A stretch of 64,000 nt of DNA from an uncultured Prevotella sp. (GTDB lineage Bacteria; Bacteroidota; Bacteroidia; Bacteroidales; Bacteroidaceae): positions 7,009-71,008 of the forward strand of contig CABSCZ010000005.1 of the NCBI GenBank assembly GCA_902476365.1, read 5' to 3'. Each line of letters opens with the position of its first letter. Positions within the stretch are counted from its first letter, which is position 1. Positions 1 to 64,000 of this stretch are shown one piece after another. Below the pieces are notes generated by a model. The model searched no databases. It had not been told where the DNA came from and worked only from the letters and a program-made list of their open reading frames with translations. A program made the position numbers and the translations under genes.

Positions 1-1350
1 CATCCCGACCGGCTAAGAGATTGGCTGAATCATCCGAAAGCAAATGGCTATCAGGCCTTGCACGTCACCCTGATGAGCAAACAAGGGCAATGGATAGAAG
101 TACAAATACGAAGCGACCACATGGACGAGGTCGCTGAACAAGGATTCGCTGCCCACTGGAAATACAAAGACAAGGAAAACAACGGGGAAATACAAGAGGA
201 CGACACAGAACTCAACGACTGGCTTCGCACCATCAAGGAAATCCTGGATGACCCACAACCGGATGCCATGGATTTCCTGGATGCCATCAAGCTCAACCTG
301 TTCGCGTCAGAGATCTTCGTCTTTACGCCAAAAGGAGAAATCAAGACCATGCCCGCAGGATGCACGGCTCTCGATTTCGCTTTCCAGATCCACACCTTCC
401 TCGGCAGCCATTGCATTGGCGCCAAGGTAAACCATAAGCTCGTGCCACTGAGCCATAAGCTGCAAAGCGGTGACCAAGTAGAAATACTCACCAGTAAATC
501 ACAGCATGTCCAACCTTCATGGATTAACTTTGTCTATACGGCAAAGGCAAAGGGGAAAATCCAGGCGATCCTCCGCAGAGACAACAGGGAGATCCAAAAG
601 CAAGGGGAGATCATGCTTGACGACTGGCTTAAAGCCAACGACCTTGAGCTGACGACTTCTATCCTTGACAAGCTCTGTGATTTCCACGACATACAAAAGC
701 ATGAGAATTTCTTCCTGGCACTGGGTGAGAAGACTATCATCTTAGGTGACAAGGACTTAGATGAGATCAGGGGAAAGAACAAAAAGAAAACAACCAATAC
801 TTCCAGATGGCGCAAACTGGTTCCCTTCCTGGGACATTCCAAGGAGAAGGAAGAAGAAGAGAAGAAGTCCAATCTCTATATCGTTGGGAAGGATTTCAAC
901 AAAAAGAAACCAGTGATCATCAATGAGGAGAATATCGGTCAACTCGTCTTCCCGAAATGTTGCCATCCGATACCGGGGGATGATGTCTTAGGATATATCG
1001 ACAACAAGAACCAAATCGAGATCCATAAACGGGCTTGTCCTGTTGCCAGCAAGCTGAAGTCCAGCTTCGGCAACCGTATCCTTGACGCGAAATGGGACAT
1101 GCACAAGATCCTGTTCTTCGACGCGACCATCGAGATCCATGGCATCGACCGCACAGGAATGTTGCTGGATGTCGCGCAAGTCATCTCCGCACAGATGAAC
1201 GTGAATATCCATCGGGTGACGATATCCAGCGACCAAGGGATCTTCGACGGCACGATCGAGATCCGTGTGCACGACCGTGATGACGTCAAGACCATCATCG
1301 AGAACCTGAAAAAGATCGATGACCTACAGGAAATACAGCAGATCCTGTGA
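1..1350 (+). CDS. relA: GTP pyrophosphokinase / bifunctional (p)ppGpp synthetase-hydrolase, C-terminal part (5' end outside window)
   Basis: Frame is open from nt 1. The translation ...NGYQALHVTLMS...EVQIRS...MDEVAEQGFAAHWKYK matches the RelA/SpoT synthetase signature. TGS- and ACT-like regions follow. Stop TGA at 1348-1350. Confidence 0.85.
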   Translation, partial: HPDRLRDWLNHPKANGYQALHVTLMSKQGQWIEVQIRSDHMDEVAEQGFAAHWKYKDKENNGEIQEDDTELNDWLRTIKEILDDPQPDAMDFLDAIKLNLFASEIFVFTPKGEIKTMPAGCTALDFAFQIHTFLGSHCIGAKVNHKLVPLSHKLQSGDQVEILTSKSQHVQPSWINFVYTAKAKGKIQAILRRDNREIQKQGEIMLDDWLKANDLELTTSILDKLCDFHDIQKHENFFLALGEKTIILGDKDLDEIRGKNKKKTTNTSRWRKLVPFLGHSKEKEEEEKKSNLYIVGKDFNKKKPVIINEENIGQLVFPKCCHPIPGDDVLGYIDNKNQIEIHKRACPVASKLKSSFGNRILDAKWDMHKILFFDATIEIHGIDRTGMLLDVAQVISAQMNVNIHRVTISSDQGIFDGTIEIRVHDRDDVKTIIENLKKIDDLQEIQQIL

Positions 1351-1385
1351 TATCCCTTCCCCCTACCCGACAAACTACAAACAAA

Positions 1386-2363
1386 ATGAAAAGACTTTAT
1401 CTACTTTTAAGTTTACTGTCCGTCATGGCATTCCTTCACGCTGCCAATCGATACGACAATCCAGACACCCTGTTTGTAGCGCGTGACGGGACTGCCGAGT
1501 TTCGGAATGTGGATGATGCCATCGAGGTATGCCGCGCCTTCATGGATTATCATAAAGTCATCTATGTCAAGAAAGGAGTCTACAAGGAAAAGCTGACCGT
1601 CCCCTCTTGGCTGTCGCATATAGAAATATGCGGTGAGGACAGAGACAGCACCATCATCACATACGATGACCATGCAAATATCAAGATGCCCGGCACAGAC
1701 CGGAAGATGGGGACCTTCCGCACTTATACGCTCAAGATACAAGGCAATTACATCACGCTGAAGAATATCACGATCGAGAACAATGCGGCAAGATTAGGGC
1801 AGGCCGTGGCCCTCCACACGGAAGGAGACCATCTCGTCTTCCTCAACTGCAGGTTCCTTGGCAATCAAGACACGGTCTACACAGGGACAGCAGGTACACG
1901 GCTCTATTTCAAGGACTGCTTCATTGAAGGGACGACAGACTTTATCTTCGGGCCCTCTACGGCTTGGTTTGAGCATTGCATGATCAAGAGTAAGCTGAAT
2001 TCCTATATTACCGCAGCCTCCACCCCTTCAGGCCAAGCCTTTGGCTATGTGTTCAACCACTGCCGACTGGTCGCCGCCCCTGGTGTCGACCACGTCTATT
2101 TAGGACGTCCCTGGCGCCCGTATTCCTGTGTAATCTATATGAATTGCGAGATGGGTCGCCATATATGCCCTGAAGGATGGGACAACTGGCGTAACCCAGA
2201 AAATGAAAAGACAGCAAGGTATAGCGAATATCACAGTACCGGGGAAGGCGCAAAAAGCAAGGAGCGCGTCAGTTGGAGCCACCAACTATCCAAGGCAGAT
2301 GCCACCTCTATCACGCTTGAACGCGTCTTCCGGCAAGACAACACGTGGGTCCCAGCCCCATAA
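1386..2363 (+). CDS. pectinesterase (carbohydrate esterase family 8), secreted
   Basis: The ORF-track start at 1347 is GTG. The first ATG at 1386 gives a signal peptide MKRLYLLLSLLSVMAFLHA. CE8 motifs are present: QAVAL, GNQDTVY, DFIFG, LGRPWR. Confidence 0.85.
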   Translation: MKRLYLLLSLLSVMAFLHAANRYDNPDTLFVARDGTAEFRNVDDAIEVCRAFMDYHKVIYVKKGVYKEKLTVPSWLSHIEICGEDRDSTIITYDDHANIKMPGTDRKMGTFRTYTLKIQGNYITLKNITIENNAARLGQAVALHTEGDHLVFLNCRFLGNQDTVYTGTAGTRLYFKDCFIEGTTDFIFGPSTAWFEHCMIKSKLNSYITAASTPSGQAFGYVFNHCRLVAAPGVDHVYLGRPWRPYSCVIYMNCEMGRHICPEGWDNWRNPENEKTARYSEYHSTGEGAKSKERVSWSHQLSKADATSITLERVFRQDNTWVPAP

Positions 2364-2391
2364 AGCGGGTCTTGAGACAGAAGCAGAAGGA

Positions 2392-2742
2392 TCACACAAT
2401 CGCATCCAAATGCTTCTTCAGGTCCTTGAGCTGATCCCTGACAGAAGTCAACGTGGATAACACCTCTATGCTTTTATCCACGCCCTTCCTATTTTCAGAA
2501 AGCATCTTACGCGCAGCAGCCAACTTAAAGCCCCGCAATTTCACCAGTCCATAGATATTCCGCAGCAGTTCTATGTCCTTTTCGGAATATTGCCGCACCT
2601 TGTTGGCTGCCATCGTCTTCGGGCGCAACTGAGGAAACTCCGTTTCCCAGTAACGAAGCGTACTCTCATTCACCCCAATCATCTGAGCCACTTCCTTGAT
2701 TGAGTAGTACAACTTCAGATTTTTATTCGTGCTTAATACCAT
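2392..2742 (-). CDS. MerR-family HTH transcriptional regulator
   Basis: HTH region YSIKEVAQMIGVNESTLRYWE is typical of the MerR family. The ORF-track first codon is TTG at 2766. The first ATG is at 2742 (MVLSTNK...). Confidence 0.65.
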   Translation of the reverse strand: MVLSTNKNLKLYYSIKEVAQMIGVNESTLRYWETEFPQLRPKTMAANKVRQYSEKDIELLRNIYGLVKLRGFKLAAARKMLSENRKGVDKSIEVLSTLTSVRDQLKDLKKHLDAIV

Positions 2743-2777
2743 AATTTGCTGCTTTTTATCAAACAATGATTAATTTA

Positions 2778-2809
2778 TTTGCAAAAATAATCAAAACTCG
2801 GTATCTTTG
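2778..2809 (+). promoter_or_regulatory. candidate Bacteroidetes sigma-A promoter (TTTG -33 / TAtcTTTG -7) upstream of alaS
   Basis: TTTG at 2778-2781 and TATCTTTG at 2802-2809 with a 20 nt spacer. This matches the Bacteroides TTTG...TAnnTTTG consensus. It lies ~40 nt upstream of the alaS ATG. Confidence 0.35.
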
Positions 2810-2849
2810 CAAAACTTTTAAATGGAATTAATATTTAAGCGATAATAAT

Positions 2850-5471
2850 ATGATGACAGCTAATGAAATCCGCGACTCTTTCAAGAAGTTCTTCGAGTCG
2901 AAAGGACACGTCGTCGTACCGTCCGCCCCTATGGTTATTAAGGACGACCCTACGTTGATGTTTACGAATGCAGGTATGAACCAGTGGAAAGACATCATCC
3001 TCGGCACCCGTGACCCTGAGCCGAGGCGCCGCTGCGATTCCCAGAAATGCCTCCGCGTGAGCGGTAAGCACAACGACCTGGAAGAAGTAGGTCATGATAC
3101 TTACCACCACACCATGTTTGAAATGCTCGGCAACTGGAGTTTTGGGGATTATTTCAAGGAAGGCGCGATCGACTATGCCTGGGAATACTTAGTAGATGTC
3201 CTAAAGATGAACCCTGATGACCTCTATGTGACAGTATTTGAAGGGGCAAAAGATGAAGGGCTGGCACGTGATGACGAAGCTGCGAGCTATTGGGCGAAAC
3301 ATGTCCCAGCCAACCACATCATCAATGGCAATAAGCACGATAACTTTTGGGAAATGGGCGACACAGGGCCTTGTGGTCCTTGCTCCGAAATCCATCTGGA
3401 CTCCCGTTCCCCAGAAGAGAAGGCAAAAGTCCCAGGATATGAGCTTGTCAACAAGGACGACCCACAGGTAATAGAGATTTGGAACATCGTTTTCATGCAA
3501 TTCAACCGCAAGGCTGATGGAAGCTTAGAGCCACTGCCCATGCATGTGATTGACACGGGCATGGGATTCGAGCGCTTAGTACGTGCCATCCAAGGAAAGC
3601 ACAGCAACTATGACACGGATATTTTCCAGCCCATCATCAAGGAAATCGAACGGATCTCCGGATTAAAATATGGCGAGAAAGAGGAGACGGATGTTGCCAT
3701 GCGCGTAGCTGCCGACCATCTGCGTGCCGTAGCTTTCTCTATTGCTGACGGTCAATTGCCCAGCAATGCCAAAGCCGGGTATGTGATTCGCCGTATCCTT
3801 CGCCGTGCCGTACGCTATGCCTATACCTTCCTGGGGCAAAAGGAGGCTTTCTTGTATAAGTTAGTTCCTGTACTCGTACAAGAGATGGGTGAGGCATATC
3901 CAGAATTGGTAGCACAACAGGAGCTCATTACCCGTGTGATGAAAGAAGAGGAAGATTCTTTCCTGCGCACGTTAGAGAAGGGCATCAACCTGTTGAATGG
4001 TGCCATGGATGAGCTCAAGGCACATGGACAGACGCAATTGGACGGCGTGCAAGCCTTCCGACTTTTCGACACGTATGGATTCCCTCTCGACCTAACAGAG
4101 CTTATTTGCAGGGAGAATGGATACACTGTAGACGAGAAGCAGTTTGATGAAGAGATGGAGAAGCAAAAGGCTCGCGCCCGCAATGCCGCAGCCGTGGAGA
4201 ATGGTGACTGGATCATCCTGCGGGATGGAGAGCAACAATTCGTCGGGTACGACTATACTGAATACGAATGCCATATCCTGCGTTATCGGAAGGTAACACA
4301 GAAAAAGAACACATTCTATGAACTGGTACTCGACTACACGCCCTTCTATGGAGAGATGGGAGGACAAGTCGGTGACACGGGCGTCCTCGTCAGTGAAGGC
4401 GAAACCATCCAGATCACAGACACGAAACGCGAGAATAACCAAAGCATCCACATTGTCAAGCAGCTTCCCAAGGATCCTAACGCAGACTTCATGGCCTGCG
4501 TAGACATAGACAAGCGAAATGGCAGTGCAGCCAACCACACCGCCACTCACCTACTCGACTATGCCTTGAAGCAGGTTCTTGGCGACCATGTAGAGCAAAA
4601 GGGATCGTATGTGGACGATATGACGCTGCGCTTTGACTTCTCTCACTTCCAAAAGGTGACTGATGAAGAACTTCGTAAGGTTGAACGGATTGTCAACGAT
4701 ATGATCCGCCAGGACATCCCTTTGGACGAACACCGCGATATGCCGCTTGAAGAAGCGAAGAAGCTCGGCGCGATCGCATTGTTCGGAGAGAAGTACGGAG
4801 ACAAAGTGCGCGTTGTCAGATTCGGTCCGTCCTGTGAGTTCTGTGGCGGTATCCATGCCAAGTCTACGGGACGCATCGGTTTCTTTAAGATTATTGGGGA
4901 GAGTAGCGTAGCAGCAGGCATCCGCCGTATTGAAGCCCTAACTGGAAAGGCTTGCGAGGAAGCGATCTATACGCTTGAGGATAGCTTGAAAGACATCAAG
5001 GCCATGTTCAACAATGCAAAAGACTTAAAGGGTGTCCTCCAAAAATATATCGAGGAGCATGACTCCATGAAGAAAGACATTGAAAAATTTGCTGCCCAGG
5101 CTGTAGAGCGTGCCAAGAATGAGCTGGTATCCCATGCAAAGAATGTCAACGGTGTACAAGTTGTGAAGGCAGTCCTTCCTTTACAGGCTTCACAAGCCAA
5201 GGACTTAGTCTTCAAGATCCGTGAGGCAATCCCAGAGAACTTGGTGTGCGTCATCGGGACTACCTATGGAGACAAGCCGATGCTGAACGTCATGCTCAGC
5301 GAGGATATGGTAAAGGATCACAGCCTTCATGCCGGGAAGATGGTGCGTGAGGCTGCGAAACTGATTCAAGGAGGCGGAGGTGGTCAACCCCATTTTGCAT
5401 CTGCTGGAGGCAAGAACCTTGAAGGCATCAATGCAGCAGTTGACAAGGTAGTTGAATTAGCCAATCTCTAA
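2850..5471 (+). CDS. alaS: alanine--tRNA ligase
   Basis: 873 aa. N-terminus [20 protein letters not shown]...[11 protein letters not shown] and the HxxxH editing-domain region (ANHTATHLL) are present. The C-terminal GGGG motif is present. ATG at 2850, TAA at 5469-5471. Confidence 0.95.
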
Positions 5472-5562
5472 ACGAGCAAAAAGGCAAGGGGGGCGGAATG
5501 GATTTCCTGTTTTAACAACAACGAATGGCCTTCCCTATTTTGTTATCTACGATAATGAAAAA

Positions 5563-5598
5563 GAGGATGTATCATCAAACTGATGCATCCTCTTTTCT
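5563..5598. terminator. bidirectional rho-independent terminator between convergent alaS and the GH20 gene
   Basis: Stem GAGGATGTATCA / TGATGCATCCTC is 12 bp with one G-U pair. Loop is TCAAAC. A T-run follows on the + strand (TTTTCT) and on the - strand (CTTTTTCATT). Confidence 0.6.
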
Positions 5599-5663
5599 GA
5601 TTATATGTAAAAGGAAGATGCACCAGGATCTTGACATTCATCCTCCTTTTTTCTTTTCCCATA

Positions 5664-7652
5664 TCATTTCATTCTCTTTACCTTCAGGTTAGAAACCGAG
5701 CTTCTAAAATTCCCTGCCTTTTGCAAAGGGAAAAATAAAGTTCGTTGATAATGCATCGTCCCAGAAGGGATATAGACTTCGGGTTTCGTATCCGTATCGA
5801 CCATTGTGTTCAACAAGCGATCGGGCGAGAAGGCATATACGTCCAATGGTCCTAACTTTTCCCTGAGCTTTCCATTCACATACATACGGGTCTCTTTGTG
5901 GTCGCCTTCGATACATACAGAGACCTTCCCATGCTCTGGCATCCGGTAATTGAATGTATTCAGGTATCCTTCACGGCAGAACCCAACTTTTCCATCTTGC
6001 GGGTCAGAAAGATAGAAAACAGCATTCGGACTACTGAATAAGATAGCCCCCTTGTCTTCTTTCGCGCAATCTACATCAAAAGACACTTGATAATCATACC
6101 CCACTTCCGACACGGGAAGTCCAAGCGACTGCCCACTGGCAACCTGAGCGAGCAAGAGACTATCTTCAGGAAGCCTTCCTAAGTCGTTAACGCCCGGAGC
6201 CTCGCTCAAGTTCAAGCGGAGTTTATCAAACTGCTCATACGGAAGTTTGGTCTTCTGCCCCGTCCAACACTTCACCGCGAGCGTCTGCATGGCAGGATAG
6301 AAACGATGATGGATATCCTTGACCGTAATGCCATTTCCATAATGATCATTCCAAACTGCGAACATGCCACCCTCGATCTGAGGATCTTGCTCTTGGAAGG
6401 TGACTTCCCCGATATGGGCAGGTGTCCACTCCTGATACAACATCTTGCAATCCAGATAGTCGTAATAATATCCTGCAGCAGGAACGATGTATACCCAACC
6501 ATCAGGAATGGAAACCATCTGATATCCTTCCTTTTTCATTTCCTGAGGATCGGCATATCCATTATACCAGACATTCATCAACACATTCTCATGGCGTACA
6601 GGCGTTGATCCCTTAGCATGAGTTAAAGCCCCCCATAGCATAGGCTCCTTTCCATAGCTCTGGACAAGTGCCAGGTAATGGTCGGTGAATGCCCTGAACT
6701 TTTCCACCACACGTTGGTCTTTATTGGAATATTCATCAGTCCCTATGTTGACATGCTTGCTCCTGAAGACAGGATCCTTGCCTGAGAGATACTCCTTGAA
6801 CAGCCCATCCAAGAAAGCATAGGTATCGGGATTGAAAAGATCCAGATGATCCATGCCGTATTCCTTCGACCCAATCTCAGGCTTATAATGGGTAAAAGCC
6901 AAAGAATGGGCAGGGACGTCAATCTCAGGGATTACCTCTACGCCACATTGCTCTCCGAGCTTCTCCAAGTCCATGAACTCTTTTTTTGTATAGCTTCCAT
7001 CTTTTGCCGTCAGACCAGGATAAGTATCGCACTCCAACCGGAATGCAGCAGGAGTCTTTGCCCAGTCATTCCCGAAGAACTGCTTAAAGCCATTGTCATT
7101 CAGATGGACTTGAAGGGTATTCATCTTATAGTAAGACAATATTTTAACGAGATGGCGCAAATAATCCATAGGAATATATTTTCTACCGGCATCGATCATA
7201 AAGCCACGCAGAGGATATTGAGGAATGTCAATAGCGGTTCCCTTAGGCAACGACGTATACTGCTCCTGCATTTGCAGCAGCGTACGGGTTCCCCAATAGA
7301 CGCCGCGCCCTTTCTGTGCTGATAAGATGACCACATCTCGGATAGACAACTTGTATCCCTCTTCTCCAAGAGCCTTGTCCTTCACCAAGGACAGGACAAT
7401 ATCTCCCTTCCTTGCCTTTCCGTTTGCCATGACTAAGGGTTTCTGGAACAGCTCTCGATAGTCATCCATGAATTGTTCACCCACTCTCTTCAAGCGCTTA
7501 TCCTGGATAAGGACACGACCACTGAGTTCAATACGCCCATCATCACCCGACCATTGCGTGAGTTCTGGAATGACGAATGGCTTGGCATTGCCCTGCGCGA
7601 ATAAAGAGCAAGATACCAAGCATAATAACAATAGAATTTCAAATCGCTTCAT
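5664..7652 (-). CDS. GH20-family beta-N-acetylhexosaminidase (divergent subtype), secreted
   Basis: Signal peptide MKRFEILLLLCLVSCSLFAQG. GH20 motifs RGFMIDAGR, HLNDNG and catalytic GTDE are present. ATG at 7650-7652. Confidence 0.75.
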   Translation of the reverse strand: MKRFEILLLLCLVSCSLFAQGNAKPFVIPELTQWSGDDGRIELSGRVLIQDKRLKRVGEQFMDDYRELFQKPLVMANGKARKGDIVLSLVKDKALGEEGYKLSIRDVVILSAQKGRGVYWGTRTLLQMQEQYTSLPKGTAIDIPQYPLRGFMIDAGRKYIPMDYLRHLVKILSYYKMNTLQVHLNDNGFKQFFGNDWAKTPAAFRLECDTYPGLTAKDGSYTKKEFMDLEKLGEQCGVEVIPEIDVPAHSLAFTHYKPEIGSKEYGMDHLDLFNPDTYAFLDGLFKEYLSGKDPVFRSKHVNIGTDEYSNKDQRVVEKFRAFTDHYLALVQSYGKEPMLWGALTHAKGSTPVRHENVLMNVWYNGYADPQEMKKEGYQMVSIPDGWVYIVPAAGYYYDYLDCKMLYQEWTPAHIGEVTFQEQDPQIEGGMFAVWNDHYGNGITVKDIHHRFYPAMQTLAVKCWTGQKTKLPYEQFDKLRLNLSEAPGVNDLGRLPEDSLLLAQVASGQSLGLPVSEVGYDYQVSFDVDCAKEDKGAILFSSPNAVFYLSDPQDGKVGFCREGYLNTFNYRMPEHGKVSVCIEGDHKETRMYVNGKLREKLGPLDVYAFSPDRLLNTMVDTDTKPEVYIPSGTMHYQRTLFFPLQKAGNFRSSVSNLKVKRMK

Positions 7653-7670
7653 GATGATTTATGTTAAAAG

Positions 7671-9125
7671 TTATTCTTCGATAGATCTTGGCTGGCTATC
7701 AGTCTGAGTTCCGGGCCAGTTCACTAAGTAAAGATGTTCTGTGGCACGGGTGAAAGCCGTATACAACCAATGGATGTAATCTGGGGTTAGCATCTCATCG
7801 GTCATGTATCCTTGGTCTAAGTAGACATGCGCCCACTGTCCGCCCTGTGCCTTATGGCAAGTGACGGCGTAGGCATATTTGATCTGTACGGCATTGAAAT
7901 AAGCATCTTCCTTTACCTTTTTCAGTCGGTTCGCCTTCAGCGGAAGATCCGCATAATCTTCCATCACATGCTGGAATAAGCGCTCATTCTGCTCACGTGT
8001 CAATGCCGGAGCCTCAGAGTTTAAAGTCTCCATGATGACAGTCACCTGCAGCTCATAGTTATCATAATCTGGAAATCTCATCCCCACGTCAGCGAAATGG
8101 AATCCGTAAAGCTCCCGTACGTTTCTTACGCGCTCCACGATTGCCCGGTCGCCATTGGCAATGAAAGTAAGTCCATGGCGGTCTTCTTGATCATCTGGTA
8201 TGAAATAATAATTGTTCTTGACGACCATCAGCATGTCGCCTGAGGTGAGTTCTCCTTCTTTGTCAAGGACCGTCCTTCTGATACCTTGATTATATATATT
8301 AGCCCTCTTATTGCTTCGGGTGATCACCATGGTCTCATCTATTCCCACCTCGGCATAGCTACTGCTCAGGCTTTCGATCAGTTCATTGCCCGGCACCATG
8401 GAGATATCCGCGAATCCAGAGAAGCGGATCTGGGGTAATTGCGTTGCCTCATCATGAGTAATCATCTTGCGAATTACCGTGGCATTATATAGGATCCCAC
8501 TTTGCTCACCCTGACGGACGATCTCTGTCAGGTCGCACTGATAGACCCTTAGTCCATATCCCCGTAGCATCTCCGCACTTAATGCAGGAGACTCTACCTC
8601 CCCAACAGGCGGAAGCTGTGCCTTGTCGCCGATGAGGATCATCCGGCAATTCCTGCCTTGATAGACGAAACGTACCAAGTCGTCCAACAACCTGCCACTG
8701 CCGAAAGACAGATCAGAAAAGCCTTCATTTGAGATCATAGAGCATTCGTCGACCATGAACAAAGTATCTGCATGCAGGTTCTCATTCAGGTTGAAAGAAC
8801 CTCCTCCCCCATCAAAAGTCCTCTGTCGATATATTTTCCTATGGATCGTATAAGCAGGATGCCCACTATTCAAGGAGAAGACCTTTGCTGCGCGCCCTGT
8901 CGGTGCCAGCAGCATCACCTTTTGCTTCATGTCCACCAAGGTCCTCACCATGGAACCCGCCAAGGATGTCTTCCCTGTCCCCGCACTTCCCCTGAGGATC
9001 ATGACCACATGTGCATCCCTATCGGCCAAGAATGAGGCAAAAGCCTCGATGGCATTCTCCTGCCCTGCGGTAGGAGGGAACTGGAATCGCTGCCGGATTT
9101 GATATATTAATTCGTCTTTGATCAT
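7671..9125 (-). CDS. RecD/TraA-like ATP-dependent DNA helicase (AAA_30 / UvrD_C_2 type)
   Basis: Walker A motif GSAGTGKT and a Walker B-like MVDECSM are present. The C-terminal region resembles a UvrD_C_2 domain. The ORF-track first codon is TTG; an ATG is one codon in, at 9123-9125. Confidence 0.8.
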   Translation of the reverse strand: MIKDELIYQIRQRFQFPPTAGQENAIEAFASFLADRDAHVVMILRGSAGTGKTSLAGSMVRTLVDMKQKVMLLAPTGRAAKVFSLNSGHPAYTIHRKIYRQRTFDGGGGSFNLNENLHADTLFMVDECSMISNEGFSDLSFGSGRLLDDLVRFVYQGRNCRMILIGDKAQLPPVGEVESPALSAEMLRGYGLRVYQCDLTEIVRQGEQSGILYNATVIRKMITHDEATQLPQIRFSGFADISMVPGNELIESLSSSYAEVGIDETMVITRSNKRANIYNQGIRRTVLDKEGELTSGDMLMVVKNNYYFIPDDQEDRHGLTFIANGDRAIVERVRNVRELYGFHFADVGMRFPDYDNYELQVTVIMETLNSEAPALTREQNERLFQHVMEDYADLPLKANRLKKVKEDAYFNAVQIKYAYAVTCHKAQGGQWAHVYLDQGYMTDEMLTPDYIHWLYTAFTRATEHLYLVNWPGTQTDSQPRSIEE

Positions 9126-9194
9126 CAATAATCAGAAAAAAATTGTACTTTTGCACGATGATGCAAAGTTAGGAATAAAAATTCTAATGTAGGA

Positions 9195-9671
9195 ATGAAA
9201 ATAAAGAATAATCACATATTGCTGATTTGTGTCCTTGCTCTCGCGCTCATCTGCTTCCTGAGCGTGGACAAGCCGATCCACTTTCAGCACCAACAGGCAA
9301 TCAGAGAGTATGCCGTGAAGGAGCGTCTCTTGAAAATACGCACGGCAGAAGAACGCTATAAGAAGGCAACGGGAGCCTACACTGGCGACTTCACGCTTCT
9401 GGTCAAGAGAGGACTGCTTGCCGATTCCTTGCAGTATATTCCATATTCTAGCGGAAAGAGATTTTCACTGACAGCCTCTACGCAGATTATGAAGTCTGGC
9501 AAGCAAATCCCCTTGATGGAATGTGATGCCAATTACGAAGACTATCTTCAAGGATTAGACCCAAATAGCATTGACAACCTGATCCAGGAAGCAAACGAGA
9601 GTGGACGATTTCCAGGACTGCGCATTGGGGATATCAATACCCCTAACAACAACGCGGGTAACTGGGAATAA
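9195..9671 (+). CDS. hypothetical protein with N-terminal signal/TM anchor
   Basis: ATG at 9195. N-terminal hydrophobic segment ILLICVLALALICFL. No recognisable catalytic motif. Confidence 0.45.
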   Translation: MKIKNNHILLICVLALALICFLSVDKPIHFQHQQAIREYAVKERLLKIRTAEERYKKATGAYTGDFTLLVKRGLLADSLQYIPYSSGKRFSLTASTQIMKSGKQIPLMECDANYEDYLQGLDPNSIDNLIQEANESGRFPGLRIGDINTPNNNAGNWE

Positions 9672-9701
9672 ACAAAAACGCGACTAAAGCACGAAATTGA
9701 T

Positions 9702-10514
9702 ATGGAAAACATCGACCATCCTATTCGCAAGACCCCCCGTAAGACGATACGAGTTGCCAAGAATTCGCTGGCATTTGCCATTGTTGACGAACGCGCCGAG
9801 GCAGGCGTCAACTACGAGCCCTACATTACCAAGAGCGGTATCTCCTTGCCGGCTAACCTACGTGAAGCCTTCAAGACAGCAGAGCTGCTCTTGCATGATA
9901 ATCAACGGGCGCTGGTCATGATCGACGCCCCCGTTCTGATGATTCCCATCGAAGAATACGACGCACATCAACAAGAAGAATTGTATGTGCATTCTTTCCC
10001 TGAAACGGAAAAGAGTGCCATCCTCAGCAATCCCCTTCCCGCCTTGAATACAGTAGCCGTTTTCAGCATGAACAAAGACCTGAAGTTGGTCATTGATGAC
10101 CATTTCCCTGACGTAAAGGTCATCTCGCTCATGCAAACGGTATGGAACTATTTCCATCAACGTAGCTTTACGGGTGTCAGGCGCAAGCTCTACGGATATT
10201 TTCATGACAACAAGTTGGAGATCTCGTCTTTCGACAAGAACCGGTTTAAGTTTTGCAACTGTTTTGAAGCTGCTCATTCCCGCGACGCAGCCTATTTCTT
10301 GCTGTATGTGTGGAAGCAGTTGAACTTGGACGAGGAAAGGGATGAGATGCACATCGTTGGCACCATCCCTGACAAAGACTGGCTCTTGGAAGCTCTCAGG
10401 CACTATCTCAGGAATGTGTTCGTCATCAACCCCATTGCCGATTTCAACCGTGCGCCCATTACCAAGGTCAAGAGCATGCCCTTGGACATGATGCTATCAT
10501 TTATGAAAGGATAA
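9702..10514 (+). CDS. conserved hypothetical protein (possibly DUF3822 family, which commonly precedes rsmD in Bacteroidales)
   Basis: ATG at 9702. The 270 aa ORF ends 3 nt before the rsmD start. The family assignment rests on recalled synteny only. Confidence 0.45.
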   Translation: MENIDHPIRKTPRKTIRVAKNSLAFAIVDERAEAGVNYEPYITKSGISLPANLREAFKTAELLLHDNQRALVMIDAPVLMIPIEEYDAHQQEELYVHSFPETEKSAILSNPLPALNTVAVFSMNKDLKLVIDDHFPDVKVISLMQTVWNYFHQRSFTGVRRKLYGYFHDNKLEISSFDKNRFKFCNCFEAAHSRDAAYFLLYVWKQLNLDEERDEMHIVGTIPDKDWLLEALRHYLRNVFVINPIADFNRAPITKVKSMPLDMMLSFMKG

Positions 10515-10517
10515 GAA

Positions 10518-11072
10518 ATGAGAATCATTACCGGTATTTACAAAGGGCGGCATTTTGATATACCCCGCACATTCAAGGCTCGTCCTACCACAGATTTTGC
10601 CAAGGAGAATATCTTCAACGTATTGATGGGCTACCTTGACTTCCAAGATGCCACCGCCTTAGACCTCTTCGCGGGCACGGGAAGCATTTCCTTGGAATTG
10701 CTTTCTAGGGGGTGCTCCTCAGTCGTGAGCGTGGAAGCAGACAGGGACCATGCGCATTTTATCCGGCAGTGCATGCAGAAGATCGGGACCCATCAGCACA
10801 TCCTGATCCGGGGAGATGCCTTTCGATTCATGAAATCATGCCACCAGCAATTTGACTTTATCTTTGCCGATCCTCCATATGCCCTGCCTGAGCTACCGAC
10901 CATCCCTTCCTTGGTTTTTCAACACGACCTGCTGAAGCCAGAGGGAATCTTGCTCTTTGAGCATGGAAAGAAAAATGACTTCTCTTCCGACCCGCATTTC
11001 CTTGAACACCGTTCATACGGCAGCGTCAACTTCTCTATCTTCGGCCATTCCAAAGACCCCGTCAAGGATTAG
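10518..11072 (+). CDS. rsmD: 16S rRNA (guanine966-N2)-methyltransferase
   Basis: SAM-binding motif DLFAGTGSISLELLSRG and the N6-adenine/N2-guanine MTase motif DPPY (FADPPYA) are present. Confidence 0.85.
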   Translation: MRIITGIYKGRHFDIPRTFKARPTTDFAKENIFNVLMGYLDFQDATALDLFAGTGSISLELLSRGCSSVVSVEADRDHAHFIRQCMQKIGTHQHILIRGDAFRFMKSCHQQFDFIFADPPYALPELPTIPSLVFQHDLLKPEGILLFEHGKKNDFSSDPHFLEHRSYGSVNFSIFGHSKDPVKD

Positions 11073-11884
11073 CCCTTACGATAGGCCTCGATAGCCTTCT
11101 CGACCGATCCATACATCAAGAGGATTCTCCGGGCATGCCCATACTCCAATCCTAGTTCGTTTACGATCATGCGCGTGCCTCGGTCGATGAGCTTTTGATT
11201 GGTGAGCTGCATGTTGACCATCCGGTTTCCCTTCACGCGTCCCAATTGGATCATGACCGTCGTCGAGATCATATTCAAGATCATTTTCTGCCCGGTTCCT
11301 GATTTCATGCGCGAAGACCCCGTTACGAACTCAGGACCCACAATCATTTCAATGGGCACATCAGCCTCTGCCGCCAAGGGCGTGCCAGGATTACTGGTGA
11401 TACACCCCGTCAGGATCCCATGCCTCTTGCACTCATGCAAGGCTCCCACGACATAAGGGGTTGTCCCTGAGGCAGCGATCCCGATGACCGTATCATTCTC
11501 ATTGACACGATGCCGGAGAAGTTCCACCCAACCCCGGTTAGGGTCATCCTCCGCATTTTCCACAGCATTGCGGAGTGCAACGTCTCCCCCGGCGATCAGC
11601 CCAATGACGTGATGGGGATCCATGCCAAAGGTTGGAGGGATCTCAGAAGCGTCGAGGACCCCTAACCTACCGCTCGTGCCCGCTCCCATGTAGAAGATGC
11701 GCCCGCCCTTCTTCATCTTAGGCACGATCTGATTGACCAGCGTCTCTACCTGCGGGATGACCTTCTCGACAGCCAAAGCCACTTTCTTGTCCTCGGTGTT
11801 GATATCCACCAACAATTCGTGCACACTCTTCTCCTCCAAATGATCATAGAGGGAAGGCTGCTCCGTAATGTTCACGAAAGCCAT
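11069..11884 (-). CDS. murQ: N-acetylmuramic acid 6-phosphate etherase (SIS domain)
   Basis: SIS glycine-rich motif [24 protein letters not shown] (matches E. coli MurQ [22 protein letters not shown]), plus AVENAEDD and [15 protein letters not shown]. The ORF-track start at 12049 is TTG. The first ATG is at 11882-11884 (MAFVNITEQ...). Confidence 0.85.
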   Translation of the reverse strand: [271 protein letters not shown]

Positions 11885-11895
11885 ATCAGCAAGCG

Positions 11896-12741
11896 TTAGA
11901 TTTTTCCCGTATGATAGTCGACCAGTCCTTCCATCGGTGCCTGGATGATCCTGCCCAAGGACATTCCCTCCGCCTTGAGGGCTTTCTCCAAGGGATCGCG
12001 ATAGAAATAGGCGATGGAACCATTGAATCCGATCGGCAACTGGTCCCAATGGTCATATTGCTTGACATTGCGGACGAGGAAGCTTCTGAAAGCAGTGACC
12101 ACCAAGTTCTCGATACAGGGTTCCGAGAGGTTTTCTTGCAAGAAGGGCACGAAACTTGCCAGGAAGCGATTGGGCAGTTTCTGGCGGTAGACACGGTCGA
12201 TGATCTCTGCCTGAGAGAGGTGGAATCGCGCATGGAAGCGCTCGCAGATAGACGCGGGCAGCTGATGCTTCAGCACATCCCCCACCAGGGTCTTCCCCAA
12301 GACGGCCCCACTGCCCTCATCGCCGAGGATAAAGCCCAATGGCGATACATTCTTCGTGATTCTCTCCCCATCATAGGAACAGGAATTACTGCCTGTGCCC
12401 AAGATGCAGGCGATACCCGGCTGATGACCGCAAAGGCTGCGGGCAGCCGCCAACATGTCCGAAGCCACCTCACAACGGCCCTTGACATGGATAAACTGCC
12501 TCAGGGCCCTTTCCACGATCGGTTGCTTTTCGGGCGTACAGCCAGCTCCATAGAAGAACACGTCCTGGATCTCTTTCGAGGGGAGCTGCGGCAAAAGAGC
12601 TGTCTGGATTTCCCCGGCTATTTCCTCTTCCGTCTGGAAGAAGGGGTTCGTGCCTCGTGTCTTGATGGTCAGGGGAGATCTCCCCTCCTCCCACACGCAC
12701 CAATCTGTCTTGGTCGAACCACTGTCTGCTAACAATATCAT
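11896..12741 (-). CDS. murK: BadF/BadG/BcrA/BcrD-type sugar kinase, MurNAc/GlcNAc kinase-like
   Basis: N-terminal ATPase motif MILLADSGSTKTDW and a second motif ILGTGSNSC are present. Adjacency to murQ and an AmpG-like permease matches the Tannerella murK context. Confidence 0.75.
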   Translation of the reverse strand: MILLADSGSTKTDWCVWEEGRSPLTIKTRGTNPFFQTEEEIAGEIQTALLPQLPSKEIQDVFFYGAGCTPEKQPIVERALRQFIHVKGRCEVASDMLAAARSLCGHQPGIACILGTGSNSCSYDGERITKNVSPLGFILGDEGSGAVLGKTLVGDVLKHQLPASICERFHARFHLSQAEIIDRVYRQKLPNRFLASFVPFLQENLSEPCIENLVVTAFRSFLVRNVKQYDHWDQLPIGFNGSIAYFYRDPLEKALKAEGMSLGRIIQAPMEGLVDYHTGKI

Positions 12742-12744
12742 ATC

Positions 12745-14091
12745 TTAATGTTTTTTAGAGTTTTCCTTTCCATAGCTCGCGTCCACTGCCTGTCGCACGA
12801 AGAAGGTAACGGCTACCGTGGCAAGACAGCAGAAGATCACCATCCAGAAGAAGCCTGGATAGCCTAACCACTCTTGCAGGTAACCGGCGAACATGCCGGG
12901 GACCATCATGCTCAATGCCATGAAGGCAGTACAGATGGCGTAGTGGGCGGTCGTGAACTCACCCTCGGAAAAATACATCATGTAGAGCATGTACGCGGTA
13001 AAGCCGAACCCATAGCCAAATTGTTCGATCGCCACGCACGTACTGATCACGACGATGTTGGTGGGATGTGCCATGCTCAGGTAGACGAAGGTAGCGCAGG
13101 GCAATGTCATGCAGGCTGCCATGGGCCAAAGGGATTTCCGCAGTCCCCACCTTGAGGCGGCAATGCCTCCGATGATGCCGCCAATGGTCAGGAAGAGCAC
13201 GCCAATGGTACCATAGACGACCCCCACCTCTTGGGTGGAGAGGGCGAGCCCTCCACTTTCCACAGACCCTAAGAGGAATGGGTTGACCATTTTCAGCAGG
13301 AATGCCTCTGGCAAGCGGTAGAGCAGCATGAACACGATGGCGAGCCACACGCCGGGCTTGCGGAAGTAGGTAGAGAAGGTGCGGCAAAACTCGCGGACGA
13401 TTTCCTTTGCCTGCCCGGTCTTGCTCTCGCCCAAGCGAGGGGCATCCGCCGCAGGATGGGGGATGACGAAGGCGTGGTAAAGGGAAAGTGCCGTGAACAG
13501 GATGGCGGAGATACCCATCGTCACCTGCCATGCCAAGGGGATATTCCGGGTAGAGGCCTCCAAGACGCCGGCAATGTACACCAGCACGCCTTGCCCGAAG
13601 ATGGACGACAGGCGGTAGAAGGTGCTGCGTATCCCGACGAAGAACGATTGATCTTCCTGGCTCAAGGCGAGCATATAGAAGCCATCGGCGGCAATGTCAT
13701 GGGTGGCTGACGCAAAGGCTGAAACGACAAAGAGGACCAGCGTGAAGGTGAAGAGTCCCACCGGTGTTTGCCGTGCTTGTATGACGGAATCGGCAGGATG
13801 GGGGATGGACAATGTCAGCAAGATGAAGGCCGCACTCATCAGAAGCTGCATGGCAACGATCCACCAACGCTTGGTCTTCACGATGTCCACGAACGGGCTC
13901 CACAAAGGCTTGATGGTCCAAGGAAGGTACAGCAGGCTGGTGAAAAGTGCCATTTTACCATTCGGCACCCCCATCTTCGTGAACATGGTCACCGAGATGT
14001 TGTTGACAATGAAATAGGGCAGTCCCTCGGCAAAATAAAGCGTTGGGATCCATGCCCACAATAACCGGTTTGACGAGTGAATCTTTCCCAT
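12745..14091 (-). CDS. AmpG-family MFS permease (muropeptide / anhydro-MurNAc-type transporter)
   Basis: N-terminus LYFAEGLPYF...LYLPWTIKPLWSPFVD...KRWWIV resembles the E. coli AmpG N-terminus (GLP...LWSPLMD). About 12 predicted TM segments. ATG at 14089-14091. Confidence 0.75.
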   Translation of the reverse strand: MGKIHSSNRLLWAWIPTLYFAEGLPYFIVNNISVTMFTKMGVPNGKMALFTSLLYLPWTIKPLWSPFVDIVKTKRWWIVAMQLLMSAAFILLTLSIPHPADSVIQARQTPVGLFTFTLVLFVVSAFASATHDIAADGFYMLALSQEDQSFFVGIRSTFYRLSSIFGQGVLVYIAGVLEASTRNIPLAWQVTMGISAILFTALSLYHAFVIPHPAADAPRLGESKTGQAKEIVREFCRTFSTYFRKPGVWLAIVFMLLYRLPEAFLLKMVNPFLLGSVESGGLALSTQEVGVVYGTIGVLFLTIGGIIGGIAASRWGLRKSLWPMAACMTLPCATFVYLSMAHPTNIVVISTCVAIEQFGYGFGFTAYMLYMMYFSEGEFTTAHYAICTAFMALSMMVPGMFAGYLQEWLGYPGFFWMVIFCCLATVAVTFFVRQAVDASYGKENSKKH

Positions 14092-14094
14092 GCC

Positions 14095-15567
14095 TTACTT
14101 GCCCTGGTTCATCTTGATCCGCGCCATCAGTTCCCAGGTACGGATGCGGTCCTTGTACAGGTTATTCCGGTTGTTCTTCTCCACGGAGAGCGCGGCGTCT
14201 GAGTTGTCATCCCACCGGCGGCAATTGTAGACGGCATCATAGATGCGCCCGATCTGGTAATGGCGCGAGATGGCCAAGCCGAGCGCATAGTCTTCCCCAT
14301 AGTTGACATTCGGCAGGAGGGTGTCGCGCACGATGGGGGTAAAGAAGGCCCGGGGGGCACCTAATCCATTGATGCGCAGCGCATTGTTACGTCCATTCTC
14401 CGGTGTCCACTCCCGATGGTCTACCTTTCCGGGCGGAAGAATGTTCAAATGGATGTCCGTGAGCATATAGGAGCCGATGACCATGGCGCACTCCTGGGCA
14501 TAGAAGGCATCCACCATCTTCTGCAAGGTATCCGTTCCGGAATAGACATCATCGCTGTCCAACTGGACCAGGAACCTGCCGCACTTGGGATGATGGGCTG
14601 CCATATTCCAGCTCCCCCCTACCCCTACATCACGACGGGTGGGGATCAGGTGGACTATACGGTCGTCGTGGATGGAGTCGATGGCTTCGGTCGTGCCATC
14701 TGTCGAATGGAAGTCTGGCCCATTCTCGACCACGAACACATTATACTTGAAACTCGTCTGCTGGCTTAAGGCACTCTCAATGGCGTCCTTGATCGTGCGG
14801 ATCCGGTTGCGGACAGGGATCATGACGGATGCTTCCACCTCGAAGTCGCCTTCGCGCAAGGGCACCTTGTCGAAGACGGGCTTCAGGTAGCCGCCCACCT
14901 CTTTCAGGTAATCCGTGCAAGCCTGTTCCATCTCTATCTGCGAAGCCCGGTTGCGGGGGTCTACATAGTCGAAGAGCTTCTCCCCCGTCTTCCTGTTGTC
15001 AAGCTCCACCTCAGAATAGAGGTACTCGTTGACATGCACGAAGCTCACCTTCTCCGCCAACTTCAGGCGCAGGTCGTAGAACCCGGCAGCCTGATAGTAG
15101 CTCGTCATCCTCGCAGCAGCCTCCTTCAGGGCTGAGGTACGGATGAGGAGGACTGACCCGAAGTCAAAGTCATCCCGGAGCGATCCCATCTGATAGTCGA
15201 TGACCGGGGCTTCCGAACGCTTGCCGTCGGCTGATATCTGGTAATGGTCGGCATAAAGCATACCAGCATCCGTGTCCTCCATGACGTGGACCATTCGCTC
15301 CAAGGCATATAGTCCCATCTCCAAGGACTGCTCCTTCATGTACAGCAAGGTGAAGGGAGCCTTTGCCTCTGCGGCGACAGCCCGCATCGTGCGACTGCTT
15401 TTCAACGTATCTATTCCCAGCACGCCATCCACGCCTGCCACGTCTGCCTTTGCCGACTGCATGACAAGGATACGGCTGACCAGTTCATTGCCTTTTAGGC
15501 TTTCCAAGGTTTTCGCCAGTTCTTCCTTGCCTGCCATGGGAAGGAAGCAATCTATCAATTGTCTCAT
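14095..15567 (-). CDS. family 2 glycosyltransferase (two-domain)
   Basis: GT2 motif VMIPVRNRIRTIKDAIESALSQ and DxD-like LDSDDV are present. The stop lies 3 nt from the downstream AmpG-like start. Confidence 0.7.
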   Translation of the reverse strand: MRQLIDCFLPMAGKEELAKTLESLKGNELVSRILVMQSAKADVAGVDGVLGIDTLKSSRTMRAVAAEAKAPFTLLYMKEQSLEMGLYALERMVHVMEDTDAGMLYADHYQISADGKRSEAPVIDYQMGSLRDDFDFGSVLLIRTSALKEAAARMTSYYQAAGFYDLRLKLAEKVSFVHVNEYLYSEVELDNRKTGEKLFDYVDPRNRASQIEMEQACTDYLKEVGGYLKPVFDKVPLREGDFEVEASVMIPVRNRIRTIKDAIESALSQQTSFKYNVFVVENGPDFHSTDGTTEAIDSIHDDRIVHLIPTRRDVGVGGSWNMAAHHPKCGRFLVQLDSDDVYSGTDTLQKMVDAFYAQECAMVIGSYMLTDIHLNILPPGKVDHREWTPENGRNNALRINGLGAPRAFFTPIVRDTLLPNVNYGEDYALGLAISRHYQIGRIYDAVYNCRRWDDNSDAALSVEKNNRNNLYKDRIRTWELMARIKMNQGK

Positions 15568-15678
15568 TTTGCTATTTTGTTTTTTATGATCCTTCTGTCT
15601 TCAGGCCCGCTCCATTGACAGCGGACTGCCTTGACCGTGCAAATATACGGAAAAATCTGTTCTTATGGGTGCTTTCCC

Positions 15679-16419
15679 TCATTTTTCAGCCATCTTTTTC
15701 TTCCCATGCGCCTTGAAGAGCACGTCGGTGAGCCAATATCCAAGCTCGGTGGCGAGGATGCCGATGCCTGCGCCCACGATCACGTCCGACAGCCAGTGCT
15801 TGTCGTTTGCGATACGCATGAGCCCTGTCATCGTGGCGACGCCATAGCCACCGATGCCCACCCAGGGGCTCAGGTGTCCATATTCCTTGCTGAGCATCGT
15901 GGCAGTCATGAAGGCTGCCGCCGTATGCCCTGACGGAAAACTTTGTCGGTCGCTGCCGTCTGGGCGGCGGACATGAACCGAATGCTTAAGGGCCAACAAG
16001 GTGGCTGACATCAATGCCGTAGAGGTGGCATCGCTCAGGAGCATCCGATCCCAGGGACTGCGACTGGGAACACCCGCTACCTTCAAGCCTACCATCACGG
16101 CAGCTGGTGCGAAGCGCAGGTAGTCATCGACCGCACAATGGAAATGGGGCATCAAGTCGTCGCGTCCATGGTGAACAGGCTTGTCCAAAGACGTGGCGAC
16201 CAGCCCTCCCACAATGAGGGGAACGCCCACATGGGTAGCCTGGTAGAGACGCGACTGCGCCATCCGGTCGGTCCATTTCAACGACGGCATGGAGTCCTGT
16301 TGCTGCATGGCAGCCATACTGTCCCCATGGCATAGGGAATTTCCTTGTCCATAGACAGGACTTGCCTGCCAGCAAACAGGGAAGGTGAGGAGGAGCATCA
16401 GTCCTATAAGATACTTCAT
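15679..16419 (-). CDS. PAP2-family (acid phosphatase / lipid-phosphate or undecaprenyl-PP phosphatase-like) membrane/periplasmic protein
   Basis: All three PAP2 motifs are present: KHSVHVRRP, PSGH and MRIANDKHWLSD (SRxxxxxHxxxD). Confidence 0.8.
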   Translation of the reverse strand: MKYLIGLMLLLTFPVCWQASPVYGQGNSLCHGDSMAAMQQQDSMPSLKWTDRMAQSRLYQATHVGVPLIVGGLVATSLDKPVHHGRDDLMPHFHCAVDDYLRFAPAAVMVGLKVAGVPSRSPWDRMLLSDATSTALMSATLLALKHSVHVRRPDGSDRQSFPSGHTAAAFMTATMLSKEYGHLSPWVGIGGYGVATMTGLMRIANDKHWLSDVIVGAGIGILATELGYWLTDVLFKAHGKKKMAEK

Positions 16420-16503
16420 CTGCCTTTCATTCTTTTTGAAGGCAAAGATAATACAGAATTTTGGATAAATACGATAGATTAGCGCGAAAAGGTTGCTTAC
16501 TTT

Positions 16504-16638
16504 GGAAAAGATGGCCTTTCAGGTGGCAAAAGGACATCTAAAAGCGCCCAGGAGATGGCCTTTCAGGCAACAGGAGGTCATCTAAAAGCTTCCAGGAGAT
16601 AACCCTTCAAGCAGCGAAAGGTTATCTCCTGGAAAAGC
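16504..16638. repeat. three tandem ~45 nt hairpin-forming repeat units in the GDPD-PAP2 intergenic region
   Basis: Units are 16504-16547, 16548-16592 and 16593-16638. Each has an inverted repeat (AGATGGCC..GG(A/T)CATCT, or GGAGATAACC..GGTTATCTCC as a perfect 10 bp stem). Each ends in CTAAAAGC or CTGGAAAAGC. Confidence 0.5.
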
Positions 16639-16684
16639 AAGAATACAGTTGAAACCGACTGTGTGTAGACGTGCTTACCCTCGA

Positions 16685-17566
16685 CTAAGGATTGGGCCTC
16701 CAAAGTCCCTTGGATTTCAGGAAAGCCGTCAGCTCCTTGATCCGATCAGTTTGTATCATGTTGATTTGATGGTCAATAAACCAGTCATAGACATGGGCAT
16801 CATCCAATGCCGCATCGTCATCATGCCCGGCATTCTGCTCAGGCCACAGCGAGTTGATCCAAACCTTAATCCCTTTTTTCCGAAGGGGCGAGAAATCTAT
16901 CAGATGAGATTCATCACTGCCTACGGTAAACTCGAAGCCATAAGGTACGTAATTTTTCAGGTAGCCTTCAATCATCGTCTGACCATGATCGCTCGCGAGA
17001 TGGACGATGGGCATAAAAACAATCTGGTCTTTGATATCCCCATATCGCTTGTCGAACGTTGTATAGTCAACGTTGGCTTTCAAGAGCACTTCGTCAAGCA
17101 TGTCATATTTCTTCAGGAGGGGCAACACCTTGTCAAAGTACTCAAACCCCTTGTCTAAATTCAGGAAGATCTTCCCCTTTGCCACCGCCAGCACCTCCTC
17201 CAAGGTAGGAATGCCCATCTGGGTGGGCACGCCGGTGCCCGCCCTCAGCCGAAGCTTCTGGATATCCTTATAAAGATAGTCAGAGGGCTTGCCTTTCCCT
17301 GTCGTCGTCCGGTCCAGGGTCTTGTCATGCAATAGGATAAGCACACTGTCCTTTGTCATGGCTAAGTCGATTTCCGCCATGTTTGCCCCAGCCTCATAGG
17401 CTTTCTTGATCGCCAAGACAGAATTCTCTGGGGCCTCGCGCCAATTGCCTCGATGCGCAATGACCATGACCTTGTCGTTGGGAAAATTGCGAAGTGAATG
17501 GGATTGGGCCCACGACCATGAGGCGCAGCCCAGCAATACCCAACATATCCATAATAGTCTTTTCAT
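16685..17566 (-). CDS. glycerophosphodiester phosphodiesterase (GDPD family), secreted
   Basis: Signal peptide MKRLLWICWVLLGCASWSWAQ. GDPD motifs VIAHRGNWREAPENS, EIDLAMTKDSVLILLHD. Confidence 0.8.
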   Translation of the reverse strand: MKRLLWICWVLLGCASWSWAQSHSLRNFPNDKVMVIAHRGNWREAPENSVLAIKKAYEAGANMAEIDLAMTKDSVLILLHDKTLDRTTTGKGKPSDYLYKDIQKLRLRAGTGVPTQMGIPTLEEVLAVAKGKIFLNLDKGFEYFDKVLPLLKKYDMLDEVLLKANVDYTTFDKRYGDIKDQIVFMPIVHLASDHGQTMIEGYLKNYVPYGFEFTVGSDESHLIDFSPLRKKGIKVWINSLWPEQNAGHDDDAALDDAHVYDWFIDHQINMIQTDRIKELTAFLKSKGLWRPNP

Positions 17567-17624
17567 GTTTTATTCCTTTGTTTTTTCGATTTCCCATCAT
17601 GCAATAGGTTCACGCAGGACGCTC

Positions 17625-18851
17625 TTATGGGTCCATCGGCTCGTCATCATCGATTTGCAGGCAAGAGCGATTGACGAAGAACGACGACAGTCTGTCCTCT
17701 ATTCTCTTCGACAGGGACACGGGCAAGTATCCCAGTTCCTTGATGAACCTTTGTTGGAAAGTATCACTACATACATAATCAATATGCGACTTGCTCCCCG
17801 TCACTAATGCGGGCTTGTCCATGGGAAAGCCTTGCCTGAGCATGATCCTGCCCGCATTCCGCAGGTTTGTCGTGGTATGGCGTGCATGCGGCTCAACGAT
17901 CACCACGCTGTCAGGGACCTGGCAGACCGTCCGGAGATAATTCCGCATCTCCTCGGCCTCGCAGTAAGGCGTATGATAGGGATGCACCTTCCCCCCAGAG
18001 ACGATGATAAAGGGCACTAACTTCCGTCTCCAGCACAGGGCGGCATAGTCGGCGCGCAGCAAGCTCTCCGCCGTGACGCGCTCGGTGCTGGTCTCCGGAC
18101 CGACGCCTAACACCACAATCGCCGAATAGGGATATTGCCCCCACGCTGTCCGGGCTGCCGCTGCATAGGCAGCTTTGTTCAGGCCGTTCGCCAAGGGCTC
18201 GTCATCAGTGGCTTGCAGGCGATCATTTGCCATCAACAGGCATTGTACGGCTTGCATGGGGATGGCAGCAAAGAAAGGGTCATCCTCAGTCGCTAACAGG
18301 ACATTCCCCTTCACAAGGGGAAAGATCTCTTGGGTGAAGCGGCGACCATGCACATCAAAGCTGACCGAATCGATCAACGGGTAATTAGGCTTGCCACCTC
18401 CTCCATAGACATCGATCGCATGGTTGAGAGCCTTGGCATCATGATACCAGGCATTCATTAGGCGCTCGCGCCCTTTCCCTTCCGCCATCGCGTAACATCC
18501 AGTAGCCATCACGGAGTCGTCGACAAAAGAGCGGAAGGACGGTTCACGGTCATAGAGCGCAGCCAGTCGGAGAGCGACTTGCCTTGCATGATCGTCAGAG
18601 ACCTTCATGGCTTTCACTCCATCAAGGCTAAGGGATGCCTCCGAGAGAGCCTTACGCTGTGTCTGTCCTAACTGGACGAGGTTCTTATCGGCTGCCAGCA
18701 ACTGCCTCATCCCGGCATTCCTGGAGAGCATGAAACTCAGGTAAGCATTCTTGCTCAGCACATTCTCAGGTACTACCGGGCGAAAGCACTGCTGCTTCTG
18801 GGCAGATGACTGCAAGGCCAGGAGCAGCAAGGATAGAAATAGAATTCTCAT
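17625..18851 (-). CDS. DUF218 (YdcF/ElyC/SanA-like) domain protein, secreted
   Basis: The ORF-track start is GTG at 18953. The in-frame ATG at 18849-18851 gives a signal peptide MRILFLSLLLLALQSSAQ. The region AIVVLGVG...FIIVSGG resembles DUF218. Confidence 0.5.
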   Translation of the reverse strand: MRILFLSLLLLALQSSAQKQQCFRPVVPENVLSKNAYLSFMLSRNAGMRQLLAADKNLVQLGQTQRKALSEASLSLDGVKAMKVSDDHARQVALRLAALYDREPSFRSFVDDSVMATGCYAMAEGKGRERLMNAWYHDAKALNHAIDVYGGGGKPNYPLIDSVSFDVHGRRFTQEIFPLVKGNVLLATEDDPFFAAIPMQAVQCLLMANDRLQATDDEPLANGLNKAAYAAAARTAWGQYPYSAIVVLGVGPETSTERVTAESLLRADYAALCWRRKLVPFIIVSGGKVHPYHTPYCEAEEMRNYLRTVCQVPDSVVIVEPHARHTTTNLRNAGRIMLRQGFPMDKPALVTGSKSHIDYVCSDTFQQRFIKELGYLPVSLSKRIEDRLSSFFVNRSCLQIDDDEPMDP

Positions 18852-18870
18852 ACCTTTTCCTTTTTGGGAT

Positions 18871-20391
18871 TTAATAATCAGGGTTTTGGTACATCTTCTC
18901 CGGATCGAGCTTCCATTCGTCATAAGGAATCGGGAAATAGATATCTTTCTCACCGAAATTATTCAGGTCGGAGATCCCATAATCCTCAGATTTCTTGGAG
19001 TGCATATAGGTCACGAGGTCGGCAGGACTAAAGAAGCGCAGCAGATCGTACCACCGTTGGTTCTCAAAGGCGAGCTCCGATCTGCGCTCATGCAGGATAG
19101 CCCGCATCAGCGTGGGGCATACAGCCTTGTAAGCCGCGTCATCTTTCACCTCTTCATATCCTTGGAGTCCAGCGCGCTTGCGCACTTCGTCAAGCCACTT
19201 GACAGCCTCTGCCTGATTGCCCATACGTGCGTTTACCTCGGCAAGCATCAGGTAGACGTCAGCATAGCGTAGGATAATCCAGTCGTTGCCACCATATCCT
19301 AAAGTGCCAGCAGCGTCACTCGTATCGCGGAATTTCGTGATAAACCACGCCATCGCAGCAGGATCGCTGCAGTATTTGACCGACCATGCCTTACGCACAT
19401 CTCCTTCCTCATACTCCTTGACTAAGTCGGGGTTGACGAACGTTCCCATCCCCGTCGACTTCACCTGCGAGTTGATTGTCTCGCCCTTCGACTGGTTATT
19501 GGCAGCTATGGATGAGTGATAGTCCTTATCGCCCTGCTTATAGACGATCTGGAAGATGATCTCCGGACAGGTAGACTTCTTGTTCACGTCGAAGACATCA
19601 GAATAAGGGATGTCAGACAAGGAATCAAACTGCTTCATATTGTAGCACTCCGTCAAATACTCCTTTGCCTTCTCCAAATAGGAATTTGCATTCCCGTCGT
19701 CCAGAACGGCAGCCATGGTAAGGTAGACTTTCCCTAACAATGCCGTGATGGAAGCCTTGTCGGCACGACCGCGGCTACCCGCGTCCTGGCGATTGGGAAG
19801 GCCACTGTTGAGCGCTTCTTCCAAGTCCTTGACAATCTGCGCATATACCTGGTCCTTAGACACCCTGTAGGTCTTGGCGGTAATGTCTGTCTTTGATGAT
19901 GAATAGTCAGTCACCAAAGGTGCATCTCCCCACTTGCGCACGATATCGAAATAAGCCAAGGCACGGATAAACTTTGCCTGCGCCAGGTAGTTGCTCCTCG
20001 TCGTCTCATCCATGTTGATCTCGTTTGCCCCCTTAATGGTGAAGTTGCAATCGTTGACGGTCCGAAACAAGCCCGTCCAATACGACTTCAGGTAAGTATT
20101 GCTGGGGAGGATGGAGAAGTTGGTAAACTGGAAGGGTTCTCCTGCAGCCGACTGATTGTCAAGTCTTCCGGTATTGTCAGACCGTTCCTCGGTAAACATG
20201 GTGCTGGACTCGCCCATGCAATACCCACTCCGGAGCGAGAGGTAGGCACCGTTCAGGGCCTTCTCCACATCATTGGTACTTTGGAAATAAGTATCCACGG
20301 GTATCTTGTTGGGATCCTCTTCATTGAGAAAGTCGCTGCATGATGGCAGGAGAAAGAGGACTGCCATGGCGATATATATTACTTTTTTCAT
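18871..20391 (-). CDS. SusD/RagB-family outer-membrane nutrient-binding lipoprotein
   Basis: ATG at 20389-20391 gives a lipoprotein signal MKKVIYIAMAVLFLLPSCSD. SusD-like TPR-containing fold features are present. It lies 19 nt downstream of SusC. Confidence 0.85.
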   Translation of the reverse strand: MKKVIYIAMAVLFLLPSCSDFLNEEDPNKIPVDTYFQSTNDVEKALNGAYLSLRSGYCMGESSTMFTEERSDNTGRLDNQSAAGEPFQFTNFSILPSNTYLKSYWTGLFRTVNDCNFTIKGANEINMDETTRSNYLAQAKFIRALAYFDIVRKWGDAPLVTDYSSSKTDITAKTYRVSKDQVYAQIVKDLEEALNSGLPNRQDAGSRGRADKASITALLGKVYLTMAAVLDDGNANSYLEKAKEYLTECYNMKQFDSLSDIPYSDVFDVNKKSTCPEIIFQIVYKQGDKDYHSSIAANNQSKGETINSQVKSTGMGTFVNPDLVKEYEEGDVRKAWSVKYCSDPAAMAWFITKFRDTSDAAGTLGYGGNDWIILRYADVYLMLAEVNARMGNQAEAVKWLDEVRKRAGLQGYEEVKDDAAYKAVCPTLMRAILHERRSELAFENQRWYDLLRFFSPADLVTYMHSKKSEDYGISDLNNFGEKDIYFPIPYDEWKLDPEKMYQNPDY

Positions 20392-20410
20392 CTTTTCTTG
20401 TTTTAGAAAT

Positions 20411-23400
20411 TTAGAACATAACTTGCACTCCAAAGTTGAAGGACTTGGAAAGAGGATACTTACCGTAGTCGACGCCAGGCGTCAGGTTCGCGCCATTGTT
20501 GTAGTCGACTTCTGGGTTATACCCTTTATATTTCGTGATCGTAAAGAGATTGTCCGCAGCAACGTAGAGGCGGAGCTTGCTGAGCACGCCGCCCGTCAGC
20601 TTGCTGACAGAGGGCAAGGAGTAGCCAATCGTCAGGTTGGTGCAGCGGAAGAAAGATCCGCTCTGCAGGTAGAAAGTGGAGAGGCGGGTACTATTGCTTT
20701 GGGTACCCCCGCGGGAAGCGCTATAGACCCATCCATTGCCCGGATTGCTCTCGCTCCGATAACGGCTGTCTACCTCAACATACTGGTTACCAGAACCCTC
20801 CATATTGAAGAGATAGTAGTCCTGGCCATCAAGAACCTTATTGCCATAGCTGCCGTTGAAAGAGGCAGAGAAGTCGAGCGACTTATAGTCACCGCTGATA
20901 TTGAACCCATAAGTGAACTTAGGATGAGGGTTGCCGATGATGGTCTTGTCGTTGTCATCCACTACTCCGTCGCCGTTGACATCCTCAAAGTACAGGTCGC
21001 CAGCCTGCAAGGGCATGCTCTGCGATAGCGAACGTGCTGGACCCTTGAGCTTATAGCCCTCGGGGAAAGAGTGAGTCGTAGCGTTATAATACTTATCGTC
21101 TTCCGCGATATTTGCCATATCCGACTCCCGCACCATGCCTGCTACCTTGAAGCCATAGAACATACCGATAGGCTGTCCGATCTCCGTGATATGCGTTTTG
21201 TAGGATCGCTCGGCACCATTGACGATCAGCGTGTTGCCGCCATCAAGGTCAAGTACCTTATTGCGGTTGATCGACAGGTTGCCACTGGCTGTCAAATGGA
21301 AATCCTTGGTTGAGATGACGCGCCCGTCGACCTGAAGGTCGAGACCGCAATTGCGGATCTTGGAGTTTGGCAAGTTCGTCAAGATCGAGTTCGTGCTACC
21401 GATGGCAGAGATCGGCTGCTCAAAGAGCAAGTCGCGGGTATAGCTCAGATAATAGTTGGCTGATATCGCCAACCGATTGTTGAACAGGGAAAGGTCAGCC
21501 CCGAAGTTATACTGCGATGTCGACTCCCATCCAATCGTGTTGTCCTTGACGCCACCCGGCTCTACGCCAGAATAGACCGTGCCACTTCCGAACAGAGCTC
21601 CTTCAGGAGAGCTCATGACCGCTTCATAGTTGTAGTTTCCGATATTGTTGTTTCCGCTCTTTCCCCAACTTGCCCTCAACTTCAGGGTGGAGTTGTTGCC
21701 GAAGAGTGCGTTGTAGAAGGGCTCGTTGGACACCGTCCAAGCCAATGATACTGAGGGGAAATAGCCCCAACGGTTCTCTGGACCGAAGAGAGAGGACCCA
21801 TCACCACGCAAGGACAACGTCAGATAATATGTACTACGGTAGTTGTAGCTCAGCCGTGAGAAATAAGAGAGCATCGACCAGTTCGACTTCGACGTATTGT
21901 AGAGAGACACGTCACTGGGGTCGGCGCCATGTCCGGTCACCTCCTTGATGTGGTCATCCTCAAATCCCGTGCCCTTGGCACCCAGGATATCATACTCATG
22001 CTTCTGGATCGAATAACCAACGATGCCGCTGAAGTGATGGATCCCTGCCCAAGTCTTGTCGTAATTGGCGGTAAACTCGCCCAAGTAATCATTGGTATGA
22101 GCACTCGTTGCAATGGCATACGCCGCAGCCTGGGCCTGGGCAGAGCCTGGCTGGTAGCTTCCATAGGAAAGACTGGTCGGACGATAGTACTCATATTTCT
22201 CATAATAAGTATACATACCTACGTTTGCTTTGAGGAAGAGATCCTTCAAGGGCTCATAAGACAGGTTAAGGTTGTACGTGTTCCGGTCTCCATTCCGCCT
22301 GATCTTCGTCTCCTCGGCAAGTGCCACTGGGTTCTCTATTTGCTGGAAGCCATATCGCGAGGAATAGGAAGTCATCTCTCCTTTCACGAGATTGCCATCA
22401 TCGTCATAGCATCTGAAGACCGGCGCGTAGATCAAGGCACCTAAGATAGGTCCATGGTCGAAACGCCCTTCATCGATCTCATGGTTCCAATTGGACACAT
22501 GAGAGAAATTAGCGCCAACGTTAAAGCGACTGCTGATCTGCGCATCGATATTCCCACGGAAGTTCAATCGACGCTGCTGGGATGAGCGGACGATACCGTC
22601 TAAGTCCATGAAGCTGCCGCTGAGGTCGTACCTGACCTTGTCGGTTCCGCCATTGACCGTTATATGATGGCGTTGCGAGATCGCCGTGCGGTAAAGCTCA
22701 TCCTGCCAGTCAGTATCATACTCTGGCGTGATGACTTTCTGATTGGCAAAGTCATAAAGGAATTCCGGTATGTTGACTGCACTATTGGAAGACCCCAGTC
22801 GGGTAGCGCGCTGTGTGTTGGTATCGCTATAATAGCTATCGTCCCAGGCAATACCCTTGCTGGTCAATAAGCGTTTGTAGTAGTTATTCCTGCCATCGAC
22901 AACGAGATCGGCAAACTGTGCCGCATTCAGAAGCTTCACCTTCTTGGCGAGACTGCTGACACCCAACTGGAAGTCATACCCTACCCTCGCCTTTCCGGTC
23001 TGCCCCCGTTTAGTCGTGATGATGACCACGCCCCCAGCAGCCCTGGATCCATAGATAGCAGCAGAGGCAGCATCCTTCAAGACCTCAATAGAAGCGATAT
23101 CTTCCGGGTCCAAGAGCAGGTCGCCACTGGAAGGATAGCCGTCGATCACATACAATGGGTCAGAGCTGGCATTAATAGAGGCAGTACCTCTCACCCTGAT
23201 CTTCGTCGAATTGTATGGGGCTCCGCTGACCTGGGCGATCTGTACGCCAGCTACCTTGCCAACGAGGCTCTCGCCGATGCTGTTCGTAGAAGTGTTCAGC
23301 TCGCTCGCCTTTACGCTGGCGACTGCACCGATCACGTCCGTCTTCCTAATCTTCTGGTATCCCACGATGACCAACTCCTGGAGAGAATGGCTGTCTTCCT

Positions 23401-23722
23401 GAAGGGTGATCACCATCCTGCCCGTCGGCTTCAACGTCTGGGTAGTAAAGCCTACATAAGAGACACGGATGGAATGGCCCTTGCCTTCAAGTTTCAAAGT
23501 GAAGTTCCCGTTCACATCACTGACTGCGGCATTGTGCGTGCCTTCCTCAACGATGCTGGCGCCAACGATAGGCTCACCCTTCACATCCTTTACCACTCCC
23601 GTTACTTGGTCAATGGCAAGATTCTCCTCTATGGGCTCAGGTTCCCCACCTTCTCTTGCAGAAGAAGGCAATGCGGGAAGGACTGAAATGAGAAGTGCCA
23701 CTAAAACAATCTTTTTATTCAT
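20411..23722 (-). CDS. SusC/RagA-family TonB-dependent outer-membrane transporter (no STN signalling domain)
   Basis: 1103 aa with a signal peptide. A carboxypeptidase-regulatory-like domain (GVVKDVKGEPIVGASI) is followed by a plug and barrel. C-terminal ...FNFGVQVMF. Confidence 0.9.
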   Translation of the reverse strand: MNKKIVLVALLISVLPALPSSAREGGEPEPIEENLAIDQVTGVVKDVKGEPIVGASIVEEGTHNAAVSDVNGNFTLKLEGKGHSIRVSYVGFTTQTLKPTGRMVITLQEDSHSLQELVIVGYQKIRKTDVIGAVASVKASELNTSTNSIGESLVGKVAGVQIAQVSGAPYNSTKIRVRGTASINASSDPLYVIDGYPSSGDLLLDPEDIASIEVLKDAASAAIYGSRAAGGVVIITTKRGQTGKARVGYDFQLGVSSLAKKVKLLNAAQFADLVVDGRNNYYKRLLTSKGIAWDDSYYSDTNTQRATRLGSSNSAVNIPEFLYDFANQKVITPEYDTDWQDELYRTAISQRHHITVNGGTDKVRYDLSGSFMDLDGIVRSSQQRRLNFRGNIDAQISSRFNVGANFSHVSNWNHEIDEGRFDHGPILGALIYAPVFRCYDDDGNLVKGEMTSYSSRYGFQQIENPVALAEETKIRRNGDRNTYNLNLSYEPLKDLFLKANVGMYTYYEKYEYYRPTSLSYGSYQPGSAQAQAAAYAIATSAHTNDYLGEFTANYDKTWAGIHHFSGIVGYSIQKHEYDILGAKGTGFEDDHIKEVTGHGADPSDVSLYNTSKSNWSMLSYFSRLSYNYRSTYYLTLSLRGDGSSLFGPENRWGYFPSVSLAWTVSNEPFYNALFGNNSTLKLRASWGKSGNNNIGNYNYEAVMSSPEGALFGSGTVYSGVEPGGVKDNTIGWESTSQYNFGADLSLFNNRLAISANYYLSYTRDLLFEQPISAIGSTNSILTNLPNSKIRNCGLDLQVDGRVISTKDFHLTASGNLSINRNKVLDLDGGNTLIVNGAERSYKTHITEIGQPIGMFYGFKVAGMVRESDMANIAEDDKYYNATTHSFPEGYKLKGPARSLSQSMPLQAGDLYFEDVNGDGVVDDNDKTIIGNPHPKFTYGFNISGDYKSLDFSASFNGSYGNKVLDGQDYYLFNMEGSGNQYVEVDSRYRSESNPGNGWVYSASRGGTQSNSTRLSTFYLQSGSFFRCTNLTIGYSLPSVSKLTGGVLSKLRLYVAADNLFTITKYKGYNPEVDYNNGANLTPGVDYGKYPLSKSFNFGVQVMF

Positions 23723-23850
23723 AAAAAAACAATACTTTTGTTTACGACTGCAAAAGTATCATGATTATTTTTCAATAAGATTTCAGTCTTTTTACGTTTT
23801 TGTGTGGATTCGCTTGCCTGCCGCTGCCGACCCAATGGAGGGGATAGCAC

Positions 23851-25275
23851 CTACATCAGCGGCGACAACAGTCGGATGAGCGACTCCCATAGCCGCTTCA
23901 GGAACGGGCGATGGGCTAGCTCCGGCACATCCGTCGACGGGATGCTCTGCCGTTCATCGTCCAGGAAGATTTTCTTCATGCGCAGTGCCATGCCTTCGTC
24001 ATAGAAGAAGATGTTCGACTCAAAGTCGTTCTCGAAACTGCGGAAGTCTACGTTCGTGGACCCACATGTGCAAAGGCTGTCATCGCAGACGAGCAGCTTG
24101 CTGTGGTTGAACCCTGCCTTATAGAAGAATACTTTCACGCCAGCCTCCAACGTCTCCATCACATAAGAGCGCGAAGCCCATTCCACGAGCTTGGAATCTG
24201 TCTTGTAAGGGATGATCAACCGTACGTCGACACCCGTCAGGGCAGCGGTCCTCATGGCAAAGAGAATAGGCTCCGTGGGTAGGAAATAGGGCGATTCCAT
24301 GTACACGTACCGCTTTGCCTCCAGCAGGATACGGACATATCCCTGCATGATATCTGGCCATTCGGAGATCGGGCTGCTGGTCACCACTTGGGCAACGCAA
24401 TTATTCCGGATCGACGGGTCGATCTCTGGATAATACTTCCGGTTGGTGATCAGAGTCCGGTCGACGAAATACCAATCGACCAAAAACGCCCTCTGGATGG
24501 CGTAGACAGCCCCGCCCCGGACCATCAGGTGAGTGTCACGCCATGGTTGGGTGCCCGTGCCTTTCACATAGCGCAGGGCGATGTTCATTCCTCCAATGAA
24601 CCCGACATTCCCGTCGATCACGCATAGCTTGCGATGGTTCCTATAGTTCATCTTACTGGTAAACATCGGGAACTTCACCGGCATGAAGGCATGGACATCA
24701 ATCCCGGCATTGCGCATCTTCTCGAAGAAGGAATGGCGTACATGCCAGCATGCCACATCGTCGTAGATCAGTCTGACCTCAACCCCTTCCCTTGCCTTGT
24801 CCATCAAGGCATCAGCCACCAGGTGCCCCAAGGCATCATCCTCGAAGATGAACACGTCGATATGGATATGGTCTTGTGCCTTGCCGATCTCCGCCAAGAG
24901 GGCGGGGAAGAACTCATAGCCATTCAGGAAAGTGGTTACCTCATTGTCCTTGAAAGGCAAGGCCATGCTCTGGTTCGTGAACAGCTTCATCAACGAGCGA
25001 TGGCTCTCGGGGATGTGCAGGTCCTCCTGTTCAGCGAACTCCAGCATCGAGCGCTTGGTCAACTGGTCCAGGCTCCGTTGGCTAATCAACCTTTCCTTGC
25101 GCGTATTCTGCCCGAAGAAGAAGTACAGGATAATGCCCAAGAGCGGCAGGAAATACAAGACCAGGATCCAAGCCATGGTCTTAGCGGGTTGCCGATTGTC
25201 CATCAACACCTTCAGCATCGTCGCCACAACGGCGAGCGTATATACCGAGAATATGATCCACCGGACGTAAATCAT
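23851..25275 (-). CDS. cls: cardiolipin synthase (PLD superfamily)
   Basis: Two N-terminal TM segments. Two HKD motifs are present (HRKLCVIDGNVGFIGGMN and NHSKLLVCDDSLCTCGSTN). Confidence 0.85.
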   Translation of the reverse strand: MIYVRWIIFSVYTLAVVATMLKVLMDNRQPAKTMAWILVLYFLPLLGIILYFFFGQNTRKERLISQRSLDQLTKRSMLEFAEQEDLHIPESHRSLMKLFTNQSMALPFKDNEVTTFLNGYEFFPALLAEIGKAQDHIHIDVFIFEDDALGHLVADALMDKAREGVEVRLIYDDVACWHVRHSFFEKMRNAGIDVHAFMPVKFPMFTSKMNYRNHRKLCVIDGNVGFIGGMNIALRYVKGTGTQPWRDTHLMVRGGAVYAIQRAFLVDWYFVDRTLITNRKYYPEIDPSIRNNCVAQVVTSSPISEWPDIMQGYVRILLEAKRYVYMESPYFLPTEPILFAMRTAALTGVDVRLIIPYKTDSKLVEWASRSYVMETLEAGVKVFFYKAGFNHSKLLVCDDSLCTCGSTNVDFRSFENDFESNIFFYDEGMALRMKKIFLDDERQSIPSTDVPELAHRPFLKRLWESLIRLLSPLM

Positions 25276-25832
25276 GGGAATCCTACTAATTTATGGGTCT
25301 GCAAAGATAGTCGCCACCGTGGATGCTGCTTGATGTACTCCACGCATTGGCTCACAATGGACTTGTTTTTCTCCGCGTCTCCCACATCGCAGGGCTGTAG
25401 GTAATACGCCTCAGCCTGAATGCCGAAATCGTCGACTTCCTCTTGCCCATCGAAAATACATTTCAGTTCTTGGCATTCCTTGACCACAGGGGCGACCTTC
25501 GGCGAGATGGTCAGCCAGTCAATGCCCTTGGGTGGGAGATGGGTGCCATTGCTTTCCATCGCCACTTCATATCCTTGTCGGTGCAACAGGTCGACAAAGG
25601 CATCGTCAACTTGCAAGGAAGGCTCTCCGCCGGTCAGGACGACAAAGCGCGCCGGGTACCTCGCAATCTCCCGCAAGATATCCCCGTCTGCCATCTCCCG
25701 GTAGGAGATGAAGTCGGTATCGCAAAACGGGCAACTCAGATTGCATCCGCTGAACCGGATGAAAATGGCTGCTCGCCCAGTATGCCTGCCTTCCCCTTGC
25801 AGGGAATAAAAGATCTCATGAATGTGTTTCAT
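25272..25832 (-). CDS. queE: 7-carboxy-7-deazaguanine synthase (radical SAM)
   Basis: The motif LQGEGRHTGRAAIFIRFSGCNLSCPFCDT is present. The stop overlaps the cls start (ATGA). Confidence 0.85.
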   Translation of the reverse strand: MKHIHEIFYSLQGEGRHTGRAAIFIRFSGCNLSCPFCDTDFISYREMADGDILREIARYPARFVVLTGGEPSLQVDDAFVDLLHRQGYEVAMESNGTHLPPKGIDWLTISPKVAPVVKECQELKCIFDGQEEVDDFGIQAEAYYLQPCDVGDAEKNKSIVSQCVEYIKQHPRWRLSLQTHKLVGFP

Positions 25833-26169
25833 CGTCCTCGTCCACTACATAGATCGCTATGTTATCGTCGCTTTCCTGGACCACAGCTTTGTAGCAAGTT
25901 GGGATCTGCTCCGTGACCCAACGAGCGATGTTCTCAGCCGTCGGGTTAAAAGGAAGGATCTCATTGATGTCTGCATGGTCGAGCTGCCCATGTATCTTTT
26001 CCTTGATCAGGCTGAAATCCTCCACCATCCCGTCAGCGTTCAGCTCTTTTGCCTTGCAAAAGACCGTCACATGCCAATTATGCCCATGCACCCGCGTGCA
26101 CTTGCTCTTGTAACTAAGAACCAAATGATGGCTGGCGGATATTTCAAAGCTCTTCTGTAAATAATACAT
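25816..26169 (-). CDS. queD: 6-carboxy-5,6,7,8-tetrahydropterin synthase
   Basis: HGHN zinc-binding motif in a 117 aa PTPS-fold protein. It overlaps queE by 17 nt. The start ATG directly follows the upstream gene stop (TAAATG). Confidence 0.8.
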   Translation of the reverse strand: MYYLQKSFEISASHHLVLSYKSKCTRVHGHNWHVTVFCKAKELNADGMVEDFSLIKEKIHGQLDHADINEILPFNPTAENIARWVTEQIPTCYKAVVQESDDNIAIYVVDEDDETHS

Positions 26170-27888
26170 TTACCCGTTATCTTTTATCTTTTGTATGTAT
26201 GCTAATTCATTGATGGCGAAATCACTGTTGCCGGGCTCGTCCAACATCGACTTGAGCAGCTCCTCTGCCTCATCGAAGCGATGGCGGCTGACCAAGGCAT
26301 ACGCCTTTCTCCGCTTCAGAAAGTCCAGGAAGAGAGCGATATGCTCCTCTGGCTCGGCATTCTCCTCTAAATCCAGCGATAGCTCCACCTCGTTGAGATA
26401 GTTGTCGATGGCACCGATCGCGCGGTGGTCCCCACTGTTGACCAAGCAGTTGATGAACTCCTCCGTATAGGTAATCCGGTTCAAGGGCAATATCATCTGC
26501 AAGTAATAGTAGGCGCGCCTGTATTGCCCGAGCTCGCAATAGCATGACCCGACCAAATAGCAGGTCTCATAAAACCTGCCCTCTTGGGATCCTTTCAGCT
26601 TCTCAAACCTCTTTTCCATCGTAGAATAGGCATTCTCCAAATGGAACAATGCCTCATAGAAGCGTTTCTGCTGGTATAAGGTCCTCCCCCGATAGAGATG
26701 GTATCCTTCCTGGGGGTCGAGGCAATCGCAGATCAGCCTTTGCTCATCGCTCATCTCCTCATCCCCCTTGCCCTTTCGAATGGCCATGGCTTCCTTCCAC
26801 ATGTAGTGGAATTCATCGAGCTGCTTCTTGTTCGGTTTCAAGTCATAGGCGACGAGAATGCTGCACGTCTCCTGTCGGGTCTCATTGCTCCCCGCAGGCA
26901 TGATCCCTTGGATAGACAAAGGAATAAGCGTCATGGTGATACGGTAGTAGAGTGCGCCTTCGGTGCCTTTCTCACTACACAGGCTGATGTCCAGCTGCCT
27001 CTCCTTGTCCGGTTGGCGGGCATTGAAGAAAGACAAGCGGATCCCAGCGTTATCCCTGGCGAACTGCCCCTTCTCGATCAACAGCGAGGAGAGGTCGTAA
27101 TTGAGGATGGATGCCGTGTCGGAAATTTCCTGCACATCCTCCTTGATGACTGCCATCCGGACCGGAATGATGTCATTCAGCCCGAGGGCTGTCGCCAGTA
27201 CCTGCTTGAGGGACATGACTTTGCTCACGTCCTGCCTCCAGTCAGGCCCTGCATCCTGGTGCATGATTTCCTGTTCCCTGATCAAGAAGAGCTCTCGTTG
27301 GTACATGGCATGGTCTTTCTCCAAGTCACGCCCTTCTGCCTTGGCGTTTGCCTCTTGCAAATCCTTATACCGCCTGTAGAAAGCATACTGCCATTTGAAT
27401 ATCTCTAACATGGCATTGGCCAAGACATCCTTTGCCATGCTGTCAGTGAGCAGCAACGCGCTGATGACATGGATATCCACCACGCTCTTCTCTTCGTTAA
27501 TACTGTAGGCAACGCGTATGTTGCCCGAGATGATATTGCATTGGTTGCATATATTCCTCACTAGCTCGAGATCTGCCAAGGGCGCGTCAAAGAGGAAGGG
27601 GTAAGAAAGCAGGACGTATGGCAATCCATACTCTAACCTGATGCTGAAATGCCCTGTCTGGAAATCGAACTTAACGCTCTTGCCACTTTTGTCTTTCTCC
27701 CATTTGTATTGGCAATTCATGGCTTTCAAGGCTTTGTTGATCCTCAACTGGTTGCCCTTTAGGGTATATGCATAAAAGTTCGGACCTGCCTTGAGGTGTT
27801 TTCTCCAGGCACGTTCAGCCCTAAAGACTAAGACGACGATAATAGCCCAAAGGACGATTCTTAGTGTGAGATAAATTGAATCTGCCAT
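26170..27888 (-). CDS. hypothetical membrane-anchored protein with C-terminal TPR-like repeats
   Basis: The ORF-track start is TTG. The first ATG is at 27886-27888 (MADSIYLTLRIVLWAIIVVLVF is a TM segment). C-terminal helical repeats (e.g. YYYLQMILPLNRITYTEEF) are present. Confidence 0.5.
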   Translation of the reverse strand: MADSIYLTLRIVLWAIIVVLVFRAERAWRKHLKAGPNFYAYTLKGNQLRINKALKAMNCQYKWEKDKSGKSVKFDFQTGHFSIRLEYGLPYVLLSYPFLFDAPLADLELVRNICNQCNIISGNIRVAYSINEEKSVVDIHVISALLLTDSMAKDVLANAMLEIFKWQYAFYRRYKDLQEANAKAEGRDLEKDHAMYQRELFLIREQEIMHQDAGPDWRQDVSKVMSLKQVLATALGLNDIIPVRMAVIKEDVQEISDTASILNYDLSSLLIEKGQFARDNAGIRLSFFNARQPDKERQLDISLCSEKGTEGALYYRITMTLIPLSIQGIMPAGSNETRQETCSILVAYDLKPNKKQLDEFHYMWKEAMAIRKGKGDEEMSDEQRLICDCLDPQEGYHLYRGRTLYQQKRFYEALFHLENAYSTMEKRFEKLKGSQEGRFYETCYLVGSCYCELGQYRRAYYYLQMILPLNRITYTEEFINCLVNSGDHRAIGAIDNYLNEVELSLDLEENAEPEEHIALFLDFLKRRKAYALVSRHRFDEAEELLKSMLDEPGNSDFAINELAYIQKIKDNG

Positions 27889-27973
27889 TTTATTCCATGA
27901 CAAAAATACGTATTATATTGTAAAATGTGAAATGTTTCATGTTAAAATTTGTAGTCGATGCCATTTGAGGGCA

Positions 27974-29983
27974 TTAAAGCAGGATATCATTCCCTAATTC
28001 CTTGGCCAAGGAATTGCGGATCTGCTGCATGTCCTTGTATTCAGCCATCAGCTTCATCATCTTCTCGGGGTCATTGGCAGACAGGGAGATTTCCCTTTGC
28101 AGGTCCTTCAGGTGCTGAGTGACGTAGTCCATCTTGAAGTCAAGCATGAGATGGCGTGCTTGCTCTCTCAACTGCTCCCGGTCTTTTTGCTCTTTCTGCT
28201 GCCGTTCTTCCTCAGTCGGCTCAGTCTCATTCCCCTTGGGTGTCTGCTGTGCGTGTGACAATTGGTAGCGATCGAAGCTCATGTCCGATGCAAGCTTGCT
28301 GATCTCTATGTCTGGGTGGTGGATGAAGTATTGCTCAGCCACAAAGCCCTCCTCCCCACTATGCTCGACGGCTTCTTGCAGGATCCGGTTGTACAACTCG
28401 CTATGGAAGCCTAATTGGTCGCTTGCTAAGTTGTAGTGGATGAATTGGGCGACGGTCAGCGCATAGACATTCCCTTGGTCGTCTTGCGCATCATTCACGA
28501 TGATCTTCTCTCCATGGCGGATGACCAGCTGTATCAGCATCGTCTCCACTTTCGTAGCTTGTTGCAAAGGAGAGGCCGGTTGGATAGGCTGTGAGGTTAC
28601 TGCCTCCTGGAGCCGTTCTTGCTCTCTACGCGCCTCTGTCGACTTTTGCTCTTTCCCATCTCGTATATAGCGGTTCATCGTGTTGATAAGCGTTGCCTCG
28701 TTCATGCCCAGTCGCTGGGCACTGTCATGGAGATAGATATCGCGTAGGATCTGGTTCTGGACGAAGGAGATGCTTCTGACGATGGAGCTGATCGCCTCCG
28801 ACCGCTGGGTCTGGTCGGTAACGCCCTTGAGCAGCAGTTCGGTCTTGAACTGGATAAAGTCAGTCTGGTGATCCTCGATGTACTTCTTGAAATCATCCGC
28901 AGTATTTTTCCGGGCGAAGCTATCCGGGTCCTCGCCGGCAGGCAAGAGCAGCACCTTGACGTTCATGCCTTCGGCAAGGAGCATGTCCATCCCTCGCAAT
29001 GCGGCATGGATGCCAGCGGCGTCATTGTCGTAGATCAGCGTGATATTCGACGTGAAGCGGTGCAGGAGATGGATCTGAGGGAGGGTGAGGGCAGTGCCCG
29101 AATTCGCCACTACATTCTCCACACCGCTCTGGAACATGGAGATCACGTCCGCCTGTCCTTCCACCATATACACCCTGTCTTCCTTGGCAATCGCCTTCTT
29201 TGCCTGGAAGATGCCATAAAGCTCATTGGTCTTGTGGAAGATCTCAGAGTCTGGAGAGTTGACGTATTTCTGGTTAACGCCCTTTGTCCTGGAATCCAGG
29301 ACCCGTGCCGTAAAGCCGATAATGCGCCCACTTGAGCTGATCCACGGGAAGAGTACCCTGCCTGCGTAGCGATCGATCAGCTCGCCACGATCATTCTTGT
29401 AGCAGATGCCCGTGCCATGCGTAGTTGCCGTATCCCCGGTCAAATACTGTTCCTTGAAGCCCTTTGCCAAGGCAGCACGCCCCAATGCCAGCCGATCGGA
29501 CAGGTCATAGCCCAACTGGAATTTACGAATGGTATCATCACGGAAGCCACGGCTGCGAAAATACTGCATGCCGATGGCAATGCCATCTACGTCATGGTGG
29601 AGGACTTGCTGGAAGTATTCGTTTGCCCATTCGTTGACGATGAACATGCTCTCCCTTTCACTCTGCTGTTGTTTCTCCTCGCTTGTCAGCTCCCTTTCCT
29701 GGATCTCGATATGATATTTCTTGGCCAGCCACCGGAGCGCTTCGGGATACGTCATCTGCTCATGCTCCATGATAAAGGTAATCGCATTACCTCCCTTCCC
29801 GCATCCGAAGCAATGGCAGGTCCCACGAGCAGGCGACACGTAGAAAGAAGGAGTCTTCTCATTATGGAAAGGGCACAGGCCTTTGTAGTTGGCACCACTT
29901 TTCCGCAATGTAACGAACTCGCCCACCACGTCTACGATGTTGGCGGCATCCTTGATTTTTTCTACTGTTGCCCTGTCTATCAT
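27974..29983 (-). CDS. dnaG: DNA primase
   Basis: Zinc-ribbon CPFHNEKTPSF...CFGCG, a TOPRIM domain (VEGQADV..) and a C-terminal helicase-interaction region are present. Confidence 0.9.
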   Translation of the reverse strand: MIDRATVEKIKDAANIVDVVGEFVTLRKSGANYKGLCPFHNEKTPSFYVSPARGTCHCFGCGKGGNAITFIMEHEQMTYPEALRWLAKKYHIEIQERELTSEEKQQQSERESMFIVNEWANEYFQQVLHHDVDGIAIGMQYFRSRGFRDDTIRKFQLGYDLSDRLALGRAALAKGFKEQYLTGDTATTHGTGICYKNDRGELIDRYAGRVLFPWISSSGRIIGFTARVLDSRTKGVNQKYVNSPDSEIFHKTNELYGIFQAKKAIAKEDRVYMVEGQADVISMFQSGVENVVANSGTALTLPQIHLLHRFTSNITLIYDNDAAGIHAALRGMDMLLAEGMNVKVLLLPAGEDPDSFARKNTADDFKKYIEDHQTDFIQFKTELLLKGVTDQTQRSEAISSIVRSISFVQNQILRDIYLHDSAQRLGMNEATLINTMNRYIRDGKEQKSTEARREQERLQEAVTSQPIQPASPLQQATKVETMLIQLVIRHGEKIIVNDAQDDQGNVYALTVAQFIHYNLASDQLGFHSELYNRILQEAVEHSGEEGFVAEQYFIHHPDIEISKLASDMSFDRYQLSHAQQTPKGNETEPTEEERQQKEQKDREQLREQARHLMLDFKMDYVTQHLKDLQREISLSANDPEKMMKLMAEYKDMQQIRNSLAKELGNDILL

Positions 29984-30152
29984 TTTGCTATCTGTTTAAA
30001 TAAGGCTCGGCTCTCCAACGCGATCCCATTCTTGCGGAATGAGTCCGATCCATGGATTGTGCCCTGCAAAAGTAATGGAAAAAAAGCAGAATCGGAAGAA
30101 AACGACCCGGAAGTTTTACATCCTGCCTTTGGACGGGATGATTGGCAAGCGG

Positions 30153-31163
30153 TTAAGGGACATGAATGATCACCCTCTTCCCTTGTATACGATAGGTAAA
30201 CTTCCCATCAAGATTACTGAGTATATGTAATATCTGAGGCAGTCGTTCATCCGAGCGAAACTTCACATAATAGCCACCTTTCAGTCTTTCAATCCCATGG
30301 CACTCAATCTGTACGCCAAACCTGCGTTGAAGGACTTTCACAATTTGTGGGAAGGTAGCATTCTCAAATACAAGATTACCTTGCCTCCATGACAAATCCT
30401 GATTGGCATCCAAGCCACACAACAAGACCTTGCCTGTAGCTTTGTCATAGGTAAGCTTTTGGTTAGGGCGCATGGTATAACTACGTTCGATAGCCATCCC
30501 CCGCGCATCGTTTACTACCACGCGAGTGCTTCCTTCTTTCAAAGTAGTACTAATGATGGATTGCTCAGGATAAGCAGAAACGCCAAACTCAGTACCTAAC
30601 GCTGTTACCTGCAGGTATTGGGTCTTCACGATGAAAGGCTGGTGTGGCATCTTACTCACTTTGAAATAGGCTTCACCAATGAGGAATACAGAGCGAGTGT
30701 CAGCATTAAAACGAAGTGGATATACTAATGTCGTCCCCGCATTTAACACGACAAGAGTGTTGTCGCTGAGGGTCAAAGTTCGCATCTTGCCATCATCAAC
30801 CGTGACCTGCACGAAATCATCACTACGATGTCGGTCACTAAGGTATTCACGAGTAAGCACAAAGGTAGCCCCCATGGCAACAAACAATATCACCACGGCT
30901 GCGGCATATCGACGTAACCTTAGAAGGAATGAAGGATTTTTGCTATGATCGATTTGCTGCTGCAAGACAGCCCACTCGCCAACAGTCTCTTGCGTGCAAG
31001 CGGATGGGGTCTCATCCCACAGCTGCCGCATGGCATCCTCGTCTTCCGACTGCCTATCAGAGTTGAGAATCCACCAACGAAATTTCATCTGGGTGAGCTT
31101 TGTAGGCTGCATCTTGAAGAATCGTCTTATAGGGTCGTTTATATTTGTCGTATATTTCGTCAT
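30153..31163 (-). CDS. FecR-family anti-sigma factor
   Basis: Single TM segment AAAVVILFVAMGATFVL. The periplasmic region resembles a FecR/DUF4974 domain. It lies 53 nt downstream of an ECF sigma gene. Confidence 0.75.
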   Translation of the reverse strand: MTKYTTNINDPIRRFFKMQPTKLTQMKFRWWILNSDRQSEDEDAMRQLWDETPSACTQETVGEWAVLQQQIDHSKNPSFLLRLRRYAAAVVILFVAMGATFVLTREYLSDRHRSDDFVQVTVDDGKMRTLTLSDNTLVVLNAGTTLVYPLRFNADTRSVFLIGEAYFKVSKMPHQPFIVKTQYLQVTALGTEFGVSAYPEQSIISTTLKEGSTRVVVNDARGMAIERSYTMRPNQKLTYDKATGKVLLCGLDANQDLSWRQGNLVFENATFPQIVKVLQRRFGVQIECHGIERLKGGYYVKFRSDERLPQILHILSNLDGKFTYRIQGKRVIIHVP

Positions 31164-31216
31164 TCTATTATGATGTAAGCTATAAAATGGTATTCACACG
31201 CCCATTTTAACGTATA

Positions 31217-31768
31217 TTATGTAAAAATCACGATCATCAACTTCATGACGTGTCTGATTTCCGATAAAGCCTTGCTTAAATGGTTCTCAACGGTACGCTT
31301 GCTAATGTTTAGTTCCTTGGCTATATCATCATTAGTCATTCCCTTCTCACGACTCATCCGATAGATACGCTGCCGTTGCTCGGGCATGTGAGCTATTAAC
31401 AGCTCAATCATTCCTTGTAATTCAGCAGCAAAGAACTGCTCTTCTGTGCTATCATAGGTGATAGGCGCATGAAGGATTTGGTTCACATATTTATCATTGA
31501 CGAGACTATGGTCGAAGTAATTGTAAATAGCATGGCGCGCCATTTGGAAAAGATAGGATTGGAAATTCCTGACTTGTGCGCATTTCTTGCGATCTCGCCA
31601 GAGGCTTATGAAGAGATCCTGTGCCAAATCTCGGGCTGTCTCATGATCCTTTACAAAACCCTCGATAAAGTTGAGTAGCTTGGGATGATAAGTCAGGAAG
31701 AGAACCCCGAAAGCTCTTTTGTCTCCCAGGCTAAATGCTAAGATGATATTCTCATGGATGTTTTCCAT
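31217..31768 (-). CDS. ECF-subfamily RNA polymerase sigma-70 factor
   Basis: Sigma-2 region (DLAQDLFISLW) and sigma-4 HTH (MTNDDIAKELNISKRTVENHL) are present. The ORF-track start is TTG at 31795. The first ATG is at 31768. Confidence 0.8.
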   Translation of the reverse strand: MENIHENIILAFSLGDKRAFGVLFLTYHPKLLNFIEGFVKDHETARDLAQDLFISLWRDRKKCAQVRNFQSYLFQMARHAIYNYFDHSLVNDKYVNQILHAPITYDSTEEQFFAAELQGMIELLIAHMPEQRQRIYRMSREKGMTNDDIAKELNISKRTVENHLSKALSEIRHVMKLMIVIFT

Positions 31769-32019
31769 TGGCAGTAATCTTTTTCCAACATGCAAAGATA
31801 GTGTAAATCAGGCGAAGGGCAAAATAAAACTTCCTTATATTTTCTTTCGAGAAAGGAATCTACATGATTTTAGATGGACAATCGCCTTTCATTCGTAGGA
31901 GAAAGCAAGCGGATAGAAATAGATAAAAAGTTAGAGGGAATGGCAATAAAATCAGCAAAATGCTACTGGTTTGGCAGAAAATGCGTACTTTTGCATCTAT
32001 GAACAGATTATATGGAGAC

Positions 32020-33021
32020 ATGAAGCGTATGGACTTTTGGAGAGGCAGGCTGATGGGGGCATTCTTGCTCTTGCTGTTTGCGATGAATGGATATGCCCAG
32101 GACGAGGGAGGGCAGCCATTGGCGGACACCACTCGATGGGCAATTGTGAACGTATCTTGCTGTAATCTGCGGACAAGCGGGGATTACGATGCGGGGATGG
32201 AATCGCAGGCTTTGTTAGGCATGCCCTTGGGGGTGGACCAAGATGGCACTTGGCTGAAAGTGCGAACTCCCGACGAGGATCCTGCGTGGGTATTGCATTC
32301 CTCGGTGGTCATGGCGTCGAGAGCGCAATTGGAAAGGTGGAATCACTCACCGCAAGTGGTTGTGACCGCCATCTATGGCTTTGTCTACCAGAAGCCGAGT
32401 CGCGCTTCCTTGCCCGTGAGCGATGTGGTGGCAAGCAACCGGTTGAGGTTGTTGACAAAGAAAGGGAAGTTCTATCAGGTGGAATATCCTGATGGCAGGC
32501 AAGGCTACCTCCCGGTCTCGGACGCGCAGCCTTTGGATACGTGGAGAAAGGGATTGAAGAGCAGCGCGCGGAGCATCATTGCCACGGCGAAGAAGTTGTC
32601 GGGGATCCCCTACATGTGGGGAGGGACCAGCACGAAAGGCGTCGATTGCAGTGGGTTCATCCGCACGGTCCTCTTGCAGCATGACATCATCATCCCCCGC
32701 AATGCCTCACAGCAAGCCAGGAAAGGGGAGCATATTGAGATCGCACCCGACTTTGGCAACCTCATCCCTGGCGACTTGGTCTTCTTTGGAAGAAAAGCCA
32801 CTGATGAGAAGCCTGTCCATGTTTCCCACGTCGGGATGTACATTGGAAAAGGGAAGTTCATCCATTCCTTGGGATTTGTCCATATCAGCAGCTTCTACCC
32901 TAAGGACCCTGAGTATGATGAATACGACCTCAACCGCCTGCTGTGGGCGCAAAGGGTCTTGCCCTTCATCAACAAGGAAGAAGGGCTGACAACGACTGAT
33001 CGTAATGAATATTACAGATAA
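32020..33021 (+). CDS. NlpC/P60-family (C40) peptidoglycan gamma-D-glutamyl-L-diamino-acid endopeptidase with N-terminal SH3b-like region (YkfC-like)
   Basis: Catalytic Cys motif GIPYMWGGTSTKGVDCSGF and a downstream His (VHVSHVGMYIG) are present. Signal peptide MKRMDFWRGRLMGAFLLLLFAMNGYAQ. A TACTTTTG -7 box lies at 31986-31993, so 32020 is favoured over the ORF-track start at 31960. Confidence 0.8.
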   Translation: MKRMDFWRGRLMGAFLLLLFAMNGYAQDEGGQPLADTTRWAIVNVSCCNLRTSGDYDAGMESQALLGMPLGVDQDGTWLKVRTPDEDPAWVLHSSVVMASRAQLERWNHSPQVVVTAIYGFVYQKPSRASLPVSDVVASNRLRLLTKKGKFYQVEYPDGRQGYLPVSDAQPLDTWRKGLKSSARSIIATAKKLSGIPYMWGGTSTKGVDCSGFIRTVLLQHDIIIPRNASQQARKGEHIEIAPDFGNLIPGDLVFFGRKATDEKPVHVSHVGMYIGKGKFIHSLGFVHISSFYPKDPEYDEYDLNRLLWAQRVLPFINKEEGLTTTDRNEYYR

Positions 33022-33030
33022 TCAGATATA

Positions 33031-34191
33031 ATGACAACACGAAGAGATTTCATCAAGAAGGCGGCCCTCGCCACGGCGGGCTCCGCCCTTGCCCTCACTC
33101 ATATAGATGCCTTGGAGCTGAAGGGGTTACAAAAGAAAAATGTGAACATAAACCATCGGGGAATGTCCCACCGGTTGGAGATGAAGTTCTTCCCTTATGA
33201 GCTGAAGTTGCAGCATGTCTTTACTGTGGCTACCTATTCGCGCACAACCACCCCAGACGTGCAGGTGGAAATCACCTATGATGGGGTGACCGGATACGGA
33301 GAGGCTTCCATGCCGCAGTATTTAGGGCAGACCGTGCAGAGCGTGACCTCCTTCTTGCAGAAGGTAGACCTGAGTCCATTCCACGATCCTTTTCAATTAG
33401 AGGATATCCTTGCGTATGTGGATAGTCTCTCGCCCGGCGACACGGCTGCCAAGGCAGCTGTGGACATTGCCCTGCACGACTTAGTGGGGAAGCTGCTGGG
33501 AGCCCCGTGGTATAAGATCTGGGGGTTAGACAAAGCCAAGGCCCCTTCCACGACTTTTACCATTGGCATTGACACGGCAGACGTGGTAAGACAGAAAACG
33601 AGGGAGTGCGCAAACAAATTTAACATCCTGAAAGTCAAGCTCGGGCGCGATAACGACAAGGAGATGATAGAGACCATCAGGAGCGTAACCCAACTCCCGA
33701 TAGCAGTGGATGTCAACCAAGGTTGGAAAGACCGTCAGATGGCGTTGGACATGATCTTCTGGCTCAAAGAGCATGGCATTGTCATGGTAGAGCAGCCTAT
33801 GCCCAAGGAGCAGAAAGATGACATTGCCTGGATCACGGAAAGAAGTCCCTTGCCTATCTTCGCCGATGAAGCCATCCAACGGCTGAAGGATATCAAGAGC
33901 GTGGAGGGTGCTTACTCTGGCATCAATATCAAGCTCATGAAGTGCACGGGCATGCGCGAGGCGTGGAAGATGCTCAACTACGCGCGCGCCATCGGCATGA
34001 AGGTCATGGTAGGGTGCATGACCGAGACCTCTTGCGCGGTCAGTGCTGCTGCCCAACTGTCGCCGGCTGTTGACTTTGCCGACTTAGACGGCAATCTCCT
34101 GATTTCCAATGACAGGTTCAAAGGGATGGAGGTCGTCAAGGGTAAGATCACGCTCCCTGACCGCCCGGGTATCGGGGTCGTCAAACTATAG
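33031..34191 (+). CDS. L-Ala-D/L-Glu (dipeptide) epimerase, enolase superfamily (YkfB-like), with twin-arginine signal
   Basis: Tat motif TRRDFIKKAALATAGSA. MLE-subgroup residues: KVKLG (KxK), DVNQGW, VEQP, FADE. Confidence 0.8.
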   Translation: MTTRRDFIKKAALATAGSALALTHIDALELKGLQKKNVNINHRGMSHRLEMKFFPYELKLQHVFTVATYSRTTTPDVQVEITYDGVTGYGEASMPQYLGQTVQSVTSFLQKVDLSPFHDPFQLEDILAYVDSLSPGDTAAKAAVDIALHDLVGKLLGAPWYKIWGLDKAKAPSTTFTIGIDTADVVRQKTRECANKFNILKVKLGRDNDKEMIETIRSVTQLPIAVDVNQGWKDRQMALDMIFWLKEHGIVMVEQPMPKEQKDDIAWITERSPLPIFADEAIQRLKDIKSVEGAYSGINIKLMKCTGMREAWKMLNYARAIGMKVMVGCMTETSCAVSAAAQLSPAVDFADLDGNLLISNDRFKGMEVVKGKITLPDRPGIGVVKL

Positions 34192-34221
34192 TTGAGGAAA
34201 AACCGTGCGTGGGTCGCCATG

Positions 34222-34905
34222 CTATAGGTTGAGGAGGAAACCAAGATTGAAAATGCCTTGCTTGCCATAGCCTATCTCTACGAATCCACGCATCCGCTCG
34301 CCTCCTGTCTCCACGCCTACGCAGGAGACTTGATAAGCCAACTTTAACCGATCCTCATGCTTCTCCGGGTAGAGATGATGGTCGCTGGTCACGTCCAGCT
34401 GGTAGTATTGGATGCCCAGCCCTGCCTTAGAGTAAAGCCTGAAGGTGCGACGAGCATACCATGTATACATGACCGTGGGGATGGCATAATAGGAGCGGCT
34501 CTTGATGTCTACGTCGGAAGAAGGCGTCAGAGCATAAATGACTCCTCCAAGGACATAGGCGAAAGGAGAATACTCCAAGCTCGCCTTGTATTTCTCATCC
34601 CATGGCTGGCGTGCCCAACTGTCAGCCCCTGCTGCGCCAAAAGTCCCACCTATGGCCCAATGCTTGTGGAAGTGGTAGAGATATTCGGCATGGGCAGAAA
34701 ACTCTGAGCATGTCAAGTCGCCTCCCCATGGATTTCTTTCTAAGCCATAGGCTTCGACGTATTGGTCTAAGATGGATTTCGCATGTCCATCATATCCGAT
34801 CCCTACCCCGAACCTGATCTCATGGCGGGGCAACTGGCTGATTGCCACTAAAGAATAAAATGCAAATGCCGTGATTGCAAAAAGTCTGGTCGCCTTTTCT
34901 TTCAT
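34222..34905 (-). CDS. outer-membrane beta-barrel protein (OmpW/porin-like), hypothetical
   Basis: Signal peptide, alternating amphipathic strands and a C-terminal ...GFLLNL are present. Confidence 0.5.
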   Translation of the reverse strand: MKEKATRLFAITAFAFYSLVAISQLPRHEIRFGVGIGYDGHAKSILDQYVEAYGLERNPWGGDLTCSEFSAHAEYLYHFHKHWAIGGTFGAAGADSWARQPWDEKYKASLEYSPFAYVLGGVIYALTPSSDVDIKSRSYYAIPTVMYTWYARRTFRLYSKAGLGIQYYQLDVTSDHHLYPEKHEDRLKLAYQVSCVGVETGGERMRGFVEIGYGKQGIFNLGFLLNL

Positions 34906-34988
34906 ACTGATTACTGTTTTAATTTCCTGACAATAAATGACAGGAAGTCAAAAAGCTTGCATGCGGCGACCGACTTTTTTCATCCTTG

Positions 34989-36296
34989 TTACTCGCCAAC
35001 GCTCTTACTTTTGCGTTGCTCGAACAGCCAATCCCTGATCCCTGCGAAGGTATAAGCCACGCGCCAGGTCCCATTATGCCATCCACCTCTCAGATGGCTA
35101 TAGCGGATAGTAGCAGGACTCTTCCGCATCGCTTCTATTTCCTGGGCACGTGCCACCTCAGTGGTGTCGAGAGGCCAGCTCACGGAGTCGGTCTTGGCTC
35201 CTAAGGAGCTCCACAGCTTCAAGGCCGTGGCTGCCCCTGCCGAGCTTTTCGCGTCGCCCGTGCAGGAGATGAGCCAGAGGGGCTTCTTCGCCATGGGCGC
35301 GATGACGTTCGGGTCCCATTGCCCTGCCACGAGCATGCCTGCCGCGAATTCATCGGGATGGGTGGACATGAGCAAATAGCTGAGCATGCATCCCATCGAC
35401 TGTCCCGTGGTGTAGACGCGGTCAGCATCAATGGAGTATTGCTTCTTGATGGCTTCAAGCAAGTCGATGGTAGTCTCGGCACTGGAGGTGACGCGGAAGC
35501 TGTCGTCCACCACGATCTCATCGTATTGTGGGGCAAGGACGAAACAGGGGTGTTTCGCCTGGTCCAGAGGCGAAGCCCATACCGTGGCCCCATTGCCTTG
35601 CAGGAGCGTATAGTTGTCATTCTGGTTGGCACCGCTGGCATCGTGCATGAACAATACGAGTGGGTAGTGCTTGGAACTGTCGTAGCCTTTCGGCACGAAC
35701 AGGTTATAGCGCAGTGCCACTCCGGTCTTTTCATCTTTGAAGGTTAACTGTTTGAATTCTTCAGCCACAAGGACTTTGCTCTTGTCATTGGTGAGGGTAG
35801 CCCCACTTTTGTAAACCTTTCCTGTTGATGTCTTGATGGCTTTGCTTTGGGTTACGGTCGCGGTGATCGGGAAGGGGTTAGCCTCTCGCGTTGGCCTATT
35901 TCCTGCGGTGATGCCTCCAGCAGGTCCTCCTCCAGCAGTATCTTTCGCATCCTGAGGCTTGCCCTGACCCTTCTTCTTGTCTGGTCCGAAGTCTGGAGTG
36001 AGCGACACCGTTGTCTTCAACTCTATAATGACGAAATTTCCTTTTCGCGGTGCGCGCGCCTTCATTGCCTCGGTGTTTGTATAGACACGCTTGACCGTGC
36101 GCCCAGCTACGGCATAGGTCGCTGTCGTGAGACTGCTGCCGTTGACCGGTGCGTCGTATTCTATCGCCACGGCTGTCGTCTTGGCTCCATCGCCAAGCAC
36201 CTCCCCAATGGCTGTCACACTCTTTACATGGCTCGTTGCTCCCCAAGAGGAAAGGGCGACGAGCAATAAACATACTGCTGATACAATCTTTTTCAT
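34989..36296 (-). CDS. secreted alpha/beta-hydrolase esterase with N-terminal Ig-like domain
   Basis: ATG at 36294-36296 gives a signal MKKIVSAVCLLLVALSSWGA. Nucleophile elbow GQSMGC. The C-terminal ~270 aa is paralogous to the next gene. Confidence 0.7.
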   Translation of the reverse strand: MKKIVSAVCLLLVALSSWGATSHVKSVTAIGEVLGDGAKTTAVAIEYDAPVNGSSLTTATYAVAGRTVKRVYTNTEAMKARAPRKGNFVIIELKTTVSLTPDFGPDKKKGQGKPQDAKDTAGGGPAGGITAGNRPTREANPFPITATVTQSKAIKTSTGKVYKSGATLTNDKSKVLVAEEFKQLTFKDEKTGVALRYNLFVPKGYDSSKHYPLVLFMHDASGANQNDNYTLLQGNGATVWASPLDQAKHPCFVLAPQYDEIVVDDSFRVTSSAETTIDLLEAIKKQYSIDADRVYTTGQSMGCMLSYLLMSTHPDEFAAGMLVAGQWDPNVIAPMAKKPLWLISCTGDAKSSAGAATALKLWSSLGAKTDSVSWPLDTTEVARAQEIEAMRKSPATIRYSHLRGGWHNGTWRVAYTFAGIRDWLFEQRKSKSVGE

Positions 36297-36327
36297 AAAC
36301 CTATTTTTTATAATGTAATACCAATCG

Positions 36328-38328
36328 TTATTGGTGCTGCTCGAACAGCCAGTCCCTGATGGCAGCAAAGCCATAGGCTACGCGCCATGTGTCGAAATGA
36401 GAACCTGACGTCAGATGCGCATAGTGGATATTGCTGCCTTGCCTCAAGAGATCCTGGGCTTCGGCATCACGCTCTTTGTCTGTGGCGAGAAGCGGCCAGT
36501 CGGCAGAGACACACTTGCCACCTTGTCCTTGCCATTCTTGGATAGCTTCCTCAGCGCCTTGCTTCGACTTCCCCGCGCTGGCTACCAGCCAGAGTGGTTT
36601 CTTTGCCATGGATGCCAGGTCGGAGGCACGCCAATGGCCGGCAACGAGATACCCCGCCGTGAAAAGAGAGGGATATGACGACATGAGCACGTAGGACATC
36701 ATGCAACCCATCGACTGTCCGGTGAGATAGACCCTCGTCGTATCAATCGGATACCGGACAAGCAAGTCTTTGATCAAGTCAAGGGTCGTCTCTATGCTGG
36801 AGGTCTTGCCGTAGTTATCGTCCACCACCACCTCATCGTATTGTGGGGCGAGCACAAAGCAAGGATGCTTCGCTTGGCTTTCAGGGTCAGCCCATACCAC
36901 AGCGCCCATCCCTTGTCGAAGCGTATAAGTATCTTCCTGCCCAGAGCAACTGGCATCATGCAGGAAGATGACCAAGGGCAGGCGTCGTGTGTATAGCGAG
37001 TCTGCCGGCTTGAAAAGATTATAGCGCAAGGTATCACCTGTGTGGGCATCATGGAAAGAGCCTTGGGCAAAGTCATCCACCACAAGCGTCTTAGCCATGG
37101 TATTTCTTAGCAGCAATTTCTCGGTGTAGCTTTCTCCATCCACCGTCTTGACGGGTTCAACCTGTCGGAAGACAACTGTCGTAGGGAAGGGGTTCGTCTT
37201 TCTCACTGGCCGGTTGCCCGCAATGATCTGTGGGATGGCATGGCGTTGCTCGTCCAACGTCTTGCCACTTGTTCCTTTTGCCATACGTGTCGTGTCCATG
37301 GCATCTAAGTGCAAGTCGTTTTTCAGCAGGATAATGACATGGCGACCTTCGGGTGCCTTGCCTTGCGGTGTCTCCGTACTGCTTGTAAAGGCGTCTGCCA
37401 CCTCATGCCCTTCCACTTGGTAAGTAGCTTTCGACACAGTAGACCCATCGATAGGCTGCTCATAGCGCACCATGATGTAGGCGACCTTCTGCCCATCGCC
37501 ATAAACCTTGCTGACCGATTGCGAGGCGATGACATGGCTAACTCCAAGGAAGCTGTTGAATGCCTTGGGTGCATTGGTGATGAAAACGGTTATGCCAGCA
37601 CGCTGAAGCCTTCCGTAGACCATGTTCATGCTATCCCGGGTTGTCCGCTTTTGCTCGATAGGCATTCTCCAGGTCTCTGCGCTTTTCCTCGTCAAGCTGC
37701 CGAGGTTGACAAACTCCGTTTGGGTGCCCGTACGCCTCACCAGACTATCAATATCTTTTTTATATTCCGCATAATTGCTAATGGCAACCAAGATCTTTCC
37801 TTTGCAGAAGCAAAGAGCCTCTTCAAGTGTGGGGATCTGCAGTGGGGTCATACCTCCATGATATTCTTTTAGCCGGAGGCCCTTGAGTTGTGCCAATGTC
37901 AGGTCAGACACCTTCCCCGACCCGTTGGTCATGCGGTTGACAGTTGCGTCCGCCATCAGAACCAGAGTGCCATCCTTGCTCCTTCTCACGTCAACTTCCA
38001 CGCCAGCACAGCCTTTTTCTATTGCTTTCTGTATGGAATGGAGAGAATTTTCTGCAGTGCCATTCCAATCGCCTCGGTGGGCAATAACGAAGAGGGACGT
38101 ACCGTTCTTGTCTAAAAGCTGTTGGCGGAGGTCTCTCGTATTGTAGTTGCTTTCCACACTGTCATTGACGGTAAAATCTACCTGATGATCCTTGTCGGCA
38201 TAGGATGCGATGGAACCTATGGCAAACACGACAAGCAAGAGTGCCTGCTTCAGGCGACCTTTTGTCACCTTGACGAGAAAAGGAGCTAAGAGAAAGAGGC
38301 TGCTCCCTGTAATGAAACACTTTTTCAT
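36328..38328 (-). CDS. fusion protein: N-terminal glycerophosphodiester phosphodiesterase domain + C-terminal alpha/beta-hydrolase esterase domain
   Basis: GDPD motifs VIAHRGDWNGTAENS, EVDVRRSKDGTLVLMAD. The esterase half (GQSMGC) aligns residue-for-residue with the downstream paralog (e.g. KHPCFVLAPQYDE(V/I)VVDD, WRVAYxFAxIRDWLFEQ). Confidence 0.75.
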   Translation of the reverse strand: MKKCFITGSSLFLLAPFLVKVTKGRLKQALLLVVFAIGSIASYADKDHQVDFTVNDSVESNYNTRDLRQQLLDKNGTSLFVIAHRGDWNGTAENSLHSIQKAIEKGCAGVEVDVRRSKDGTLVLMADATVNRMTNGSGKVSDLTLAQLKGLRLKEYHGGMTPLQIPTLEEALCFCKGKILVAISNYAEYKKDIDSLVRRTGTQTEFVNLGSLTRKSAETWRMPIEQKRTTRDSMNMVYGRLQRAGITVFITNAPKAFNSFLGVSHVIASQSVSKVYGDGQKVAYIMVRYEQPIDGSTVSKATYQVEGHEVADAFTSSTETPQGKAPEGRHVIILLKNDLHLDAMDTTRMAKGTSGKTLDEQRHAIPQIIAGNRPVRKTNPFPTTVVFRQVEPVKTVDGESYTEKLLLRNTMAKTLVVDDFAQGSFHDAHTGDTLRYNLFKPADSLYTRRLPLVIFLHDASCSGQEDTYTLRQGMGAVVWADPESQAKHPCFVLAPQYDEVVVDDNYGKTSSIETTLDLIKDLLVRYPIDTTRVYLTGQSMGCMMSYVLMSSYPSLFTAGYLVAGHWRASDLASMAKKPLWLVASAGKSKQGAEEAIQEWQGQGGKCVSADWPLLATDKERDAEAQDLLRQGSNIHYAHLTSGSHFDTWRVAYGFAAIRDWLFEQHQ

Positions 38329-38628
38329 AAACCTATACTTTTAAAGAAAATATTCCTATCATGTATGTGGAGCTCATTCATGCCTTCACCCTAAAAAGCA
38401 TAGGTTCCTACCAGGACCTCATGATATTGGATGGGAGACCTGCCCGAAGGTTTACCGCAGCCTTCCTCTTTTGACTTATTTTTCATGATTTTTGCTCTTT
38501 TTGCACTTCTCTGCCTCCCTGACACACTCCTATGCAGGGCATACCATATATTCATAAGATTTATCCATGATCATATAACAGAAATGGAGAAAGACCGTAG
38601 TACTTTTGCCACATCAAAGATAGACAAG

Positions 38629-39573
38629 ATGAAGATGGATAAGAAAATGAGATTCAGGATGTTGATATCCGTTGTTGCCCTCGCCATCATGGGTTTGGGC
38701 GCAGACATGCTAAAAGACCGTGAGGTGATCTTCCCGGAGGTGTCAGCACTTGCTGTCGGCTTATGGGTTGCCGACAAAAGAATATGGAATGTGCGTGGGT
38801 ATGAGATTCCCTTGCTGATGACCCTCTCGGCTGTGGAAGGAGTTATCCTTACGCGCTATGCTATGATCCCCCTATTTGTGCAGTTGACAGTTGCATTTGC
38901 CTTGTCGGCATTGTCGATGTCGCTGCTACGTATCCCCCTGATCCCCTCCATAGCAGCCATTCTCCTGCCCGTCCTCCTGCACACAGAGTCGTGGTACTAT
39001 CCGGCTTCTGTGGCATTGATGACAACGGTAATGGCCATAGGGACCAAACTCTTGCAATCCTTCGGGCTAAAGGAGCCGCTTACCCCTGTGTCAAGCAGGG
39101 AGGGACTGACAGTGAGCACAGCTAAGCAATGGATTGACCGCTATCTTCTCTTGCTGCCCTTGCTAGTCATCGCCACGTGGCATAGCTGGCTTTTCGCCAT
39201 TGTCCCCCCATTAGTCATCATCCTCATAGAGTTGTCCAACCCGAAGAACATGTTCAGATCGCGCCCCCTATCCTTATGGTTTACGACGATGGCCGTCGCC
39301 ATCATCGGGACCATATGCCGAATGCTGCTCTTAGAACGACTTTCCCTTCCGTATAGGGTGTCAGTCTCCACATCTTTCCTTGCAGCCTTTTGGGTGATGC
39401 AGCGGACAAGGATGATGTTCCCTCCCATACCTGCATTGGCAATTATCCCCTTTATTCTTCCTGATAGCTATCCTCTCTTCCCCCTTGAGGTGGCAGCAGG
39501 CTCGGCGTATGCCATTGCCGTACCATTATTGAAGGGTGCGGTGATGCGCAAGTTCTCCTGGAATAGGATCTGA
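38629..39573 (+). CDS. polytopic inner-membrane protein, hypothetical
   Basis: Multiple TM segments. The ORF is open from 38431, but a TACTTTTG -7 box at 38601-38608 suggests the start is the ATG at 38629 (MKMDKKMRFRMLISVVALAIMG). Confidence 0.45.
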   Translation: MKMDKKMRFRMLISVVALAIMGLGADMLKDREVIFPEVSALAVGLWVADKRIWNVRGYEIPLLMTLSAVEGVILTRYAMIPLFVQLTVAFALSALSMSLLRIPLIPSIAAILLPVLLHTESWYYPASVALMTTVMAIGTKLLQSFGLKEPLTPVSSREGLTVSTAKQWIDRYLLLLPLLVIATWHSWLFAIVPPLVIILIELSNPKNMFRSRPLSLWFTTMAVAIIGTICRMLLLERLSLPYRVSVSTSFLAAFWVMQRTRMMFPPIPALAIIPFILPDSYPLFPLEVAAGSAYAIAVPLLKGAVMRKFSWNRI

Positions 39574-39893
39574 GGCGAACTTGCATTTGGTCCTGTGCAA
39601 AGAAGAAGTTAAAGCAGCGGTGGAGGGCAACCTCCCAAGAATAGGACTGCGCCTGTAGCTTGGTGACGGGCAGCAGTGCTAAGAAGACTATCCCTGCCAT
39701 TGTTGGAATCTCTTCTTAGGCGATGCTAATCGTTTATGGGAATACTGACAATTTACCACATCTCCATGCAAAGATAGTTCATTCGAAGAACGACAAGAGG
39801 TTTGTCATTAAAAATGAAGGGCTCCTTGTGATATAATTTTCGCATTTTTGAAAATAATATGTCAACATGTATTGCTGTTTATCAAATTTATAA

Positions 39894-39901
39894 TATCTTT
39901 G
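39894..39901 (+). promoter_or_regulatory. candidate -7 box (TATCTTTG) for the ECF sigma gene
   Basis: TAnnTTTG match 23 nt upstream of the ATG at 39924. No well-spaced -33 TTTG was found. Confidence 0.25.
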
Positions 39902-39923
39902 CCATCGTTATACAATCATTTTA

Positions 39924-40505
39924 ATGAGTGATCAGAGTACATTGGCACAAAAGTTACATGAGGGAGATCTAAAATCTTTTCAAAGGATTTATGAAAACTA
40001 TTATGAAATTTTGTGCCGTTTCGCTTTTCGTTTCACTCAGGATCATGGTTCTGCGGAAGAAATTGTTGATGATGTCATGTTCAGTCTTTGGGATCATCAT
40101 GAGGATGTAGTGATCACGCAAATTAGGCCTTATCTTTTTCGTGCCGTTAGGAATCTCTGTATAAATCATTTGAAATCTGTTGCCGTAAGATTCTATTCTG
40201 CTAAGAATATTTCTATAGACGAAGATGAAAAATTCCTTAATAGCCTTTTCCAGAATGATGAGCACCCCCTTGGTATTCTTTTGGAAAAAGAATTAGAGAT
40301 ACATTTCCAACAGGCTATCCATGAGCTTCCAGCAGAATGTAGACGCGTATTCTTAATGAGTAGATCGGAATGTTTAACTTATGAGGAAATAGCGCAGGAA
40401 CTTGGTATTTCTGTCAATACGGTTAAATACCACATGAAAAATGCTTTGAGAATATTGTCTAAGGAAATGGGACGTTACCTTATTCTATTATTAGCATTGA
40501 TATAA
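39924..40505 (+). CDS. ECF-subfamily RNA polymerase sigma-70 factor (PUL regulator)
   Basis: Sigma-2 (EEIVDDVMFSLW) and sigma-4 HTH (LTYEEIAQELGISVNTVKYHM) are present. It is directly followed by a FecR anti-sigma gene and a SusC with an STN domain. Confidence 0.85.
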   Translation: MSDQSTLAQKLHEGDLKSFQRIYENYYEILCRFAFRFTQDHGSAEEIVDDVMFSLWDHHEDVVITQIRPYLFRAVRNLCINHLKSVAVRFYSAKNISIDEDEKFLNSLFQNDEHPLGILLEKELEIHFQQAIHELPAECRRVFLMSRSECLTYEEIAQELGISVNTVKYHMKNALRILSKEMGRYLILLLALI

Positions 40506-40576
40506 CTTTTTTTTCGTTTTGATAGAAAAAATAAACTGATTGACTACCCATCCTTTTTCTAAACTTGACTATAAGT

Positions 40577-41566
40577 ATGATGACAGGCAATTTTGACATA
40601 GACAAACTTGTCGGCTTTTATCTTGATGGTAGTATCAAGGAAGACGACTTTGAAACGTTGAAGCGATGGACTTCAGCTTCAGAGGAAAACAAATCATATG
40701 TAAGGAACATTATAGAAATGTATTTCTCGCTCATGGTGCAGTCGGATAAAACATATTATAATAAACTGGCTGCATTCAGACGTCTTGAGGATCATATTCA
40801 AGAGACTAAAGCCCAATCTCCTTTCAAATGGAAAATATTCGTTGCAACAATAGCAGCTACTATCCTTTTCTTACTTATACCTTTTACTTTGTATGACCAA
40901 CATCGTCAACATCAAATGAATGATGTTACCACATTAAAGGTTCCTGATGGATCTCAGTTGAGTTGTGTGCTCCCAGATGGGACAAAAATAACATTAAATT
41001 CGGGATCCGAGTTGAGCTATAGCCGTGGTTTCGGTATTGTAAACCGAGATATTAGAATGAAAGGAGAAGGCTATTTTGACGTCGTGCATAAGGAGGATAT
41101 CCCATTTACGATAAATTCTAACTACATGAAGATGACAGACCTTGGTACGAAATTTTATTTTCGTGATTATAGCAATGAGACTCGTATCCGTGTTCGACTT
41201 GTTGATGGTAAGGTTTCTGTGCACAATAATATGATTAAAACAGATGATGTTTTTTTAAATCCAGGTGAGATCTTGATTTTGGATAAGGCAACAGGTAAAA
41301 TAATAACTACAATAGCGAACAAAGTTGCTCAGCAACAAGATGACTTAAACTTGATAGAGTTTGATAATTTGCCTCTTGCGCAAATTGCGGAAATCCTTTC
41401 TCGCATGTATGGCGTGAAGTTAAGTATCGTTCCTACATCTCAAAACAAGAGATTCTATGGGAGTTTTAATAGGAAAACGGATACCTTCCAAGATGTGTTG
41501 GACAATCTCGTTTCTACCAAGCGTTTACATTATAAACGATTAAAAGGTCAATATCTACTCTATTAA
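40577..41566 (+). CDS. FecR-family anti-sigma factor
   Basis: The ORF-track start is TTG at 40565. ATG at 40577 (MMTGNF...). TM segment IFVATIAATILFLLIPF. The C-terminal region resembles a FecR/DUF4974 domain. Confidence 0.8.
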   Translation: MMTGNFDIDKLVGFYLDGSIKEDDFETLKRWTSASEENKSYVRNIIEMYFSLMVQSDKTYYNKLAAFRRLEDHIQETKAQSPFKWKIFVATIAATILFLLIPFTLYDQHRQHQMNDVTTLKVPDGSQLSCVLPDGTKITLNSGSELSYSRGFGIVNRDIRMKGEGYFDVVHKEDIPFTINSNYMKMTDLGTKFYFRDYSNETRIRVRLVDGKVSVHNNMIKTDDVFLNPGEILILDKATGKIITTIANKVAQQQDDLNLIEFDNLPLAQIAEILSRMYGVKLSIVPTSQNKRFYGSFNRKTDTFQDVLDNLVSTKRLHYKRLKGQYLLY

Positions 41567-41754
41567 TGACGTGATCATATCACCATATAATAAGTTTGTA
41601 TAATTCATTAAAAATTTAAAGTCATGGAAAGGAAAAAATTAACGCCAGTTTAGTTTGGCACACTATGGGTACGCAATGGGCACGAATATAATCTTGACTT
41701 GTCATTGCGTAGGATTTATTCACAAAAAAGATAATCTAAAAAAAATGAAAAGCT

Positions 41755-44700
41755 ATGAGTAGATTTAACAAGAAAGTCGCAATAGTGATGTCTTTGTGTC
41801 TTATGTGCAGTCTTGCTTCATTCGCCCAGCATATTACGCTCAATGCAAGCAACATCACCGTTAAACAAGCTATGAATAGATTACAAAGGGCTTCGGGATA
41901 TTCATTCGTTTTTTATAGTTCCGATGTGAACACCTCTAAAAAGGTGAGTATCAATGCAGAAAATGAACCTTTGGCGCAAGTAATAGACCAGATCTTAACC
42001 GGTCAGGACTTAACCTATCAGATTAAGGGAAAATCTATCGTTATCAGTAAAAAGGAGACTTCCCCCCAGTCTTCAACAGCGATAAATCGAAAGGAGAATA
42101 AAAGCTCAAAAGCGGTACAGGGTCGCGTTATCGATTCAAACGGCGATCCTATCATAGGGGCTTCTATAATCATTAAAGGAAGAAAGGCACAGGGTACAAT
42201 AACGGATGCAGAGGGCCATTTCATGCTAACAAATGTTCCGAATAATGGTTCTCTTGAAATCTCTTATGTAGGCTTCTCTACTGTTGAGATTCCGGTTCAT
42301 GGAAAGACCTCATTTGAAATTACCATGAAAGAAGATGCCAAGGAATTGGATGAAGTGGTAGCAATAGGTTATGGTACACAAAGGAAAATAACATTGACTG
42401 GCTCTACCGCCAGTACAACAGGCAAGGCTTTGGAAGCAAATTCTTCTGTTAACCTTTCACAAGGTCTTGCTGGCCGTCTCTCAGGTGTTATCATCAATAA
42501 CCGCTCTGGCGAGCCAGGTAAAGATGATGCAATAATGTACATTCGCGGTCGTAGTACTTTAGGGAATAATAATCCATTGATTATCATTGATGGTATTGCC
42601 GGTCGTGATGCGGAGTTCAGTCGTTTATCTCCTGATGAAATAGAAAGCGTTACTGTCTTGAAAGATGCATCCGCAGCAATTTATGGCTCACGTTCAGCAA
42701 ATGGAGTTATCCTTGTGACTACGAAGAGGGGTACGAATAGTGGCAAGCCGACTATTGACTTTACCTATGATTTGGGACTCCAGCAACCAACTCGTTTGCC
42801 TGATATGGCAGATGCCATTCAATACGCTAAAGCAGTAAATGCTTCTAATGCTATTGATGGGGAAGGTCCACGTTATACAGACGAGGACATCCAAAAATTT
42901 GCAGACGGGAGTGACCCTATTCTTTTTCCTAATACGGATTGGTATGACGAAGTGATTAAAAATTTGTCAATTCAGCATAAGTATGGAGTGACAGCGCGTG
43001 GTGGTACAAGCCGATTTAACTATTTTGCTTCTTTAAATGGGCAGTACCAGGATGGTATCTATCGCAAGAGTGCCACCAATTATAAGCAGTATAATATGCG
43101 CACTAACCTTGATTTTATGATCACAGACTGGTTGAAAATAGGTTTCGATATGTCCGCTCGAGAGCAGCATAAGAACTATTCTGCTTTCCCCAGTGATGAT
43201 TATGGAATTTTTTACGTTACTCAGCGTGCACTTCCTACAGGTGCCCCCTATTATCCTGATGGGCGACTCAGAGGTGGACTGAATCCTGCCATAATGGTAC
43301 AGTCAACCACTGGTTATGACAAGACCACCATTCATTCTCTGAATACAACATTAACAGGAAGCATTGATCTTAACAAATGGGTTAAAGGTCTTACTCTGAC
43401 AGGTCATCTTGCTTATGATAAAAATAATAGTTTTGGCAAGAACTGGAAAACTCCTTGGAATTATTGGACTTATGATGAGGTGTCAAAGACTTTCACAGAG
43501 CAAACTTCAACTTATTGGCCATCCGCCCAGTTGGATGAATCCTATGTAGGTTGGCATCGTTTAACTTTAAATGGTCAGATTAACTATGATCGCGTATTGT
43601 TTAATTCTCATCATGTCAACTTAATGTTTGGCGCAGAACAGAGTGAATACCATCTTGACAGATTCAGTGCTGGCAGATCGCACTTTGGGAGTGATGCTTT
43701 AGATCAGTTGTTCGCAGGTGATGCTGACCATACATACTGGAGCAATACAGGAAGTGCAAATGAAACTGCTCGCCGTTCATTCTTCGGTCGTGTAAACTAT
43801 GATTACCTGAGCAAATATCTCATCTCATTCATCTGCCGTTGGGATGGGTCTGAGAATTTCCCAAAAGGAAAACGATGGGGATTCTTCCCTGGGGTATCTG
43901 CAGGCTGGCGTATTAGTGAGGAAAAATTTGTAAAAGACAAATGGGGAAGTTGGTTGTCTAACCTAAAGTTACGAGCTTCTTATGGTGAACAGGGTAATGA
44001 TAATATTGATCCGTTCCAATATATGACTACGTACAGCTATTCCACCTCTTCTTGGTATAGAACAAATTATATTACTATGCTAAATGGTGCTGATGCCAAT
44101 ATTATCGTCCCAGGTGTGGTTGGTAATCCTGATGTTACGTGGGAAGTTGCCAAGACTTGGAATATAGGCCTTGATGGCGATATTCTCAATGGCTTGTTCA
44201 ATTGGGAAATAGAATTCTTCCATACATCTCGATCAAATATTCTTGTCACCCGTAATGCTTCTGTTCCTTCTTATACTGGTCTGACCTCCTTGCCTGACGA
44301 GAATATCGGTAAAGTTACCAATCATGGATTTGAATTGCAACTGGGTCATCAGAAGCGTATCAATAAGGATTTTCTTTATAGTATAAAAGCTAATTTCCTC
44401 TATGCAAAGAATAAAATTGTTTACATGGATGAAACTCCATGGGGTGATGGTCATGAGTATTTAAATGCTACGGGACATCCGATGGGATCCCATCTCTATT
44501 ATCATGTCATTGGAATTAATAAAACACAGGATGACCTGACAAAATATCCCCAGATCTCTGGTGCCACATTGGGAGAATTCATTTATGAAGATATCGATGG
44601 AGATGGAAAGATCACCTCTTACGACCGAAAACGTGATGACTTAACAGCAGTTCCTCAGATCGTCTTTGGTACCACTTTCAACGCTCAATGGAAAAACTTT

Positions 44701-45102
44701 GATATTACAATGCTGTTGCAAGGGCAGGCACGTGCACATTTCTATGATGCTCCTTTGATCGACTGGCGCTCAAGCAACATCTATGCAAAGGCTGCAAAGA
44801 AAGCTTGGACTCTGGATCGTCCTGATTCTAATTATCCACGTATTGGACAGAGACATGGCAGTGCAGACTATTGGGCTAAGAACGCATCTTTTATCCGTCT
44901 GAAAAATGTAGAAATAGGCTATACATTGCCGAAGACATGGCTGGCACCTATAGGCGTAACAGCATGCCGCATTTATGTTGCGGGTTATAATCTGCTCACC
45001 TTTAGCGGACTTAAGGATGTCGATCCAGAGAATAGTGATGAAGAAACTCAAACTTATCCTCAGACTCGTGTATATAATTTTGGTGTTAAAATAACTTTCT
45101 AA
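41755..45102 (+). CDS. SusC/RagA-family TonB-dependent transporter with N-terminal STN (trans-envelope signalling) extension
   Basis: 1115 aa with a signal peptide. The STN-like segment (ITVKQAMNRLQRASGYSFVF...VIDQILTGQDLTYQIKGKSIVISKK) precedes the carboxypeptidase-regulatory-like domain and plug. C-terminal ...FGVKITF. Confidence 0.9.
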   Translation: MSRFNKKVAIVMSLCLMCSLASFAQHITLNASNITVKQAMNRLQRASGYSFVFYSSDVNTSKKVSINAENEPLAQVIDQILTGQDLTYQIKGKSIVISKKETSPQSSTAINRKENKSSKAVQGRVIDSNGDPIIGASIIIKGRKAQGTITDAEGHFMLTNVPNNGSLEISYVGFSTVEIPVHGKTSFEITMKEDAKELDEVVAIGYGTQRKITLTGSTASTTGKALEANSSVNLSQGLAGRLSGVIINNRSGEPGKDDAIMYIRGRSTLGNNNPLIIIDGIAGRDAEFSRLSPDEIESVTVLKDASAAIYGSRSANGVILVTTKRGTNSGKPTIDFTYDLGLQQPTRLPDMADAIQYAKAVNASNAIDGEGPRYTDEDIQKFADGSDPILFPNTDWYDEVIKNLSIQHKYGVTARGGTSRFNYFASLNGQYQDGIYRKSATNYKQYNMRTNLDFMITDWLKIGFDMSAREQHKNYSAFPSDDYGIFYVTQRALPTGAPYYPDGRLRGGLNPAIMVQSTTGYDKTTIHSLNTTLTGSIDLNKWVKGLTLTGHLAYDKNNSFGKNWKTPWNYWTYDEVSKTFTEQTSTYWPSAQLDESYVGWHRLTLNGQINYDRVLFNSHHVNLMFGAEQSEYHLDRFSAGRSHFGSDALDQLFAGDADHTYWSNTGSANETARRSFFGRVNYDYLSKYLISFICRWDGSENFPKGKRWGFFPGVSAGWRISEEKFVKDKWGSWLSNLKLRASYGEQGNDNIDPFQYMTTYSYSTSSWYRTNYITMLNGADANIIVPGVVGNPDVTWEVAKTWNIGLDGDILNGLFNWEIEFFHTSRSNILVTRNASVPSYTGLTSLPDENIGKVTNHGFELQLGHQKRINKDFLYSIKANFLYAKNKIVYMDETPWGDGHEYLNATGHPMGSHLYYHVIGINKTQDDLTKYPQISGATLGEFIYEDIDGDGKITSYDRKRDDLTAVPQIVFGTTFNAQWKNFDITMLLQGQARAHFYDAPLIDWRSSNIYAKAAKKAWTLDRPDSNYPRIGQRHGSADYWAKNASFIRLKNVEIGYTLPKTWLAPIGVTACRIYVAGYNLLTFSGLKDVDPENSDEETQTYPQTRVYNFGVKITF

Positions 45103-45114
45103 AGAATTTGCCTT

Positions 45115-46935
45115 ATGAAAAGATATATTTTGCTATGTAGTGTCGTTGTTGCTTTCTTGTTCAGTGCGTGTTCTGATGAGTTCCTGGACAAGAAGCCGTT
45201 AACAACATTGTCAGAAGATGATGTGTTTTCAAATGCAGCTTTATTGGAAGATTATGTGAACAGTTTCTATACTGTTGTCCCTGATCCATTTACAGAAGGC
45301 AATATTGCAGCAATCACAGATGAGGCTTTCTTCCGTTATGGTGGTTCTTCAACTAATTTTGTTGAAAGAGGGCAGATGACCCCAGATAAAGTTATGTATG
45401 ACTACGAAGGCGGATATTCTCATAACAGTAGGACTACGTTCTTAAATATTTGGAACCGCGCTTATACCGGAATCCGAAACATGAATCATGTGCTGTCTCG
45501 TATTGATGATTGTACCTTCCTTACTGAAGAAAAGAAAAGGCAGCTAAAAGGGGAGACATATTTTTTCCGCGCATGGGCGTATGGGAATCTTGTTGAACGC
45601 TTTGGAGGTGTACCCTTAATAACTAAACTTTATCAAGTGCAGGATACCTTTGGCGTCAAGCGTAGTACAATTGATGAATGCACAGAGTTTATCCTAAATG
45701 ATCTTCATGCCGCAGAAAGTCTGTTAGTTGACAAATCTACAGAACTTGGACGTGTTAGTAAGGATGTTTGCTTAGCTTATGAGTCACGTTACACCCTGAT
45801 GGTTGCCAGGAAGTTCTTTAATGACCCAGATAACCCTTCCGATAATTTTGTACATGGGAGGTATGACAAGGCAAAATGGACCCGTGCCTTGAATGCTGCC
45901 AAGGCAATTGTAGAACGTGCCGATAAGGATGGCGCATATTCGTTAAGCACTTATGACGATTATTGGAAGAATGTAAATTGTCCGGAAGTAATTTGGGGAA
46001 AATTCTTCTCTACAACTGCAGGCGATAAAGCTCAATTATACTATTCTCCAACATATTTTAATGGTTGGACATCTTGTGAGCCATGCGAAGCTTTAATGTT
46101 AGACTATGAAATGGCAGCAACTGGCTTGAAGCCTTTTGAAGAAGGCTCAGGATATGACCCACATAAGCCGTGGATGGGTCGTGATCCCCGTTTCTATAAG
46201 ACGATCTTGTATTCTGATTGCATATTCCGTGATTCAGTTTTCGATAATCATTATTATATTGATCAAAATGGTAAACGTATTGCAAGAGGTTTATTTTGGA
46301 GAAACGAGAGCGACGATACTGGATATGGTCTCAGAAAATGGCATATAGAAAATGCAGATATCTCAGAGACAGAAAATACCACGATTATGTTTCCATGGAT
46401 CCGTCTTGCAGAAATGTACCTAAATTATGCAGAGGCAGCTTATGAATGTGGTGATGAAGTCACATGCCGTAAGTATTTGAACAAAGTTCGTTCACGATCT
46501 GATGTTCAGATGCCTCCTGTTACGGATACAGGAACCTCCTTGTTTGATAGAATTGTCAATGAACGAAGAGTGGAACTCGCATTTGAACCCTTCAGATATT
46601 TTGATCTACGTCAATGGAAACTGGCACCTTTTTATGAGAACATTCCTGCAATGGGTTGTGTCGTGATAGAATACCCCGACCATTCTCTACAATATCGTAT
46701 TGCCCAAGTAAAAGGAGCCGAAACTAAGGAAAATATTGGGACTAATTGGGTTTATCAGCCTGGATATACCTACGACTATTCGTATAGAGGGAAGACCTAT
46801 ACCATAGATTACGGCTATTGCCACAGTATGCAGGGGACTCAGAAAAAGTTTACCAATAAACAATATCTCTATCCTATTCCTCAAAATGAAATAACAAAGA
46901 GTGAGGGTAGTTTGGAGCAAAATCCTGATTATTAA
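45115..46935 (+). CDS. SusD/RagB-family nutrient-binding lipoprotein
   Basis: Lipoprotein signal MKRYILLCSVVVAFLFSACSD. Typical SusD-like length; begins 13 nt after SusC. Confidence 0.85.
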   Translation: MKRYILLCSVVVAFLFSACSDEFLDKKPLTTLSEDDVFSNAALLEDYVNSFYTVVPDPFTEGNIAAITDEAFFRYGGSSTNFVERGQMTPDKVMYDYEGGYSHNSRTTFLNIWNRAYTGIRNMNHVLSRIDDCTFLTEEKKRQLKGETYFFRAWAYGNLVERFGGVPLITKLYQVQDTFGVKRSTIDECTEFILNDLHAAESLLVDKSTELGRVSKDVCLAYESRYTLMVARKFFNDPDNPSDNFVHGRYDKAKWTRALNAAKAIVERADKDGAYSLSTYDDYWKNVNCPEVIWGKFFSTTAGDKAQLYYSPTYFNGWTSCEPCEALMLDYEMAATGLKPFEEGSGYDPHKPWMGRDPRFYKTILYSDCIFRDSVFDNHYYIDQNGKRIARGLFWRNESDDTGYGLRKWHIENADISETENTTIMFPWIRLAEMYLNYAEAAYECGDEVTCRKYLNKVRSRSDVQMPPVTDTGTSLFDRIVNERRVELAFEPFRYFDLRQWKLAPFYENIPAMGCVVIEYPDHSLQYRIAQVKGAETKENIGTNWVYQPGYTYDYSYRGKTYTIDYGYCHSMQGTQKKFTNKQYLYPIPQNEITKSEGSLEQNPDY

Positions 46936-47006
46936 GTTTCAATAGTGGGGATAGGTAGATTCTTTGCCTGTCCCCATGTATCCAACATCAATTCTATTAT
47001 AAGCAT

Positions 47007-48368
47007 ATGACGAATATTTTAAAAATAAGTTTCAGTTTCGCTTTTCTTTTTATATTTTATATACTGCCTGCTCAAGGTAAGAATATGTTCTCTTGTAATA
47101 TCGGGATTGCGGACATCACGCCAGAAGATCATGTCGTCTTAGCTGGATTTGCAGCTAGGAAAGGACTCTCCACATCTGTCCAAACCCATCTGTATAGTCA
47201 TTGTCTTGTCATCCGTAGTCCTAAAGGTGAAAAGGTATGTATCATTACAAATGATATGATGGAACTAGACATAGATGAGACTTCTGACATGCGTGAATCC
47301 ATTTCATCTCAAACAGGTCTTCCTTTGGATCATATTTTTATGCATAATATTCATACGCATTCTGCTCCTAGGACGGGAGGATCCAGTGCTGTTCCTGGTG
47401 GTAGTAACTATAAATATTCCATTACGTATGACAAGATAATAGTAAATAATGCGGTCAAGACCATCAAAGATGAAAATGGCTACAAACAATTTTTCTTAGA
47501 GTTTGGAAATACGACCTGTGCCATCAATATGAACCGAGGAGAAAAAAATGGACCATGTACCCACGAAGTATATGTCTTAAGATTAATAGGCCTGGATAAC
47601 AAGCCCATTGTTTCTTTGGTCAATTATTGTTGCCATCCGGTATGCTTAGGCCCAGGGAGCCATGTGGTTTCAGCTGATTTCCCTGGATATGAGACTAAAT
47701 TTTTGAAAGAGTCATGGGGTGGAGAGGTCTTTCATCTTACTTCTGCTTCAGGAAATGTGGATCCTATTGGTGGACCCAAAAGTGACACATTGAATTCTTA
47801 TAAAAAAGGGAAGATGATGGCGGATTCCATTCTCCTAAAAATGAAATTTCACAAAATTAAAATGAATAAGGAATTCAAAGTTTGCTGTATGGAGGCACGC
47901 CTTCCTTTCCGTATCAATCATATAACGCCTGATTCCATCATGAGATTTGCACAATCCATTATTGATAATCCAGTAGAAGTTTCCCCAACATGGAAGCGAG
48001 ATGTCTTAAATTGGAGCCACCAGATGGTTGAGCGATATAAATCAGGGAAAATCCATGACTATTTACCAGTAGAGATTGCTGCTGTAAATATTGGAGGGTT
48101 CCCAATACTTTTCACGCAAGGAGAACCTTTTAATGAATATGACGTACAGTTGCGCAGGGAGATCAACAAACCTATGTTGTTCGTCGCCTATACGAACGGT
48201 CAGAATTCTTATTTACCGAGTGCTCATGCTTATCTTACGCCATATTATGCTTATGAAAAAGACCAAATGTTCGTCTATGTCAAGTCTCCATATCCGTTGT
48301 CAGATAAGTTCCCTAAAGTCTATTCCAAGGCATTATATGATATCGTAGAAAAGTCTTTGAAAAAGTAA
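47007..48368 (+). CDS. neutral/alkaline non-lysosomal ceramidase-family (N-acyl amidase) protein, secreted
   Basis: Signal peptide present. The N-terminal signature GIADITPEDHVVLAGFAARKG...THLYSHCLVI resembles the neutral-ceramidase pattern (DITP...MxGYA...HxRLxARAxV). Confidence 0.5.
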   Translation: MTNILKISFSFAFLFIFYILPAQGKNMFSCNIGIADITPEDHVVLAGFAARKGLSTSVQTHLYSHCLVIRSPKGEKVCIITNDMMELDIDETSDMRESISSQTGLPLDHIFMHNIHTHSAPRTGGSSAVPGGSNYKYSITYDKIIVNNAVKTIKDENGYKQFFLEFGNTTCAINMNRGEKNGPCTHEVYVLRLIGLDNKPIVSLVNYCCHPVCLGPGSHVVSADFPGYETKFLKESWGGEVFHLTSASGNVDPIGGPKSDTLNSYKKGKMMADSILLKMKFHKIKMNKEFKVCCMEARLPFRINHITPDSIMRFAQSIIDNPVEVSPTWKRDVLNWSHQMVERYKSGKIHDYLPVEIAAVNIGGFPILFTQGEPFNEYDVQLRREINKPMLFVAYTNGQNSYLPSAHAYLTPYYAYEKDQMFVYVKSPYPLSDKFPKVYSKALYDIVEKSLKK

Positions 48369-48380
48369 AGTCAAATAATT

Positions 48381-50225
48381 ATGAAAGTTATTTTCGTGAA
48401 AACTATGTCTCTAATAGGGTTAATGTTTCTGACCCTTAATATACATGCTCAACGTTATGGGATCATTCCCAAGCCGAAGACTTTGATAGAGGAGCAGGGA
48501 GCTTTCAAATTGGATCCCTCAACTGTGATCTGTGTAAGTTGTCAGGATTCTGATTTTATAAATGTTGCGCAGAACTTTGCACATCAGCTAAGAACGGTAT
48601 CTGGTTATCATATTCAAGTAAAGACTTCCGACATCAATCCATCAGTTCAACAGATCGTTTTCATAAAAAAGCTTGGCATGGATAAAGAAGCTTATCAACT
48701 CACCATTGAGAAGAAGAAAATTTCCATCATAGCTACCGCACCCAATGGCGCTTTTTATGGTGTGCAAAGTCTATGTCAATTGCTGCCAGCAGAGATCTAT
48801 GGTAAGAAAGTAAATCGAAAAGTCAAATGGACAGTACCATGCTGTAAAATACAAGATGAGCCTCGGTTCTCTTATAGAGGAATGATGCTTGATTGTGGTA
48901 GGTACTTCATGCCAAAAGATTTTATCTTTAAATTTATAGATCTATTATCCATGCACAAGCAAAATATATTCCATTGGCATCTTACTGATGACCAAGGATG
49001 GAGAATAGAGATAAAGAAATATCCAAAGTTGACGACAATAGGAGCTTGGCGGTCTGAGACTGGTGGATACAATAGTACGCAAGGAGATGGGAAGCCTCAT
49101 GGAGGTTATTATAGCCAAGATGATATTAAGGAAATTGTAGAGTATGCACGTCAGCGCTATGTGACAGTGGTTCCGGAAATAGAGTTACCAGGGCATGCTA
49201 CTGCAGCTTTGGCTTCTTATCCAGAATTGGCAGTTTTTCCTAAACGTCAGTACAAAGTGGCTACGAGTTGGGGTATAAAAAAAGACATCATGTCCCCTAC
49301 AGTTTATACATTTCAATTTTTAGAGGACGTTTTTAAAGAATTGTTGCCACTGTTTCCTTCCCCATATTATAGTATTGGAGGCGATGAATGTCCACGAGAT
49401 CAGTGGAAAGAGAGCGAATATTGTAGAAATTTAATGAAGGTTTTGGGTACTGACAATGCAGGAGATCTGCAAACTCTTTTCGTACAGCACATGACAAAAT
49501 TCCTTGAAAAGGAAGGAAAAAGAGTGATAGGCTGGGATGATATTTTGGACGATGGTGCTGTACCCTCAACTATCGCACTATCCTATCGTGGTCATGCCCC
49601 TGCAGTTAAAGCTGTTTGGCGGAATATGAATGCCGTGATGTGCCCTAACAGATGGTGCTATTTTGATTATTACCAGGAAGATCCTGAAAAGGAGCCAAAA
49701 GCTCAAGGGCTTTTCTTGCCACTTCATAAAGTTTATGATTATTTCCCTATTGGAGATACTCTTTCTTCAAGCCGATATAAGTATATTTTGGGCGTGCAGG
49801 GATGTATTTGGACAGAATTCATCCAAAATCCTAAACGAGTGGAGTATATGGGATTTCCTCGTGCCATAGCTCTCGCCGAAGTTGGATGGTGCGATAGAAA
49901 TAATAAAGATTGGAATAGTTTCTGCAAACGGATGGGAAAAGAATTCGCACGTCTTGACCAAAAAGATGTAGCCTACAGTAAAGCTTTCTATCATGTACTG
50001 TTCAACTATGATAGAAATGAAGTGAAGTATCCAAAGTCTGTAGAGCTAACATTAGATGACCCTGATACAGAAATCCATTATACATTGGATGGTACGTGTC
50101 CTACGAGACATTCCCCCATTTACAAGTCAGCATTGTCAGTTAACAAGGGTGATTACATCCGTGCACGTGGATTTAAGCAAACAGGTGAGGCTGTTGGCAT
50201 AGAAGTAGAAAAACACTTTAAATAA
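48381..50225 (+). CDS. GH20 beta-N-acetylhexosaminidase, secreted
   Basis: GH20 motifs FSYRGMMLDCGRYF, IFHWHLTDDQGWRIE and catalytic GGDE are present, with a signal peptide. Confidence 0.9.
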   Translation: MKVIFVKTMSLIGLMFLTLNIHAQRYGIIPKPKTLIEEQGAFKLDPSTVICVSCQDSDFINVAQNFAHQLRTVSGYHIQVKTSDINPSVQQIVFIKKLGMDKEAYQLTIEKKKISIIATAPNGAFYGVQSLCQLLPAEIYGKKVNRKVKWTVPCCKIQDEPRFSYRGMMLDCGRYFMPKDFIFKFIDLLSMHKQNIFHWHLTDDQGWRIEIKKYPKLTTIGAWRSETGGYNSTQGDGKPHGGYYSQDDIKEIVEYARQRYVTVVPEIELPGHATAALASYPELAVFPKRQYKVATSWGIKKDIMSPTVYTFQFLEDVFKELLPLFPSPYYSIGGDECPRDQWKESEYCRNLMKVLGTDNAGDLQTLFVQHMTKFLEKEGKRVIGWDDILDDGAVPSTIALSYRGHAPAVKAVWRNMNAVMCPNRWCYFDYYQEDPEKEPKAQGLFLPLHKVYDYFPIGDTLSSSRYKYILGVQGCIWTEFIQNPKRVEYMGFPRAIALAEVGWCDRNNKDWNSFCKRMGKEFARLDQKDVAYSKAFYHVLFNYDRNEVKYPKSVELTLDDPDTEIHYTLDGTCPTRHSPIYKSALSVNKGDYIRARGFKQTGEAVGIEVEKHFK

Positions 50226-50231
50226 AAAGAA

Positions 50232-52052
50232 ATGATACATAGATTATCTTCTATCATATTTACATTCTTAATGATGATTCCTGCTCATGCAGGAAGAATA
50301 AACATCATTCCACAACCATTGAAAGTCGTTGAGTACGAGGGGGAATTTAGGATTAATGCCAATACTCGCATTGTCGTGCCTAATGATAATGATGTAAAAC
50401 GCGTGGCTGGTTATTTGGTAAAGGCATTGCGACAAACTGCTGGATATACGCTATCTATTGTGGGAGATCCACCTGTTAGTAATTATATCCATTTCAAAAA
50501 AGTAAATAATTTGGGGAAAGAAGCATATCGCCTAAAAGTATCATCCAAGTCTATCGTGATAGAAAGTAGCCAGGCTAATGGGGCGTTTTATGGATTGCAG
50601 TCTCTTTATCAACTTTTGCCACCGGACATCTTTGGCTTAAAGATATCAAAAGTGGTATTTTCTGTTCCATGCTGCCAGATTGACGACAAGCCCAGGTTCA
50701 TTTGGCGAGGTCAACATCTTGATGTATGCAGTCATTTCTTTTCTCCACAAGATATTAAACGCTATATAGACTTGATTGCACTACACAAGGGGAACATCTT
50801 TCATTGGCATCTTACAGAAGATCAAGGATGGAGATTACAAATCATGAAATACCCTTTGTTGACAGAAAAAGGCTCAATCAGAAAAGAGACTGTAGTAGGC
50901 TCTTATAAGTCTAAAATCTTTGATGGTATTCCTTACGGAGGATATTATACACAGGAAGAGATACGAGACATCGTCAAATACGCATCCGATCGATTCGTCA
51001 CCATTATACCTGAGATTGAGATGCCGGGACATGCTTTATCTGCGATCGCTTGCTATCCGGAACTATCTTGCCAGTTGGAAAACAAATATGAAGTAGGAAC
51101 TCGATGGGGCATTTATCGACAAGTGTACTGTCCAAAAGAAGAAACATTCTCGTTTTTAGAGAATGTCTTGTTGGAGGTTTTTAAGCTATTCCCTTCTAAG
51201 ATTATACATATTGGCGGCGATGAATGTCCTAAAAGCAGTTGGAAAAAATGTCCACATTGCCAGGCCTTGATCAAGAAACTTGGATTAAAGAACGAAGATG
51301 AACTACAAAGTTACTTCATTAAGCGCATAGAAAAATTTGCCAATGAGCATGGGCATGAGATTATAGGCTGGGATGAGATCTTGCAAGGTGGAATAGCTCC
51401 AAACGCTAAGGTCATGACTTGGCTGGAAGAACAAGGTGGAATCACTGCAGCTAAAATGCACCATGAGGTAGTAATGACACCCTACTCAAAATATTATCTT
51501 GATTACTATCAAGCAGATCCTGAAACAGAACAGATCTGCATGGGGGACTTGACGACGTTAAAGACAATGTATGATTATGAGCCTGTACCTGATTCTCTAA
51601 GCAAAGAAGACCAAGACTATATTATTGGCGTCCAAGGTTGTGTCTGGACTGAATATATGAAAGATATGAAGAGAGTAGAATATATGGCTTATCCGAGGGC
51701 ATGCGCTATTAGTGAATCAGCCTGGAGTAGTAAGGAAAACAAGGACTGGAAAAGCTTCATCCACCGTCTCGAATATCATTTCCACCGTCTTGACAATTTA
51801 AATGTCAACTATTGCCATGCTTTCTACAATGTCCAAATAGAGGCTTACAAGGATGATGCTTGGGATAAGGTCATTGTGATGAATGTAGATGCACCCGACT
51901 CAGAAATCAGATATACTCTTGATGGAAGTACTCCAACATCCTCTTCAACCTTATATACTTCGCCATTTACCATTAACAAGTCCCAGGTTGTCAAGGCTAT
52001 AGCTTTCCGTAAGGGGCATGCATTGGGTAAGATCATGCAAAAAAGCTTCTAA
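50232..52052 (+). CDS. GH20 beta-N-acetylhexosaminidase, secreted (tandem paralog)
   Basis: GH20 motifs FIWRGQHLDVCSHF, IFHWHLTEDQGWRLQ and GGDE are present. It is collinear with the preceding gene. Confidence 0.9.
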   Translation: MIHRLSSIIFTFLMMIPAHAGRINIIPQPLKVVEYEGEFRINANTRIVVPNDNDVKRVAGYLVKALRQTAGYTLSIVGDPPVSNYIHFKKVNNLGKEAYRLKVSSKSIVIESSQANGAFYGLQSLYQLLPPDIFGLKISKVVFSVPCCQIDDKPRFIWRGQHLDVCSHFFSPQDIKRYIDLIALHKGNIFHWHLTEDQGWRLQIMKYPLLTEKGSIRKETVVGSYKSKIFDGIPYGGYYTQEEIRDIVKYASDRFVTIIPEIEMPGHALSAIACYPELSCQLENKYEVGTRWGIYRQVYCPKEETFSFLENVLLEVFKLFPSKIIHIGGDECPKSSWKKCPHCQALIKKLGLKNEDELQSYFIKRIEKFANEHGHEIIGWDEILQGGIAPNAKVMTWLEEQGGITAAKMHHEVVMTPYSKYYLDYYQADPETEQICMGDLTTLKTMYDYEPVPDSLSKEDQDYIIGVQGCVWTEYMKDMKRVEYMAYPRACAISESAWSSKENKDWKSFIHRLEYHFHRLDNLNVNYCHAFYNVQIEAYKDDAWDKVIVMNVDAPDSEIRYTLDGSTPTSSSTLYTSPFTINKSQVVKAIAFRKGHALGKIMQKSF

Positions 52053-52134
52053 CGTTTTGTCAATGTACAATGCTTTCTTTCTGTCTAAGAAGAAAAATAA
52101 ATAATACTCAATAACAATTTATAGAAATAATCAT

Positions 52135-52968
52135 ATGATGACATTAAGATTAACAGAACAACCTTCCAAGTATCGGCACTTGGAAAAAAAATCAGTAGAT
52201 GAACTGGTAACATTAATCAATCAAGAAGATCAAACTGTTCCTTTAGCTATTCAAAAGGTCCTTCCAGACCTTGCAAGGCTGATTGAAGCTATTGAAGAGA
52301 AACTAAAGAATGGGGGCAGAATGTTCTATTGCGGATGTGGAACTGGAGGACATTTAGCAGTTGATGATGTCCTGGAGTTACCAAACACTTATGGCATTGA
52401 TCCGGAAATGATACAATGCGTTCTTGCTGGGGGAGTAGAGAACTTGGTCCTTGATTTAGAAGAAAAGGAAGACGACACAGAAGAAGGATGGCAAACCTTG
52501 AAAAGTAAGCATATCTCCGAGCAGGATATAGTAGTTGGAATTTCGGCGAGTGGAACTACTCCGTATGTATTGGCCACACTCAAAAAATGCAAAGAAAATG
52601 GTATTACAACTGGATCGTTTGTCAATAATCCTGATGCCCCAATATCTAAATATAGCGACTATCCTGTAGAAGTCATTACAGGACCAGAGTTCGTCACAGG
52701 TAGCACCCGTATGAAAGCTGGGACTTCCCAGAAACTCATCTGTGACATGATCTCTACTACCTTGATGATCAGACTCGGTCGCGTGGAAGATAATATGATG
52801 GTCAATGCAAATTTGATTAATGACAAAGTAATTGATCGCTCTGTCAGGATGCTTATGGAGCGCAATCCAGAACTATCAGACTATGACTACTGTAAGAAAA
52901 TGATAGAGAAATGTGGCAGTGTAAAAAAGACTGAAGCATACTTGAAACAACAACAAATTATCAAATGA
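52135..52968 (+). CDS. murQ: MurQ-like SIS-domain sugar-phosphate etherase (second, divergent copy)
   Basis: It aligns with the first copy at 11069..11884 ([29 protein letters not shown]). The glycine-rich motif differs: [24 protein letters not shown] versus [24 protein letters not shown]. Confidence 0.7.
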   Translation: [277 protein letters not shown]

Positions 52969-53813
52969 AACTAATTGCAGACAGCGGATCGACAAAGACA
53001 GATTGGGCATGTTTACAGCATGACAAAACCTGCATTCGTTTTACGAGTGCAGGTTATAATCCCAATTATATCACGGCAGAGTACATGTCAAAAGATATCC
53101 AAAATTCCTTGCCTCTTTGCATGAATAAGGCAGAAATAACAGAGATATATTTCTATGGAGCAGGTGTAACAGAATTACAATTTCCATTTGTTCGCTCTGT
53201 GCTCCATGGCATTTTTCCAAATGCAAGCACTATCTTTGTTGAAATGGACTTATTGGCAAGTGCCCGTGCTTTGTTAGGTGACCGTCCTGGATTTGCAGCA
53301 ATTCTTGGTACTGGAACAAACAGTTGTCTCTATGATGGTCAAAAAATAGCTCTCAACATTGATTCTTTAGGATTTATTTTGGGGGATGAAGGGAGTGGAG
53401 CCTATATGGGCAAACAATTAATGATTGATTATATCCGACATAACATGCCCAATGATGTCTGGAAAATGGTTGCTGATTATGTTAAGATGAGTGGTGATGA
53501 AATCATTGATCAGATATATACGAAGCCGTATCCAAATAGATGGTGTGCTCATTTTAGCAAGTTTATAGGAGATCATCTTCAGGATGAAAATCCCTATTTT
53601 AGAAATCTTGTTGAAAGATCGTTTTATGATCTTTTTGAAAAGATTATCACGCATTATCCAAACTATCAAGCCTATGAGTTCAATTGTGTAGGATCAATTG
53701 CCTATTGTTTTCATGACTACTTGGAAAAGGTGGTTTCTTCTTTTGGCATGAAAATGGGAAAGATTATAAGATATCCTATTGATGGTTTAGTAGACTACCA
53801 CAGTATTCATTAA
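52965..53813 (+). CDS. murK: BadF/BadG/BcrA/BcrD-type MurNAc/GlcNAc kinase-like (second copy)
   Basis: Motifs MKLIADSGSTKTDW and ILGTGTNSC are present. It is collinear with the first copy at 11896..12741. The start overlaps the murQ2 stop (ATGA). Confidence 0.7.
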   Translation: MKLIADSGSTKTDWACLQHDKTCIRFTSAGYNPNYITAEYMSKDIQNSLPLCMNKAEITEIYFYGAGVTELQFPFVRSVLHGIFPNASTIFVEMDLLASARALLGDRPGFAAILGTGTNSCLYDGQKIALNIDSLGFILGDEGSGAYMGKQLMIDYIRHNMPNDVWKMVADYVKMSGDEIIDQIYTKPYPNRWCAHFSKFIGDHLQDENPYFRNLVERSFYDLFEKIITHYPNYQAYEFNCVGSIAYCFHDYLEKVVSSFGMKMGKIIRYPIDGLVDYHSIH

Positions 53814-53829
53814 TAAAAAATGCTAAGAA

Positions 53830-55050
53830 ATGAGAACCAATTCATATCTGATACCTTTGATTTATATTGGTGCCATGTTTTTTACCGTGGGCTTTACCCT
53901 TGGCATTAACAGTTATCTGATACCACTCCTTCAGACAGCCTTAAAAATATCATCTGGATACTCTTATTTAGTATTGGCGGCAAATTTCTCTGCATTCCTT
54001 GCATTTTCATATCCAGCAACTCTTGTCATAAAAAAAGTTGGATACAAGCGAACGATGGCACTATCATTCTTATGCTTTTCCATTGCCTTCCTTCTCTTTA
54101 TTCCTTCAGCTTTCATGAAATCGTTCAGTTTGTTTCTGATAGCTTCTTTTATCAGTGGAACAGCAAATGCCATCTTACAATCTGCTATCAATCCTTATGT
54201 CACAATTCTGGGACCTATAGAAAGTGCAGCTCGGAGAATGAGCTTAATGGGATGCTGTAATGCTCTTGCTTGGTCAATAGCCCCCATTGCTTTAACTTGG
54301 ATGATAGGAAAGCCTTTGCAAGATGTAGGACTGATGGATATAAAGCGTCCTTTTGCATTAATAGCTTTCTTTTCTATCGGCATGGCAATCGTCATGCTAA
54401 AGTCCCCTCTCCAAGAAATTAAGGCTACCGGTGAAGAAAACATAGAAGATTGTCCTTATGCCGCCAATAAAACAAGTATTTGGCAGTTTCCTCACTTGAT
54501 ATTAGGAGGGATAACGTTGTTTCTTTATGTTGGTGTTGAGACTGTGGCGGATGCTACGACTGTAGACTATGCCAACAGTTTAGGACTTGCCGACCCAACT
54601 CATTATTCCATTTACCCCAGTTTGGGTATGGTAACAGGATATATTGGCGGTATTGTATTGATTCCCAAGTATCTCTCACAAATCAATGCGTTGAGGATTT
54701 GTTCCGCCATTGCTATTATTGGCTCCTTGTTCGTTATATTTTTGCCTGCGAACATATCCATTTATTGTGTCTATTTCATTTCCTTAGGATGTTCTTTAAT
54801 GTATCCATCCATTTGGCCATTGGCTTTGACTGATTTAGGAAAGTTTACCAAAACAGGTTCAGCGATTCTAGTTACGAGTATTGTAGGTGGAGCTGTTATT
54901 CCAACGCTTTTTGGGTTTCTAAAAGACGCTTATGGTAATCAGCATGCTTATTGGATATGCATTCCTTGCTTTATAGCTGTTATGTTGTATGCTTTTGTAG
55001 GATGTAAGATCCGTATAAAGTCTCAGTCATATAAAATCAAAAATCAATGA
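53830..55050 (+). CDS. MFS sugar permease (glucose/galactose-FucP-NagP-like subfamily)
   Basis: 406 aa with about 12 predicted TM segments. It is unrelated to the AmpG-like permease at 12745..14091. The stop overlaps the next gene's start. Confidence 0.7.
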   Translation: MRTNSYLIPLIYIGAMFFTVGFTLGINSYLIPLLQTALKISSGYSYLVLAANFSAFLAFSYPATLVIKKVGYKRTMALSFLCFSIAFLLFIPSAFMKSFSLFLIASFISGTANAILQSAINPYVTILGPIESAARRMSLMGCCNALAWSIAPIALTWMIGKPLQDVGLMDIKRPFALIAFFSIGMAIVMLKSPLQEIKATGEENIEDCPYAANKTSIWQFPHLILGGITLFLYVGVETVADATTVDYANSLGLADPTHYSIYPSLGMVTGYIGGIVLIPKYLSQINALRICSAIAIIGSLFVIFLPANISIYCVYFISLGCSLMYPSIWPLALTDLGKFTKTGSAILVTSIVGGAVIPTLFGFLKDAYGNQHAYWICIPCFIAVMLYAFVGCKIRIKSQSYKIKNQ

Positions 55051-56255
55051 AATTTCTAAATTTATTATTTCTATTAGTGATGTTCTTTGTCTCCATCAGG
55101 GGCAATGCCTGTACGTCTGCTATCATATCCGGGAGATTGACTGCAGACGGAAGACCTATATTATGGAAGTCGCGAGATACAGAAACATGGGCAAACAGTA
55201 TTGGATATTATCAAGGGACTAAGTATCGATATGTGGCTATTGTTGATAGCAAGGAATATGCAAGTCCCCATGAAGTATGGGGCGGGACTAATGAAGCAGG
55301 TTTCTCTATTATTAATACTTTATCCTATAATCTAACAGAAGACAAAGAAAGTAAGGACTGGCATCATAATGGCATCATCATGAAAATGGCATTGGAGACT
55401 TGTGCTACCGTTGCTGAGTTTAAACATTTATTGGACACGCTCTCCCGCCCTATGCATGTTGCGACTAATTATGGGGTCATTGACGCAAAGGGTGGAGCTG
55501 CATACTTTGAGGTTGGATCTGCTCATTATACTTTTTGGGATGTCAATCGGTCTGAAGAAGGTTTCCTCGTACGAACGAATTTTTCCTTCAGTGGGAAAGA
55601 GGATCATGGGTTGGGCTATGTCCGTTATAATGAGGCATATCATCAAATTCGCCTGAAAAGCGTATCTCAAAATATTACGCCTCAATGGCTTCTTCAAAAA
55701 CTATCCCGTTCTTTCCGTAATCCTCTCATGGGCATTGATTTAACAAGTGGTCATTACAATTCGCCCCAGACCAAAGGATGGTTTGTCGAGCAAGACTTTA
55801 TCGCCCGCAGGACATCTTCATGTGCTGTTGCCATCCAAGGGGTGAAGCCGACAGAAAGCCCAGAATTAACTACGATCTGGGTAGTATTGGGATATCCACC
55901 TGTCACACCTGCAGTTCCAGTATGGGTGAAAGATGCATACCTAATCCCGCAAATCTTAGGATATAGCGATGATATAAAGACTTCGTTTTCATCCTGGAGA
56001 GCTCACCAATTACAGCAAAAGGTGTATTCTTATCATTCAGGAGATGATGCTAACCGTTACTTTCATTGGGATCTGCTTTGGCGACCAGATGGAACCGGAC
56101 TTCTTCAGAAGAATGAAACCTATGAGAAAGATATGATGAAAACATATGAGCCCGTTGTCAAGGCGATGTATTCCAACGGTAAATTGGATATCGAAAAAGT
56201 GAAAAAAATATATGAATACGTTGATAAAGAGCTATGGAAGGGCATGGAGCGATGA
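55047..56255 (+). CDS. secreted N-terminal-Cys Ntn hydrolase, C69-dipeptidase-like (CBAH/acid-ceramidase superfamily cannot be excluded)
   Basis: The signal peptide ends ...SIRGNA|CTSAIISG. Post-Cys pattern TADGRPILWKSRD resembles the C69 pattern C-T-T-I-L-V-G-K-x-A-S-x-D-G-S-x-x-x-A-R-N-E-D. Confidence 0.5.
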   Translation: MKFLNLLFLLVMFFVSIRGNACTSAIISGRLTADGRPILWKSRDTETWANSIGYYQGTKYRYVAIVDSKEYASPHEVWGGTNEAGFSIINTLSYNLTEDKESKDWHHNGIIMKMALETCATVAEFKHLLDTLSRPMHVATNYGVIDAKGGAAYFEVGSAHYTFWDVNRSEEGFLVRTNFSFSGKEDHGLGYVRYNEAYHQIRLKSVSQNITPQWLLQKLSRSFRNPLMGIDLTSGHYNSPQTKGWFVEQDFIARRTSSCAVAIQGVKPTESPELTTIWVVLGYPPVTPAVPVWVKDAYLIPQILGYSDDIKTSFSSWRAHQLQQKVYSYHSGDDANRYFHWDLLWRPDGTGLLQKNETYEKDMMKTYEPVVKAMYSNGKLDIEKVKKIYEYVDKELWKGMER

Positions 56256-57682
56256 GACATAATTCTTTGAATGACAATTTTCGATCATATATACTTGTTG
56301 CATTTCTAATCTTATCATTTACAATGCAAGGGCAGACATTAAAAGGAGGTATTTCCTTTAAGATGTTGCGACAAATAGAGAATGCCCAGCCCAAAAGCCC
56401 TACACTGAAGGGTCTTCAGCATTCAATGGCATCCAACAATATTGACAGCCTTGCCCTAAACGCTTCTCGTTTGGAGCAAACAAATCCCCATTTTATGTAT
56501 GAAACCGTAAAACAGAATATCCAAAATCAATATGAGAGTGGACGCTGCTGGTGCTTTACTGGACTAAATGTGCTCAGGGGCGCTTTTGCCAAAGCACACC
56601 AGGATACAATGACCGTAGAATATTCTCGTGCTTACTTGTACTTTTATGACCAATTGGAAAAGTCCAACTTGATGCTTCAAGGTTGCATCGATACCGCCTA
56701 TAAACCAATGGATGATACTCGTGTTACATTCTTTTTTAAGAAGCCTCTTCATGATGGCGGTACATTCTGTGGCATCATTGACTTGATTCGCAAATATGGT
56801 CTTGTTCCTGCCTCTGCACAGCAAGAAACCTATCAAGCAAATCACAATAAAAAGATCACGCAGCTATTAAATAGGAAATTACGGATGTTTGGACTCGAAT
56901 TACGCAGGATGGTCCATGAAGGGCAAACAGAAACATCCATCACTAAGCGAAAGACAGAGATGTTAGGAATAGTCTACAATATGCTTTCTTTAGCTGTAGG
57001 AACTCCTGTGAAGCATTTCAAATATGCCTTTAAAAATGCACAAGGCCAACCGGTAACACAGGAAAGAGAATATACTCCTATGACGTTTTATAAGGCGACC
57101 ATAGGAGAGTTGAATTATGATGATTACATTATGGTAATGAATGATCCTCGGCGACCATATTACAAGACCTACAAGGTTCTATATGCACGCCATCTCTATG
57201 ATGGACATGACTGGAAATATCTTAACCTCCCAATGAAAGACATTGAAACTATAGCCGTTGCAAGTATCAAAGATGGTATAAAGATGTATAGTTCTTATGA
57301 TTCCGAGAAACAACGTAATAACAGTACTGCTTATTGTGATTTAGACAATTATAATTACGACAGTCTTTTCGGAACTTCCTTCCAGATGAGCAAGGCTGAT
57401 CGTATCTCTACCTATGATAGTGGCTCAACCCATGCTATGGCATTGACTGCTGTTGACCTCGATGCACAGGAGAACCCTATAAGATGGAAAGCAGAAAACA
57501 CCTTTGGCCCTGGCTTCGGCGTCAATGGAGGATATGTTATTATGAGTAACCGATGGTTTGAAGCATATATGTTTCGTTTGGTAGCCTTGAAAAAATATGC
57601 CCCAACATCCTTAGTAAAGGCATACGAGCAAGAACCTACTGGGGTCTATCCTGAAGATCCATTGTTTGGGGAAGATCGATGA
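56252..57682 (+). CDS. pepC: aminopeptidase C / bleomycin hydrolase (peptidase C1B), secreted
   Basis: Active-site motif QNQYESGRCWCFTGLN. ATG at 56252 gives a signal (MRHNSLNDNFRSYILVAFLILSFTMQGQ). It overlaps the upstream stop by 4 nt. Confidence 0.8.
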   Translation: MRHNSLNDNFRSYILVAFLILSFTMQGQTLKGGISFKMLRQIENAQPKSPTLKGLQHSMASNNIDSLALNASRLEQTNPHFMYETVKQNIQNQYESGRCWCFTGLNVLRGAFAKAHQDTMTVEYSRAYLYFYDQLEKSNLMLQGCIDTAYKPMDDTRVTFFFKKPLHDGGTFCGIIDLIRKYGLVPASAQQETYQANHNKKITQLLNRKLRMFGLELRRMVHEGQTETSITKRKTEMLGIVYNMLSLAVGTPVKHFKYAFKNAQGQPVTQEREYTPMTFYKATIGELNYDDYIMVMNDPRRPYYKTYKVLYARHLYDGHDWKYLNLPMKDIETIAVASIKDGIKMYSSYDSEKQRNNSTAYCDLDNYNYDSLFGTSFQMSKADRISTYDSGSTHAMALTAVDLDAQENPIRWKAENTFGPGFGVNGGYVIMSNRWFEAYMFRLVALKKYAPTSLVKAYEQEPTGVYPEDPLFGEDR

Positions 57683-57793
57683 AGGATAATGGCGTGTACA
57701 TCACAGGCTATGATGATTGGCTTGAGACCGGTGAAAAACTTATTGTCGCGGTAGCAGAATCCAATCTGGATTTGTACATGAGATTTTTTATCC

Positions 57794-58294
57794 TATAGGT
57801 TGACAGGTTGTCAAATCCCAGTGTTTATCGGGCTTGCAACCTGATTTTAGGTTGTCAAAGGTTGACACGAGGTTGACAGAAAAAGCACATCTTCCGCTAA
57901 ATTCTCGAGAGAATTTATTGGACCACTTATGCTTTTGCTTTGCAATACATCCACGATTGGATAAAATTCTCTCGAGAATTTTGCATGATAGCTTTACATT
58001 TTATATACTGATCATGATATGGATTGACATGGAACGTTTTCGTTCAGCCAAATGAGCAGAGCCAAGCTTGGGACTCTACCATGGCGAGAAAATGTGCGCG
58101 AAAGCGAGCAACTGAAAATGCGGTGCATGTATCGCTCCGTGAGACGCAAAGGGCATGAATGAAGGAGGAGCATACAGCCCCATAGATGCTATGCCGTGGA
58201 AGAAAATGACGAGTGAAGTTGGCAACCTCGTGGCAACCTTTGACAACCTAAAATCAGGTTGCAAGCCCGATAAACGCTGGGATTTGACAACCTG
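57794..58294. mobile_element. MITE-like element / possible invertible segment: ~335 bp core flanked by ~84 bp near-perfect terminal inverted repeats
   Basis: The left inverted repeat is 57794-57877. The right inverted repeat is 58213-58294; its reverse complement matches the left at about 80 of 84 positions. Both repeats contain nested GGTTGTCAAA / GGTTGACA subrepeats and an internal palindrome (GGTTGTCAAATCCC...GGGCTTGCAACC). The core also has a palindromic pair AAATTCTCGAGAGAATTT / AAATTCTCTCGAGAATTT. Confidence 0.6.
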
Positions 58295-58426
58295 CCAACC
58301 TATTTACAAAAAAATCACTATGGACTATAAAATTGTCCAAGAAAAGAAACCTACATGGAAGATCTTTGGTTAGAAAAAAGCACCTACAATTTGCGTTTTC
58401 CACCTACTCGATTAAACAATACGAAA

Positions 58427-58456
58427 AAGAGGATGCATCAGGATTTTGACGCATCC
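58427..58456 (-). terminator. rho-independent terminator downstream of the sulfatase operon
   Basis: Stem GAGGATGC/GCATCCTC extends to ~11 bp with one mismatch. Loop GGATTT. The - strand T-run is CTCTTTTTCG. The stem sequence is the same as in the 5563..5598 terminator. Confidence 0.5.
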
Positions 58457-58483
58457 TCATTGTCAGCTAAGAAATAATCTTTT

Positions 58484-59966
58484 CTATTTGGACAATTCGA
58501 GCATAGGGACATCTCTCATCAGTTGTTTTTGTAAACGTGCTGCAACATTCGGATAAGAAATCACCATATTATGCAATTCAGATGGATCCGTGCTAAGGTC
58601 ATAAAGTTCTGGTCCCATCCTCCCTTGATGTGGGATAAATTTCCAAAAACCTGACCTCACTGCTATCTTACCACCATTATTCTGCGTGAGGACATAATCG
58701 CGATATAAAGGCGCATTTTCTTTCAAAAACAAAGCTGAGCCATCGCGACTATCTTGGCATTCCTCTTCTGTGATCGGTAAGTCCAAAAGCCTTGCTAATG
58801 TCGCTAACATGTCAATATAACAATAGTTCTGCCGCTGTATAAAATGACGTTGTATACATTTTGGCCATGAGACGATGAATGGCATTCGCGTTCCGCCTTC
58901 ATATAAAGAGTACTTCTCTCCATGTAAGCCTCCATAAGGGTCATGATGGTTAATATGTTCAAGAGCCCCATCCTCATAACCTTCCTTAACCATAGGACCA
59001 TTATCACTTGTGACTATAATAAGAGTGTTATCTAATATACCTTGTTCCTTCAAAGCTTTGACTATTTCCCCTACACAATAGTCAAATTCTTCTATAACAT
59101 CCCCATAGATACCAGCTTTTGATTTTCCACGGAAACATTTTGATGGCACTCGAGGTTCGTGTGCATTATTTGTAGCATAGTAAAGAAAAAAAGGAGAATG
59201 CACATGCTGACAAATATATTTTTTAGCTTTATCAAGTAAGGCCTCTGACATTTTTTCATCTTTCCAGAAAGCACTTATGCCACCATCTTGCCACCCTATA
59301 CGACTAATTCCATTAACAATAGTAGCATCATGTCCCAAATGAGGTTTAATCTTCAAAAGATCCGGTCTACAACGCCCCGTGGGCATATCGCCTATCTTAT
59401 GGCGGTAGGATACCAAGAGAGAGTCACCTTTTCTAAGTCGATCTACATGTGTGTTTTCTATAAAGACACAAGGAACACGATCATTCGTTGCTGGAAAATA
59501 ATAAGCATAACTAAATCCTATAGATAAAGGACCAGTGCCTATATATCCATTAAAATCTACAGGTCTTTCTTTTGTACCTAATCCCAAATGCCATTTGCCT
59601 ACAATAGCAGTGATATCCATTTCGTTTCATCAGAGAAGGCAAAGTAATTTTGGCAGTATCAATGCATAATGGCGCATCTGCAGGTAGTATTCCAACTTGC
59701 TTGCGCCAAGCATATTCACCAGTAAGCAAAGCATAGCGCGATGGAGACGAGGTAGAAGCTGGCGCATAGCAATTCGTGAAGCGAACCCCATGAGAAGCAA
59801 TAGAATCTATTGACGGCGTATTAATAAGATGTGCACCATAACAGCCGAGATCACCATATCCAATGTCATCGCCCAAAATAATAATAACATTGGGATGTTT
59901 ATAATTGTGAGCTGTAACTGTCTGCCTATTAGCATGGAAAATAGATATGAGGCAGTTAATATTTGA
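58484..59966 (-). pseudogene. S1-family sulfatase, disrupted (internal frameshift, no start codon or signal peptide)
   Basis: The C-terminal 378 aa ORF (58484..59620) and the N-terminal fragment (59550..59876, carrying Ser-type CYAPASTSSPSRYALLTG) overlap in different frames. Upstream in frame the mature N-terminus KHPNVIIILGDDIGYGDL is reached, then a stop at 59967-59969 with no Met or signal peptide. Confidence 0.6.
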
Positions 59967-60054
59967 TTATAATGATCCATAGTATAATCTTTATATGACT
60001 TCGTTCTTAATAATGTTGAAAAAATAATTATTTACGATCTCAGAAGAAACTTCC

Positions 60055-61593
60055 TTACCTATTGTCTACCCTATTTTTAGCAATCTTCCTCAATTGTGCT
60101 TGCAATTGGAAAAGTATGTCTGGATACTTGGTCGCCACATTGTCGTTTTCATGGACATCTTTGTCAACTCTATAGAGTTGTGGCTCGGAAGCATAGCCAG
60201 TTTCCACATTTTCTTCTTTCATCAGTTTTACTTTAGTATCACTGGGCTCAATATATTTCCATCCTTTATTTCTTATAGAGAGAGTATGGTCAAGGGCTTG
60301 TTCCACGATCCAAGAGCGATCAGTTTGTACCTGATTCGTCCAAGTCTCCCATGAATCCCAACTATCAGGGGCAGCGCCTTTCGGAACTCTGGCATTGAGC
60401 ATTTTTGCCATAGATGAGAAGAAGTCTATCTGAGACACAAGTGCTCCAGATTCACTGCCAGCCTTCACTTGTTTGGGCCAACGCACGATGAATGGAACGC
60501 GCGTCCCACCCTCAAAGGCACTATATTTGTTGCCACGTAGTGGACCTGCAGGGCTATGACCATTTAGGAGTTCATTAGCCTGATCCTTATAACCATCATT
60601 GACGACAGGACCATTATCACTTGTCAAAATCACAAGAGTATTATCCTCTATCCTCAATCTTTTGAGCGTTTTCATAATCTCACCCACAGTCCAATCGAAC
60701 TGCACAATAGCATCCCCACGAACGCCCATGTTTGTCTTTCCGCGGAAACGTGCATTGGGGAAGCGTGGCACATGGATATCATTAGTAGCTACGTACATGA
60801 AGAAGGGTTCGCGCCGATGTTCTTGGATGAACCTTACCGCATGGGAGATAATAGAATCAGCAATGTTTTCATCTTTCCATAAGGCTTTTCCGCCACCTTT
60901 CATATAACCAATGCGACCAATACCATTCACGATAGCCATATTGTGACCAAAATCCCACATTTGGTTATAGCATAGCTCTGGATTAGACTTTCCCGTGGGT
61001 TCTCCCGGAAAAGGATGGGAATAACTCACTTCTATAGGGGCGTTAGGATCCCAATTGGCTACTCGTCCATTTTCAATAAACACACAAGGAACCCGATCGC
61101 CAGTTGCAGCCATAATATAGGAATAATCGAAGCCTAAATCCCCCAAGCCACAAGGAAGTGGAGCATTCCAGTCTTGCTCCCCGGTCTTGTCACCTAAGCC
61201 AAGATGCCATTTTCCAAAAGCACCTGTGGCATATCCTTCATTTTTGAAGAGATCAGCAATTGTGTATTGTTCTGGTCGAATAATCATTCCTGCATCTCCT
61301 CTCGCTATGTCGGTGCCCTTGCGCCTCCATGAATATTCTCCAGTAAGGAGAGAATATCGTGAAGGCGTGCTCGTTGCCGCAACAGCAAAGGCATTCGTAA
61401 AACGACATCCTTCAGCAGCAAGTCGATTTACATTTGGCGTTTGAACGTTCTTGGCACCATAACATTCCAGGTCACCATATCCCAGGTCGTCTGCATAAAT
61501 GAAGATGACATTCGGACGTTGCTGGGCATAAGCCTCCATCCCGTGAAAAGCAAACACAGTAAGGGCAAATAGACTTATTGGATTCTTATTCAT
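60055..61593 (-). CDS. S1-family sulfatase (Ser-type active site), secreted
   Basis: Signal peptide present. Motifs PNVIFIYADDLGYGDL and sulfatase signature ATSTPSRYSLLTG (S-x-P-x-R) are present. C-terminal sulfatase domain present. Confidence 0.85.
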   Translation of the reverse strand: MNKNPISLFALTVFAFHGMEAYAQQRPNVIFIYADDLGYGDLECYGAKNVQTPNVNRLAAEGCRFTNAFAVAATSTPSRYSLLTGEYSWRRKGTDIARGDAGMIIRPEQYTIADLFKNEGYATGAFGKWHLGLGDKTGEQDWNAPLPCGLGDLGFDYSYIMAATGDRVPCVFIENGRVANWDPNAPIEVSYSHPFPGEPTGKSNPELCYNQMWDFGHNMAIVNGIGRIGYMKGGGKALWKDENIADSIISHAVRFIQEHRREPFFMYVATNDIHVPRFPNARFRGKTNMGVRGDAIVQFDWTVGEIMKTLKRLRIEDNTLVILTSDNGPVVNDGYKDQANELLNGHSPAGPLRGNKYSAFEGGTRVPFIVRWPKQVKAGSESGALVSQIDFFSSMAKMLNARVPKGAAPDSWDSWETWTNQVQTDRSWIVEQALDHTLSIRNKGWKYIEPSDTKVKLMKEENVETGYASEPQLYRVDKDVHENDNVATKYPDILFQLQAQLRKIAKNRVDNR

Positions 61594-61599
61594 ATTCTT

Positions 61600-63267
61600 T
61601 TATTTTAAATTAGGATTAATGTCTTGCTCGCTTTGTGGAATAGGCCAGATAGAAGGACCTGCTGCGAAGTTCCTTGTTCCAACATACCAACGGTTTACAC
61701 CCATAGGATCTGTTTTCCCATTCGATTGGTTGCGTCGTGTCGTTGCATCAGAGTTCGGGAAAGAAGCACCCCAGACATCTCCTGTGAGTTTATCCTTGGC
61801 AATATTCCAACGGAGTAAATCCCATAGCCGAATACCTTCCAATGCCAGCTCTACACGTCTTTCGTTCCTCAATAAAGGTCTCAATTCTTCCGTATTCGTG
61901 GTGGTGATATCCGGCATGTTTGAGCGGCGCCGTACCATATTTAAATATTGTAGATCGGAAGCTGTCAGCGTCCCTGCCTCCATCTTGGCCTCGACATAAC
62001 TAAGCAAGACCTCTGCATAGCGTATAATGGGCAATTTTGCTGGATACTTATTATTATCCCCTCCATTATAAATGTAGTTTTCATCGATGTATTTCCTCAT
62101 CATATATCCAGTCTTCGTGCTTTGGTAAGATGGGTGCAACCCGTCCTTGCCATTGCCTGCGTTATGATCCGGGTCACAATTATAAATGCCTTGTCCAAAA
62201 GCACATCCATTCCAATAAATCGTCTCTGCAAGCCTAGGGTCACGGTTCTTAGCCAAATCATTTGGATCATATTTCGGATCATTGTAACTAAATGTAGAAC
62301 CATCAGAAAATTGATAAGCTTCAAACAAATCTGCCGTAACATTATGCAAGCACCAACCTCCTAACGCGCCATCCATTGTCGGATTGAATTGTTTCAGCAT
62401 TCCAGAACCACATTTGTCGTCATCATACTGCATGATAAAAAGGTTCTCACTAAGTGCATTTGCCGTAGACGGCTGGAAAAGGGCCTTATAGTCTGGGCTT
62501 AATTCACTGTCTCCCAAGTCAATGATACTCTTATAGGTAATAGCTGCATCAGCCCATTGGCGTAGGAGAAGCTGTAACCTTCCTTTGAAAGTCAATGCAG
62601 CTTGCTTTGTGGCCCGTCCATAATTACCTTCAGCTGCTACTTCCGACCATTTCGGTAATGCTGCGGCAGCCTCAGAGAATTCATTCATTGCCCACTTTGC
62701 GACTTCATCTCGTGGCGTTTTTGATACAGAGTTAGCCTCATCCTTAGTCATCGTATGTTCGACTAAAGGAACATCATGAAAAAAGGAACATAAATAAAAG
62801 TATTGTGTAGCACGAAGGAAACGGGCTTCCGCCTCATACCTTTTCATATTCGTCTCAGAAATACCTACGGCATTTTTGAGTTTTTCCAGGAAGTCATTAC
62901 AACGGGCGATCTTTTGATAGGACAAACTCCAATACGTAGAAGTTGCGCCACTCCTTGCTGCGCTAAGATTACCTGACGCAATGATGCCAATATTACTGTT
63001 CAGTCCTCGCCTGTCCCAACCGTTATCGGAACATATATCGAGCATCAGGAGTCCTTGATAACTCCACCAATCAGATGGCGAATATTCTTCACTGCCGAAA
63101 ACAATATTAGCATGATAAAGCCCTGTTAATGCAAGCATGGCATTTTGGTCGCTTTTCATAAAACCATCAGTTGCATACGATGTAAGTGGCGACCTATCCA
63201 AATCGCATGATGTAAAGACACACAAGATGCACAGGATGATATATACAAATTTATTAAATCTTTTCAT
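61600..63267 (-). CDS. SusD/RagB-family nutrient-binding lipoprotein
   Basis: Lipoprotein signal MKRFNKFVYIILCILCVFTSCD. 555 aa. Confidence 0.85.
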   Translation of the reverse strand: MKRFNKFVYIILCILCVFTSCDLDRSPLTSYATDGFMKSDQNAMLALTGLYHANIVFGSEEYSPSDWWSYQGLLMLDICSDNGWDRRGLNSNIGIIASGNLSAARSGATSTYWSLSYQKIARCNDFLEKLKNAVGISETNMKRYEAEARFLRATQYFYLCSFFHDVPLVEHTMTKDEANSVSKTPRDEVAKWAMNEFSEAAAALPKWSEVAAEGNYGRATKQAALTFKGRLQLLLRQWADAAITYKSIIDLGDSELSPDYKALFQPSTANALSENLFIMQYDDDKCGSGMLKQFNPTMDGALGGWCLHNVTADLFEAYQFSDGSTFSYNDPKYDPNDLAKNRDPRLAETIYWNGCAFGQGIYNCDPDHNAGNGKDGLHPSYQSTKTGYMMRKYIDENYIYNGGDNNKYPAKLPIIRYAEVLLSYVEAKMEAGTLTASDLQYLNMVRRRSNMPDITTTNTEELRPLLRNERRVELALEGIRLWDLLRWNIAKDKLTGDVWGASFPNSDATTRRNQSNGKTDPMGVNRWYVGTRNFAAGPSIWPIPQSEQDINPNLK

Positions 63268-63277
63268 CTTCTTCGAA

Positions 63278-64000
63278 TTAAAAATTAATATTCAAACCGA
63301 ACGTATAAGTCTTGAGAATAGGATAATAGCTCCCACTCGTATCAATTTCAGGATCCCAACCTTCTGGGAAATGATGGAACGTAAGAGGATTTTCGCACTG
63401 GACATAGCACCTAATATTGTTTACTCCCAATACCTTAACTGCATTCTTAGGGATAGTATATCCTAATTGTACGGATTTGATTCGGCAATACGAAGCATTT
63501 CTTACCCAGAAATCAGACAACAAGGTATTATTGGATCCACCAATTCCACTATTGGGTATAACCTCCAATCTTGGATACTTCGGGTATCTTTCGGGATTAT
63601 CCGCCTTGAAATATCCTTCTGCCTGCCATTTTTGTATGGACCCATAGCCAGTAAAAGCCCAACCAGCATAACCACTTAACATACCTTTTACTCCTGCAAC
63701 TCCTTGTATTTGGCCTGAGAAATCAAAGCCTTTATAATTACATCCCATAGTGATTCCATACGTATACTTAGGTATGCGGGAACCCAAAACAACACGATCA
63801 TCTGATGTAACCTTCCCATCTCCATTGATATCCACGTATCTAATATCACCTACTTTTGAATCAGGGGCAATAGACGATTGGTCATACCAACTTTTCTTGT
63901 CCTCTTCATTAATGAAAACGCCATCCGTTTTATAGCCATAATAAATATTCATGGGATAGCCAACAAAGTAAGTTCCATTACCTACGAGTCCATTATTTTG
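63278..64000 (-). CDS. SusC/RagA-family TonB-dependent transporter, C-terminal part (5' end beyond window)
   Basis: The frame is open to the window edge. C-terminal barrel strands end ...TYTFGLNINF. Stop TAA at 63278-63280. Confidence 0.8.
   Translation of the reverse strand, partial: QNNGLVGNGTYFVGYPMNIYYGYKTDGVFINEEDKKSWYDQSSIAPDSKVGDIRYVDINGDGKVTSDDRVVLGSRIPKYTYGITMGCNYKGFDFSGQIQGVAGVKGMLSGYAGWAFTGYGSIQKWQAEGYFKADNPERYPKYPRLEVIPNSGIGGSNNTLLSDFWVRNASYCRIKSVQLGYTIPKNAVKVLGVNNIRCYVQCENPLTFHHFPEGWDPEIDTSGSYYPILKTYTFGLNINF

Follow-up and report, generated by a model that had tools for sequence, protein, structure and literature searches.

Known exchanged PULs and comparison with the Prevotella locus

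The PULs of gut Bacteroidales are exchanged horizontally, as exemplified by the seaweed-glycan PULs borne on integrative conjugative elements. PULs in which an ECF-sigma/anti-sigma pair accompanies a SusC transporter with an STN domain (trans-envelope signalling) are typical of the host-glycan loci of Bacteroides thetaiotaomicron. Exchange of PULs between species has been documented (PMC10942478), and Tannerella forsythia possesses a murT-murK-murQ operon for MurNAc uptake and catabolism (PMC5790795). We analyzed a 64,000-nucleotide stretch of DNA from an uncultured gut Prevotella (the window), the AT-rich right-hand part of which carries two PULs, here termed PUL1 and the sulfatase PUL (Table 1). 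We believe, with a probability of about 65%, that these are two accessory modules that entered horizontally from a lower-GC gene pool and were later juxtaposed, exchanging alleles with a sister species. As a horizontally exchanged island, the case is an ordinary instance of a well-known phenomenon in Bacteroidota.

Like the exchanged Bacteroidales PULs, this accessory locus is built around SusC/SusD, is atypical in composition, occurs patchily among related species and bears signs of interspecies exchange. Unlike them, the tract in the window is devoid of an integrase, relaxase, conjugation genes, tRNA target and flanking repeats; it appears to be a secondary juxtaposition of two modules, and the exchange looks like allele replacement by homologous recombination in a chromosomal hotspot. 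It resembles a classical genomic island in its sharp two-sided GC step, in its position between core genes that adjoin each other in relatives and in its accessory metabolic cargo, but it seems composite and lacks mobility hallmarks, and a conserved junction common to the sister species argues against a recent strain-level gain. As in the trans-envelope signalling PULs, the SusC of each module carries an STN domain at its N terminus and has its own sigma/FecR pair; in the sulfatase PUL, however, 28 kb of inserted DNA parts the regulators from SusC2. PUL1 shares with the T. forsythia operon a predicted MurNAc-6-P etherase, which scores above its NCBIfam cut-off, beside a BadF-type kinase and an MFS transporter. 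In PUL1, however, the transporter is predicted to be of the gluP/NagP rather than the MurT type, the kinase is only weakly matched, and all three genes form part of a SusC/SusD/GH20 locus.

Table 1. Features of the window and of the sulfatase PUL extending beyond it
Feature	Position	Strand	Basis or remarks
dnaG (primase), left anchor of ancestral dnaG-etfB neighbourhood	27,974-29,983	-	Pfam Zn_ribbon_DnaG/DNAG_N/Toprim
Detached regulators of sulfatase PUL	30,065-31,831	-	ECF sigma 31,217-31,795; FecR anti-sigma 30,153-31,163; Pfam
GC-rich DNA travelling with PUL1	31,832-39,784	.	NlpC/P60, L-Ala-D/L-Glu-type epimerase, OMP, two esterases, HPP-like membrane protein; Pfam
Left compositional boundary	39,574-39,923	.	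Intergenic, HPP-like gene stop (39,573) to ECF sigma gene start (39,924)
PUL1 module (17.9 kb, GC 0.39)	39,785-57,685	+	Pfam, NCBIfam; sister homology 39,790 to 57,685
PUL1 ECF sigma	39,924-40,505	+	
PUL1 anti-sigma	40,565-41,566	+	
PUL1 SusC with STN domain (SusC1)	41,755-45,102	+	
PUL1 SusD (SusD1)	45,115-46,935	+	
PUL1 ceramidase-like	47,007-48,368	+	
PUL1 GH20, first	48,381-50,225	+	
PUL1 GH20, second	50,232-52,052	+	
PUL1 MurNAc-6-P etherase (MurQ)	52,135-52,968	+	
PUL1 BadF-type sugar kinase	52,965-53,813	+	
PUL1 MFS transporter, gluP/NagP-type	53,830-55,050	+	
PUL1 C45 peptidase	55,047-56,255	+	
PUL1 aminopeptidase C-like	56,234-57,682	+	
Inverted-repeat element	57,782-58,316	.	97-nt arms, 91% complementary; 341-nt core
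Sulfatase-1, apparent frameshifted pseudogene	58,484-59,980	-	C-terminal ORF 58,484-59,620; N-terminal fragment ORF 59,550-59,876
Sulfatase PUL module	60,040-64,000	-	Runs past window to ~66,950; Pfam; L012 continuation, GC step
Sulfatase-2	60,055-61,593	-	Pfam
SusD2	61,600-63,267	-	Pfam
SusC2	63,278 to ~66,607	-	Pfam; end from L012

An AT-rich tract with two sharp ends

An earlier note had proposed a sharp compositional break near 39.7 kb on the basis of hand counts (50-63% versus 38-40% GC), and both the break and the counts, which are about right, are borne out. A maximum-likelihood analysis of the window puts the best-fitting single change-point at 39,698 (LLR 366), and none of 500 shufflings of 2-kb blocks matched this value, the highest reaching 173. 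Sliding-window GC drops from ~0.50-0.56 to 0.36-0.42 within 39.5-40.0 kb, and the GC3 values of genes on the left (0.48-0.75, 29 genes) and the right (0.30-0.40, 16 genes) do not overlap (Mann-Whitney p = 4e-8). Reading on into an overlapping contig (L012, 99.9% identical to the window), we found a second GC step ~3 kb beyond the window end, which gives the tract a length of 27.3 kb; three-segment segmentation places it at 39,699-66,980. Its composition deviates from that of its surroundings, as is expected of a genomic island (GC 0.398, against 0.508 to the left and 0.516 to the right; mean GC3 0.353, against 0.625 to the left of the step). Both steps are sharp and fall in intergenic DNA, with homology to the island of the sister species starting at ~39,785, 135 bp before the start of the sigma gene, and with etfB, etfA, an acyl-CoA dehydrogenase gene and MutY following directly beyond the right end. 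These comparisons rest on ~73 kb of this genome. The enrichment in K, N, I and Y that had been suggested for proteins after the break holds for N (1.38-fold), Y (1.35-fold) and I (1.15-fold) but amounts to only 1.09-fold for K, and tetranucleotide signatures set the island apart from the core only weakly (r of 0.37-0.69 for island versus core and 0.60-0.74 for core versus core).

The abruptness of the step, its location in an intergenic gap and the entirely metagenomic nature of the material are what one would expect if the contigs of two organisms had been joined at 39.7 kb by chimeric assembly or concatenation. We regard the chance of such an artefact as negligible because the junction is spanned by at least five independent gut-metagenome assemblies from different samples and assemblers, which are 98.4-100% identical to the window across 2-20 kb and include a strain that is 1-2% divergent on each side of the junction. 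Moreover, the far side of the tract returns to host-like sequence in the expected core neighbourhood.

Evidence for two separate modules

Each locus combines a susC-like transporter and a susD-like lipoprotein with glycan enzymes, as is characteristic of PULs (SusC1/SusD1 with two GH20 enzymes; SusC2/SusD2 with sulfatases), and each has dedicated regulators, namely, the sigma/anti-sigma pair at 39,924-41,566 and the STN domain of SusC1 in PUL1, and the STN domain of SusC2 together with the pair at 30,065-31,831, assigned via synteny with the sister species, in the sulfatase PUL. The GC3 of PUL1 is 0.31-0.38. In the sister species, the gene order runs from etfB through SusC2, SusD2 and the sulfatase to sigma, anti-sigma, GDSL, dnaG...PLD, NlpC, epimerase and OMP, followed by PUL1 and then by a SusC_L remnant and PAP2. 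There, ~15 kb of mostly core genes separate PUL1 (the GH20/MurQ PUL) from the sulfatase PUL, the two flanking the dnaG-PLD core at different junctions. The alignment between the window and the sister species is continuous across the SusC2/etfB junction, and the fact that both species have this junction and the OMP/PUL1 neighbourhood indicates that the acquisition was not recent. The separation of the PULs in the sister species, together with the position of the sulfatase PUL regulators at 30.1-31.8 kb, outside the block, indicates that the tract consists of two modules (39,785-57,685 and 60,040 to ~66,950) that a rearrangement specific to this lineage has brought together.

The detached regulators form a small islet of lower GC (0.44) and GC3 (0.48) than their surroundings and are 82% identical in nucleotide sequence to the pair of the sister species (L117, 16,994-18,760). 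In that species, the sulfatase PUL ends with the sulfatase gene, and the pair follows 0.5 kb downstream. BLAST comparison with two sister contigs (L020 and L032) revealed that the NlpC/P60, epimerase and OMP genes (31,965-34,980) are 86.7% identical in the sister species, where they directly adjoin PUL1, and that the two esterases and the HPP-like gene (34,980-39,790) have no counterpart at this place. At the joint between the modules, the sister species lacks 57,686-60,039, including the inverted-repeat element, which occurs in one copy only across all loci compared and within the right arm of which short-read contigs stop. Nor does the sister species have sulfatase-1 at its sulfatase-2 junction. 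Its Pfam Sulfatase match begins only at profile position 94, it is 40% identical to sulfatase-2, and its 378-aa ORF is called identically in independent assemblies.

The earlier note had interpreted the tract as one block of about 24 kb or more, comprising both PULs and the inverted repeat and acquired horizontally from a lower-GC Bacteroidales donor. On this reading, the block would have come in a single event from outside Prevotella, for example, as an integrative element with ends outside the window. The uniformity of the 27.3-kb low-GC tract with its two sharp ends and the similarity of its halves in GC (0.39-0.41) and in dS relative to the sister species would agree with this. The sister-species map, however, already largely refutes it, with PULs that lie apart and are accompanied by neither the inverted-repeat element nor sulfatase-1, and with regulators outside the tract. 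The right end has also been reached and leads directly into etfB and its neighbours, with neither an integrase nor a tRNA. ARAGORN detected no tRNA or tmRNA genes in the window, L012 or two further contigs (L020 and L021), and the window has no Rfam match. Pfam searches of every window ORF of at least 150 aa recovered no integrase, transposase or recombinase, and an ISL3 transposase is present only in one sister MAG (L115). The tRNA-adjacent integration, mobility genes and flanking direct repeats of genomic islands are thus absent, the module ends sharing only one 14-nt promoter-like match, as are the relaxase, coupling protein, tra genes and integrase of a PUL-carrying integrative conjugative element from 39.7-66.98 kb and the 6 kb beyond. 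Further, of the nearest PUL1 relatives, the only one with a name comes from an isolate, Prevotella sp. KH2C16, whereas named matches from Dysgonomonas/Dysgonomonadaceae and Bacteroides are only ~51-61% identical. Hence, we consider a single-block acquisition very improbable.

Divergence and allele exchange with the sister species

Relative to the sister species, deep-core genes have dS values of 0.57-1.20, with dnaG at 1.20, and the detached regulators are core-like (0.64-1.23). The values are 0.28-0.43 for the sulfatase PUL and 0.25-0.52 for most of PUL1, falling to 0.03-0.07 for the sigma, anti-sigma and SusC1 genes of PUL1. SusC1 of the window differs by 0.4-2% from that of the sister species, yet by 3-9% from that of a conspecific strain. 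These patterns point to mosaic allele exchange across species in both modules. The GC-rich RecD...PAP2 stretch also has a low dS (0.15-0.53), so that closeness to the sister species extends beyond the AT-rich DNA. A similarity exceeding that of the core is therefore by itself no proof of island transfer where the whole neighbourhood is a recombination mosaic.

Distribution and probable origin of the modules

Of 80 related Prevotella contigs, 19 have dnaG at a distance of 0.15-7.5 kb upstream of etfB, versus ~37 kb in the window, and none of these 80 more distant relatives has the PULs upstream of etfB. Protein searches and related contigs revealed the AT-rich genes only in the species of the window and one sister species, a sporadic distribution typical of genomic islands. 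Among 5.8 billion proteins, the nearest relatives beyond these two species are 72% (SusC1) and 71% (SusC2) identical, with nothing between these values and ~99%, and the named members of the 90% clusters of both proteins are all Prevotella sp. This search yielded no donor for either module, including the lower-GC Bacteroidales donor envisaged earlier. Of the proposal that the AT-rich DNA is foreign, then, what stands is supported by its composition, by the neighbouring positions of dnaG and etfB in relatives and by its restriction to two species; the single block has to be given up.

Alternatively, the modules could be old accessory cassettes of Prevotella left behind in composition, with codon selection or GC-biased gene conversion having raised the GC3 of the core while rarely expressed, rarely recombining PULs remained unchanged. 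In line with this, the two species are 0.10-0.17 apart in core GC3 (0.54-0.75 versus 0.42-0.64), whereas their island GC3 is identical; the detached regulators combine core-like dS with intermediate GC3; and the module junctions are common to the sister species. The identity of outgroup SusC proteins (69-72%) falls within the range of core proteins among these Prevotella (DnaG, 53-65%; PLD, 62-72%), which may reflect long vertical residence in the genus. The same cassette is AT-shifted against its flanks in at least four hosts, the ~70%-identical versions in L027, L030 and L125 being so against differing flanks. Nevertheless, the GC3 of the cassette in L123 equals that of its flanks, and the per-kb GC of KH2C16 displays no step; this combination is expected of a cassette moving between hosts. 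Moreover, the window contains a second SusC/SusD pair (GC3 of 0.63-0.64) that is fully host-like, as is a further MurQ/MurK pair (0.62-0.69), which shares only 40-49% identity with its island counterparts. The AT-richness is thus not accounted for by gene function alone. A compositional lag also sits poorly with abrupt GC steps that include intergenic DNA, and it leaves unexplained both the pS/dS values, for which the deep core exceeds the island 2-25 times, and the cross-species mosaic of SusC1. We therefore deem it unlikely.

Returning to horizontal entry of two modules, we envisage that AT-rich modules became lodged in a variable, recombination-prone dnaG-etfB stretch. PUL1 is a SusC/SusD locus under sigma/anti-sigma control that also encodes two GH20 hexosaminidases and a MurNAc-6-P etherase, along with a sugar kinase, an MFS transporter and two peptidases, and the other module is a SusC/SusD/sulfatase locus whose own regulators are now 28 kb distant. 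The comparison indicates that the lineage common to the two species already had both modules, which lie apart in the sister species. It further indicates that, in the species of the window, translocation of the NlpC...PUL1 segment brought them together, with the inverted-repeat element and the sulfatase pseudogene at the joint, and that alleles within the modules have since been swapped between the species via homologous recombination. The source was most likely another, lower-GC Prevotellaceae lineage, and the route either recombination or an element since stripped of its mobility genes. The persisting AT-richness suggests that, measured by their effective age, the modules have not been in the genome long enough for amelioration.

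Implications for glycan foraging

The locus illustrates how a gut Prevotella gains and reshuffles glycan-foraging capacity, with accessory PULs of foreign composition occupying a hotspot between core genes and being shared and recombined with one sister species from other hosts, and with PULs becoming separable from their own regulators through rearrangement. For genome scanning, it indicates that one clean GC step may conceal a composite history. We further raise the rather doubtful possibility that such sigma/anti-sigma PUL cassettes constitute an integrase-less, lastingly AT-rich "floating" pool that moves among Prevotella (hosts of 46-57% GC) purely via homologous recombination at hotspots. 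The 18-kb module might then be an undescribed outer-membrane system (SusC/D, two GH20 enzymes, MurQ, kinase, MFS, and C45 and C1 peptidases) that harvests peptidoglycan-derived or other MurNAc/GlcNAc glycans and travels with an NlpC/P60 endopeptidase and an L-Ala-D/L-Glu-type epimerase. Judged from the predicted proteins, the cargo amounts to a second catabolic set of the MurNAc/GlcNAc type placed behind a SusC/SusD gate, and it may serve to scavenge cell-wall material or amino sugars.

The GC-rich left block carries a second trio of MurNAc-6-P etherase, kinase and MFS genes. The etherases match NCBIfam NF003915 (cut-off of 168 bits) with 307 bits for the island copy and 359 bits for the left copy, and the two kinases match BadF/BcrA weakly (27.4 and 26.0 bits, below the Pfam cut-off of 31.5). 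The island MFS protein is gluP/NagP-like, and the left one is AmpG-like with a match below the cut-off.

Extent of the AT-rich tract

In 1-kb sliding windows, GC is ~0.46-0.57 before 39.5 kb and 0.36-0.46 over the rest of the window. The single maximum-likelihood change-point falls at position 39,698 (GC 0.508 on the left versus 0.398 on the right; LLR 366, against a maximum of 173 when 2-kb blocks were shuffled 500 times), inside the 350 bp that separate the gene for an HPP-like membrane protein (38,431-39,573) from an ECF sigma gene (39,924-40,505). Per-gene GC3 values on the two sides are completely separated (0.48-0.75, mean 0.625, for 29 genes on the left; 0.30-0.40, mean 0.353, for 16 genes on the right), with GC2 nearly constant across the break (0.379 versus 0.371). 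The break near 39.7 kb that an earlier note had read from hand counts is thus borne out; the accompanying enrichment in K, N, I, and Y holds for N (1.38-fold), Y (1.35-fold), and I (1.15-fold) but only marginally for K (1.09-fold). Among paralogue pairs spanning the break, the AT-driven amino acid shift is concordant for MurK, MurQ, MFS, FecR, SusC, and GH20 and opposite for SusD and the ECF sigma factor. An assembly chimera at 39.7 kb is ruled out by independent junction-spanning contigs, found through exact-protein look-ups and derived from different human-gut samples and assemblers, which match the window at 98.4-100% identity over 2-20 kb.

On contig L012, which extends the window rightwards and is 99.9% identical to its right end, the AT-rich DNA stops just beyond the second SusC gene, and GC returns to ~0.52 over etfB, etfA, an acyl-CoA dehydrogenase (ACAD) gene, mutY, and an MscS channel gene. 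Segmentation of the window joined to L012 yields three pieces (1-39,698, GC 0.508; 39,699-66,980, GC 0.398; 66,981-73,267, GC 0.516), which makes the tract an island of 27.3 kb bounded at both ends rather than the edge of another replicon. A low-GC islet at 30-32 kb escapes binary segmentation and is seen only in the GC profile and per-gene GC3.

Gene content

The island carries two polysaccharide utilization locus (PUL) modules, PUL1 and a sulfatase PUL, meeting at a short inverted-repeat element and a damaged sulfatase gene.

Principal features of the window
Feature	Position	Content or remark
GC-rich left side		Housekeeping genes, including relA/spoT, alaS, and dnaG
GC-rich left-hand insertion	11,069-23,722	MurQ, kinase, AmpG-like MFS, GT2, PAP2, GDPD, DUF218, SusD, SusC; GC 0.53
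Detached sigma/anti-sigma pair	30,065-31,831	82% nucleotide identity to a sister-species pair
NlpC/P60 endopeptidase and L-Ala-D/L-Glu-type epimerase	31,960-34,191	Adjoin PUL1 (39,924-57,682) in both species
PUL1	39.8-57.7 kb	ECF sigma, FecR anti-sigma, STN-domain SusC, SusD, ceramidase-like protein, two GH20 hexosaminidases, downstream genes
PUL1 downstream genes		MurNAc-6-P etherase, BadF-type kinase, gluP/NagP-type MFS, C45 peptidase, aminopeptidase-C-like protease
Inverted-repeat element	57,782-58,316	97-nt inverted arms
Sulfatase-1	58.5-60.0 kb	Minus strand; frameshifted
Sulfatase-2, SusD2, SusC2	From 60,055 onwards	

The PUL1 etherase scores above its NCBIfam cut-off. A separate SusC/SusD pair and a separate MurQ/kinase/AmpG-like trio are encoded on the left side (GC3 0.62-0.73); with identities of only 49% for MurQ and 40% for the kinase, the island genes are not recent duplicates of these copies. 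The PUL1 cargo (SusC/SusD, two GH20 enzymes, etherase, kinase, MFS, and C45/C1 peptidases), together with the neighboring NlpC/P60 and epimerase genes, suggests a putative harvesting locus for glycans derived from peptidoglycan or for related amino-sugar glycans. A full-text literature search for papers that treat SusC, MurQ, and peptidoglycan together with a "polysaccharide utilization locus" gave no hit; the murT-murK-murQ logic is already known in Tannerella forsythia (PMC5790795).

A composite block in the light of the sister species

A single other Prevotella species has both modules. Its gene order, assembled from contigs L020, L032, L115, and L117-L122, begins MscS-MutY-ACAD-EtfA-EtfB, SusC2-SusD2-sulfatase-2, sigma-anti-sigma-GDSL lipase-DnaG, continues TPR-PTPS-rSAM-PLD-NlpC-epimerase-OMP, sigma-anti-sigma-SusC1...C45-PepC, and ends with a remnant of the left-hand SusC followed by PAP2-GT2-MFS-MurK-MurQ-RsmD-DUF3822-RecD. 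The two PULs are thus separated there by ~15 kb comprising a sigma/anti-sigma pair, the GDSL lipase gene, and the dnaG-to-OMP core genes. That pair lies 0.5 kb downstream of sulfatase-2 and is the counterpart of the detached pair in the window; on the basis of this orthology, the latter is predicted to be the regulator of the sulfatase PUL, cut off from SusC2 by 31,832-60,039. Homology of PUL1 to the sister species runs from ~39,785 to 57,685, ending 3 nt past the PepC stop codon. At the corresponding places the sister has nothing equivalent to the inverted-repeat element, the sulfatase pseudogene, or the esterase/HPP segment (34,980-39,784). The favored reading of the map is that the NlpC...PUL1 segment was translocated and inverted in the window lineage and so came to lie between the sulfatase PUL and its regulators.

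Across the SusC2/etfB junction the two species align without a break, and both have OMP-epimerase-NlpC as the neighbors of PUL1. These common junctions indicate that both modules are older than the species split or were introgressed along with their junctions. The single acquired block envisaged in the earlier note does not agree with this arrangement, as the modules lie apart in the sister and were joined secondarily, and the regulators of the sulfatase PUL sit outside the block.

The inverted-repeat element, within which short-read contigs break off, occupies the exact joint of the two modules. Its 535 bp consist of arms 91% complementary to each other around a 341-nt core and are rich in GGTTGACA/GGTTGTCA repeats. 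It is absent from the sister species and occurs once among all fetched loci, on which ground we rejected a multicopy MITE; it may be an invertible segment, or else a MITE-like remnant left by the rearrangement. In the adjacent sulfatase-1 gene (58,484-59,980), an ORF for an N-terminal fragment (59,550-59,876) overlaps a 378-aa C-terminal ORF. The same 378-aa ORF recurs in several independent assemblies, so that the gene appears to be a genuine frameshifted pseudogene rather than a sequencing error.

Divergence and cross-species exchange

Nei-Gojobori dS between the window and the sister species is 0.57-1.20 for the deep-core genes (TPR, rSAM, PLD, DnaG, NlpC, epimerase, EtfA/B, ACAD, MutY, and MscS) and 0.64-1.23 for the detached regulators. 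It is 0.28-0.43 for the sulfatase PUL, 0.25-0.52 for PUL1 from SusD1 through PepC, and 0.03-0.07 for the PUL1 sigma, anti-sigma, and SusC1 genes. GC3 is shifted by 0.10-0.17 in the core and is equal in the island. In a three-way comparison, the window SusC1 differs by 0.4-2% from the sister and by 3-9% from L003, a contig of a conspecific strain, and the remainder of PUL1 has the opposite pattern. Between L003 and the window, mean divergence is 2.2% in the island, where it is patchy, and 1.0% in the flank. The SusC1 mosaic and this patchiness are hallmarks of cross-species allele replacement through homologous recombination.

The argument that an island closer than the core must reflect recent transfer is weakened by the GC-rich RecD...PAP2 stretch (8,558-16,425), where dS is just as low (0.15-0.53) and GC3 is equal in both species. 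Inter-species recombination is therefore a trait of the entire neighborhood and not of the AT-rich DNA alone. In the sister, whose deep-core GC3 is ~0.42-0.64, the same stretch stands out as GC-rich, and its low dS and high, equal GC3 suggest introgression in the opposite compositional direction.

Distribution, related cassettes, and source

A SusC1 scan of GTDB species representatives retrieved only "uncultured Prevotella sp. RUG143" (99%; the sister species) and then the isolate Prevotella sp. KH2C16 (69%), and in the clusters that contain SusC1, SusD2, SusC2, C45, and MFS at 90% identity, every named member is a "Prevotella sp." MAG. We surveyed 80 metagenomic contigs whose etfB is 88-94% identical to that of the window species. 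Nineteen of them have dnaG 0.15-7.5 kb upstream of etfB, usually in the order RecD-DUF3822-RsmD-PLD-(rSAM-TPR)-DnaG-EtfB-EtfA-ACAD; in the window species this spacing is ~37 kb. None of the 80 has these PULs upstream of etfB.

More distant cassettes occur in other hosts. In contigs L027 and L030 (SusC1 69-70%), the entire syntenic cassette is AT-shifted (GC3 0.33-0.54 versus 0.62-0.73 in flanks unrelated to those of the window), with the drop starting at the sigma gene, and in L125 (SusC2 71%) SusC and SusD have GC3 values of 0.23-0.26 in flanks mostly at 0.52-0.67. No GC contrast between cassette and surroundings was found in L123 (62%) or KH2C16 (69%). Cassette GC is 0.39-0.46 in the window, the sister, L027, L030, and KH2C16, with host flanks at ~0.46-0.57, and ~0.52 in L123. 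This pattern fits a cassette that changes hosts more quickly than its composition ameliorates. The main surviving rival, a compositional lag in which accessory PULs trail a core driven to higher GC in this lineage, would give the same result in some lineages.

As to the lower-GC Bacteroidales donor proposed in the earlier note, searches of GTDB representatives and, with SusC1 and SusC2, of 5.8e9 proteins found no close donor sequence; the latter set holds no relatives between their own cluster (~99%) and 72% and 71% identity, respectively. The nearest outgroup cassettes do not lie in uniformly low-GC genomes, and another Prevotellaceae lineage is a more plausible source than a different Bacteroidales family. 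Tetranucleotide z-score correlation separates island from core weakly, and at segment lengths of 6-12 kb noise prevents discrimination; this weak contrast is compatible with a donor within Prevotellaceae or, more widely, Bacteroidales and speaks against a distant phylum.

Horizontal acquisition is thus partly supported: the AT-rich DNA is compositionally foreign, accessory, limited to two sister species, and open to cross-species exchange, but it comprises two modules, was not gained recently at strain level, and is without mobile-element hallmarks. PUL exchange between Bacteroidales species is already established (PMC10942478), and the two-module tract is a case of a known process.

Mobility hallmarks and minor features

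The integrase or tRNA boundaries that such a block might have were not detected: neither border has a tRNA or tmRNA, no Rfam family of structured RNA was matched in the window, and no integrase, transposase, relaxase, or conjugation gene was found among window ORFs of at least 150 aa or in the 6 kb past the tract. The only mobile-element genes seen in the whole neighborhood are in one sister-species MAG, where the sigma and anti-sigma genes of the sulfatase PUL are separated by an ISL3-family transposase gene and an ORF of 150 aa (L115, 17,663-19,130). Flanking direct repeats were absent beyond one 14-mer, CATGCAAAGATAGT, at 31,789-31,802 and 39,766-39,779. The copy at 31.8 kb reads, in reverse complement, as a Bacteroidetes TAnnTTTG -7 promoter box preceding an ECF sigma gene; the identical box at 39.77 kb is oriented to the left, where it has no gene to serve, and may be what is left of a promoter. 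As a promoter-box-like motif lacking extended homology, the 14-mer was ruled out as a flanking repeat.

The left-hand insertion is defined relative to an RsmD-PLD adjacency found in many relatives; the sister lacks 16,425-23,505 of it and retains a 95-aa SusC remnant. The longest ORF of the left-hand MurQ (11,069-12,049, minus strand) starts at a TTG codon, encodes 326 aa, and shares 154 nt with the upstream kinase gene; its sister orthologue has 271 aa, from which a start near 11,884 is probable. The esterase/HPP segment, missing between OMP and PUL1 in the sister, includes two adjacent esterase genes whose internal segments (35,272-35,651 and 36,587-36,966; EstA Ig-like domain) are ~67% identical in nucleotide sequence, indicating an old tandem duplication.

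What the first reader, a model, noticed from the sequence alone, without database searches (positions are those of the whole stretch)
39924..57682. ECF-sigma/anti-sigma-controlled PUL whose cargo genes point to peptidoglycan/MurNAc (or amino-sugar lipid) scavenging rather than a plant or host polysaccharide
The locus starts with a standard SusC(STN)/SusD signalling unit. Its enzyme set is unusual for a PUL: two GH20 beta-hexosaminidases, a neutral-ceramidase-family amidase, a MurQ-like etherase, a MurK-like kinase, a NagP-like MFS permease, a secreted Cys-Ntn C69-like dipeptidase and aminopeptidase C. Together these cover GlcNAc removal, MurNAc phosphorylation, lactyl-ether cleavage and stem-peptide degradation. 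No canonical Amidase_2/3 MurNAc-L-Ala amidase is present, so the ceramidase-family or Ntn hydrolase may fill that role. I do not know of a described SusCD-based peptidoglycan utilisation locus. An alternative reading is glycosphingolipid or sulfatide catabolism (ceramidase, hexosaminidases, adjacent sulfatases).
Basis: partly seen in the sequence, partly recalled or inferred. Interest (0 to 1): 0.85.

Follow-up and report, generated by a model that had tools for sequence, protein, structure and literature searches.

The report
Cell-wall glycopeptide salvage locus in Prevotella
A gut Prevotella-type bacterium carries a horizontally acquired import-and-digest gene cluster, shared by many rumen and gut Bacteroidales, that most likely feeds on microbial cell-wall fragments; these are probably bacterial peptidoglycan but possibly the pseudomurein wall of methanogens, and no such locus appears to have been described.

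Summary
Window 39924-57682 is one co-directional operon: ECF sigma, FecR anti-sigma, SusC (with STN), SusD, a neutral-ceramidase-fold amidase (CER), two GH20s, a MurQ-type etherase, a MurK-type kinase, a NagP/GluP-type MFS, a Cys-Ntn hydrolase and aminopeptidase C.

It belongs to a large undescribed PUL family. In 45 full-flank genome loci, GH20a occurs in 45, GH20b in 43 and the MurQ-type gene in 44. CER is fused to GH20 in at least 25 loci. The Ntn hydrolase is fused to PepC in 4.

The window also holds a canonical high-GC murQ-murK cluster. The PUL copies form separate conserved clades. They keep the catalytic residues but change the positions that define MurNAc specificity in T. forsythia MurK.

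Related loci carry no recurrent murein-specific domain. Some carry pseudomurein-binding repeats on C39 or transglutaminase-type cysteine peptidases, which is the architecture of methanogen-virus lysins.

Estimates:
- Bacterial peptidoglycan fragment salvage, about 0.45.
- Pseudomurein, about 0.30.
- The glycosphingolipid/sulfatide reading is not supported; the sulfatases belong to a separate convergent PUL.

I found no prior description.

The parts
39924..40505 (+). ECF-type sigma factor, 193 aa
   Evidence: Sigma70_r4_2 60 bits, Sigma70_r2 39.2 bits, Sigma70_ECF 22.8 bits. A TAnnTTTG-type motif (TATCTTTG) lies about 20 nt upstream, read directly from the sequence.
40565..41566 (+). FecR-type anti-sigma factor. 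The metagenome gene call starts at 40577.
   Evidence: FecR 46.4 bits and FecR_C 51.2 bits. Gene call in L001.
41755..45102 (+). SusC-type TonB-dependent transporter with an N-terminal STN signalling domain, 1115 aa
   Evidence: STN 57.2, CarbopepD_reg_2 63.6, Plug 58.8 bits. TIGR04056 952.7 bits against a cutoff of 368.
45115..46935 (+). SusD-type outer-membrane lipoprotein, 606 aa
   Evidence: SusD_RagB 162 bits, SusD-like_3 99.7 bits. The N-terminus ends in ...LFSAC, read as a lipobox by eye.
47007..48368 (+). CER: exported amidase with a neutral-ceramidase catalytic-domain fold, 453 aa, lacking the ceramidase C-terminal domain. Proposed sugar-peptide amidase.
   Evidence: PF04734 29.6 bits, below the cutoff. 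Profile A3 vs PDB 2zws E = 5e-11, with HTHS, CHPV and GNVDP in register. Model pLDDT 92; Foldseek 2zws/4wgk E about 1e-25, TM 0.66-0.69. Invariant H116, H118, H210, E373, Y414, Y416. Fused to GH20 in at least 25 loci.
48381..50225 (+). GH20a: exported exo-beta-N-acetylhexosaminidase, 614 aa
   Evidence: Glyco_hydro_20 363.6 bits plus GH20b domain and CHB_HEX_C_1. Best PDB match 6q63, E = 3e-129. GGDE catalytic motif read in the translation.
50232..52052 (+). GH20b: second exported GH20, 606 aa, a distinct ortholog group conserved alongside GH20a
   Evidence: Glyco_hydro_20 389.7 bits. PDB 6q63 E = 3e-151. Both GH20s are present in 43 of 45 full loci.
52135..52968 (+). MurQ2: cytoplasmic MurNAc-6P-etherase-family lyase/hydrolase of the PUL-specific clade, 277 aa
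   Evidence: NF003915 307.2 bits (cutoff 168), NF009222 264.1 (cutoff 255), TIGR00274 256 (below 302). PDB 4lzj E = 6.5e-56. Catalytic Glu pair conserved; clade motifs GxGTGG[KRH]L, E[LVI]PNTYG and ENLV..LEE.ED in about 70 loci.
52965..53813 (+). MurK2: cytoplasmic BadF/ASKHA sugar kinase of the MurK family, PUL-specific clade, 282 aa
   Evidence: PDB TfMurK 8oqw E = 3e-62 and 8ow9 E = 5.7e-62. D95, N119, D141 and G67 conserved; N34, Y35, V68, T69, M94, D133 and S134 differ from TfMurK and from window MurK1.
53830..55050 (+). Inner-membrane MFS sugar permease of the NagP/GluP/FucP type, 406 aa
   Evidence: MFS_1 72.6 bits. TIGR01272 gluP 204 bits (cutoff 202.55); NagP_SO3503 246 bits, below 625. 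Related to the housekeeping AmpG/MurT-like MFS only at superfamily level.
55047..56255 (+). Exported Cys-Ntn hydrolase (sequence class C45/AAT; closest fold C69 dipeptidase), 402 aa. Cys22 follows the signal peptide.
   Evidence: AAT 30.5 bits (cutoff 23.2). C45_proenzyme 48.3 bits, below 85. NCBI names homologs 'C45 family peptidase'. Cys22 invariant in 38 homologs. Model pLDDT 88; Foldseek best 5img/5iau C69 dipeptidase E = 4e-11, TM 0.57-0.61. Fused to PepC in L036, L040, L041 and L048.
56234..57682 (+). Exported aminopeptidase C / bleomycin-hydrolase-type C1B cysteine peptidase, 482 aa. It overlaps the Ntn gene by 22 nt.
   Evidence: Peptidase_C1_2 373.5 bits. Hydrophobic N-terminal segment. 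Fusion partner of the Ntn domain elsewhere.
11069..14091 (-). Context, not part of the PUL: canonical high-GC housekeeping MurQ1 (about 11069-11887), MurK1 (11896-12741) and AmpG/MurT-like MFS (12745-14091)
   Evidence: Pfam. MurK1 keeps the TfMurK motifs NPFF, AGCTP, SDM and NVSPLG. MurQ1 keeps GTSGRL, PPTFG and the Arg.

Best explanation
This is a trans-envelope-signalled SusCD utilisation locus for soluble fragments of a peptide-bearing amino-sugar cell wall, most likely bacterial peptidoglycan (GlcNAc-MurNAc-peptides).

Proposed mechanism:
1. The STN domain of SusC signals substrate occupancy to the FecR anti-sigma factor, which releases the ECF sigma factor to transcribe the operon. The domains are shown here; the signalling is inferred from known ECF-linked PULs.
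2. SusCD imports oligomeric fragments. This Prevotellaceae variant encodes no surface endo-enzyme, so it depends on fragments released by other organisms or by the host.
3. In the periplasm, the two GH20s remove non-reducing beta-HexNAc. One may act as an exo-muramidase, which is speculative. The zinc amidase with a ceramidase fold cuts the amide between the sugar's carboxyl arm and the stem peptide. This is analogous to NagZ followed by AmiE in B. subtilis, and is inferred from the gene fusions and obligate co-occurrence.
4. The Cys-Ntn hydrolase and PepC degrade the released peptide. This is inferred from their fusion in other loci.
5. The NagP/GluP-type MFS imports the monosaccharides.
6. 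MurK2 phosphorylates O6 and MurQ2 removes the 3-O substituent by elimination and hydration, giving GlcNAc-6P. The catalytic residues are shown to be conserved; the substrate is inferred.

The remodelled MurK2 and MurQ2 pockets would then reflect either dual GlcNAc/MurNAc use or a modified muramic acid.
For: - Family assignments.
- Catalytic residues retained in MurQ2 (E81, E112) and MurK2 (D95, N119, D141, G67).
- MurQ2 passes two NCBIfam MurNAc-6P etherase subfamily cutoffs.
- Even distant GKRP-type homologs keep MurNAc-6P etherase activity.
- The function set matches the B. subtilis murQ-murP-amiE-nagZ-namZ operon and the T. forsythia murTKQ cluster.
- CER-GH20 and CER-GH20-GH20 fusions occur in at least 25 loci, including the cultured Hallella multisaccharivorax.
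- MurQ2 is present in 44 of 45 full loci.
- The permease is of a monosaccharide type.
- The C45 family also occurs in a SusCD-M14-GltS locus, which ties it to imported peptides and glutamate release.
- From general knowledge, murein is by far the most abundant such polymer in guts.
Against: - The PUL kinase clade replaces exactly the TfMurK residues that accommodate the lactyl group and the N-acetyl group. It also adds acidic residues (D133, E70) near where the lactyl carboxylate would lie.
- The PUL etherase clade loses canonical MurQ motifs, including a conserved Arg.
- A canonical murQ/murK pair coexists in the same window.
- No LysM, SPOR, Amidase_2/3, NlpC/P60, GH23/25/73 or NamZ domain recurs in about 80 loci.
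- Some loci carry pseudomurein-binding repeats.
- PepC-type peptidases suit all-L peptides better than D-amino-acid stems (general knowledge).
- Bacteroides, Phocaeicola, Parabacteroides and Flavobacteriia are absent from the 80 best genome hits.
Confidence: 0.45

Rival explanations
1. The PUL family targets pseudomurein, the wall of Methanobacteriales such as Methanobrevibacter in gut, rumen and termites.

Proposed steps:
- GH20s remove beta-1,3-GlcNAc or GalNAc.
- CER cuts the amide between N-acetyl-L-talosaminuronic acid (TalNAcA) and the all-L peptide.
- The Ntn hydrolase and PepC digest the gamma/epsilon-linked L-peptide.
- The unit TalNAcA-(1->3)-GlcNAc is, like MurNAc, a 3-O-substituted GlcNAc. 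It would be imported, 6-phosphorylated by MurK2 and split by MurQ2 through elimination of the O3 substituent.
- In fuller variants, surface Pei-like cysteine peptidases and DUF4015/GHL10 proteins would open the sacculus.
For: - PMBR (PF09373) scores above the Pfam cutoff in L010 P650 (30.2 vs 24.9) and in L022 PMBR+Peptidase_C39_2 (28.8). It scores 23.2 in L025. It gives hits at E<=1 in 6 of 19 transglutaminase-core proteins; of 10 scanned individually, three scored 21.1, 15.5 and 13.0 bits. All hits are N-terminal to the Cys-peptidase core.
- These are the only two known pseudomurein-lysin architectures: PeiP/PeiW are PMBR+C71, and PeiR is PMBR+C39. PeiR's own PMBRs score only 12.4 bits.
- hhalign of the TGase family against a Pei alignment gives E = 4e-4 over 157 collinear columns.
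- A controlled PMBR HMM hit none of about 1800 unlabelled ORFs.
- The PMB domain bound pseudomurein cells and not intact murein or chitin.
- Pseudomurein has beta-1,3 bonds, only L-amino acids and gamma/epsilon isopeptide bonds.
- The MurK2 and MurQ2 pockets are remodelled while a canonical pair coexists.
- All carrier habitats are methanogenic.
- No recurrent murein-specific domains were found.
Against: - The window itself has no PMBR protein.
- PMBR is detectable in only a minority of loci and mostly at modest scores. It is absent from 29 of 30 BACON/P650 proteins.
- hhalign probability is only 35%.
- The PMB domain also bound lysozyme-treated bacterial spheroplasts.
- C39 domains also serve as murein endolysin peptidases in actinophages.
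- There is no precedent for MurK or MurQ acting on a disaccharide.
- The permease is of a monosaccharide type.
- No TalNAcA catabolic genes were identified.
- Bacteroidales live in methanogenic habitats anyway.
Confidence: 0.3
2. The locus targets another HexNAc-rich glycoconjugate, such as chitooligosaccharides, de-N-acetylated or otherwise modified amino-sugar polymers, or spore-cortex muramic delta-lactam. In that case MurK2 acts mainly as a GlcNAc-type kinase, and MurQ2 and CER act on an unrecognised 3-O- or N-substituted sugar.
For: - NagP-like MFS, BadF-type kinase and a SIS enzyme resemble the Shewanella-type GlcNAc pathway, though the NagK and NagB-II models give only weak hits.
- GH18 occurs in 4 loci, and GHL10 or GH78 in some variants.
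- D133 in MurK2 sits near the position where GlcNAc/glucose kinases carry an acidic residue.
- L015 has CER and GH20 without MurQ.
Against: - MurQ2 scores 307 bits on MurQ models against 26 bits on NagB-II, and it is near-obligate in the family (44 of 45 loci).
- Peptidases and an amidase are integral and gene-fused, which points to a glycopeptide.
- No chitinase is encoded in the window.
Confidence: 0.15
3. This is the first reader's alternative: glycosphingolipid or sulfatide catabolism, using the ceramidase, the hexosaminidases and the adjacent sulfatases.
For: The fold is that of neutral ceramidase. GH20s can act on gangliosides (general knowledge). Sulfatase genes lie nearby.
Against: - The sulfatases are on the opposite strand, in their own SusC-SusD locus.
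- The ceramidase C-terminal domain is absent, and identity to ceramidases is only about 15%.
- MurQ/MurK-type genes and peptidases have no role in this pathway.
- The family is dominated by rumen, termite and digester bacteria.
- CER is fused to GH20, not to lipid-handling domains.
Confidence: 0.03

Closest known systems
Bacillus subtilis muropeptide-rescue operon murQ-murR-murP-amiE-nagZ-namZ
   Same: It has the same logical set of functions: an exo-beta-GlcNAc-ase, an exo-amidase that frees the peptide from the sugar, a second exo-hexosaminidase, sugar uptake with 6-phosphorylation, and a MurQ etherase.
   Different: Every catalytic family except MurQ is replaced. GH20 stands in for GH3 NagZ and GH171 NamZ. 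A ceramidase-fold amidase stands in for AmiE. An MFS plus a kinase stand in for the PTS MurP. Uptake across an outer membrane is by SusCD under ECF/anti-sigma control. MurQ here belongs to a separate clade.
Tannerella forsythia murTKQ / AmpG / NamZ1 peptidoglycan-scavenging cluster
   Same: It is a Bacteroidota MurNAc route using a non-PTS transporter, the BadF-type kinase MurK and MurQ. The window has an orthologous housekeeping cluster at 11069-14091.
   Different: The PUL copies are paralogs with changed specificity residues. The transporter is of the NagP/GluP type rather than the AmpG/MurT type. The PUL adds SusCD, GH20s, CER and peptidases, and has no NamZ or lytic transglycosylase.
ECF-sigma/anti-sigma-regulated SusCD PULs of Bacteroides (host-glycan type)
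   Same: It shares the ECF sigma, the FecR anti-sigma and a SusC with an N-terminal STN domain, followed by SusD and exo-glycosidases.
   Different: The cargo includes cytoplasmic MurQ/MurK paralogs, a ceramidase-fold amidase and peptidases. Most family members lack the ECF pair.
Pseudomurein endoisopeptidases PeiP/PeiW (PMBR+C71) and PeiR (PMBR+C39) of methanogen viruses
   Same: Related loci, though not the window, encode PMBR + transglutaminase-core and PMBR + C39_2 cysteine peptidases with the same domain order.
   Different: These are bacterial lipoprotein-type genes inside a PUL. The catalytic domains hit Transglut_core and C39_2, not C71. PMBR scores are mostly modest, and no activity is known.
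Neutral ceramidase (P. aeruginosa 2ZWS, human 4WGK)
   Same: The catalytic-domain fold and the aligned HxH, His and GNxxP motifs are shared.
   Different: Identity is about 15%. The C-terminal domain is absent, the protein is about 200 residues shorter, it is fused to or adjacent to GH20, and it sits in a glycopeptide context. A lipid substrate is unlikely.
Flavobacterium johnsoniae chitin utilisation locus
   Same: It is a SusCD locus with GH20, and with GH18 in some relatives, for a GlcNAc polymer (listing; general knowledge).
   Different: The window has no chitinase, and it carries the MurQ/MurK paralogs, the amidase and the peptidases.

Membership tests
SusC/SusD polysaccharide utilisation locus | Adjacent SusC-family TonB-dependent transporter and SusD-family lipoprotein, with co-directional degradative genes | tested here: met
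   TIGR04056 952.7 bits (cutoff 368); SusD_RagB 162 bits; 12-nt gap; 8 downstream co-directional genes.
ECF-sigma/anti-sigma trans-envelope signalling PUL | ECF sigma, FecR-type anti-sigma, and a SusC carrying an N-terminal STN domain | tested here: met
   Sigma70_r2 and r4_2; FecR and FecR_C; STN 57.2 bits at residues 52-100 of SusC. The signalling itself was not testable.
MurQ (MurNAc-6P etherase) | Score above the curated family cutoffs | tested here: inconclusive
   Subfamily models NF003915 (307 vs 168) and NF009222 (264 vs 255) are passed. The equivalog TIGR00274 is not (256 vs 302).
MurQ (MurNAc-6P etherase) | Catalytic Glu pair (H. influenzae Glu89/Glu120; numbering recalled from memory, alignment shown here) | tested here: met
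   E81 and E112 are invariant and aligned to the SECPP and VEGAED glutamates.
MurQ (MurNAc-6P etherase) | Canonical motifs GTSGRL, PPTFG and the conserved Arg in GG..A[IL]R | tested here: not met
   All PUL-type proteins (about 70) have GTGG[KRH]L, PNTYG and ENLV[LMYQ]. Window MurQ1 and HiMurQ have the canonical forms. The structural role of these positions could not be checked.
MurQ (MurNAc-6P etherase) | Release of D-lactate from MurNAc-6P | not testable with these tools
   Requires an enzyme assay.
MurK (Bacteroidota MurNAc kinase) | Homology to TfMurK, with catalytic D95 and sugar-binding N119, D141 and G67 | tested here: met
   8oqw E = 3e-62; invariant D95, N119, D141 and G67.
MurK (Bacteroidota MurNAc kinase) | MurNAc-specificity residues S133-P134-L135, T94 and I69, plus the F34/F35 N-acetyl pocket (PMC10465942) | tested here: not met
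   MurK2 has D133-S134-L135, M94, T69 (followed by E70) and N34/Y35. The same pattern holds in nearly all of the ~20 PUL-linked kinases examined. Window MurK1 is canonical.
Neutral/alkaline ceramidase | Pfam PF04734 above the gathering score | tested here: not met
   29.6 vs 32.1 bits, N-terminal 150 residues only.
Neutral/alkaline ceramidase | Catalytic-domain fold and metal-site motifs | tested here: met
   Foldseek 2zws/4wgk E about 1e-25, TM 0.66-0.69. The profile aligns HTHS, CHPV and GNVDP. H116, H118, H210, E373, Y414 and Y416 are invariant. Metal binding is itself inferred.
Neutral/alkaline ceramidase | C-terminal ceramidase domain and ceramide hydrolysis | tested here: not met
   The protein is 453 aa against 630-690 aa and has no C-terminal domain hit. 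Activity was not testable.
GH20 beta-N-acetylhexosaminidase | GH20 catalytic domain with the D-E pair, plus the N-terminal GH20b domain | tested here: met
   363.6 and 389.7 bits; GGDE present in both translations; PDB 6q63.
Peptidase C45 (isopenicillin-N acyltransferase-like) versus C69 dipeptidase | Family HMM above cutoff; N-terminal nucleophile Cys | tested here: inconclusive
   Pfam AAT 30.5 bits (cutoff 23.2). NCBIfam C45_proenzyme 48.3 bits (below 85). No C69 (PF03577) hit. Cys22 is invariant. The closest fold is a C69 dipeptidase (E = 4e-11), ahead of C45 IAT (E = 1.6e-7). It is safest to call it a Cys-Ntn hydrolase.
Peptidase C1B (aminopeptidase C / bleomycin hydrolase) | Full-length Peptidase_C1_2 match | tested here: met
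   373.5 bits over profile positions 2-437 of 438.
Pei-type pseudomurein lysin (PMBR + cysteine peptidase) | N-terminal PMBR repeats plus a C-terminal Cys-His-Asp peptidase | tested here: not met
   There is no such gene in the window. In related loci the feature is met in L022 (PMBR 28.8 + C39_2 75.9), nearly met in L025, and weakly met in the TGase family.
Canonical murein-hydrolase/binding toolkit (Amidase_2/3, NlpC/P60, LysM, SPOR, GH23/25/73/171) | Presence of at least one such domain in the locus | tested here: not met
   None is in the window locus. None is among the recurrent families in related loci (only the top 25 of 66 families were visible).

The most novel reading that the evidence does not exclude
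This is the first bacterial utilisation system for archaeal pseudomurein. Under this reading, rumen and gut Bacteroidales harvest methanogen cell walls with Pei-like PMBR cysteine peptidases, GH20s and a ceramidase-fold TalNAcA-peptide amidase. Neofunctionalised MurK and MurQ paralogs then split the TalNAcA-(1->3)-GlcNAc linkage in the cytoplasm by 6-phosphorylation and beta-elimination, rather than by a glycosidase.
Probability: 0.3. Interest if true: 0.93.

Novelty: new variant of a known kind. Interest (0 to 1): 0.77.

Why it matters
**If the substrate is murein.** This would be the first SusCD-based system for harvesting exogenous peptidoglycan fragments. It would give a genetic handle on who removes NOD- and TLR-active muropeptides from the gut and rumen. 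It would also define new enzyme roles: a ceramidase-fold MurNAc-peptide amidase, GH20s acting on muropeptides, and a second MurK/MurQ lineage.

**If the substrate is pseudomurein.** This would reveal the unknown catabolic route for the methanogen wall, new enzymes that attack methanogens (relevant to mitigating rumen methane), and a new way of cleaving a glycosidic linkage.

**Either way.** The family is widespread in livestock and human gut Bacteroidales and is currently unannotated. Cultured carriers exist (Hallella multisaccharivorax DSM 17128, Prevotella sp. KH2C16), so the question can be tested directly.

Tried and rejected
1. I suspected the large BACON proteins were rich in PMBR-like repeats. 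Pfam found PMBR in only 1 of 30. hhalign against PeiP gave E = 0.22. A controlled iterative HMM did not recruit them. I dropped the idea.
2. A PeiP-only HMM was too narrow. The search for PMBR homologs returned only 5 Pei proteins.
3. hhalign of the TGase family against PeiP alone was insignificant (E = 0.017, probability 2.7%). It improved only moderately with a Pei alignment.
4. P650 has no phage match. The L022 C39 domain matches actinophage lysin A, which shows that C39 alone does not discriminate between wall types.
5. The DUF4015 profile hits only an uncharacterised PDB entry.
6. The H. influenzae MurQ structure paper could not be retrieved, so the role of the lost Arg is unknown.
8. A NagB-II / Shewanella-type GlcNAc pathway reading of the SIS protein is rejected: 26 bits against 307 bits for MurQ models.
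9. The sulfatide/glycosphingolipid reading is rejected.
10. A chimeric-assembly explanation for the GC step is rejected. The same junction occurs in independent metagenome contigs and in RUG143.
11. No tRNA or Rfam family is present in the window.

Full report
**1. Observation**

The region 39924-57682 holds 12 co-directional ORFs. Spacing ranges from a 22-nt overlap to 188 nt.

- ECF sigma and FecR anti-sigma.
- SusC with STN, CarboxypepD_reg and Plug domains, plus TIGR04056 at 952.7 bits.
- SusD.
- Two GH20s, at 363.6 and 389.7 bits.
- A MurQ-family SIS protein: NF003915 at 307.2 bits (cutoff 168) and NF009222 at 264.1 (cutoff 255), but the TIGR00274 equivalog at 256, below its 302 cutoff.
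- A BadF-type kinase that Pfam barely sees (27.4 vs 31.5) but which matches the solved T. forsythia MurNAc kinase at E = 3e-62.
- A GluP/NagP-type MFS.
- A Cys-Ntn hydrolase and aminopeptidase C at 373.5 bits.

The 'ceramidase' falls below Pfam's cutoff (29.6 vs 32.1). A 48-sequence family profile nevertheless hits P. aeruginosa neutral ceramidase at E = 5e-11, with the HTHS, CHPV and GNVDP motifs in register. A pLDDT-92 model matches the ceramidase structures at E about 1e-25 and TM 0.66-0.69. The protein lacks the ceramidase C-terminal domain.

The Ntn protein is C45/AAT by HMM and by NCBI naming. Its pLDDT-88 model is closest to a C69 cysteine dipeptidase (E = 4e-11, TM about 0.6), ahead of C59 and C45 structures. 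Cys22, directly after the signal peptide, is invariant.

By eye, SusD, CER, both GH20s, the Ntn protein and PepC have N-terminal export signals, and MurQ2 and MurK2 do not. No signal-peptide predictor was available.

**2. Surroundings**

GC falls from about 0.52 to about 0.39 at roughly 39.7 kb and stays low to the end of the window. This is not an assembly artefact. The same junction, with the same GDPD-esterase flank, occurs in independent human-gut metagenome contigs (L001, L002). The same GC step occurs in Prevotella RUG143 (L016) and in Hallella multisaccharivorax (L018). The locus therefore looks horizontally acquired in Prevotellaceae.

They sit behind their own SusC-SusD pair (58484-64000) and belong to a separate convergent locus.

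The window also contains a canonical high-GC cluster on the minus strand, resembling the T. forsythia murTKQ region: MurQ1 (about 11069-11887), MurK1 (11896-12741), an AmpG/MurT-like MFS (12745-14091) and a GT2.

**3. A conserved PUL family**

The ceramidase-like protein (CER) has hundreds of homologs of about 450 aa in Bacteroidales. Neighbourhoods of distant homologs (about 47% identity) keep the order SusC-SusD-CER-GH20-GH20-MurQ-like.

A scan of species-representative genomes found 159 relatives, of which I examined the best 80. The nearest are:
- Prevotella RUG143, 93% identity.
- Prevotella sp. KH2C16, 78%.
- Hallella multisaccharivorax DSM 17128, 74%.

The remainder are Bacteroidales from rumen, omasum, horse, reindeer, chicken, human gut, termite and anaerobic-digester samples. 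They include Paludibacter, Proteiniphilum, Dysgonomonadaceae, Rikenellaceae/Alistipes, Cryptobacteroides and Muribaculaceae. No Bacteroides, Phocaeicola, Parabacteroides or Flavobacteriia appear among these 80.

Occupancy in the 45 loci with full flanks:

| Component | Loci (of 45) |
|---|---|
| GH20a | 45 |
| GH20b | 43 |
| PUL-type MurQ | 44 |
| SusC | 44 |
| DUF4015 or GHL10 (putative glycanase) | 34 |
| Large BACON protein or its 650-aa relative | 33 |
| Transglutaminase-core protein | 19 |
| MurK2 | 13 (lower bound) |
| MFS | 14 (lower bound) |
| Ntn hydrolase + PepC | 4 |

The MurK2 and MFS counts are lower bounds because the 10-kb flank often ends inside the large BACON gene.

Gene fusions tie the parts together:
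- CER-GH20 single ORFs occur in at least 25 loci, including the cultured Hallella isolate.
- CER-GH20-GH20 triple fusions occur in 3 loci.
- Ntn-PepC fusions occur in 4 loci.

The window's version is a 'minimal' Prevotellaceae variant. It has no surface endo-acting candidates, which implies reliance on fragments that are already soluble.

**4. The MurQ and MurK copies are specialised paralogs**

*Kinase.* The alignment with TfMurK is ungapped over the sugar site. MurK2 keeps the catalytic D95 and the sugar-binding N119, D141 and G67. The structural paper identifies the features that define MurNAc use:
- S133-P134-L135. The lactyl group sits on P134, and its carboxylate is water-bridged to S133.
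- T94 and I69.
- An N-acetyl pocket formed by F34, F35 and F137.

The paper also argues that an acidic residue at position 69 would repel MurNAc.

MurK2 has D133-S134-L135, M94, T69 followed by E70, and N34/Y35. This signature (GYNPNY, YGAGVTE, MDLLA, N[IV]DS[LC]G) is shared by nearly all of the ~20 PUL-linked kinases across families. MurK1 in the same window keeps the canonical motifs.

*Etherase.* MurQ2 keeps the catalytic glutamate pair (E81, E112). All of the roughly 70 PUL-type proteins carry GxGTGG[KRH]L, E[LVI]PNTYG and ENLV..LEE.ED. Canonical MurQ has GTSGRL, PPTFG and a conserved Arg in these places. I could not retrieve the HiMurQ structure paper to interpret these positions.

*Conclusion.* These are active enzymes with the same chemistry (6-phosphorylation, then elimination and hydration at C3). 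They belong to an old, dedicated lineage with a remodelled pocket for the substituents at C2 and C3.

**5. Which substrate?**

*The case for bacterial peptidoglycan.*
- The function set reproduces the B. subtilis murQ-murP-amiE-nagZ-namZ logic and the T. forsythia MurNAc route.
- MurQ2 passes two curated MurQ subfamily thresholds.
- Etherase activity is robust across very distant GKRP homologs.
- The permease is of a monosaccharide type.
- Murein is the dominant polymer of this kind in guts (general knowledge).
- A kinase that must handle both GlcNAc and MurNAc could explain part of the pocket remodelling. This is inference.

*The case for pseudomurein.*
- In L010, the 649-aa protein next to MurQ2 hits the pseudomurein-binding repeat above the Pfam cutoff (30.2 vs 24.9).
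- L022 encodes PMBR (28.8 bits) plus Peptidase_C39_2. L025 has the same architecture with PMBR at 23.2 bits.
- 6 of 19 transglutaminase-core proteins give PMBR hits at E<=1 N-terminal to the catalytic core; of 10 scanned individually, three scored 21.1, 15.5 and 13.0 bits.
- These two architectures are exactly those of the only known pseudomurein lysins. PeiP/PeiW are PMBR + transglutaminase-like C71, and PeiR is PMBR + C39. PeiR's own PMBRs score just 12.4 bits.
- Profile-profile comparison of the TGase family with a Pei alignment gives E = 4e-4 and probability 35% over 157 collinear columns.
- A controlled PMBR HMM hit none of about 1800 unlabelled ORFs.
- The PMB domain bound pseudomurein cells and not intact murein or chitin. 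It did bind lysozyme-treated spheroplasts.
- Pseudomurein has beta-1,3 bonds, only L-amino acids and gamma/epsilon isopeptide bonds. That suits PepC-type and Ntn peptidases.
- Its TalNAcA-(1->3)-GlcNAc unit is, like MurNAc, a 3-O-substituted GlcNAc. This gives a chemical rationale for recruited MurK and MurQ paralogs. This last point is inference.
- No murein-specific binding or hydrolase domain recurs in these loci.

*Against pseudomurein.*
- The window has no PMBR protein.
- PMBR is detectable in only a minority of loci.
- C39 domains also act as murein endolysin peptidases.
- There is no precedent for MurK or MurQ acting on a disaccharide.
- No TalNAcA catabolic genes are evident.

*Estimates.* Murein fragments about 0.45, pseudomurein about 0.30, another HexNAc glycoconjugate (including spore-cortex or chitin-type substrates) about 0.15, and glycosphingolipid about 0.03.

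**6. Mechanism**

*Shown here:*
- Domain content and gene order.
- Family-wide conservation and gene fusions.
- Retained catalytic residues.
- Signal-peptide pattern, judged by eye.

*Inferred:*
1. STN, FecR and the ECF sigma factor provide trans-envelope induction.
2. SusCD imports oligomeric glycopeptides.
3. In the periplasm, the GH20s trim beta-HexNAc and CER cleaves the sugar-peptide amide.
4. The Ntn hydrolase and PepC digest the peptide. The Ntn family also sits in a SusCD-M14-GltS locus, which links it to imported peptides and to glutamate release.
5. The MFS imports the sugars.
6. MurK2 and MurQ2 convert the 3-O-substituted sugar to GlcNAc-6P.

**7. Comparison with known systems, and novelty**

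Full-text searches found no paper describing a SusCD locus for murein or pseudomurein, and none describing the ceramidase + GH20 + etherase combination.

The system is a PUL, and it uses MurK/MurQ chemistry, both of which are known. The substrate class, the ceramidase-fold amidase (often fused to GH20), the dedicated MurK/MurQ lineages and the Pei-like accessory peptidases are new. I therefore rate it a new variant of a known kind, with high interest. It would be more interesting still if the pseudomurein reading holds.

Noticed in passing
window 11069-15567 (-): A canonical high-GC housekeeping cluster: MurQ1, MurK1, an AmpG/MurT-like MFS and a GT2. It resembles the T. forsythia murTKQ region, and its MurK and MurQ keep the canonical specificity motifs.
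   Followed up: yes
window ~39600-39900, and to the window end: An abrupt GC drop from about 0.52 to about 0.39 that persists through both downstream PULs. The same step occurs in L016 (Prevotella RUG143) and L018 (Hallella), suggesting horizontal acquisition. No tRNA or integrase was seen at the junction.
   Followed up: partly
window 57782-58316: A roughly 535-bp element bounded by 97-nt inverted repeats (91% complementary, 341 nt apart), with no ORF over 73 aa. It lies between the two convergent PULs and could be a MITE-like or invertible element.
   Followed up: partly
window 58484-59876 (-): A sulfatase ORF that lacks the first ~93 positions of the Pfam model, with a 108-aa ORF just upstream in another frame. 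This is probably one frameshifted sulfatase gene.
   Followed up: no
window 58484-64000 (-): A separate convergent locus: SusC (runs off the window end), SusD 61600-63267, and two sulfatases. This is the source of the 'adjacent sulfatases' in the finding.
   Followed up: partly
window 15679-25832 (-) and 34989-38328 (-): Another SusC/SusD pair (20411-23722 and 18871-20433) is flanked by a GDPD+DUF4996 phosphodiesterase, DUF218, PAP2 and a PLD-type protein. Two EstA-Ig-like esterase genes, one fused to GDPD, lie at 34989-38328. This may be a glycerophosphodiester (teichoic-acid or lipid head-group) scavenging system.
   Followed up: no
window 5664-7652 (-): A third, more divergent GH20 (111 bits) outside any obvious PUL.
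   Followed up: no
L018:9992-13129; L036:9920-14464; L041; L048; about 22 further loci: CER-GH20 fusion ORFs of about 1000-1045 aa, and CER-GH20-GH20 triple fusions of about 1515 aa, in related genomes.
   Followed up: yes
L036:16103-18589; L040; L041; L048: Single 828-866-aa proteins that fuse the C45/Ntn domain to the C1B (PepC) peptidase. In the window the same two genes overlap by 22 nt.
   Followed up: yes
L010:15960-17909; L022:12802-13983; L025:5185-6351: Bacteroidales PUL proteins with pseudomurein-binding repeats. One is a 649-aa protein of unknown function. Two are PMBR + Peptidase_C39_2 proteins with the same architecture as the methanogen-virus lysin PeiR.
   Followed up: yes
L098/L099:1-9257: A different SusC-SusD locus carrying Peptidase_M14, a glutamate:Na+ symporter and a homolog of the window's Ntn hydrolase. 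It may be a glutamyl-peptide utilisation locus.
   Followed up: no
L015:10001-17190 and L022/L025/L043: Variants in which CER and GH20 are combined with GH78 rhamnosidase and/or GHL10 proteins (one with a T9SS sorting domain). L015 lacks a MurQ-type gene.
   Followed up: partly

What the first reader, a model, noticed from the sequence alone, without database searches (positions are those of the whole stretch)
57794..58294. Roughly 500 bp element with ~84 bp terminal inverted repeats between the two convergent PULs
The left repeat (57794-57877) and the reverse complement of the right repeat (58213-58294) match at about 80 of 84 positions. The repeats are internally repetitive (GGTTGACA / GGTTGTCAAA, containing TTGACA) and each has a nested palindrome. 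The core holds a second palindromic pair around CTCGAG. The element mirrors the start of two short ORFs (57834..58055 + and 58076..58264 -, both beginning MQPDFRLSKV). Candidate identities are a MITE, an IS remnant or an invertible DNA switch. Bacteroidales use inverted-repeat-flanked invertible promoters, though usually with much shorter repeats.
Basis: seen in the sequence. Interest (0 to 1): 0.65.

Follow-up and report, generated by a model that had tools for sequence, protein, structure and literature searches.

The report
Gene-less miniature of a Prevotella primase-helicase cassette
The 500-bp inverted-repeat element is real and is one copy of an apparently undescribed, widely scattered Prevotella repeat family whose long arms are arrays of 8-bp protein-binding boxes, and whose full-length relatives carry a primase-helicase gene rather than a transposase.

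Summary

It is not unique. About 109 distinct flanking contexts were found, all intergenic, and several copies occur per sample.

- **Arm structure.** Each arm holds five GGTTG(A/T)CA boxes, three of them at 10-11 bp spacing, plus one inverted half-box that forms an imperfect hairpin.
- **Core structure.** The core holds two 18-bp palindromes, AAATTCTC-NN-GAGAATTT, 47 nt apart.
- **Full-length relatives.** In rumen Prevotella contigs the same arms and palindrome pair bracket a 685-694 aa VapE-type primase-helicase gene, usually followed by an HU-HIG gene. One contig (L179) shows that gene internally deleted.

I therefore read the window's element as a gene-less, MITE-like miniature of that cassette, with iteron-like arms.

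- **Not supported: invertible switch.** 8 of 8 contigs of this locus show one orientation, and no recombinase is nearby.
- **Not supported: IS remnant.** There is no similarity to intact IS1380-family elements.
- **Open points.** No transposase and no target-site duplication were found, so how the element spreads is unknown.

The parts
57775..57797 (+). Left outer segment (TACATGAGATTTTTTATCCTATA). It is conserved in other copies, and similarity to other copies starts at about 57771-57782.
   Evidence: Start positions of matches to 116 related loci; five-copy alignment A3.
57798..57878 (+). Left arm. Boxes GGTTGWCA lie at 57798, 57806, 57850, 57860 and 57871. An inverted half-box TTGCAACC at 57834-57841 pairs with box 2 to form an imperfect hairpin.
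   Evidence: In 118 non-redundant arms, 110 carry a further box that the search pattern did not require, and 111 carry the inverted half-box. 87% of hairpin cells are paired, but covariation is weak.
57899..57916 (.). Palindrome op1, AAATTCTC-GA-GAGAATTT.
   Evidence: I2. It is conserved in five independent gut copies, in rumen short elements, and upstream of VapE genes.
57917..57963 (+). 47-nt spacer between the two palindromes. The same spacing is kept in the rumen short element L148 and in the VapE cassette L247.
57964..57981 (.). Palindrome op2, AAATTCTC-TC-GAGAATTT. In the VapE cassette L247 the equivalent site lies about 40 nt upstream of the VapE start codon.
58032..58100 (.). P module, an imperfect palindrome centred on AAGCTT. 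It is shared by gut copies and by an insertion in an IS613-like pseudogene on pMMCAT plasmids.
   Evidence: Two contigs of this locus end at about 58069-58078, and a third switches to unrelated sequence there.
58126..58219 (+). Variable segment. It is shared only with copy L221 and is absent from L176, L263 and L186. It holds no detectable VapE remnant.
58220..58300 (-). Right arm, with the same box layout as the left arm. The free base of three boxes is G or C instead of A or T.
58301..58336 (-). Right outer segment (the reverse complement reads ACAATTTTATAGTCCATAGTGATTTTTTTGTAAATA). It is conserved in many 'R-type' arms.
58337..58382 (.). Spacer shared with a subset of copies (L149, L195, L197/L216, L210, L214).
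58419..58461 (-). Terminator-like hairpin (12-bp stem and T tail) just downstream of the sulfatase gene. Homologous hairpins (86-88% identical in three of the four loci) lie next to arms or cores in four other loci, so it behaves as another module of the family.

Best explanation
The element is a non-coding, non-autonomous member of a modular repeat family that is dispersed through the chromosomes of gut and rumen Prevotella.

**What is shown**
- The unit is a roughly 100-130 bp arm: an outer segment, two GGTTGWCA boxes, a hairpin made with an inverted half-box, and three more boxes at helical (10-11 bp) spacing.
- Two such arms in inverted orientation bracket a control region with two 18-bp palindromes 47 nt apart.
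- In full-length relatives the same arms and the same palindrome pair bracket a VapE-type primase-helicase gene. One arm lies upstream of the palindromes and promoter region, and the other lies directly after the stop codon. An HU-HIG DNA-binding gene usually follows.
- One contig (L179) preserves that gene with a 1.8-kb internal deletion.

**What is inferred**
- The short elements, including the one in the window, are gene-less miniatures of that cassette.
- The boxes are binding sites for a cassette-encoded or cassette-associated protein. They would be iterons in the sense of plasmid P1 incC-repA-incA or phage P4 ori-alpha-crr.
- The two palindromes are operators of a dimeric regulator.
- The miniatures persist and spread because they keep these cis sites and are acted on in trans. 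Recombination between copies then shuffles, halves and deletes modules.

**In this window**
The element sits passively between the 3' ends of two polysaccharide-utilisation loci, beside the sulfatase terminator. How new copies are inserted is not known.
For: **Family and copy number**
- Of these, 116 carry true arms 71-98% identical to the window's.
- 133 arms fall into 109 different outside-flank clusters. The arrangement is 22 short pairs, 2 long pairs and 55 single arms with at least 1 kb of inner sequence.
- One sample holds at least 6 contigs with arms (ERZ779941, similar coverage), and the ULNB01 assembly that also holds the window's locus has at least 12.

**Constraint on the boxes**
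- 110 of 118 arms have a box not demanded by the search pattern; chance is about 2e-4 per arm. 111 of 118 keep the inverted half-box.
- Non-box columns of the arm alignment are only 38-80% conserved.

**Link to VapE**
- L247 (2154-4615), L180 (630-2976) and L224 have inverted arms around a 685-694 aa ORF with PF08800 and PF05272. PHROGs calls it DNA primase or helicase.
- The cores of short elements match the 85-bp op1-spacer-op2 region upstream of VapE.
- Homology between cassettes in different contexts stops at or near the outer ends of the arms.
- L179 is a cassette whose VapE gene keeps only its first 53 nt and roughly its last 200 nt.

**Gut subfamily**
Five independent copies align over window 57775-58125 at 80-90% identity and then diverge.

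**Turnover between strains**
At the greA locus of one gut Prevotella species (identical GreA protein), strains carry either a single R-type arm or an arm-op1-op2-P unit in the opposite orientation. Contigs whose GreA is only 93-94% identical, probably related species, carry neither.

**Iteron analogy**
Arrays of GGTTGNCA at 11-bp spacing in more than 120 viral contigs lie inside DnaD-like or O-like replication-initiator genes in 8 of 8 tested.
Against: - No transposase or recombinase is consistently linked to the arms. An integrase is adjacent in 1 of 119 loci.
- No target-site duplication or clean empty site was found, and the outer boundaries are fuzzy, lying 0 to about 84 nt beyond the first box.
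- All VapE-containing relatives found belong to the rumen subfamily. None was recovered for the window's own gut subfamily. The window's core has no trace of VapE coding sequence, and the 64-kb window has no VapE, HU-HIG or integrase homologue.
- Single arms outnumber pairs, so the pair may not be the mobile unit.
- Binding of any protein to the boxes or palindromes is inferred, not shown.
- The box search pattern itself required four boxes, so conservation of those four is partly by construction.
- The source genome could not be searched as a whole. The species is absent from the representative-genome collection.
Confidence: 0.6

Rival explanations
1. It is an ordinary MITE. Its arms are terminal inverted repeats recognised by a DDE or other transposase encoded elsewhere in the genome, and the VapE cassettes are merely cargo captured between two arms.
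For: - It is small, non-coding, has inverted ends, and is multicopy and strictly intergenic.
- Several subterminal binding sites per end are typical of the Tn7, Mu and IS21 families (established knowledge).
- Loci of this family are hot spots for IS66, IS21 and IS4-like insertions.
Against: - No transposase gene was found between or next to arms in 119 loci. The only recurring gene families next to arms are VapE (7 loci) and the HU-HIG gene beside it (4-5 loci).
- There is no target-site duplication.
- Single arms are more common than pairs.
- The control region of the short elements is the VapE upstream region, which argues for descent from the cassette.
Confidence: 0.15
2. It is a relic, in place, of an integrated element's replication module (iteron arrays plus operators) that decayed where it stands. 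It has no mobility of its own and no present function.
For: - The internally deleted cassette L179 shows that decay in place happens.
- The element lies at a synteny breakpoint relative to Prevotella sp. RUG143.
- All contigs of this species carry it in the same state.
Against: - About 109 different contexts, mostly between housekeeping genes and with no other mobile-element debris, would need very many independent and equally precise decays.
- The boxes and palindromes remain intact across subfamilies that differ at about 25% of other positions.
- The window's flanks hold no integrase or other element genes.
Confidence: 0.12
3. The arms and core are transcribed and act as RNA or as transcription signals: a small RNA gene, a terminator or insulator between the two convergent loci, or an outward or inward promoter.
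For: - In three loci the unit is arm, 250-nt core, then a terminator-like hairpin.
- A strong terminator-like hairpin lies at 58429-58458, and there is a weak one in each arm.
- In cassettes, op2 lies just upstream of the VapE start, where a promoter must be.
- HU-HIG genes start about 23 nt from an arm's outer end.
Against: - Rfam gives no match even at E=1.
- The arm hairpin shows conservation but almost no compensatory change: 3 pairs with double changes, no better than shuffles.
- Single arms show no clear orientation bias towards neighbouring genes, roughly 26 against 19.
- No convincing Bacteroidota -7/-33 promoter could be placed by eye. No tool for that promoter type was available.
Confidence: 0.08
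4. It is an invertible DNA switch: the arms are recombination sites and the core flips to change expression of a neighbouring locus.
For: - Long inverted repeats flank a segment with promoter-like and operator-like sequences.
- Bacteroidales use many invertible promoters (established knowledge).
- The 2-bp centre of the core palindromes flips between GA and TC among copies.
Against: - 4 spanning and 4 partial contigs from different samples all show one orientation.
- Both neighbouring genes point towards the element, so there is nothing downstream to switch.
- No recombinase lies within about 10 kb, and there is no hit to an integrase probe in 64 kb.
- 55 arms occur singly.
- The segment between the palindromes is collinear in all five aligned copies.
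Confidence: 0.03
5. It is an internally deleted IS1380-family insertion sequence.
For: A 66-77 bp stretch of the core (58032-58100) is 79-81% identical to sequence inside an IS613-like transposase gene on pMMCAT plasmids.
Against: - That stretch is an extra roughly 63-bp palindromic insertion that splits the plasmid's transposase gene.
- Intact IS613, ISBf12 and IS942 lack it and share nothing with the element.
- The arms match nothing in 72,556 plasmids or 50,697 phage records.
Confidence: 0.02

Closest known systems
Bacterial MITEs and mosaic intergenic repeats (Correia/NEMIS elements of Neisseria, BIME/REP of enterobacteria, BOX and RUP of pneumococcus)
   Same: - Small, non-coding and multicopy.
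- Strictly intergenic, often at the 3' ends of genes.
- Inverted ends.
- Built from modules that occur in different combinations.
- They break short-read assemblies.
   Different: - The ends are unusually long (about 100-130 bp) and consist of five to six short boxes rather than one terminal repeat.
- No target-site duplication was found.
- The gene-bearing relative encodes a primase-helicase, not a transposase or a RAYT.
Iteron-controlled replicons in which the initiator gene lies between two iteron arrays (plasmid P1 incC-repA-incA, F ori2, phage P4 ori-alpha-crr). This comparison is from established knowledge.
   Same: - Arrays of short boxes at helical spacing, in both orientations, on both sides of a replication gene.
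- P4 alpha is likewise a primase-helicase that binds octamer repeats.
- A control region lies directly upstream of the gene.
   Different: - Here the arrays are near-identical inverted copies.
- They also occur without the gene at about a hundred chromosomal sites.
- No AT-rich unwinding element, DnaA box or replication activity has been shown.
VapE/VirE-type (BT4734-like N-terminal domain plus PF05272) primase-helicase genes next to HU-like genes in Bacteroidales genomes
   Same: The full-length relatives are exactly this gene pair.
   Different: - The window's element has lost the genes altogether.
- In the literature I could search, the flanking box arrays and palindrome pair are not described.
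[quoted passage not shown]
   Same: A non-coding intergenic repeat amplified to about 180 copies in a Prevotella lineage, with no known mobilising enzyme.
   Different: - PINSR is reported to have no terminal inverted repeats and to be confined to the oral P. intermedia group.
- Its sequence is only in a figure, so I could not compare it.
Bacteroidales invertible promoters (Mpi- or Tsr-dependent switches)
   Same: Inverted repeats flank a few hundred base pairs in a Bacteroidales intergenic region.
   Different: - The repeats here are several times longer.
- Only one orientation is seen.
- There is no recombinase nearby and no downstream gene to drive.

Membership tests
MITE | Short (under about 1 kb) and non-coding | tested here: met
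   The element spans about 550 bp. Its ORFs are mirror artefacts with no Pfam hit and no homologues elsewhere. Indels in the five-copy alignment do not respect a reading frame.
MITE | Terminal inverted repeats | tested here: met
   97-nt arms, 91% complementary. All 24 arm pairs found in related loci are in the same head-to-head orientation.
MITE | Many dispersed copies in one genome | tested here: inconclusive
   At least 6 and at least 12 contigs with arms occur in single metagenome assemblies, and about 109 contexts occur overall. The source genome itself could not be searched, and the 64-kb window holds one copy.
MITE | Target-site duplication flanking each copy | tested here: not met
   No consistent direct repeat was seen at the ends of 24 paired elements on inspection by eye. 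The boundaries are fuzzy.
MITE | Ends shared with an autonomous element that encodes a transposase | tested here: not met
   The only gene found between matching arms is a VapE-type primase-helicase. No transposase was found among 261 neighbouring ORFs clustered.
MITE | Presence/absence or structural polymorphism between close relatives | tested here: met
   At the greA locus, strains with an identical GreA protein carry two different module sets, and contigs whose GreA is 93-94% identical carry none. No clean empty site was recovered.
Invertible promoter switch of Bacteroidales | Both orientations present in a population | tested here: not met
   8 of 8 informative contigs from several human gut samples have the same orientation. 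Assemblies cannot exclude a rare minority orientation.
Invertible promoter switch of Bacteroidales | Site-specific recombinase nearby, and a gene downstream of the switch | tested here: not met
   Pfam labels of genes within about 10 kb on both sides show none. An integrase probe has no hit in the window. Both neighbouring genes converge on the element.
IS1380-family insertion sequence (remnant) | Similarity to the transposase gene or the ends of family members | tested here: not met
   No match to intact IS613, ISBf12 or IS942. The shared 66-77 bp is an insertion within a plasmid pseudogene.
Iteron-type replication control module | Three or more short boxes at helical spacing, conserved as boxes | tested here: met
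   Boxes 4, 5 and 6 are spaced 10 and 10-11 bp start to start. 110 of 118 arms keep a box that the search did not require.
Iteron-type replication control module | Adjacent gene for a replication initiator | tested here: not met
   There is none in the window. It is present in 7 related loci of the rumen subfamily.
Iteron-type replication control module | Initiator binds the boxes, and the DNA supports replication | not testable with these tools
   This needs binding and replication assays.
Known RNA families (Rfam 15) | Match to a covariance model | tested here: not met
   No match at E up to 1 over 57000-59000, on either strand.

The most novel reading that the evidence does not exclude
The arms are iterons of a VapE-type primase-helicase, and there are two unusual readings of the roughly one hundred gene-less copies per lineage.

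- **New mobile element.** They could be a new kind of mobile element, copied or moved through the action of a replication protein rather than a transposase.
- **Chromosomal decoys.** They could be chromosomal decoy arrays that titrate or 'handcuff' that initiator. This would control or exclude VapE-carrying elements, a form of chromosomally encoded incompatibility.
Probability: 0.15. Interest if true: 0.75.

Novelty: new variant of a known kind. Interest (0 to 1): 0.5.

Why it matters
- **Abundance and neglect.** Prevotella and Segatella are among the most abundant gut and rumen bacteria, yet their repeat content is barely described.
- **Practical effects.** A family with about a hundred intergenic copies breaks assemblies and sits at synteny breakpoints. 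It also differs between strains at the same locus. These effects bear on genome assembly, strain typing and the reading of rearrangements around polysaccharide-utilisation loci.
- **The unusual point.** The arms are box arrays shared with primase-helicase cassettes rather than with a transposase. This gives the widespread but uncharacterised VapE/HU-HIG gene pairs of Bacteroidales a candidate set of cis sites (GGTTGWCA arrays and a GAATTCTC-NN-GAGAATTC operator pair). These sites can be tested directly by binding and replication assays.

Tried and rejected
- **Rfam.** A scan of 57000-59000 at E up to 1 found nothing.
- **Exact 29-mer in species-representative genomes.** An arm 29-mer gave 0 hits in 185,579 genomes. 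The species is evidently not represented. The nearest relative of the flanking peptidase is a rumen Prevotella MAG at 90% identity.
- **Arms in public records.** They match nothing in phage and plasmid records, nor in IMG/VR. The two IMG/VR pattern hits are plain tandem arrays.
- **Protein trick.** Searching the 72-aa ORF that spans the right arm found only this locus.
- **IS1380 lead.** Followed through pMMCAT, IS613, ISBf12 and IS942, then rejected.
- **RNA structure of the arm hairpin.** RNAalifold prefers a different, equally invariant hairpin. My own structure is 87% paired but has no meaningful covariation.
- **Target-site duplications.** I inspected 24 paired elements by eye. A 9-bp repeat at L148 did not hold up in L163.
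- **Empty site for the window's own locus.**
  - All spanning contigs carry the element.
  - The sulfatase has no close orthologue outside the species; the next best is 65% identical.
  - The closest relative is rearranged exactly at this point.
- **VapE remnants.** A search of the window's core and of L176 and L221 gave only noise, E>0.7.
- **Promoters.** A Bacteroidota-type promoter could only be looked for by eye, and nothing convincing was placed. The sigma-70 scan is not relevant to this phylum.
- **Literature.** Full-text searches for the box sequences found only unrelated primers. A large MITE census (PMC11602168) mentions Prevotella MITEs but describes no such family.

Full report
**1. 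The observation**

The inverted repeat is real and slightly longer than reported. The arms are 57782-57878 and 58220-58316 (97 nt, 91% complementary), with 341 nt between them.
- Over the best 84 positions the arms differ at four sites. Three of these are the free middle base of an 8-bp box.
- A 24-mer from the arm occurs only at the two arms in 64 kb, with none expected by chance. All six adjacent pairs of GGTTGNCA boxes in the window lie in the arms, with 0.01 expected.
- The core holds two copies of an 18-bp palindrome, AAATTCTC-NN-GAGAATTT, at 57899-57916 and 57964-57981.
- The two short ORFs that begin with the same peptide are mirror images created by the repeat. They have no family match. 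The ORF across the right arm has no relative beyond this locus in 5.8 billion protein clusters.
- Rfam finds nothing.

**2. Setting**

- The element lies between the stop codons of a C1 peptidase (57682) and a sulfatase (58484). These are the convergent ends of two SusC/SusD loci.
- The organism is a human-gut Prevotella-like species. Exact copies of the flanking proteins occur only in human gut metagenomes. The nearest representative genome is a rumen Prevotella MAG, RUG143, at 90% protein and 91% DNA identity.
- Synteny with that MAG stops three bases after the peptidase stop codon and resumes elsewhere in the window in reverse. The element therefore sits beside a rearrangement breakpoint.
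- Four metagenome contigs span the element and four more enter it from the right. All have the core in the same orientation. Many others break inside the left arm or at a palindrome in the core.

**3. It belongs to a large family**

An exact 29-mer from the arm found nothing in 185,579 representative genomes, because the species is not represented there. I then searched metagenomes for the arm's architecture: two adjacent boxes, 28-44 nt, then two more boxes.
- 116 of the 119 carry true arms, 71-98% identical to the window's over 80-100 nt.
- The arrangement is 22 short inverted pairs (318-653 bp from first to last box), 2 long pairs, and 55 single arms with at least 1 kb of sequence on the inner side. 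The rest lie too near a contig end to classify.
- 133 arms have about 109 different outside flanks. In every locus where neighbouring ORFs could be seen, the arms lie between them rather than inside them.
- Single assemblies hold at least 6 and at least 12 arm-bearing contigs.
- The boxes are constrained. 110 of 118 non-redundant arms carry a further box that the search did not demand, and 111 carry an inverted half-box TG(N)CAACC. Other columns of the arm are 38-80% conserved.
- The half-box pairs with box 2 to give an imperfect hairpin. It is conserved, but there is no real covariation. I therefore treat it as a DNA feature, an inverted site, rather than an RNA structure.

**4. What the full-length relatives carry**

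Clustering the 261 ORFs next to arms gave just two recurring gene families. One is a 685-694 aa protein in 7 loci. The other is a 127-131 aa protein next to it in 4-5 loci.
- Pfam identifies the first as a BT4734-like N-terminal domain plus a VapE domain. PHROGs calls it DNA primase or helicase. The second is an HU-HIG DNA-binding protein.
- In L247, L180 and L224 the large gene lies between two inverted arms. One arm is 140-224 nt upstream of the start codon. The other overlaps or directly follows the stop codon.
- Between the upstream arm and the start codon of L247 lie two GAATTCTCTCGAGAATT palindromes separated by 47 nt. The second is about 40 nt before the ATG.
- Short gene-less elements of the rumen subfamily have the same arms and the same palindrome-spacer-palindrome module. 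So does the window's element.
- Homology between cassettes in different contexts ends at or near the outer ends of the arms. Contig L179 holds a cassette whose VapE gene is reduced to its first 53 nt fused to roughly its last 200 nt.
- This is the pattern by which miniature elements arise from gene-bearing ones.
- The window itself contains no VapE, HU-HIG or integrase homologue, and its core has no detectable coding remnant.

**5. The gut subfamily is modular**

- Five independent copies align over window 57775-58125 at 80-90% identity: outer segment, arm, op1, spacer, op2 and a palindromic P module. After that they diverge.
- One copy (L221) continues like the window into a second arm.
- One copy (L176) runs straight into the second arm.
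- Two copies (L263, L186) end in a terminator-like hairpin homologous to the one at 58419-58461 beside the sulfatase.
- The 2-bp centre of each palindrome is GA in some copies and TC in others, while the sequence between the palindromes stays collinear. This fits template switching in a palindrome better than site-specific inversion.
- The P module is also present, at about 80% identity, as a roughly 63-bp insertion that splits an IS613-like transposase gene on pMMCAT plasmids. Intact IS613, ISBf12 and IS942 lack it. This disposes of the IS-remnant idea.

**6. Turnover between strains**

I used GreA, which lies next to a single arm in L232, as a handle to fetch the same locus from many samples. 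Strains with an identical GreA protein carry different module sets:
- a single R-type arm next to the upstream gene's terminator hairpin;
- or an arm-op1-op2-P unit in the opposite orientation, which in some contigs also has an IS66-family transposase gene downstream of it, between the unit and greA;
- in one further contig (L269) an IS21 sits directly upstream of greA, and the arm region lies outside the fetched stretch.

The first two alleles look like complementary halves of a full element of the window's type. Contigs whose GreA is 93-94% identical, probably related species, have no arm there. The family is therefore gained, lost and rearranged on a within-species time scale. I did not recover a clean empty site.

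**7. How it most likely works**

*Shown.* The anatomy, the copy number, the constraint on boxes and palindromes, the shared arms and control region with VapE cassettes, the deletion intermediate, and the strain polymorphism.

*Inferred.*
- The boxes are binding sites for a cassette-linked protein, so they are iterons.
- The palindromes are operators of a dimeric regulator.
- The gene-less copies are maintained or spread because they keep these sites.

*Basis for the iteron reading.*
- The layout resembles array-gene-array replicons such as P1 incC-repA-incA, and P4 ori-alpha-crr, whose initiator is likewise a primase-helicase that binds octamers. This comparison rests on established knowledge.
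- The boxes sit at 10-11 bp spacing.
- GGTTGNCA arrays in more than 120 viral contigs lie inside DnaD-like or O-like replication-initiator genes in 8 of 8 tested. That pattern was selected by my query, and those phage arrays are a different system.

*Unknown.* The step that inserts new copies. I found no transposase, no consistent recombinase and no target-site duplication.

**8. Rivals**

| Rival | Confidence | Main reason |
|---|---|---|
| Conventional MITE with an undiscovered transposase | 0.15 | No transposase found next to arms; core descends from the VapE upstream region |
| In-place relic of an integrated element | 0.12 | Needs about 109 independent precise decays |
| Transcription signal or small RNA | 0.08 | No Rfam match, no covariation |
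| Invertible switch | 0.03 | One orientation in 8 of 8 contigs, convergent neighbours, no recombinase, many single arms |
| IS1380-family remnant | 0.02 | No similarity to intact family members |

**9. Novelty and score**

- Full-text searches for the box sequences found only unrelated primers.
- The described Prevotella repeat PINSR lacks inverted ends and belongs to oral species.
- A large automated census lists Prevotella MITEs without describing this family.

I rate this a new variant of a known kind: a MITE-like mosaic repeat with iteron-like ends whose gene-bearing relative is a primase-helicase cassette. Interest is 0.5. It is solidly real and unusual in its partner gene, but its mechanism is unproven and its effect at this locus is probably neutral.

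Noticed in passing
window 58484-59876 (- strand): The sulfatase next to the element is split into two ORFs. 59550-59876 matches residues 34-122 and 58484-59620 matches residues 123-489 of 492-aa homologues. No signal peptide is present, so it is probably a frameshifted pseudogene. The same 378-aa ORF is called in all metagenome contigs of the species.
   Followed up: partly
window 57685; 23505-23813; 11132-16425, compared with L144: Synteny with Prevotella sp. RUG143 ends three bases after the peptidase stop codon. It continues with window 23813-23505 and 16425-11132 in reverse. This implies an inversion of about 34 kb and a 7-kb indel between the two species. One breakpoint lies beside the element.
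   Followed up: partly
window 58032-58100; L139 3994-4069: The palindromic P module is about 80% identical to a roughly 63-bp insertion, flanked by an imperfect 15-bp repeat. That insertion splits an IS613-like transposase gene on the roughly 98-kb pMMCAT plasmids of Bacteroides, Parabacteroides and Phocaeicola. P may be a small mobile palindrome in its own right.
   Followed up: partly
L019-L138 (IMG/VR contigs): More than 120 viral contigs carry GGTTG(C)CA arrays at 11-bp spacing, next to a second repeat type (ccttacctatcc-like). The arrays lie inside 250-300 aa genes that PHROGs calls DnaD-like helicase loader or O-like replication initiator (8 of 8 tested). These are probably phage origins embedded in the initiator gene.
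   Followed up: partly
L265-L274, about 300-700 nt upstream of greA: The region between an OMP gene and greA in one gut Prevotella species is a hot spot. It carries two different arm-module alleles, IS66 insertions (L265, L266, L273) and an IS21 insertion (L269).
   Followed up: partly
L179 10049-10410: A VapE cassette with a 1.8-kb internal deletion. The first 53 nt of the gene are fused to roughly its last 200 nt, still next to the HU-HIG gene. It is an intermediate between the full cassette and the miniature.
   Followed up: yes
L002-L010, L012-L017 (contigs of the window's locus): Short-read contigs of this locus repeatedly end inside the left arm (window 57794-57846). Two more end at the centre of the P palindrome (about 58069-58078). 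A low-coverage contig (L014) joins unrelated sequence at that centre.
   Followed up: partly
window 57899-57916 and 57964-57981, compared with L176, L263 and L186: The central dinucleotide of each 18-bp palindrome is GA in some copies and TC in others, independently at the two sites. The flanking and intervening sequence stays collinear.
   Followed up: no
L247 5605-8219: Downstream of one VapE/HU-HIG unit lie an archaeal-type ATPase with DUF234 and a PD-(D/E)XK 'transposase' (PDDEXK_2) gene. They are not linked to arms in other loci.
   Followed up: no
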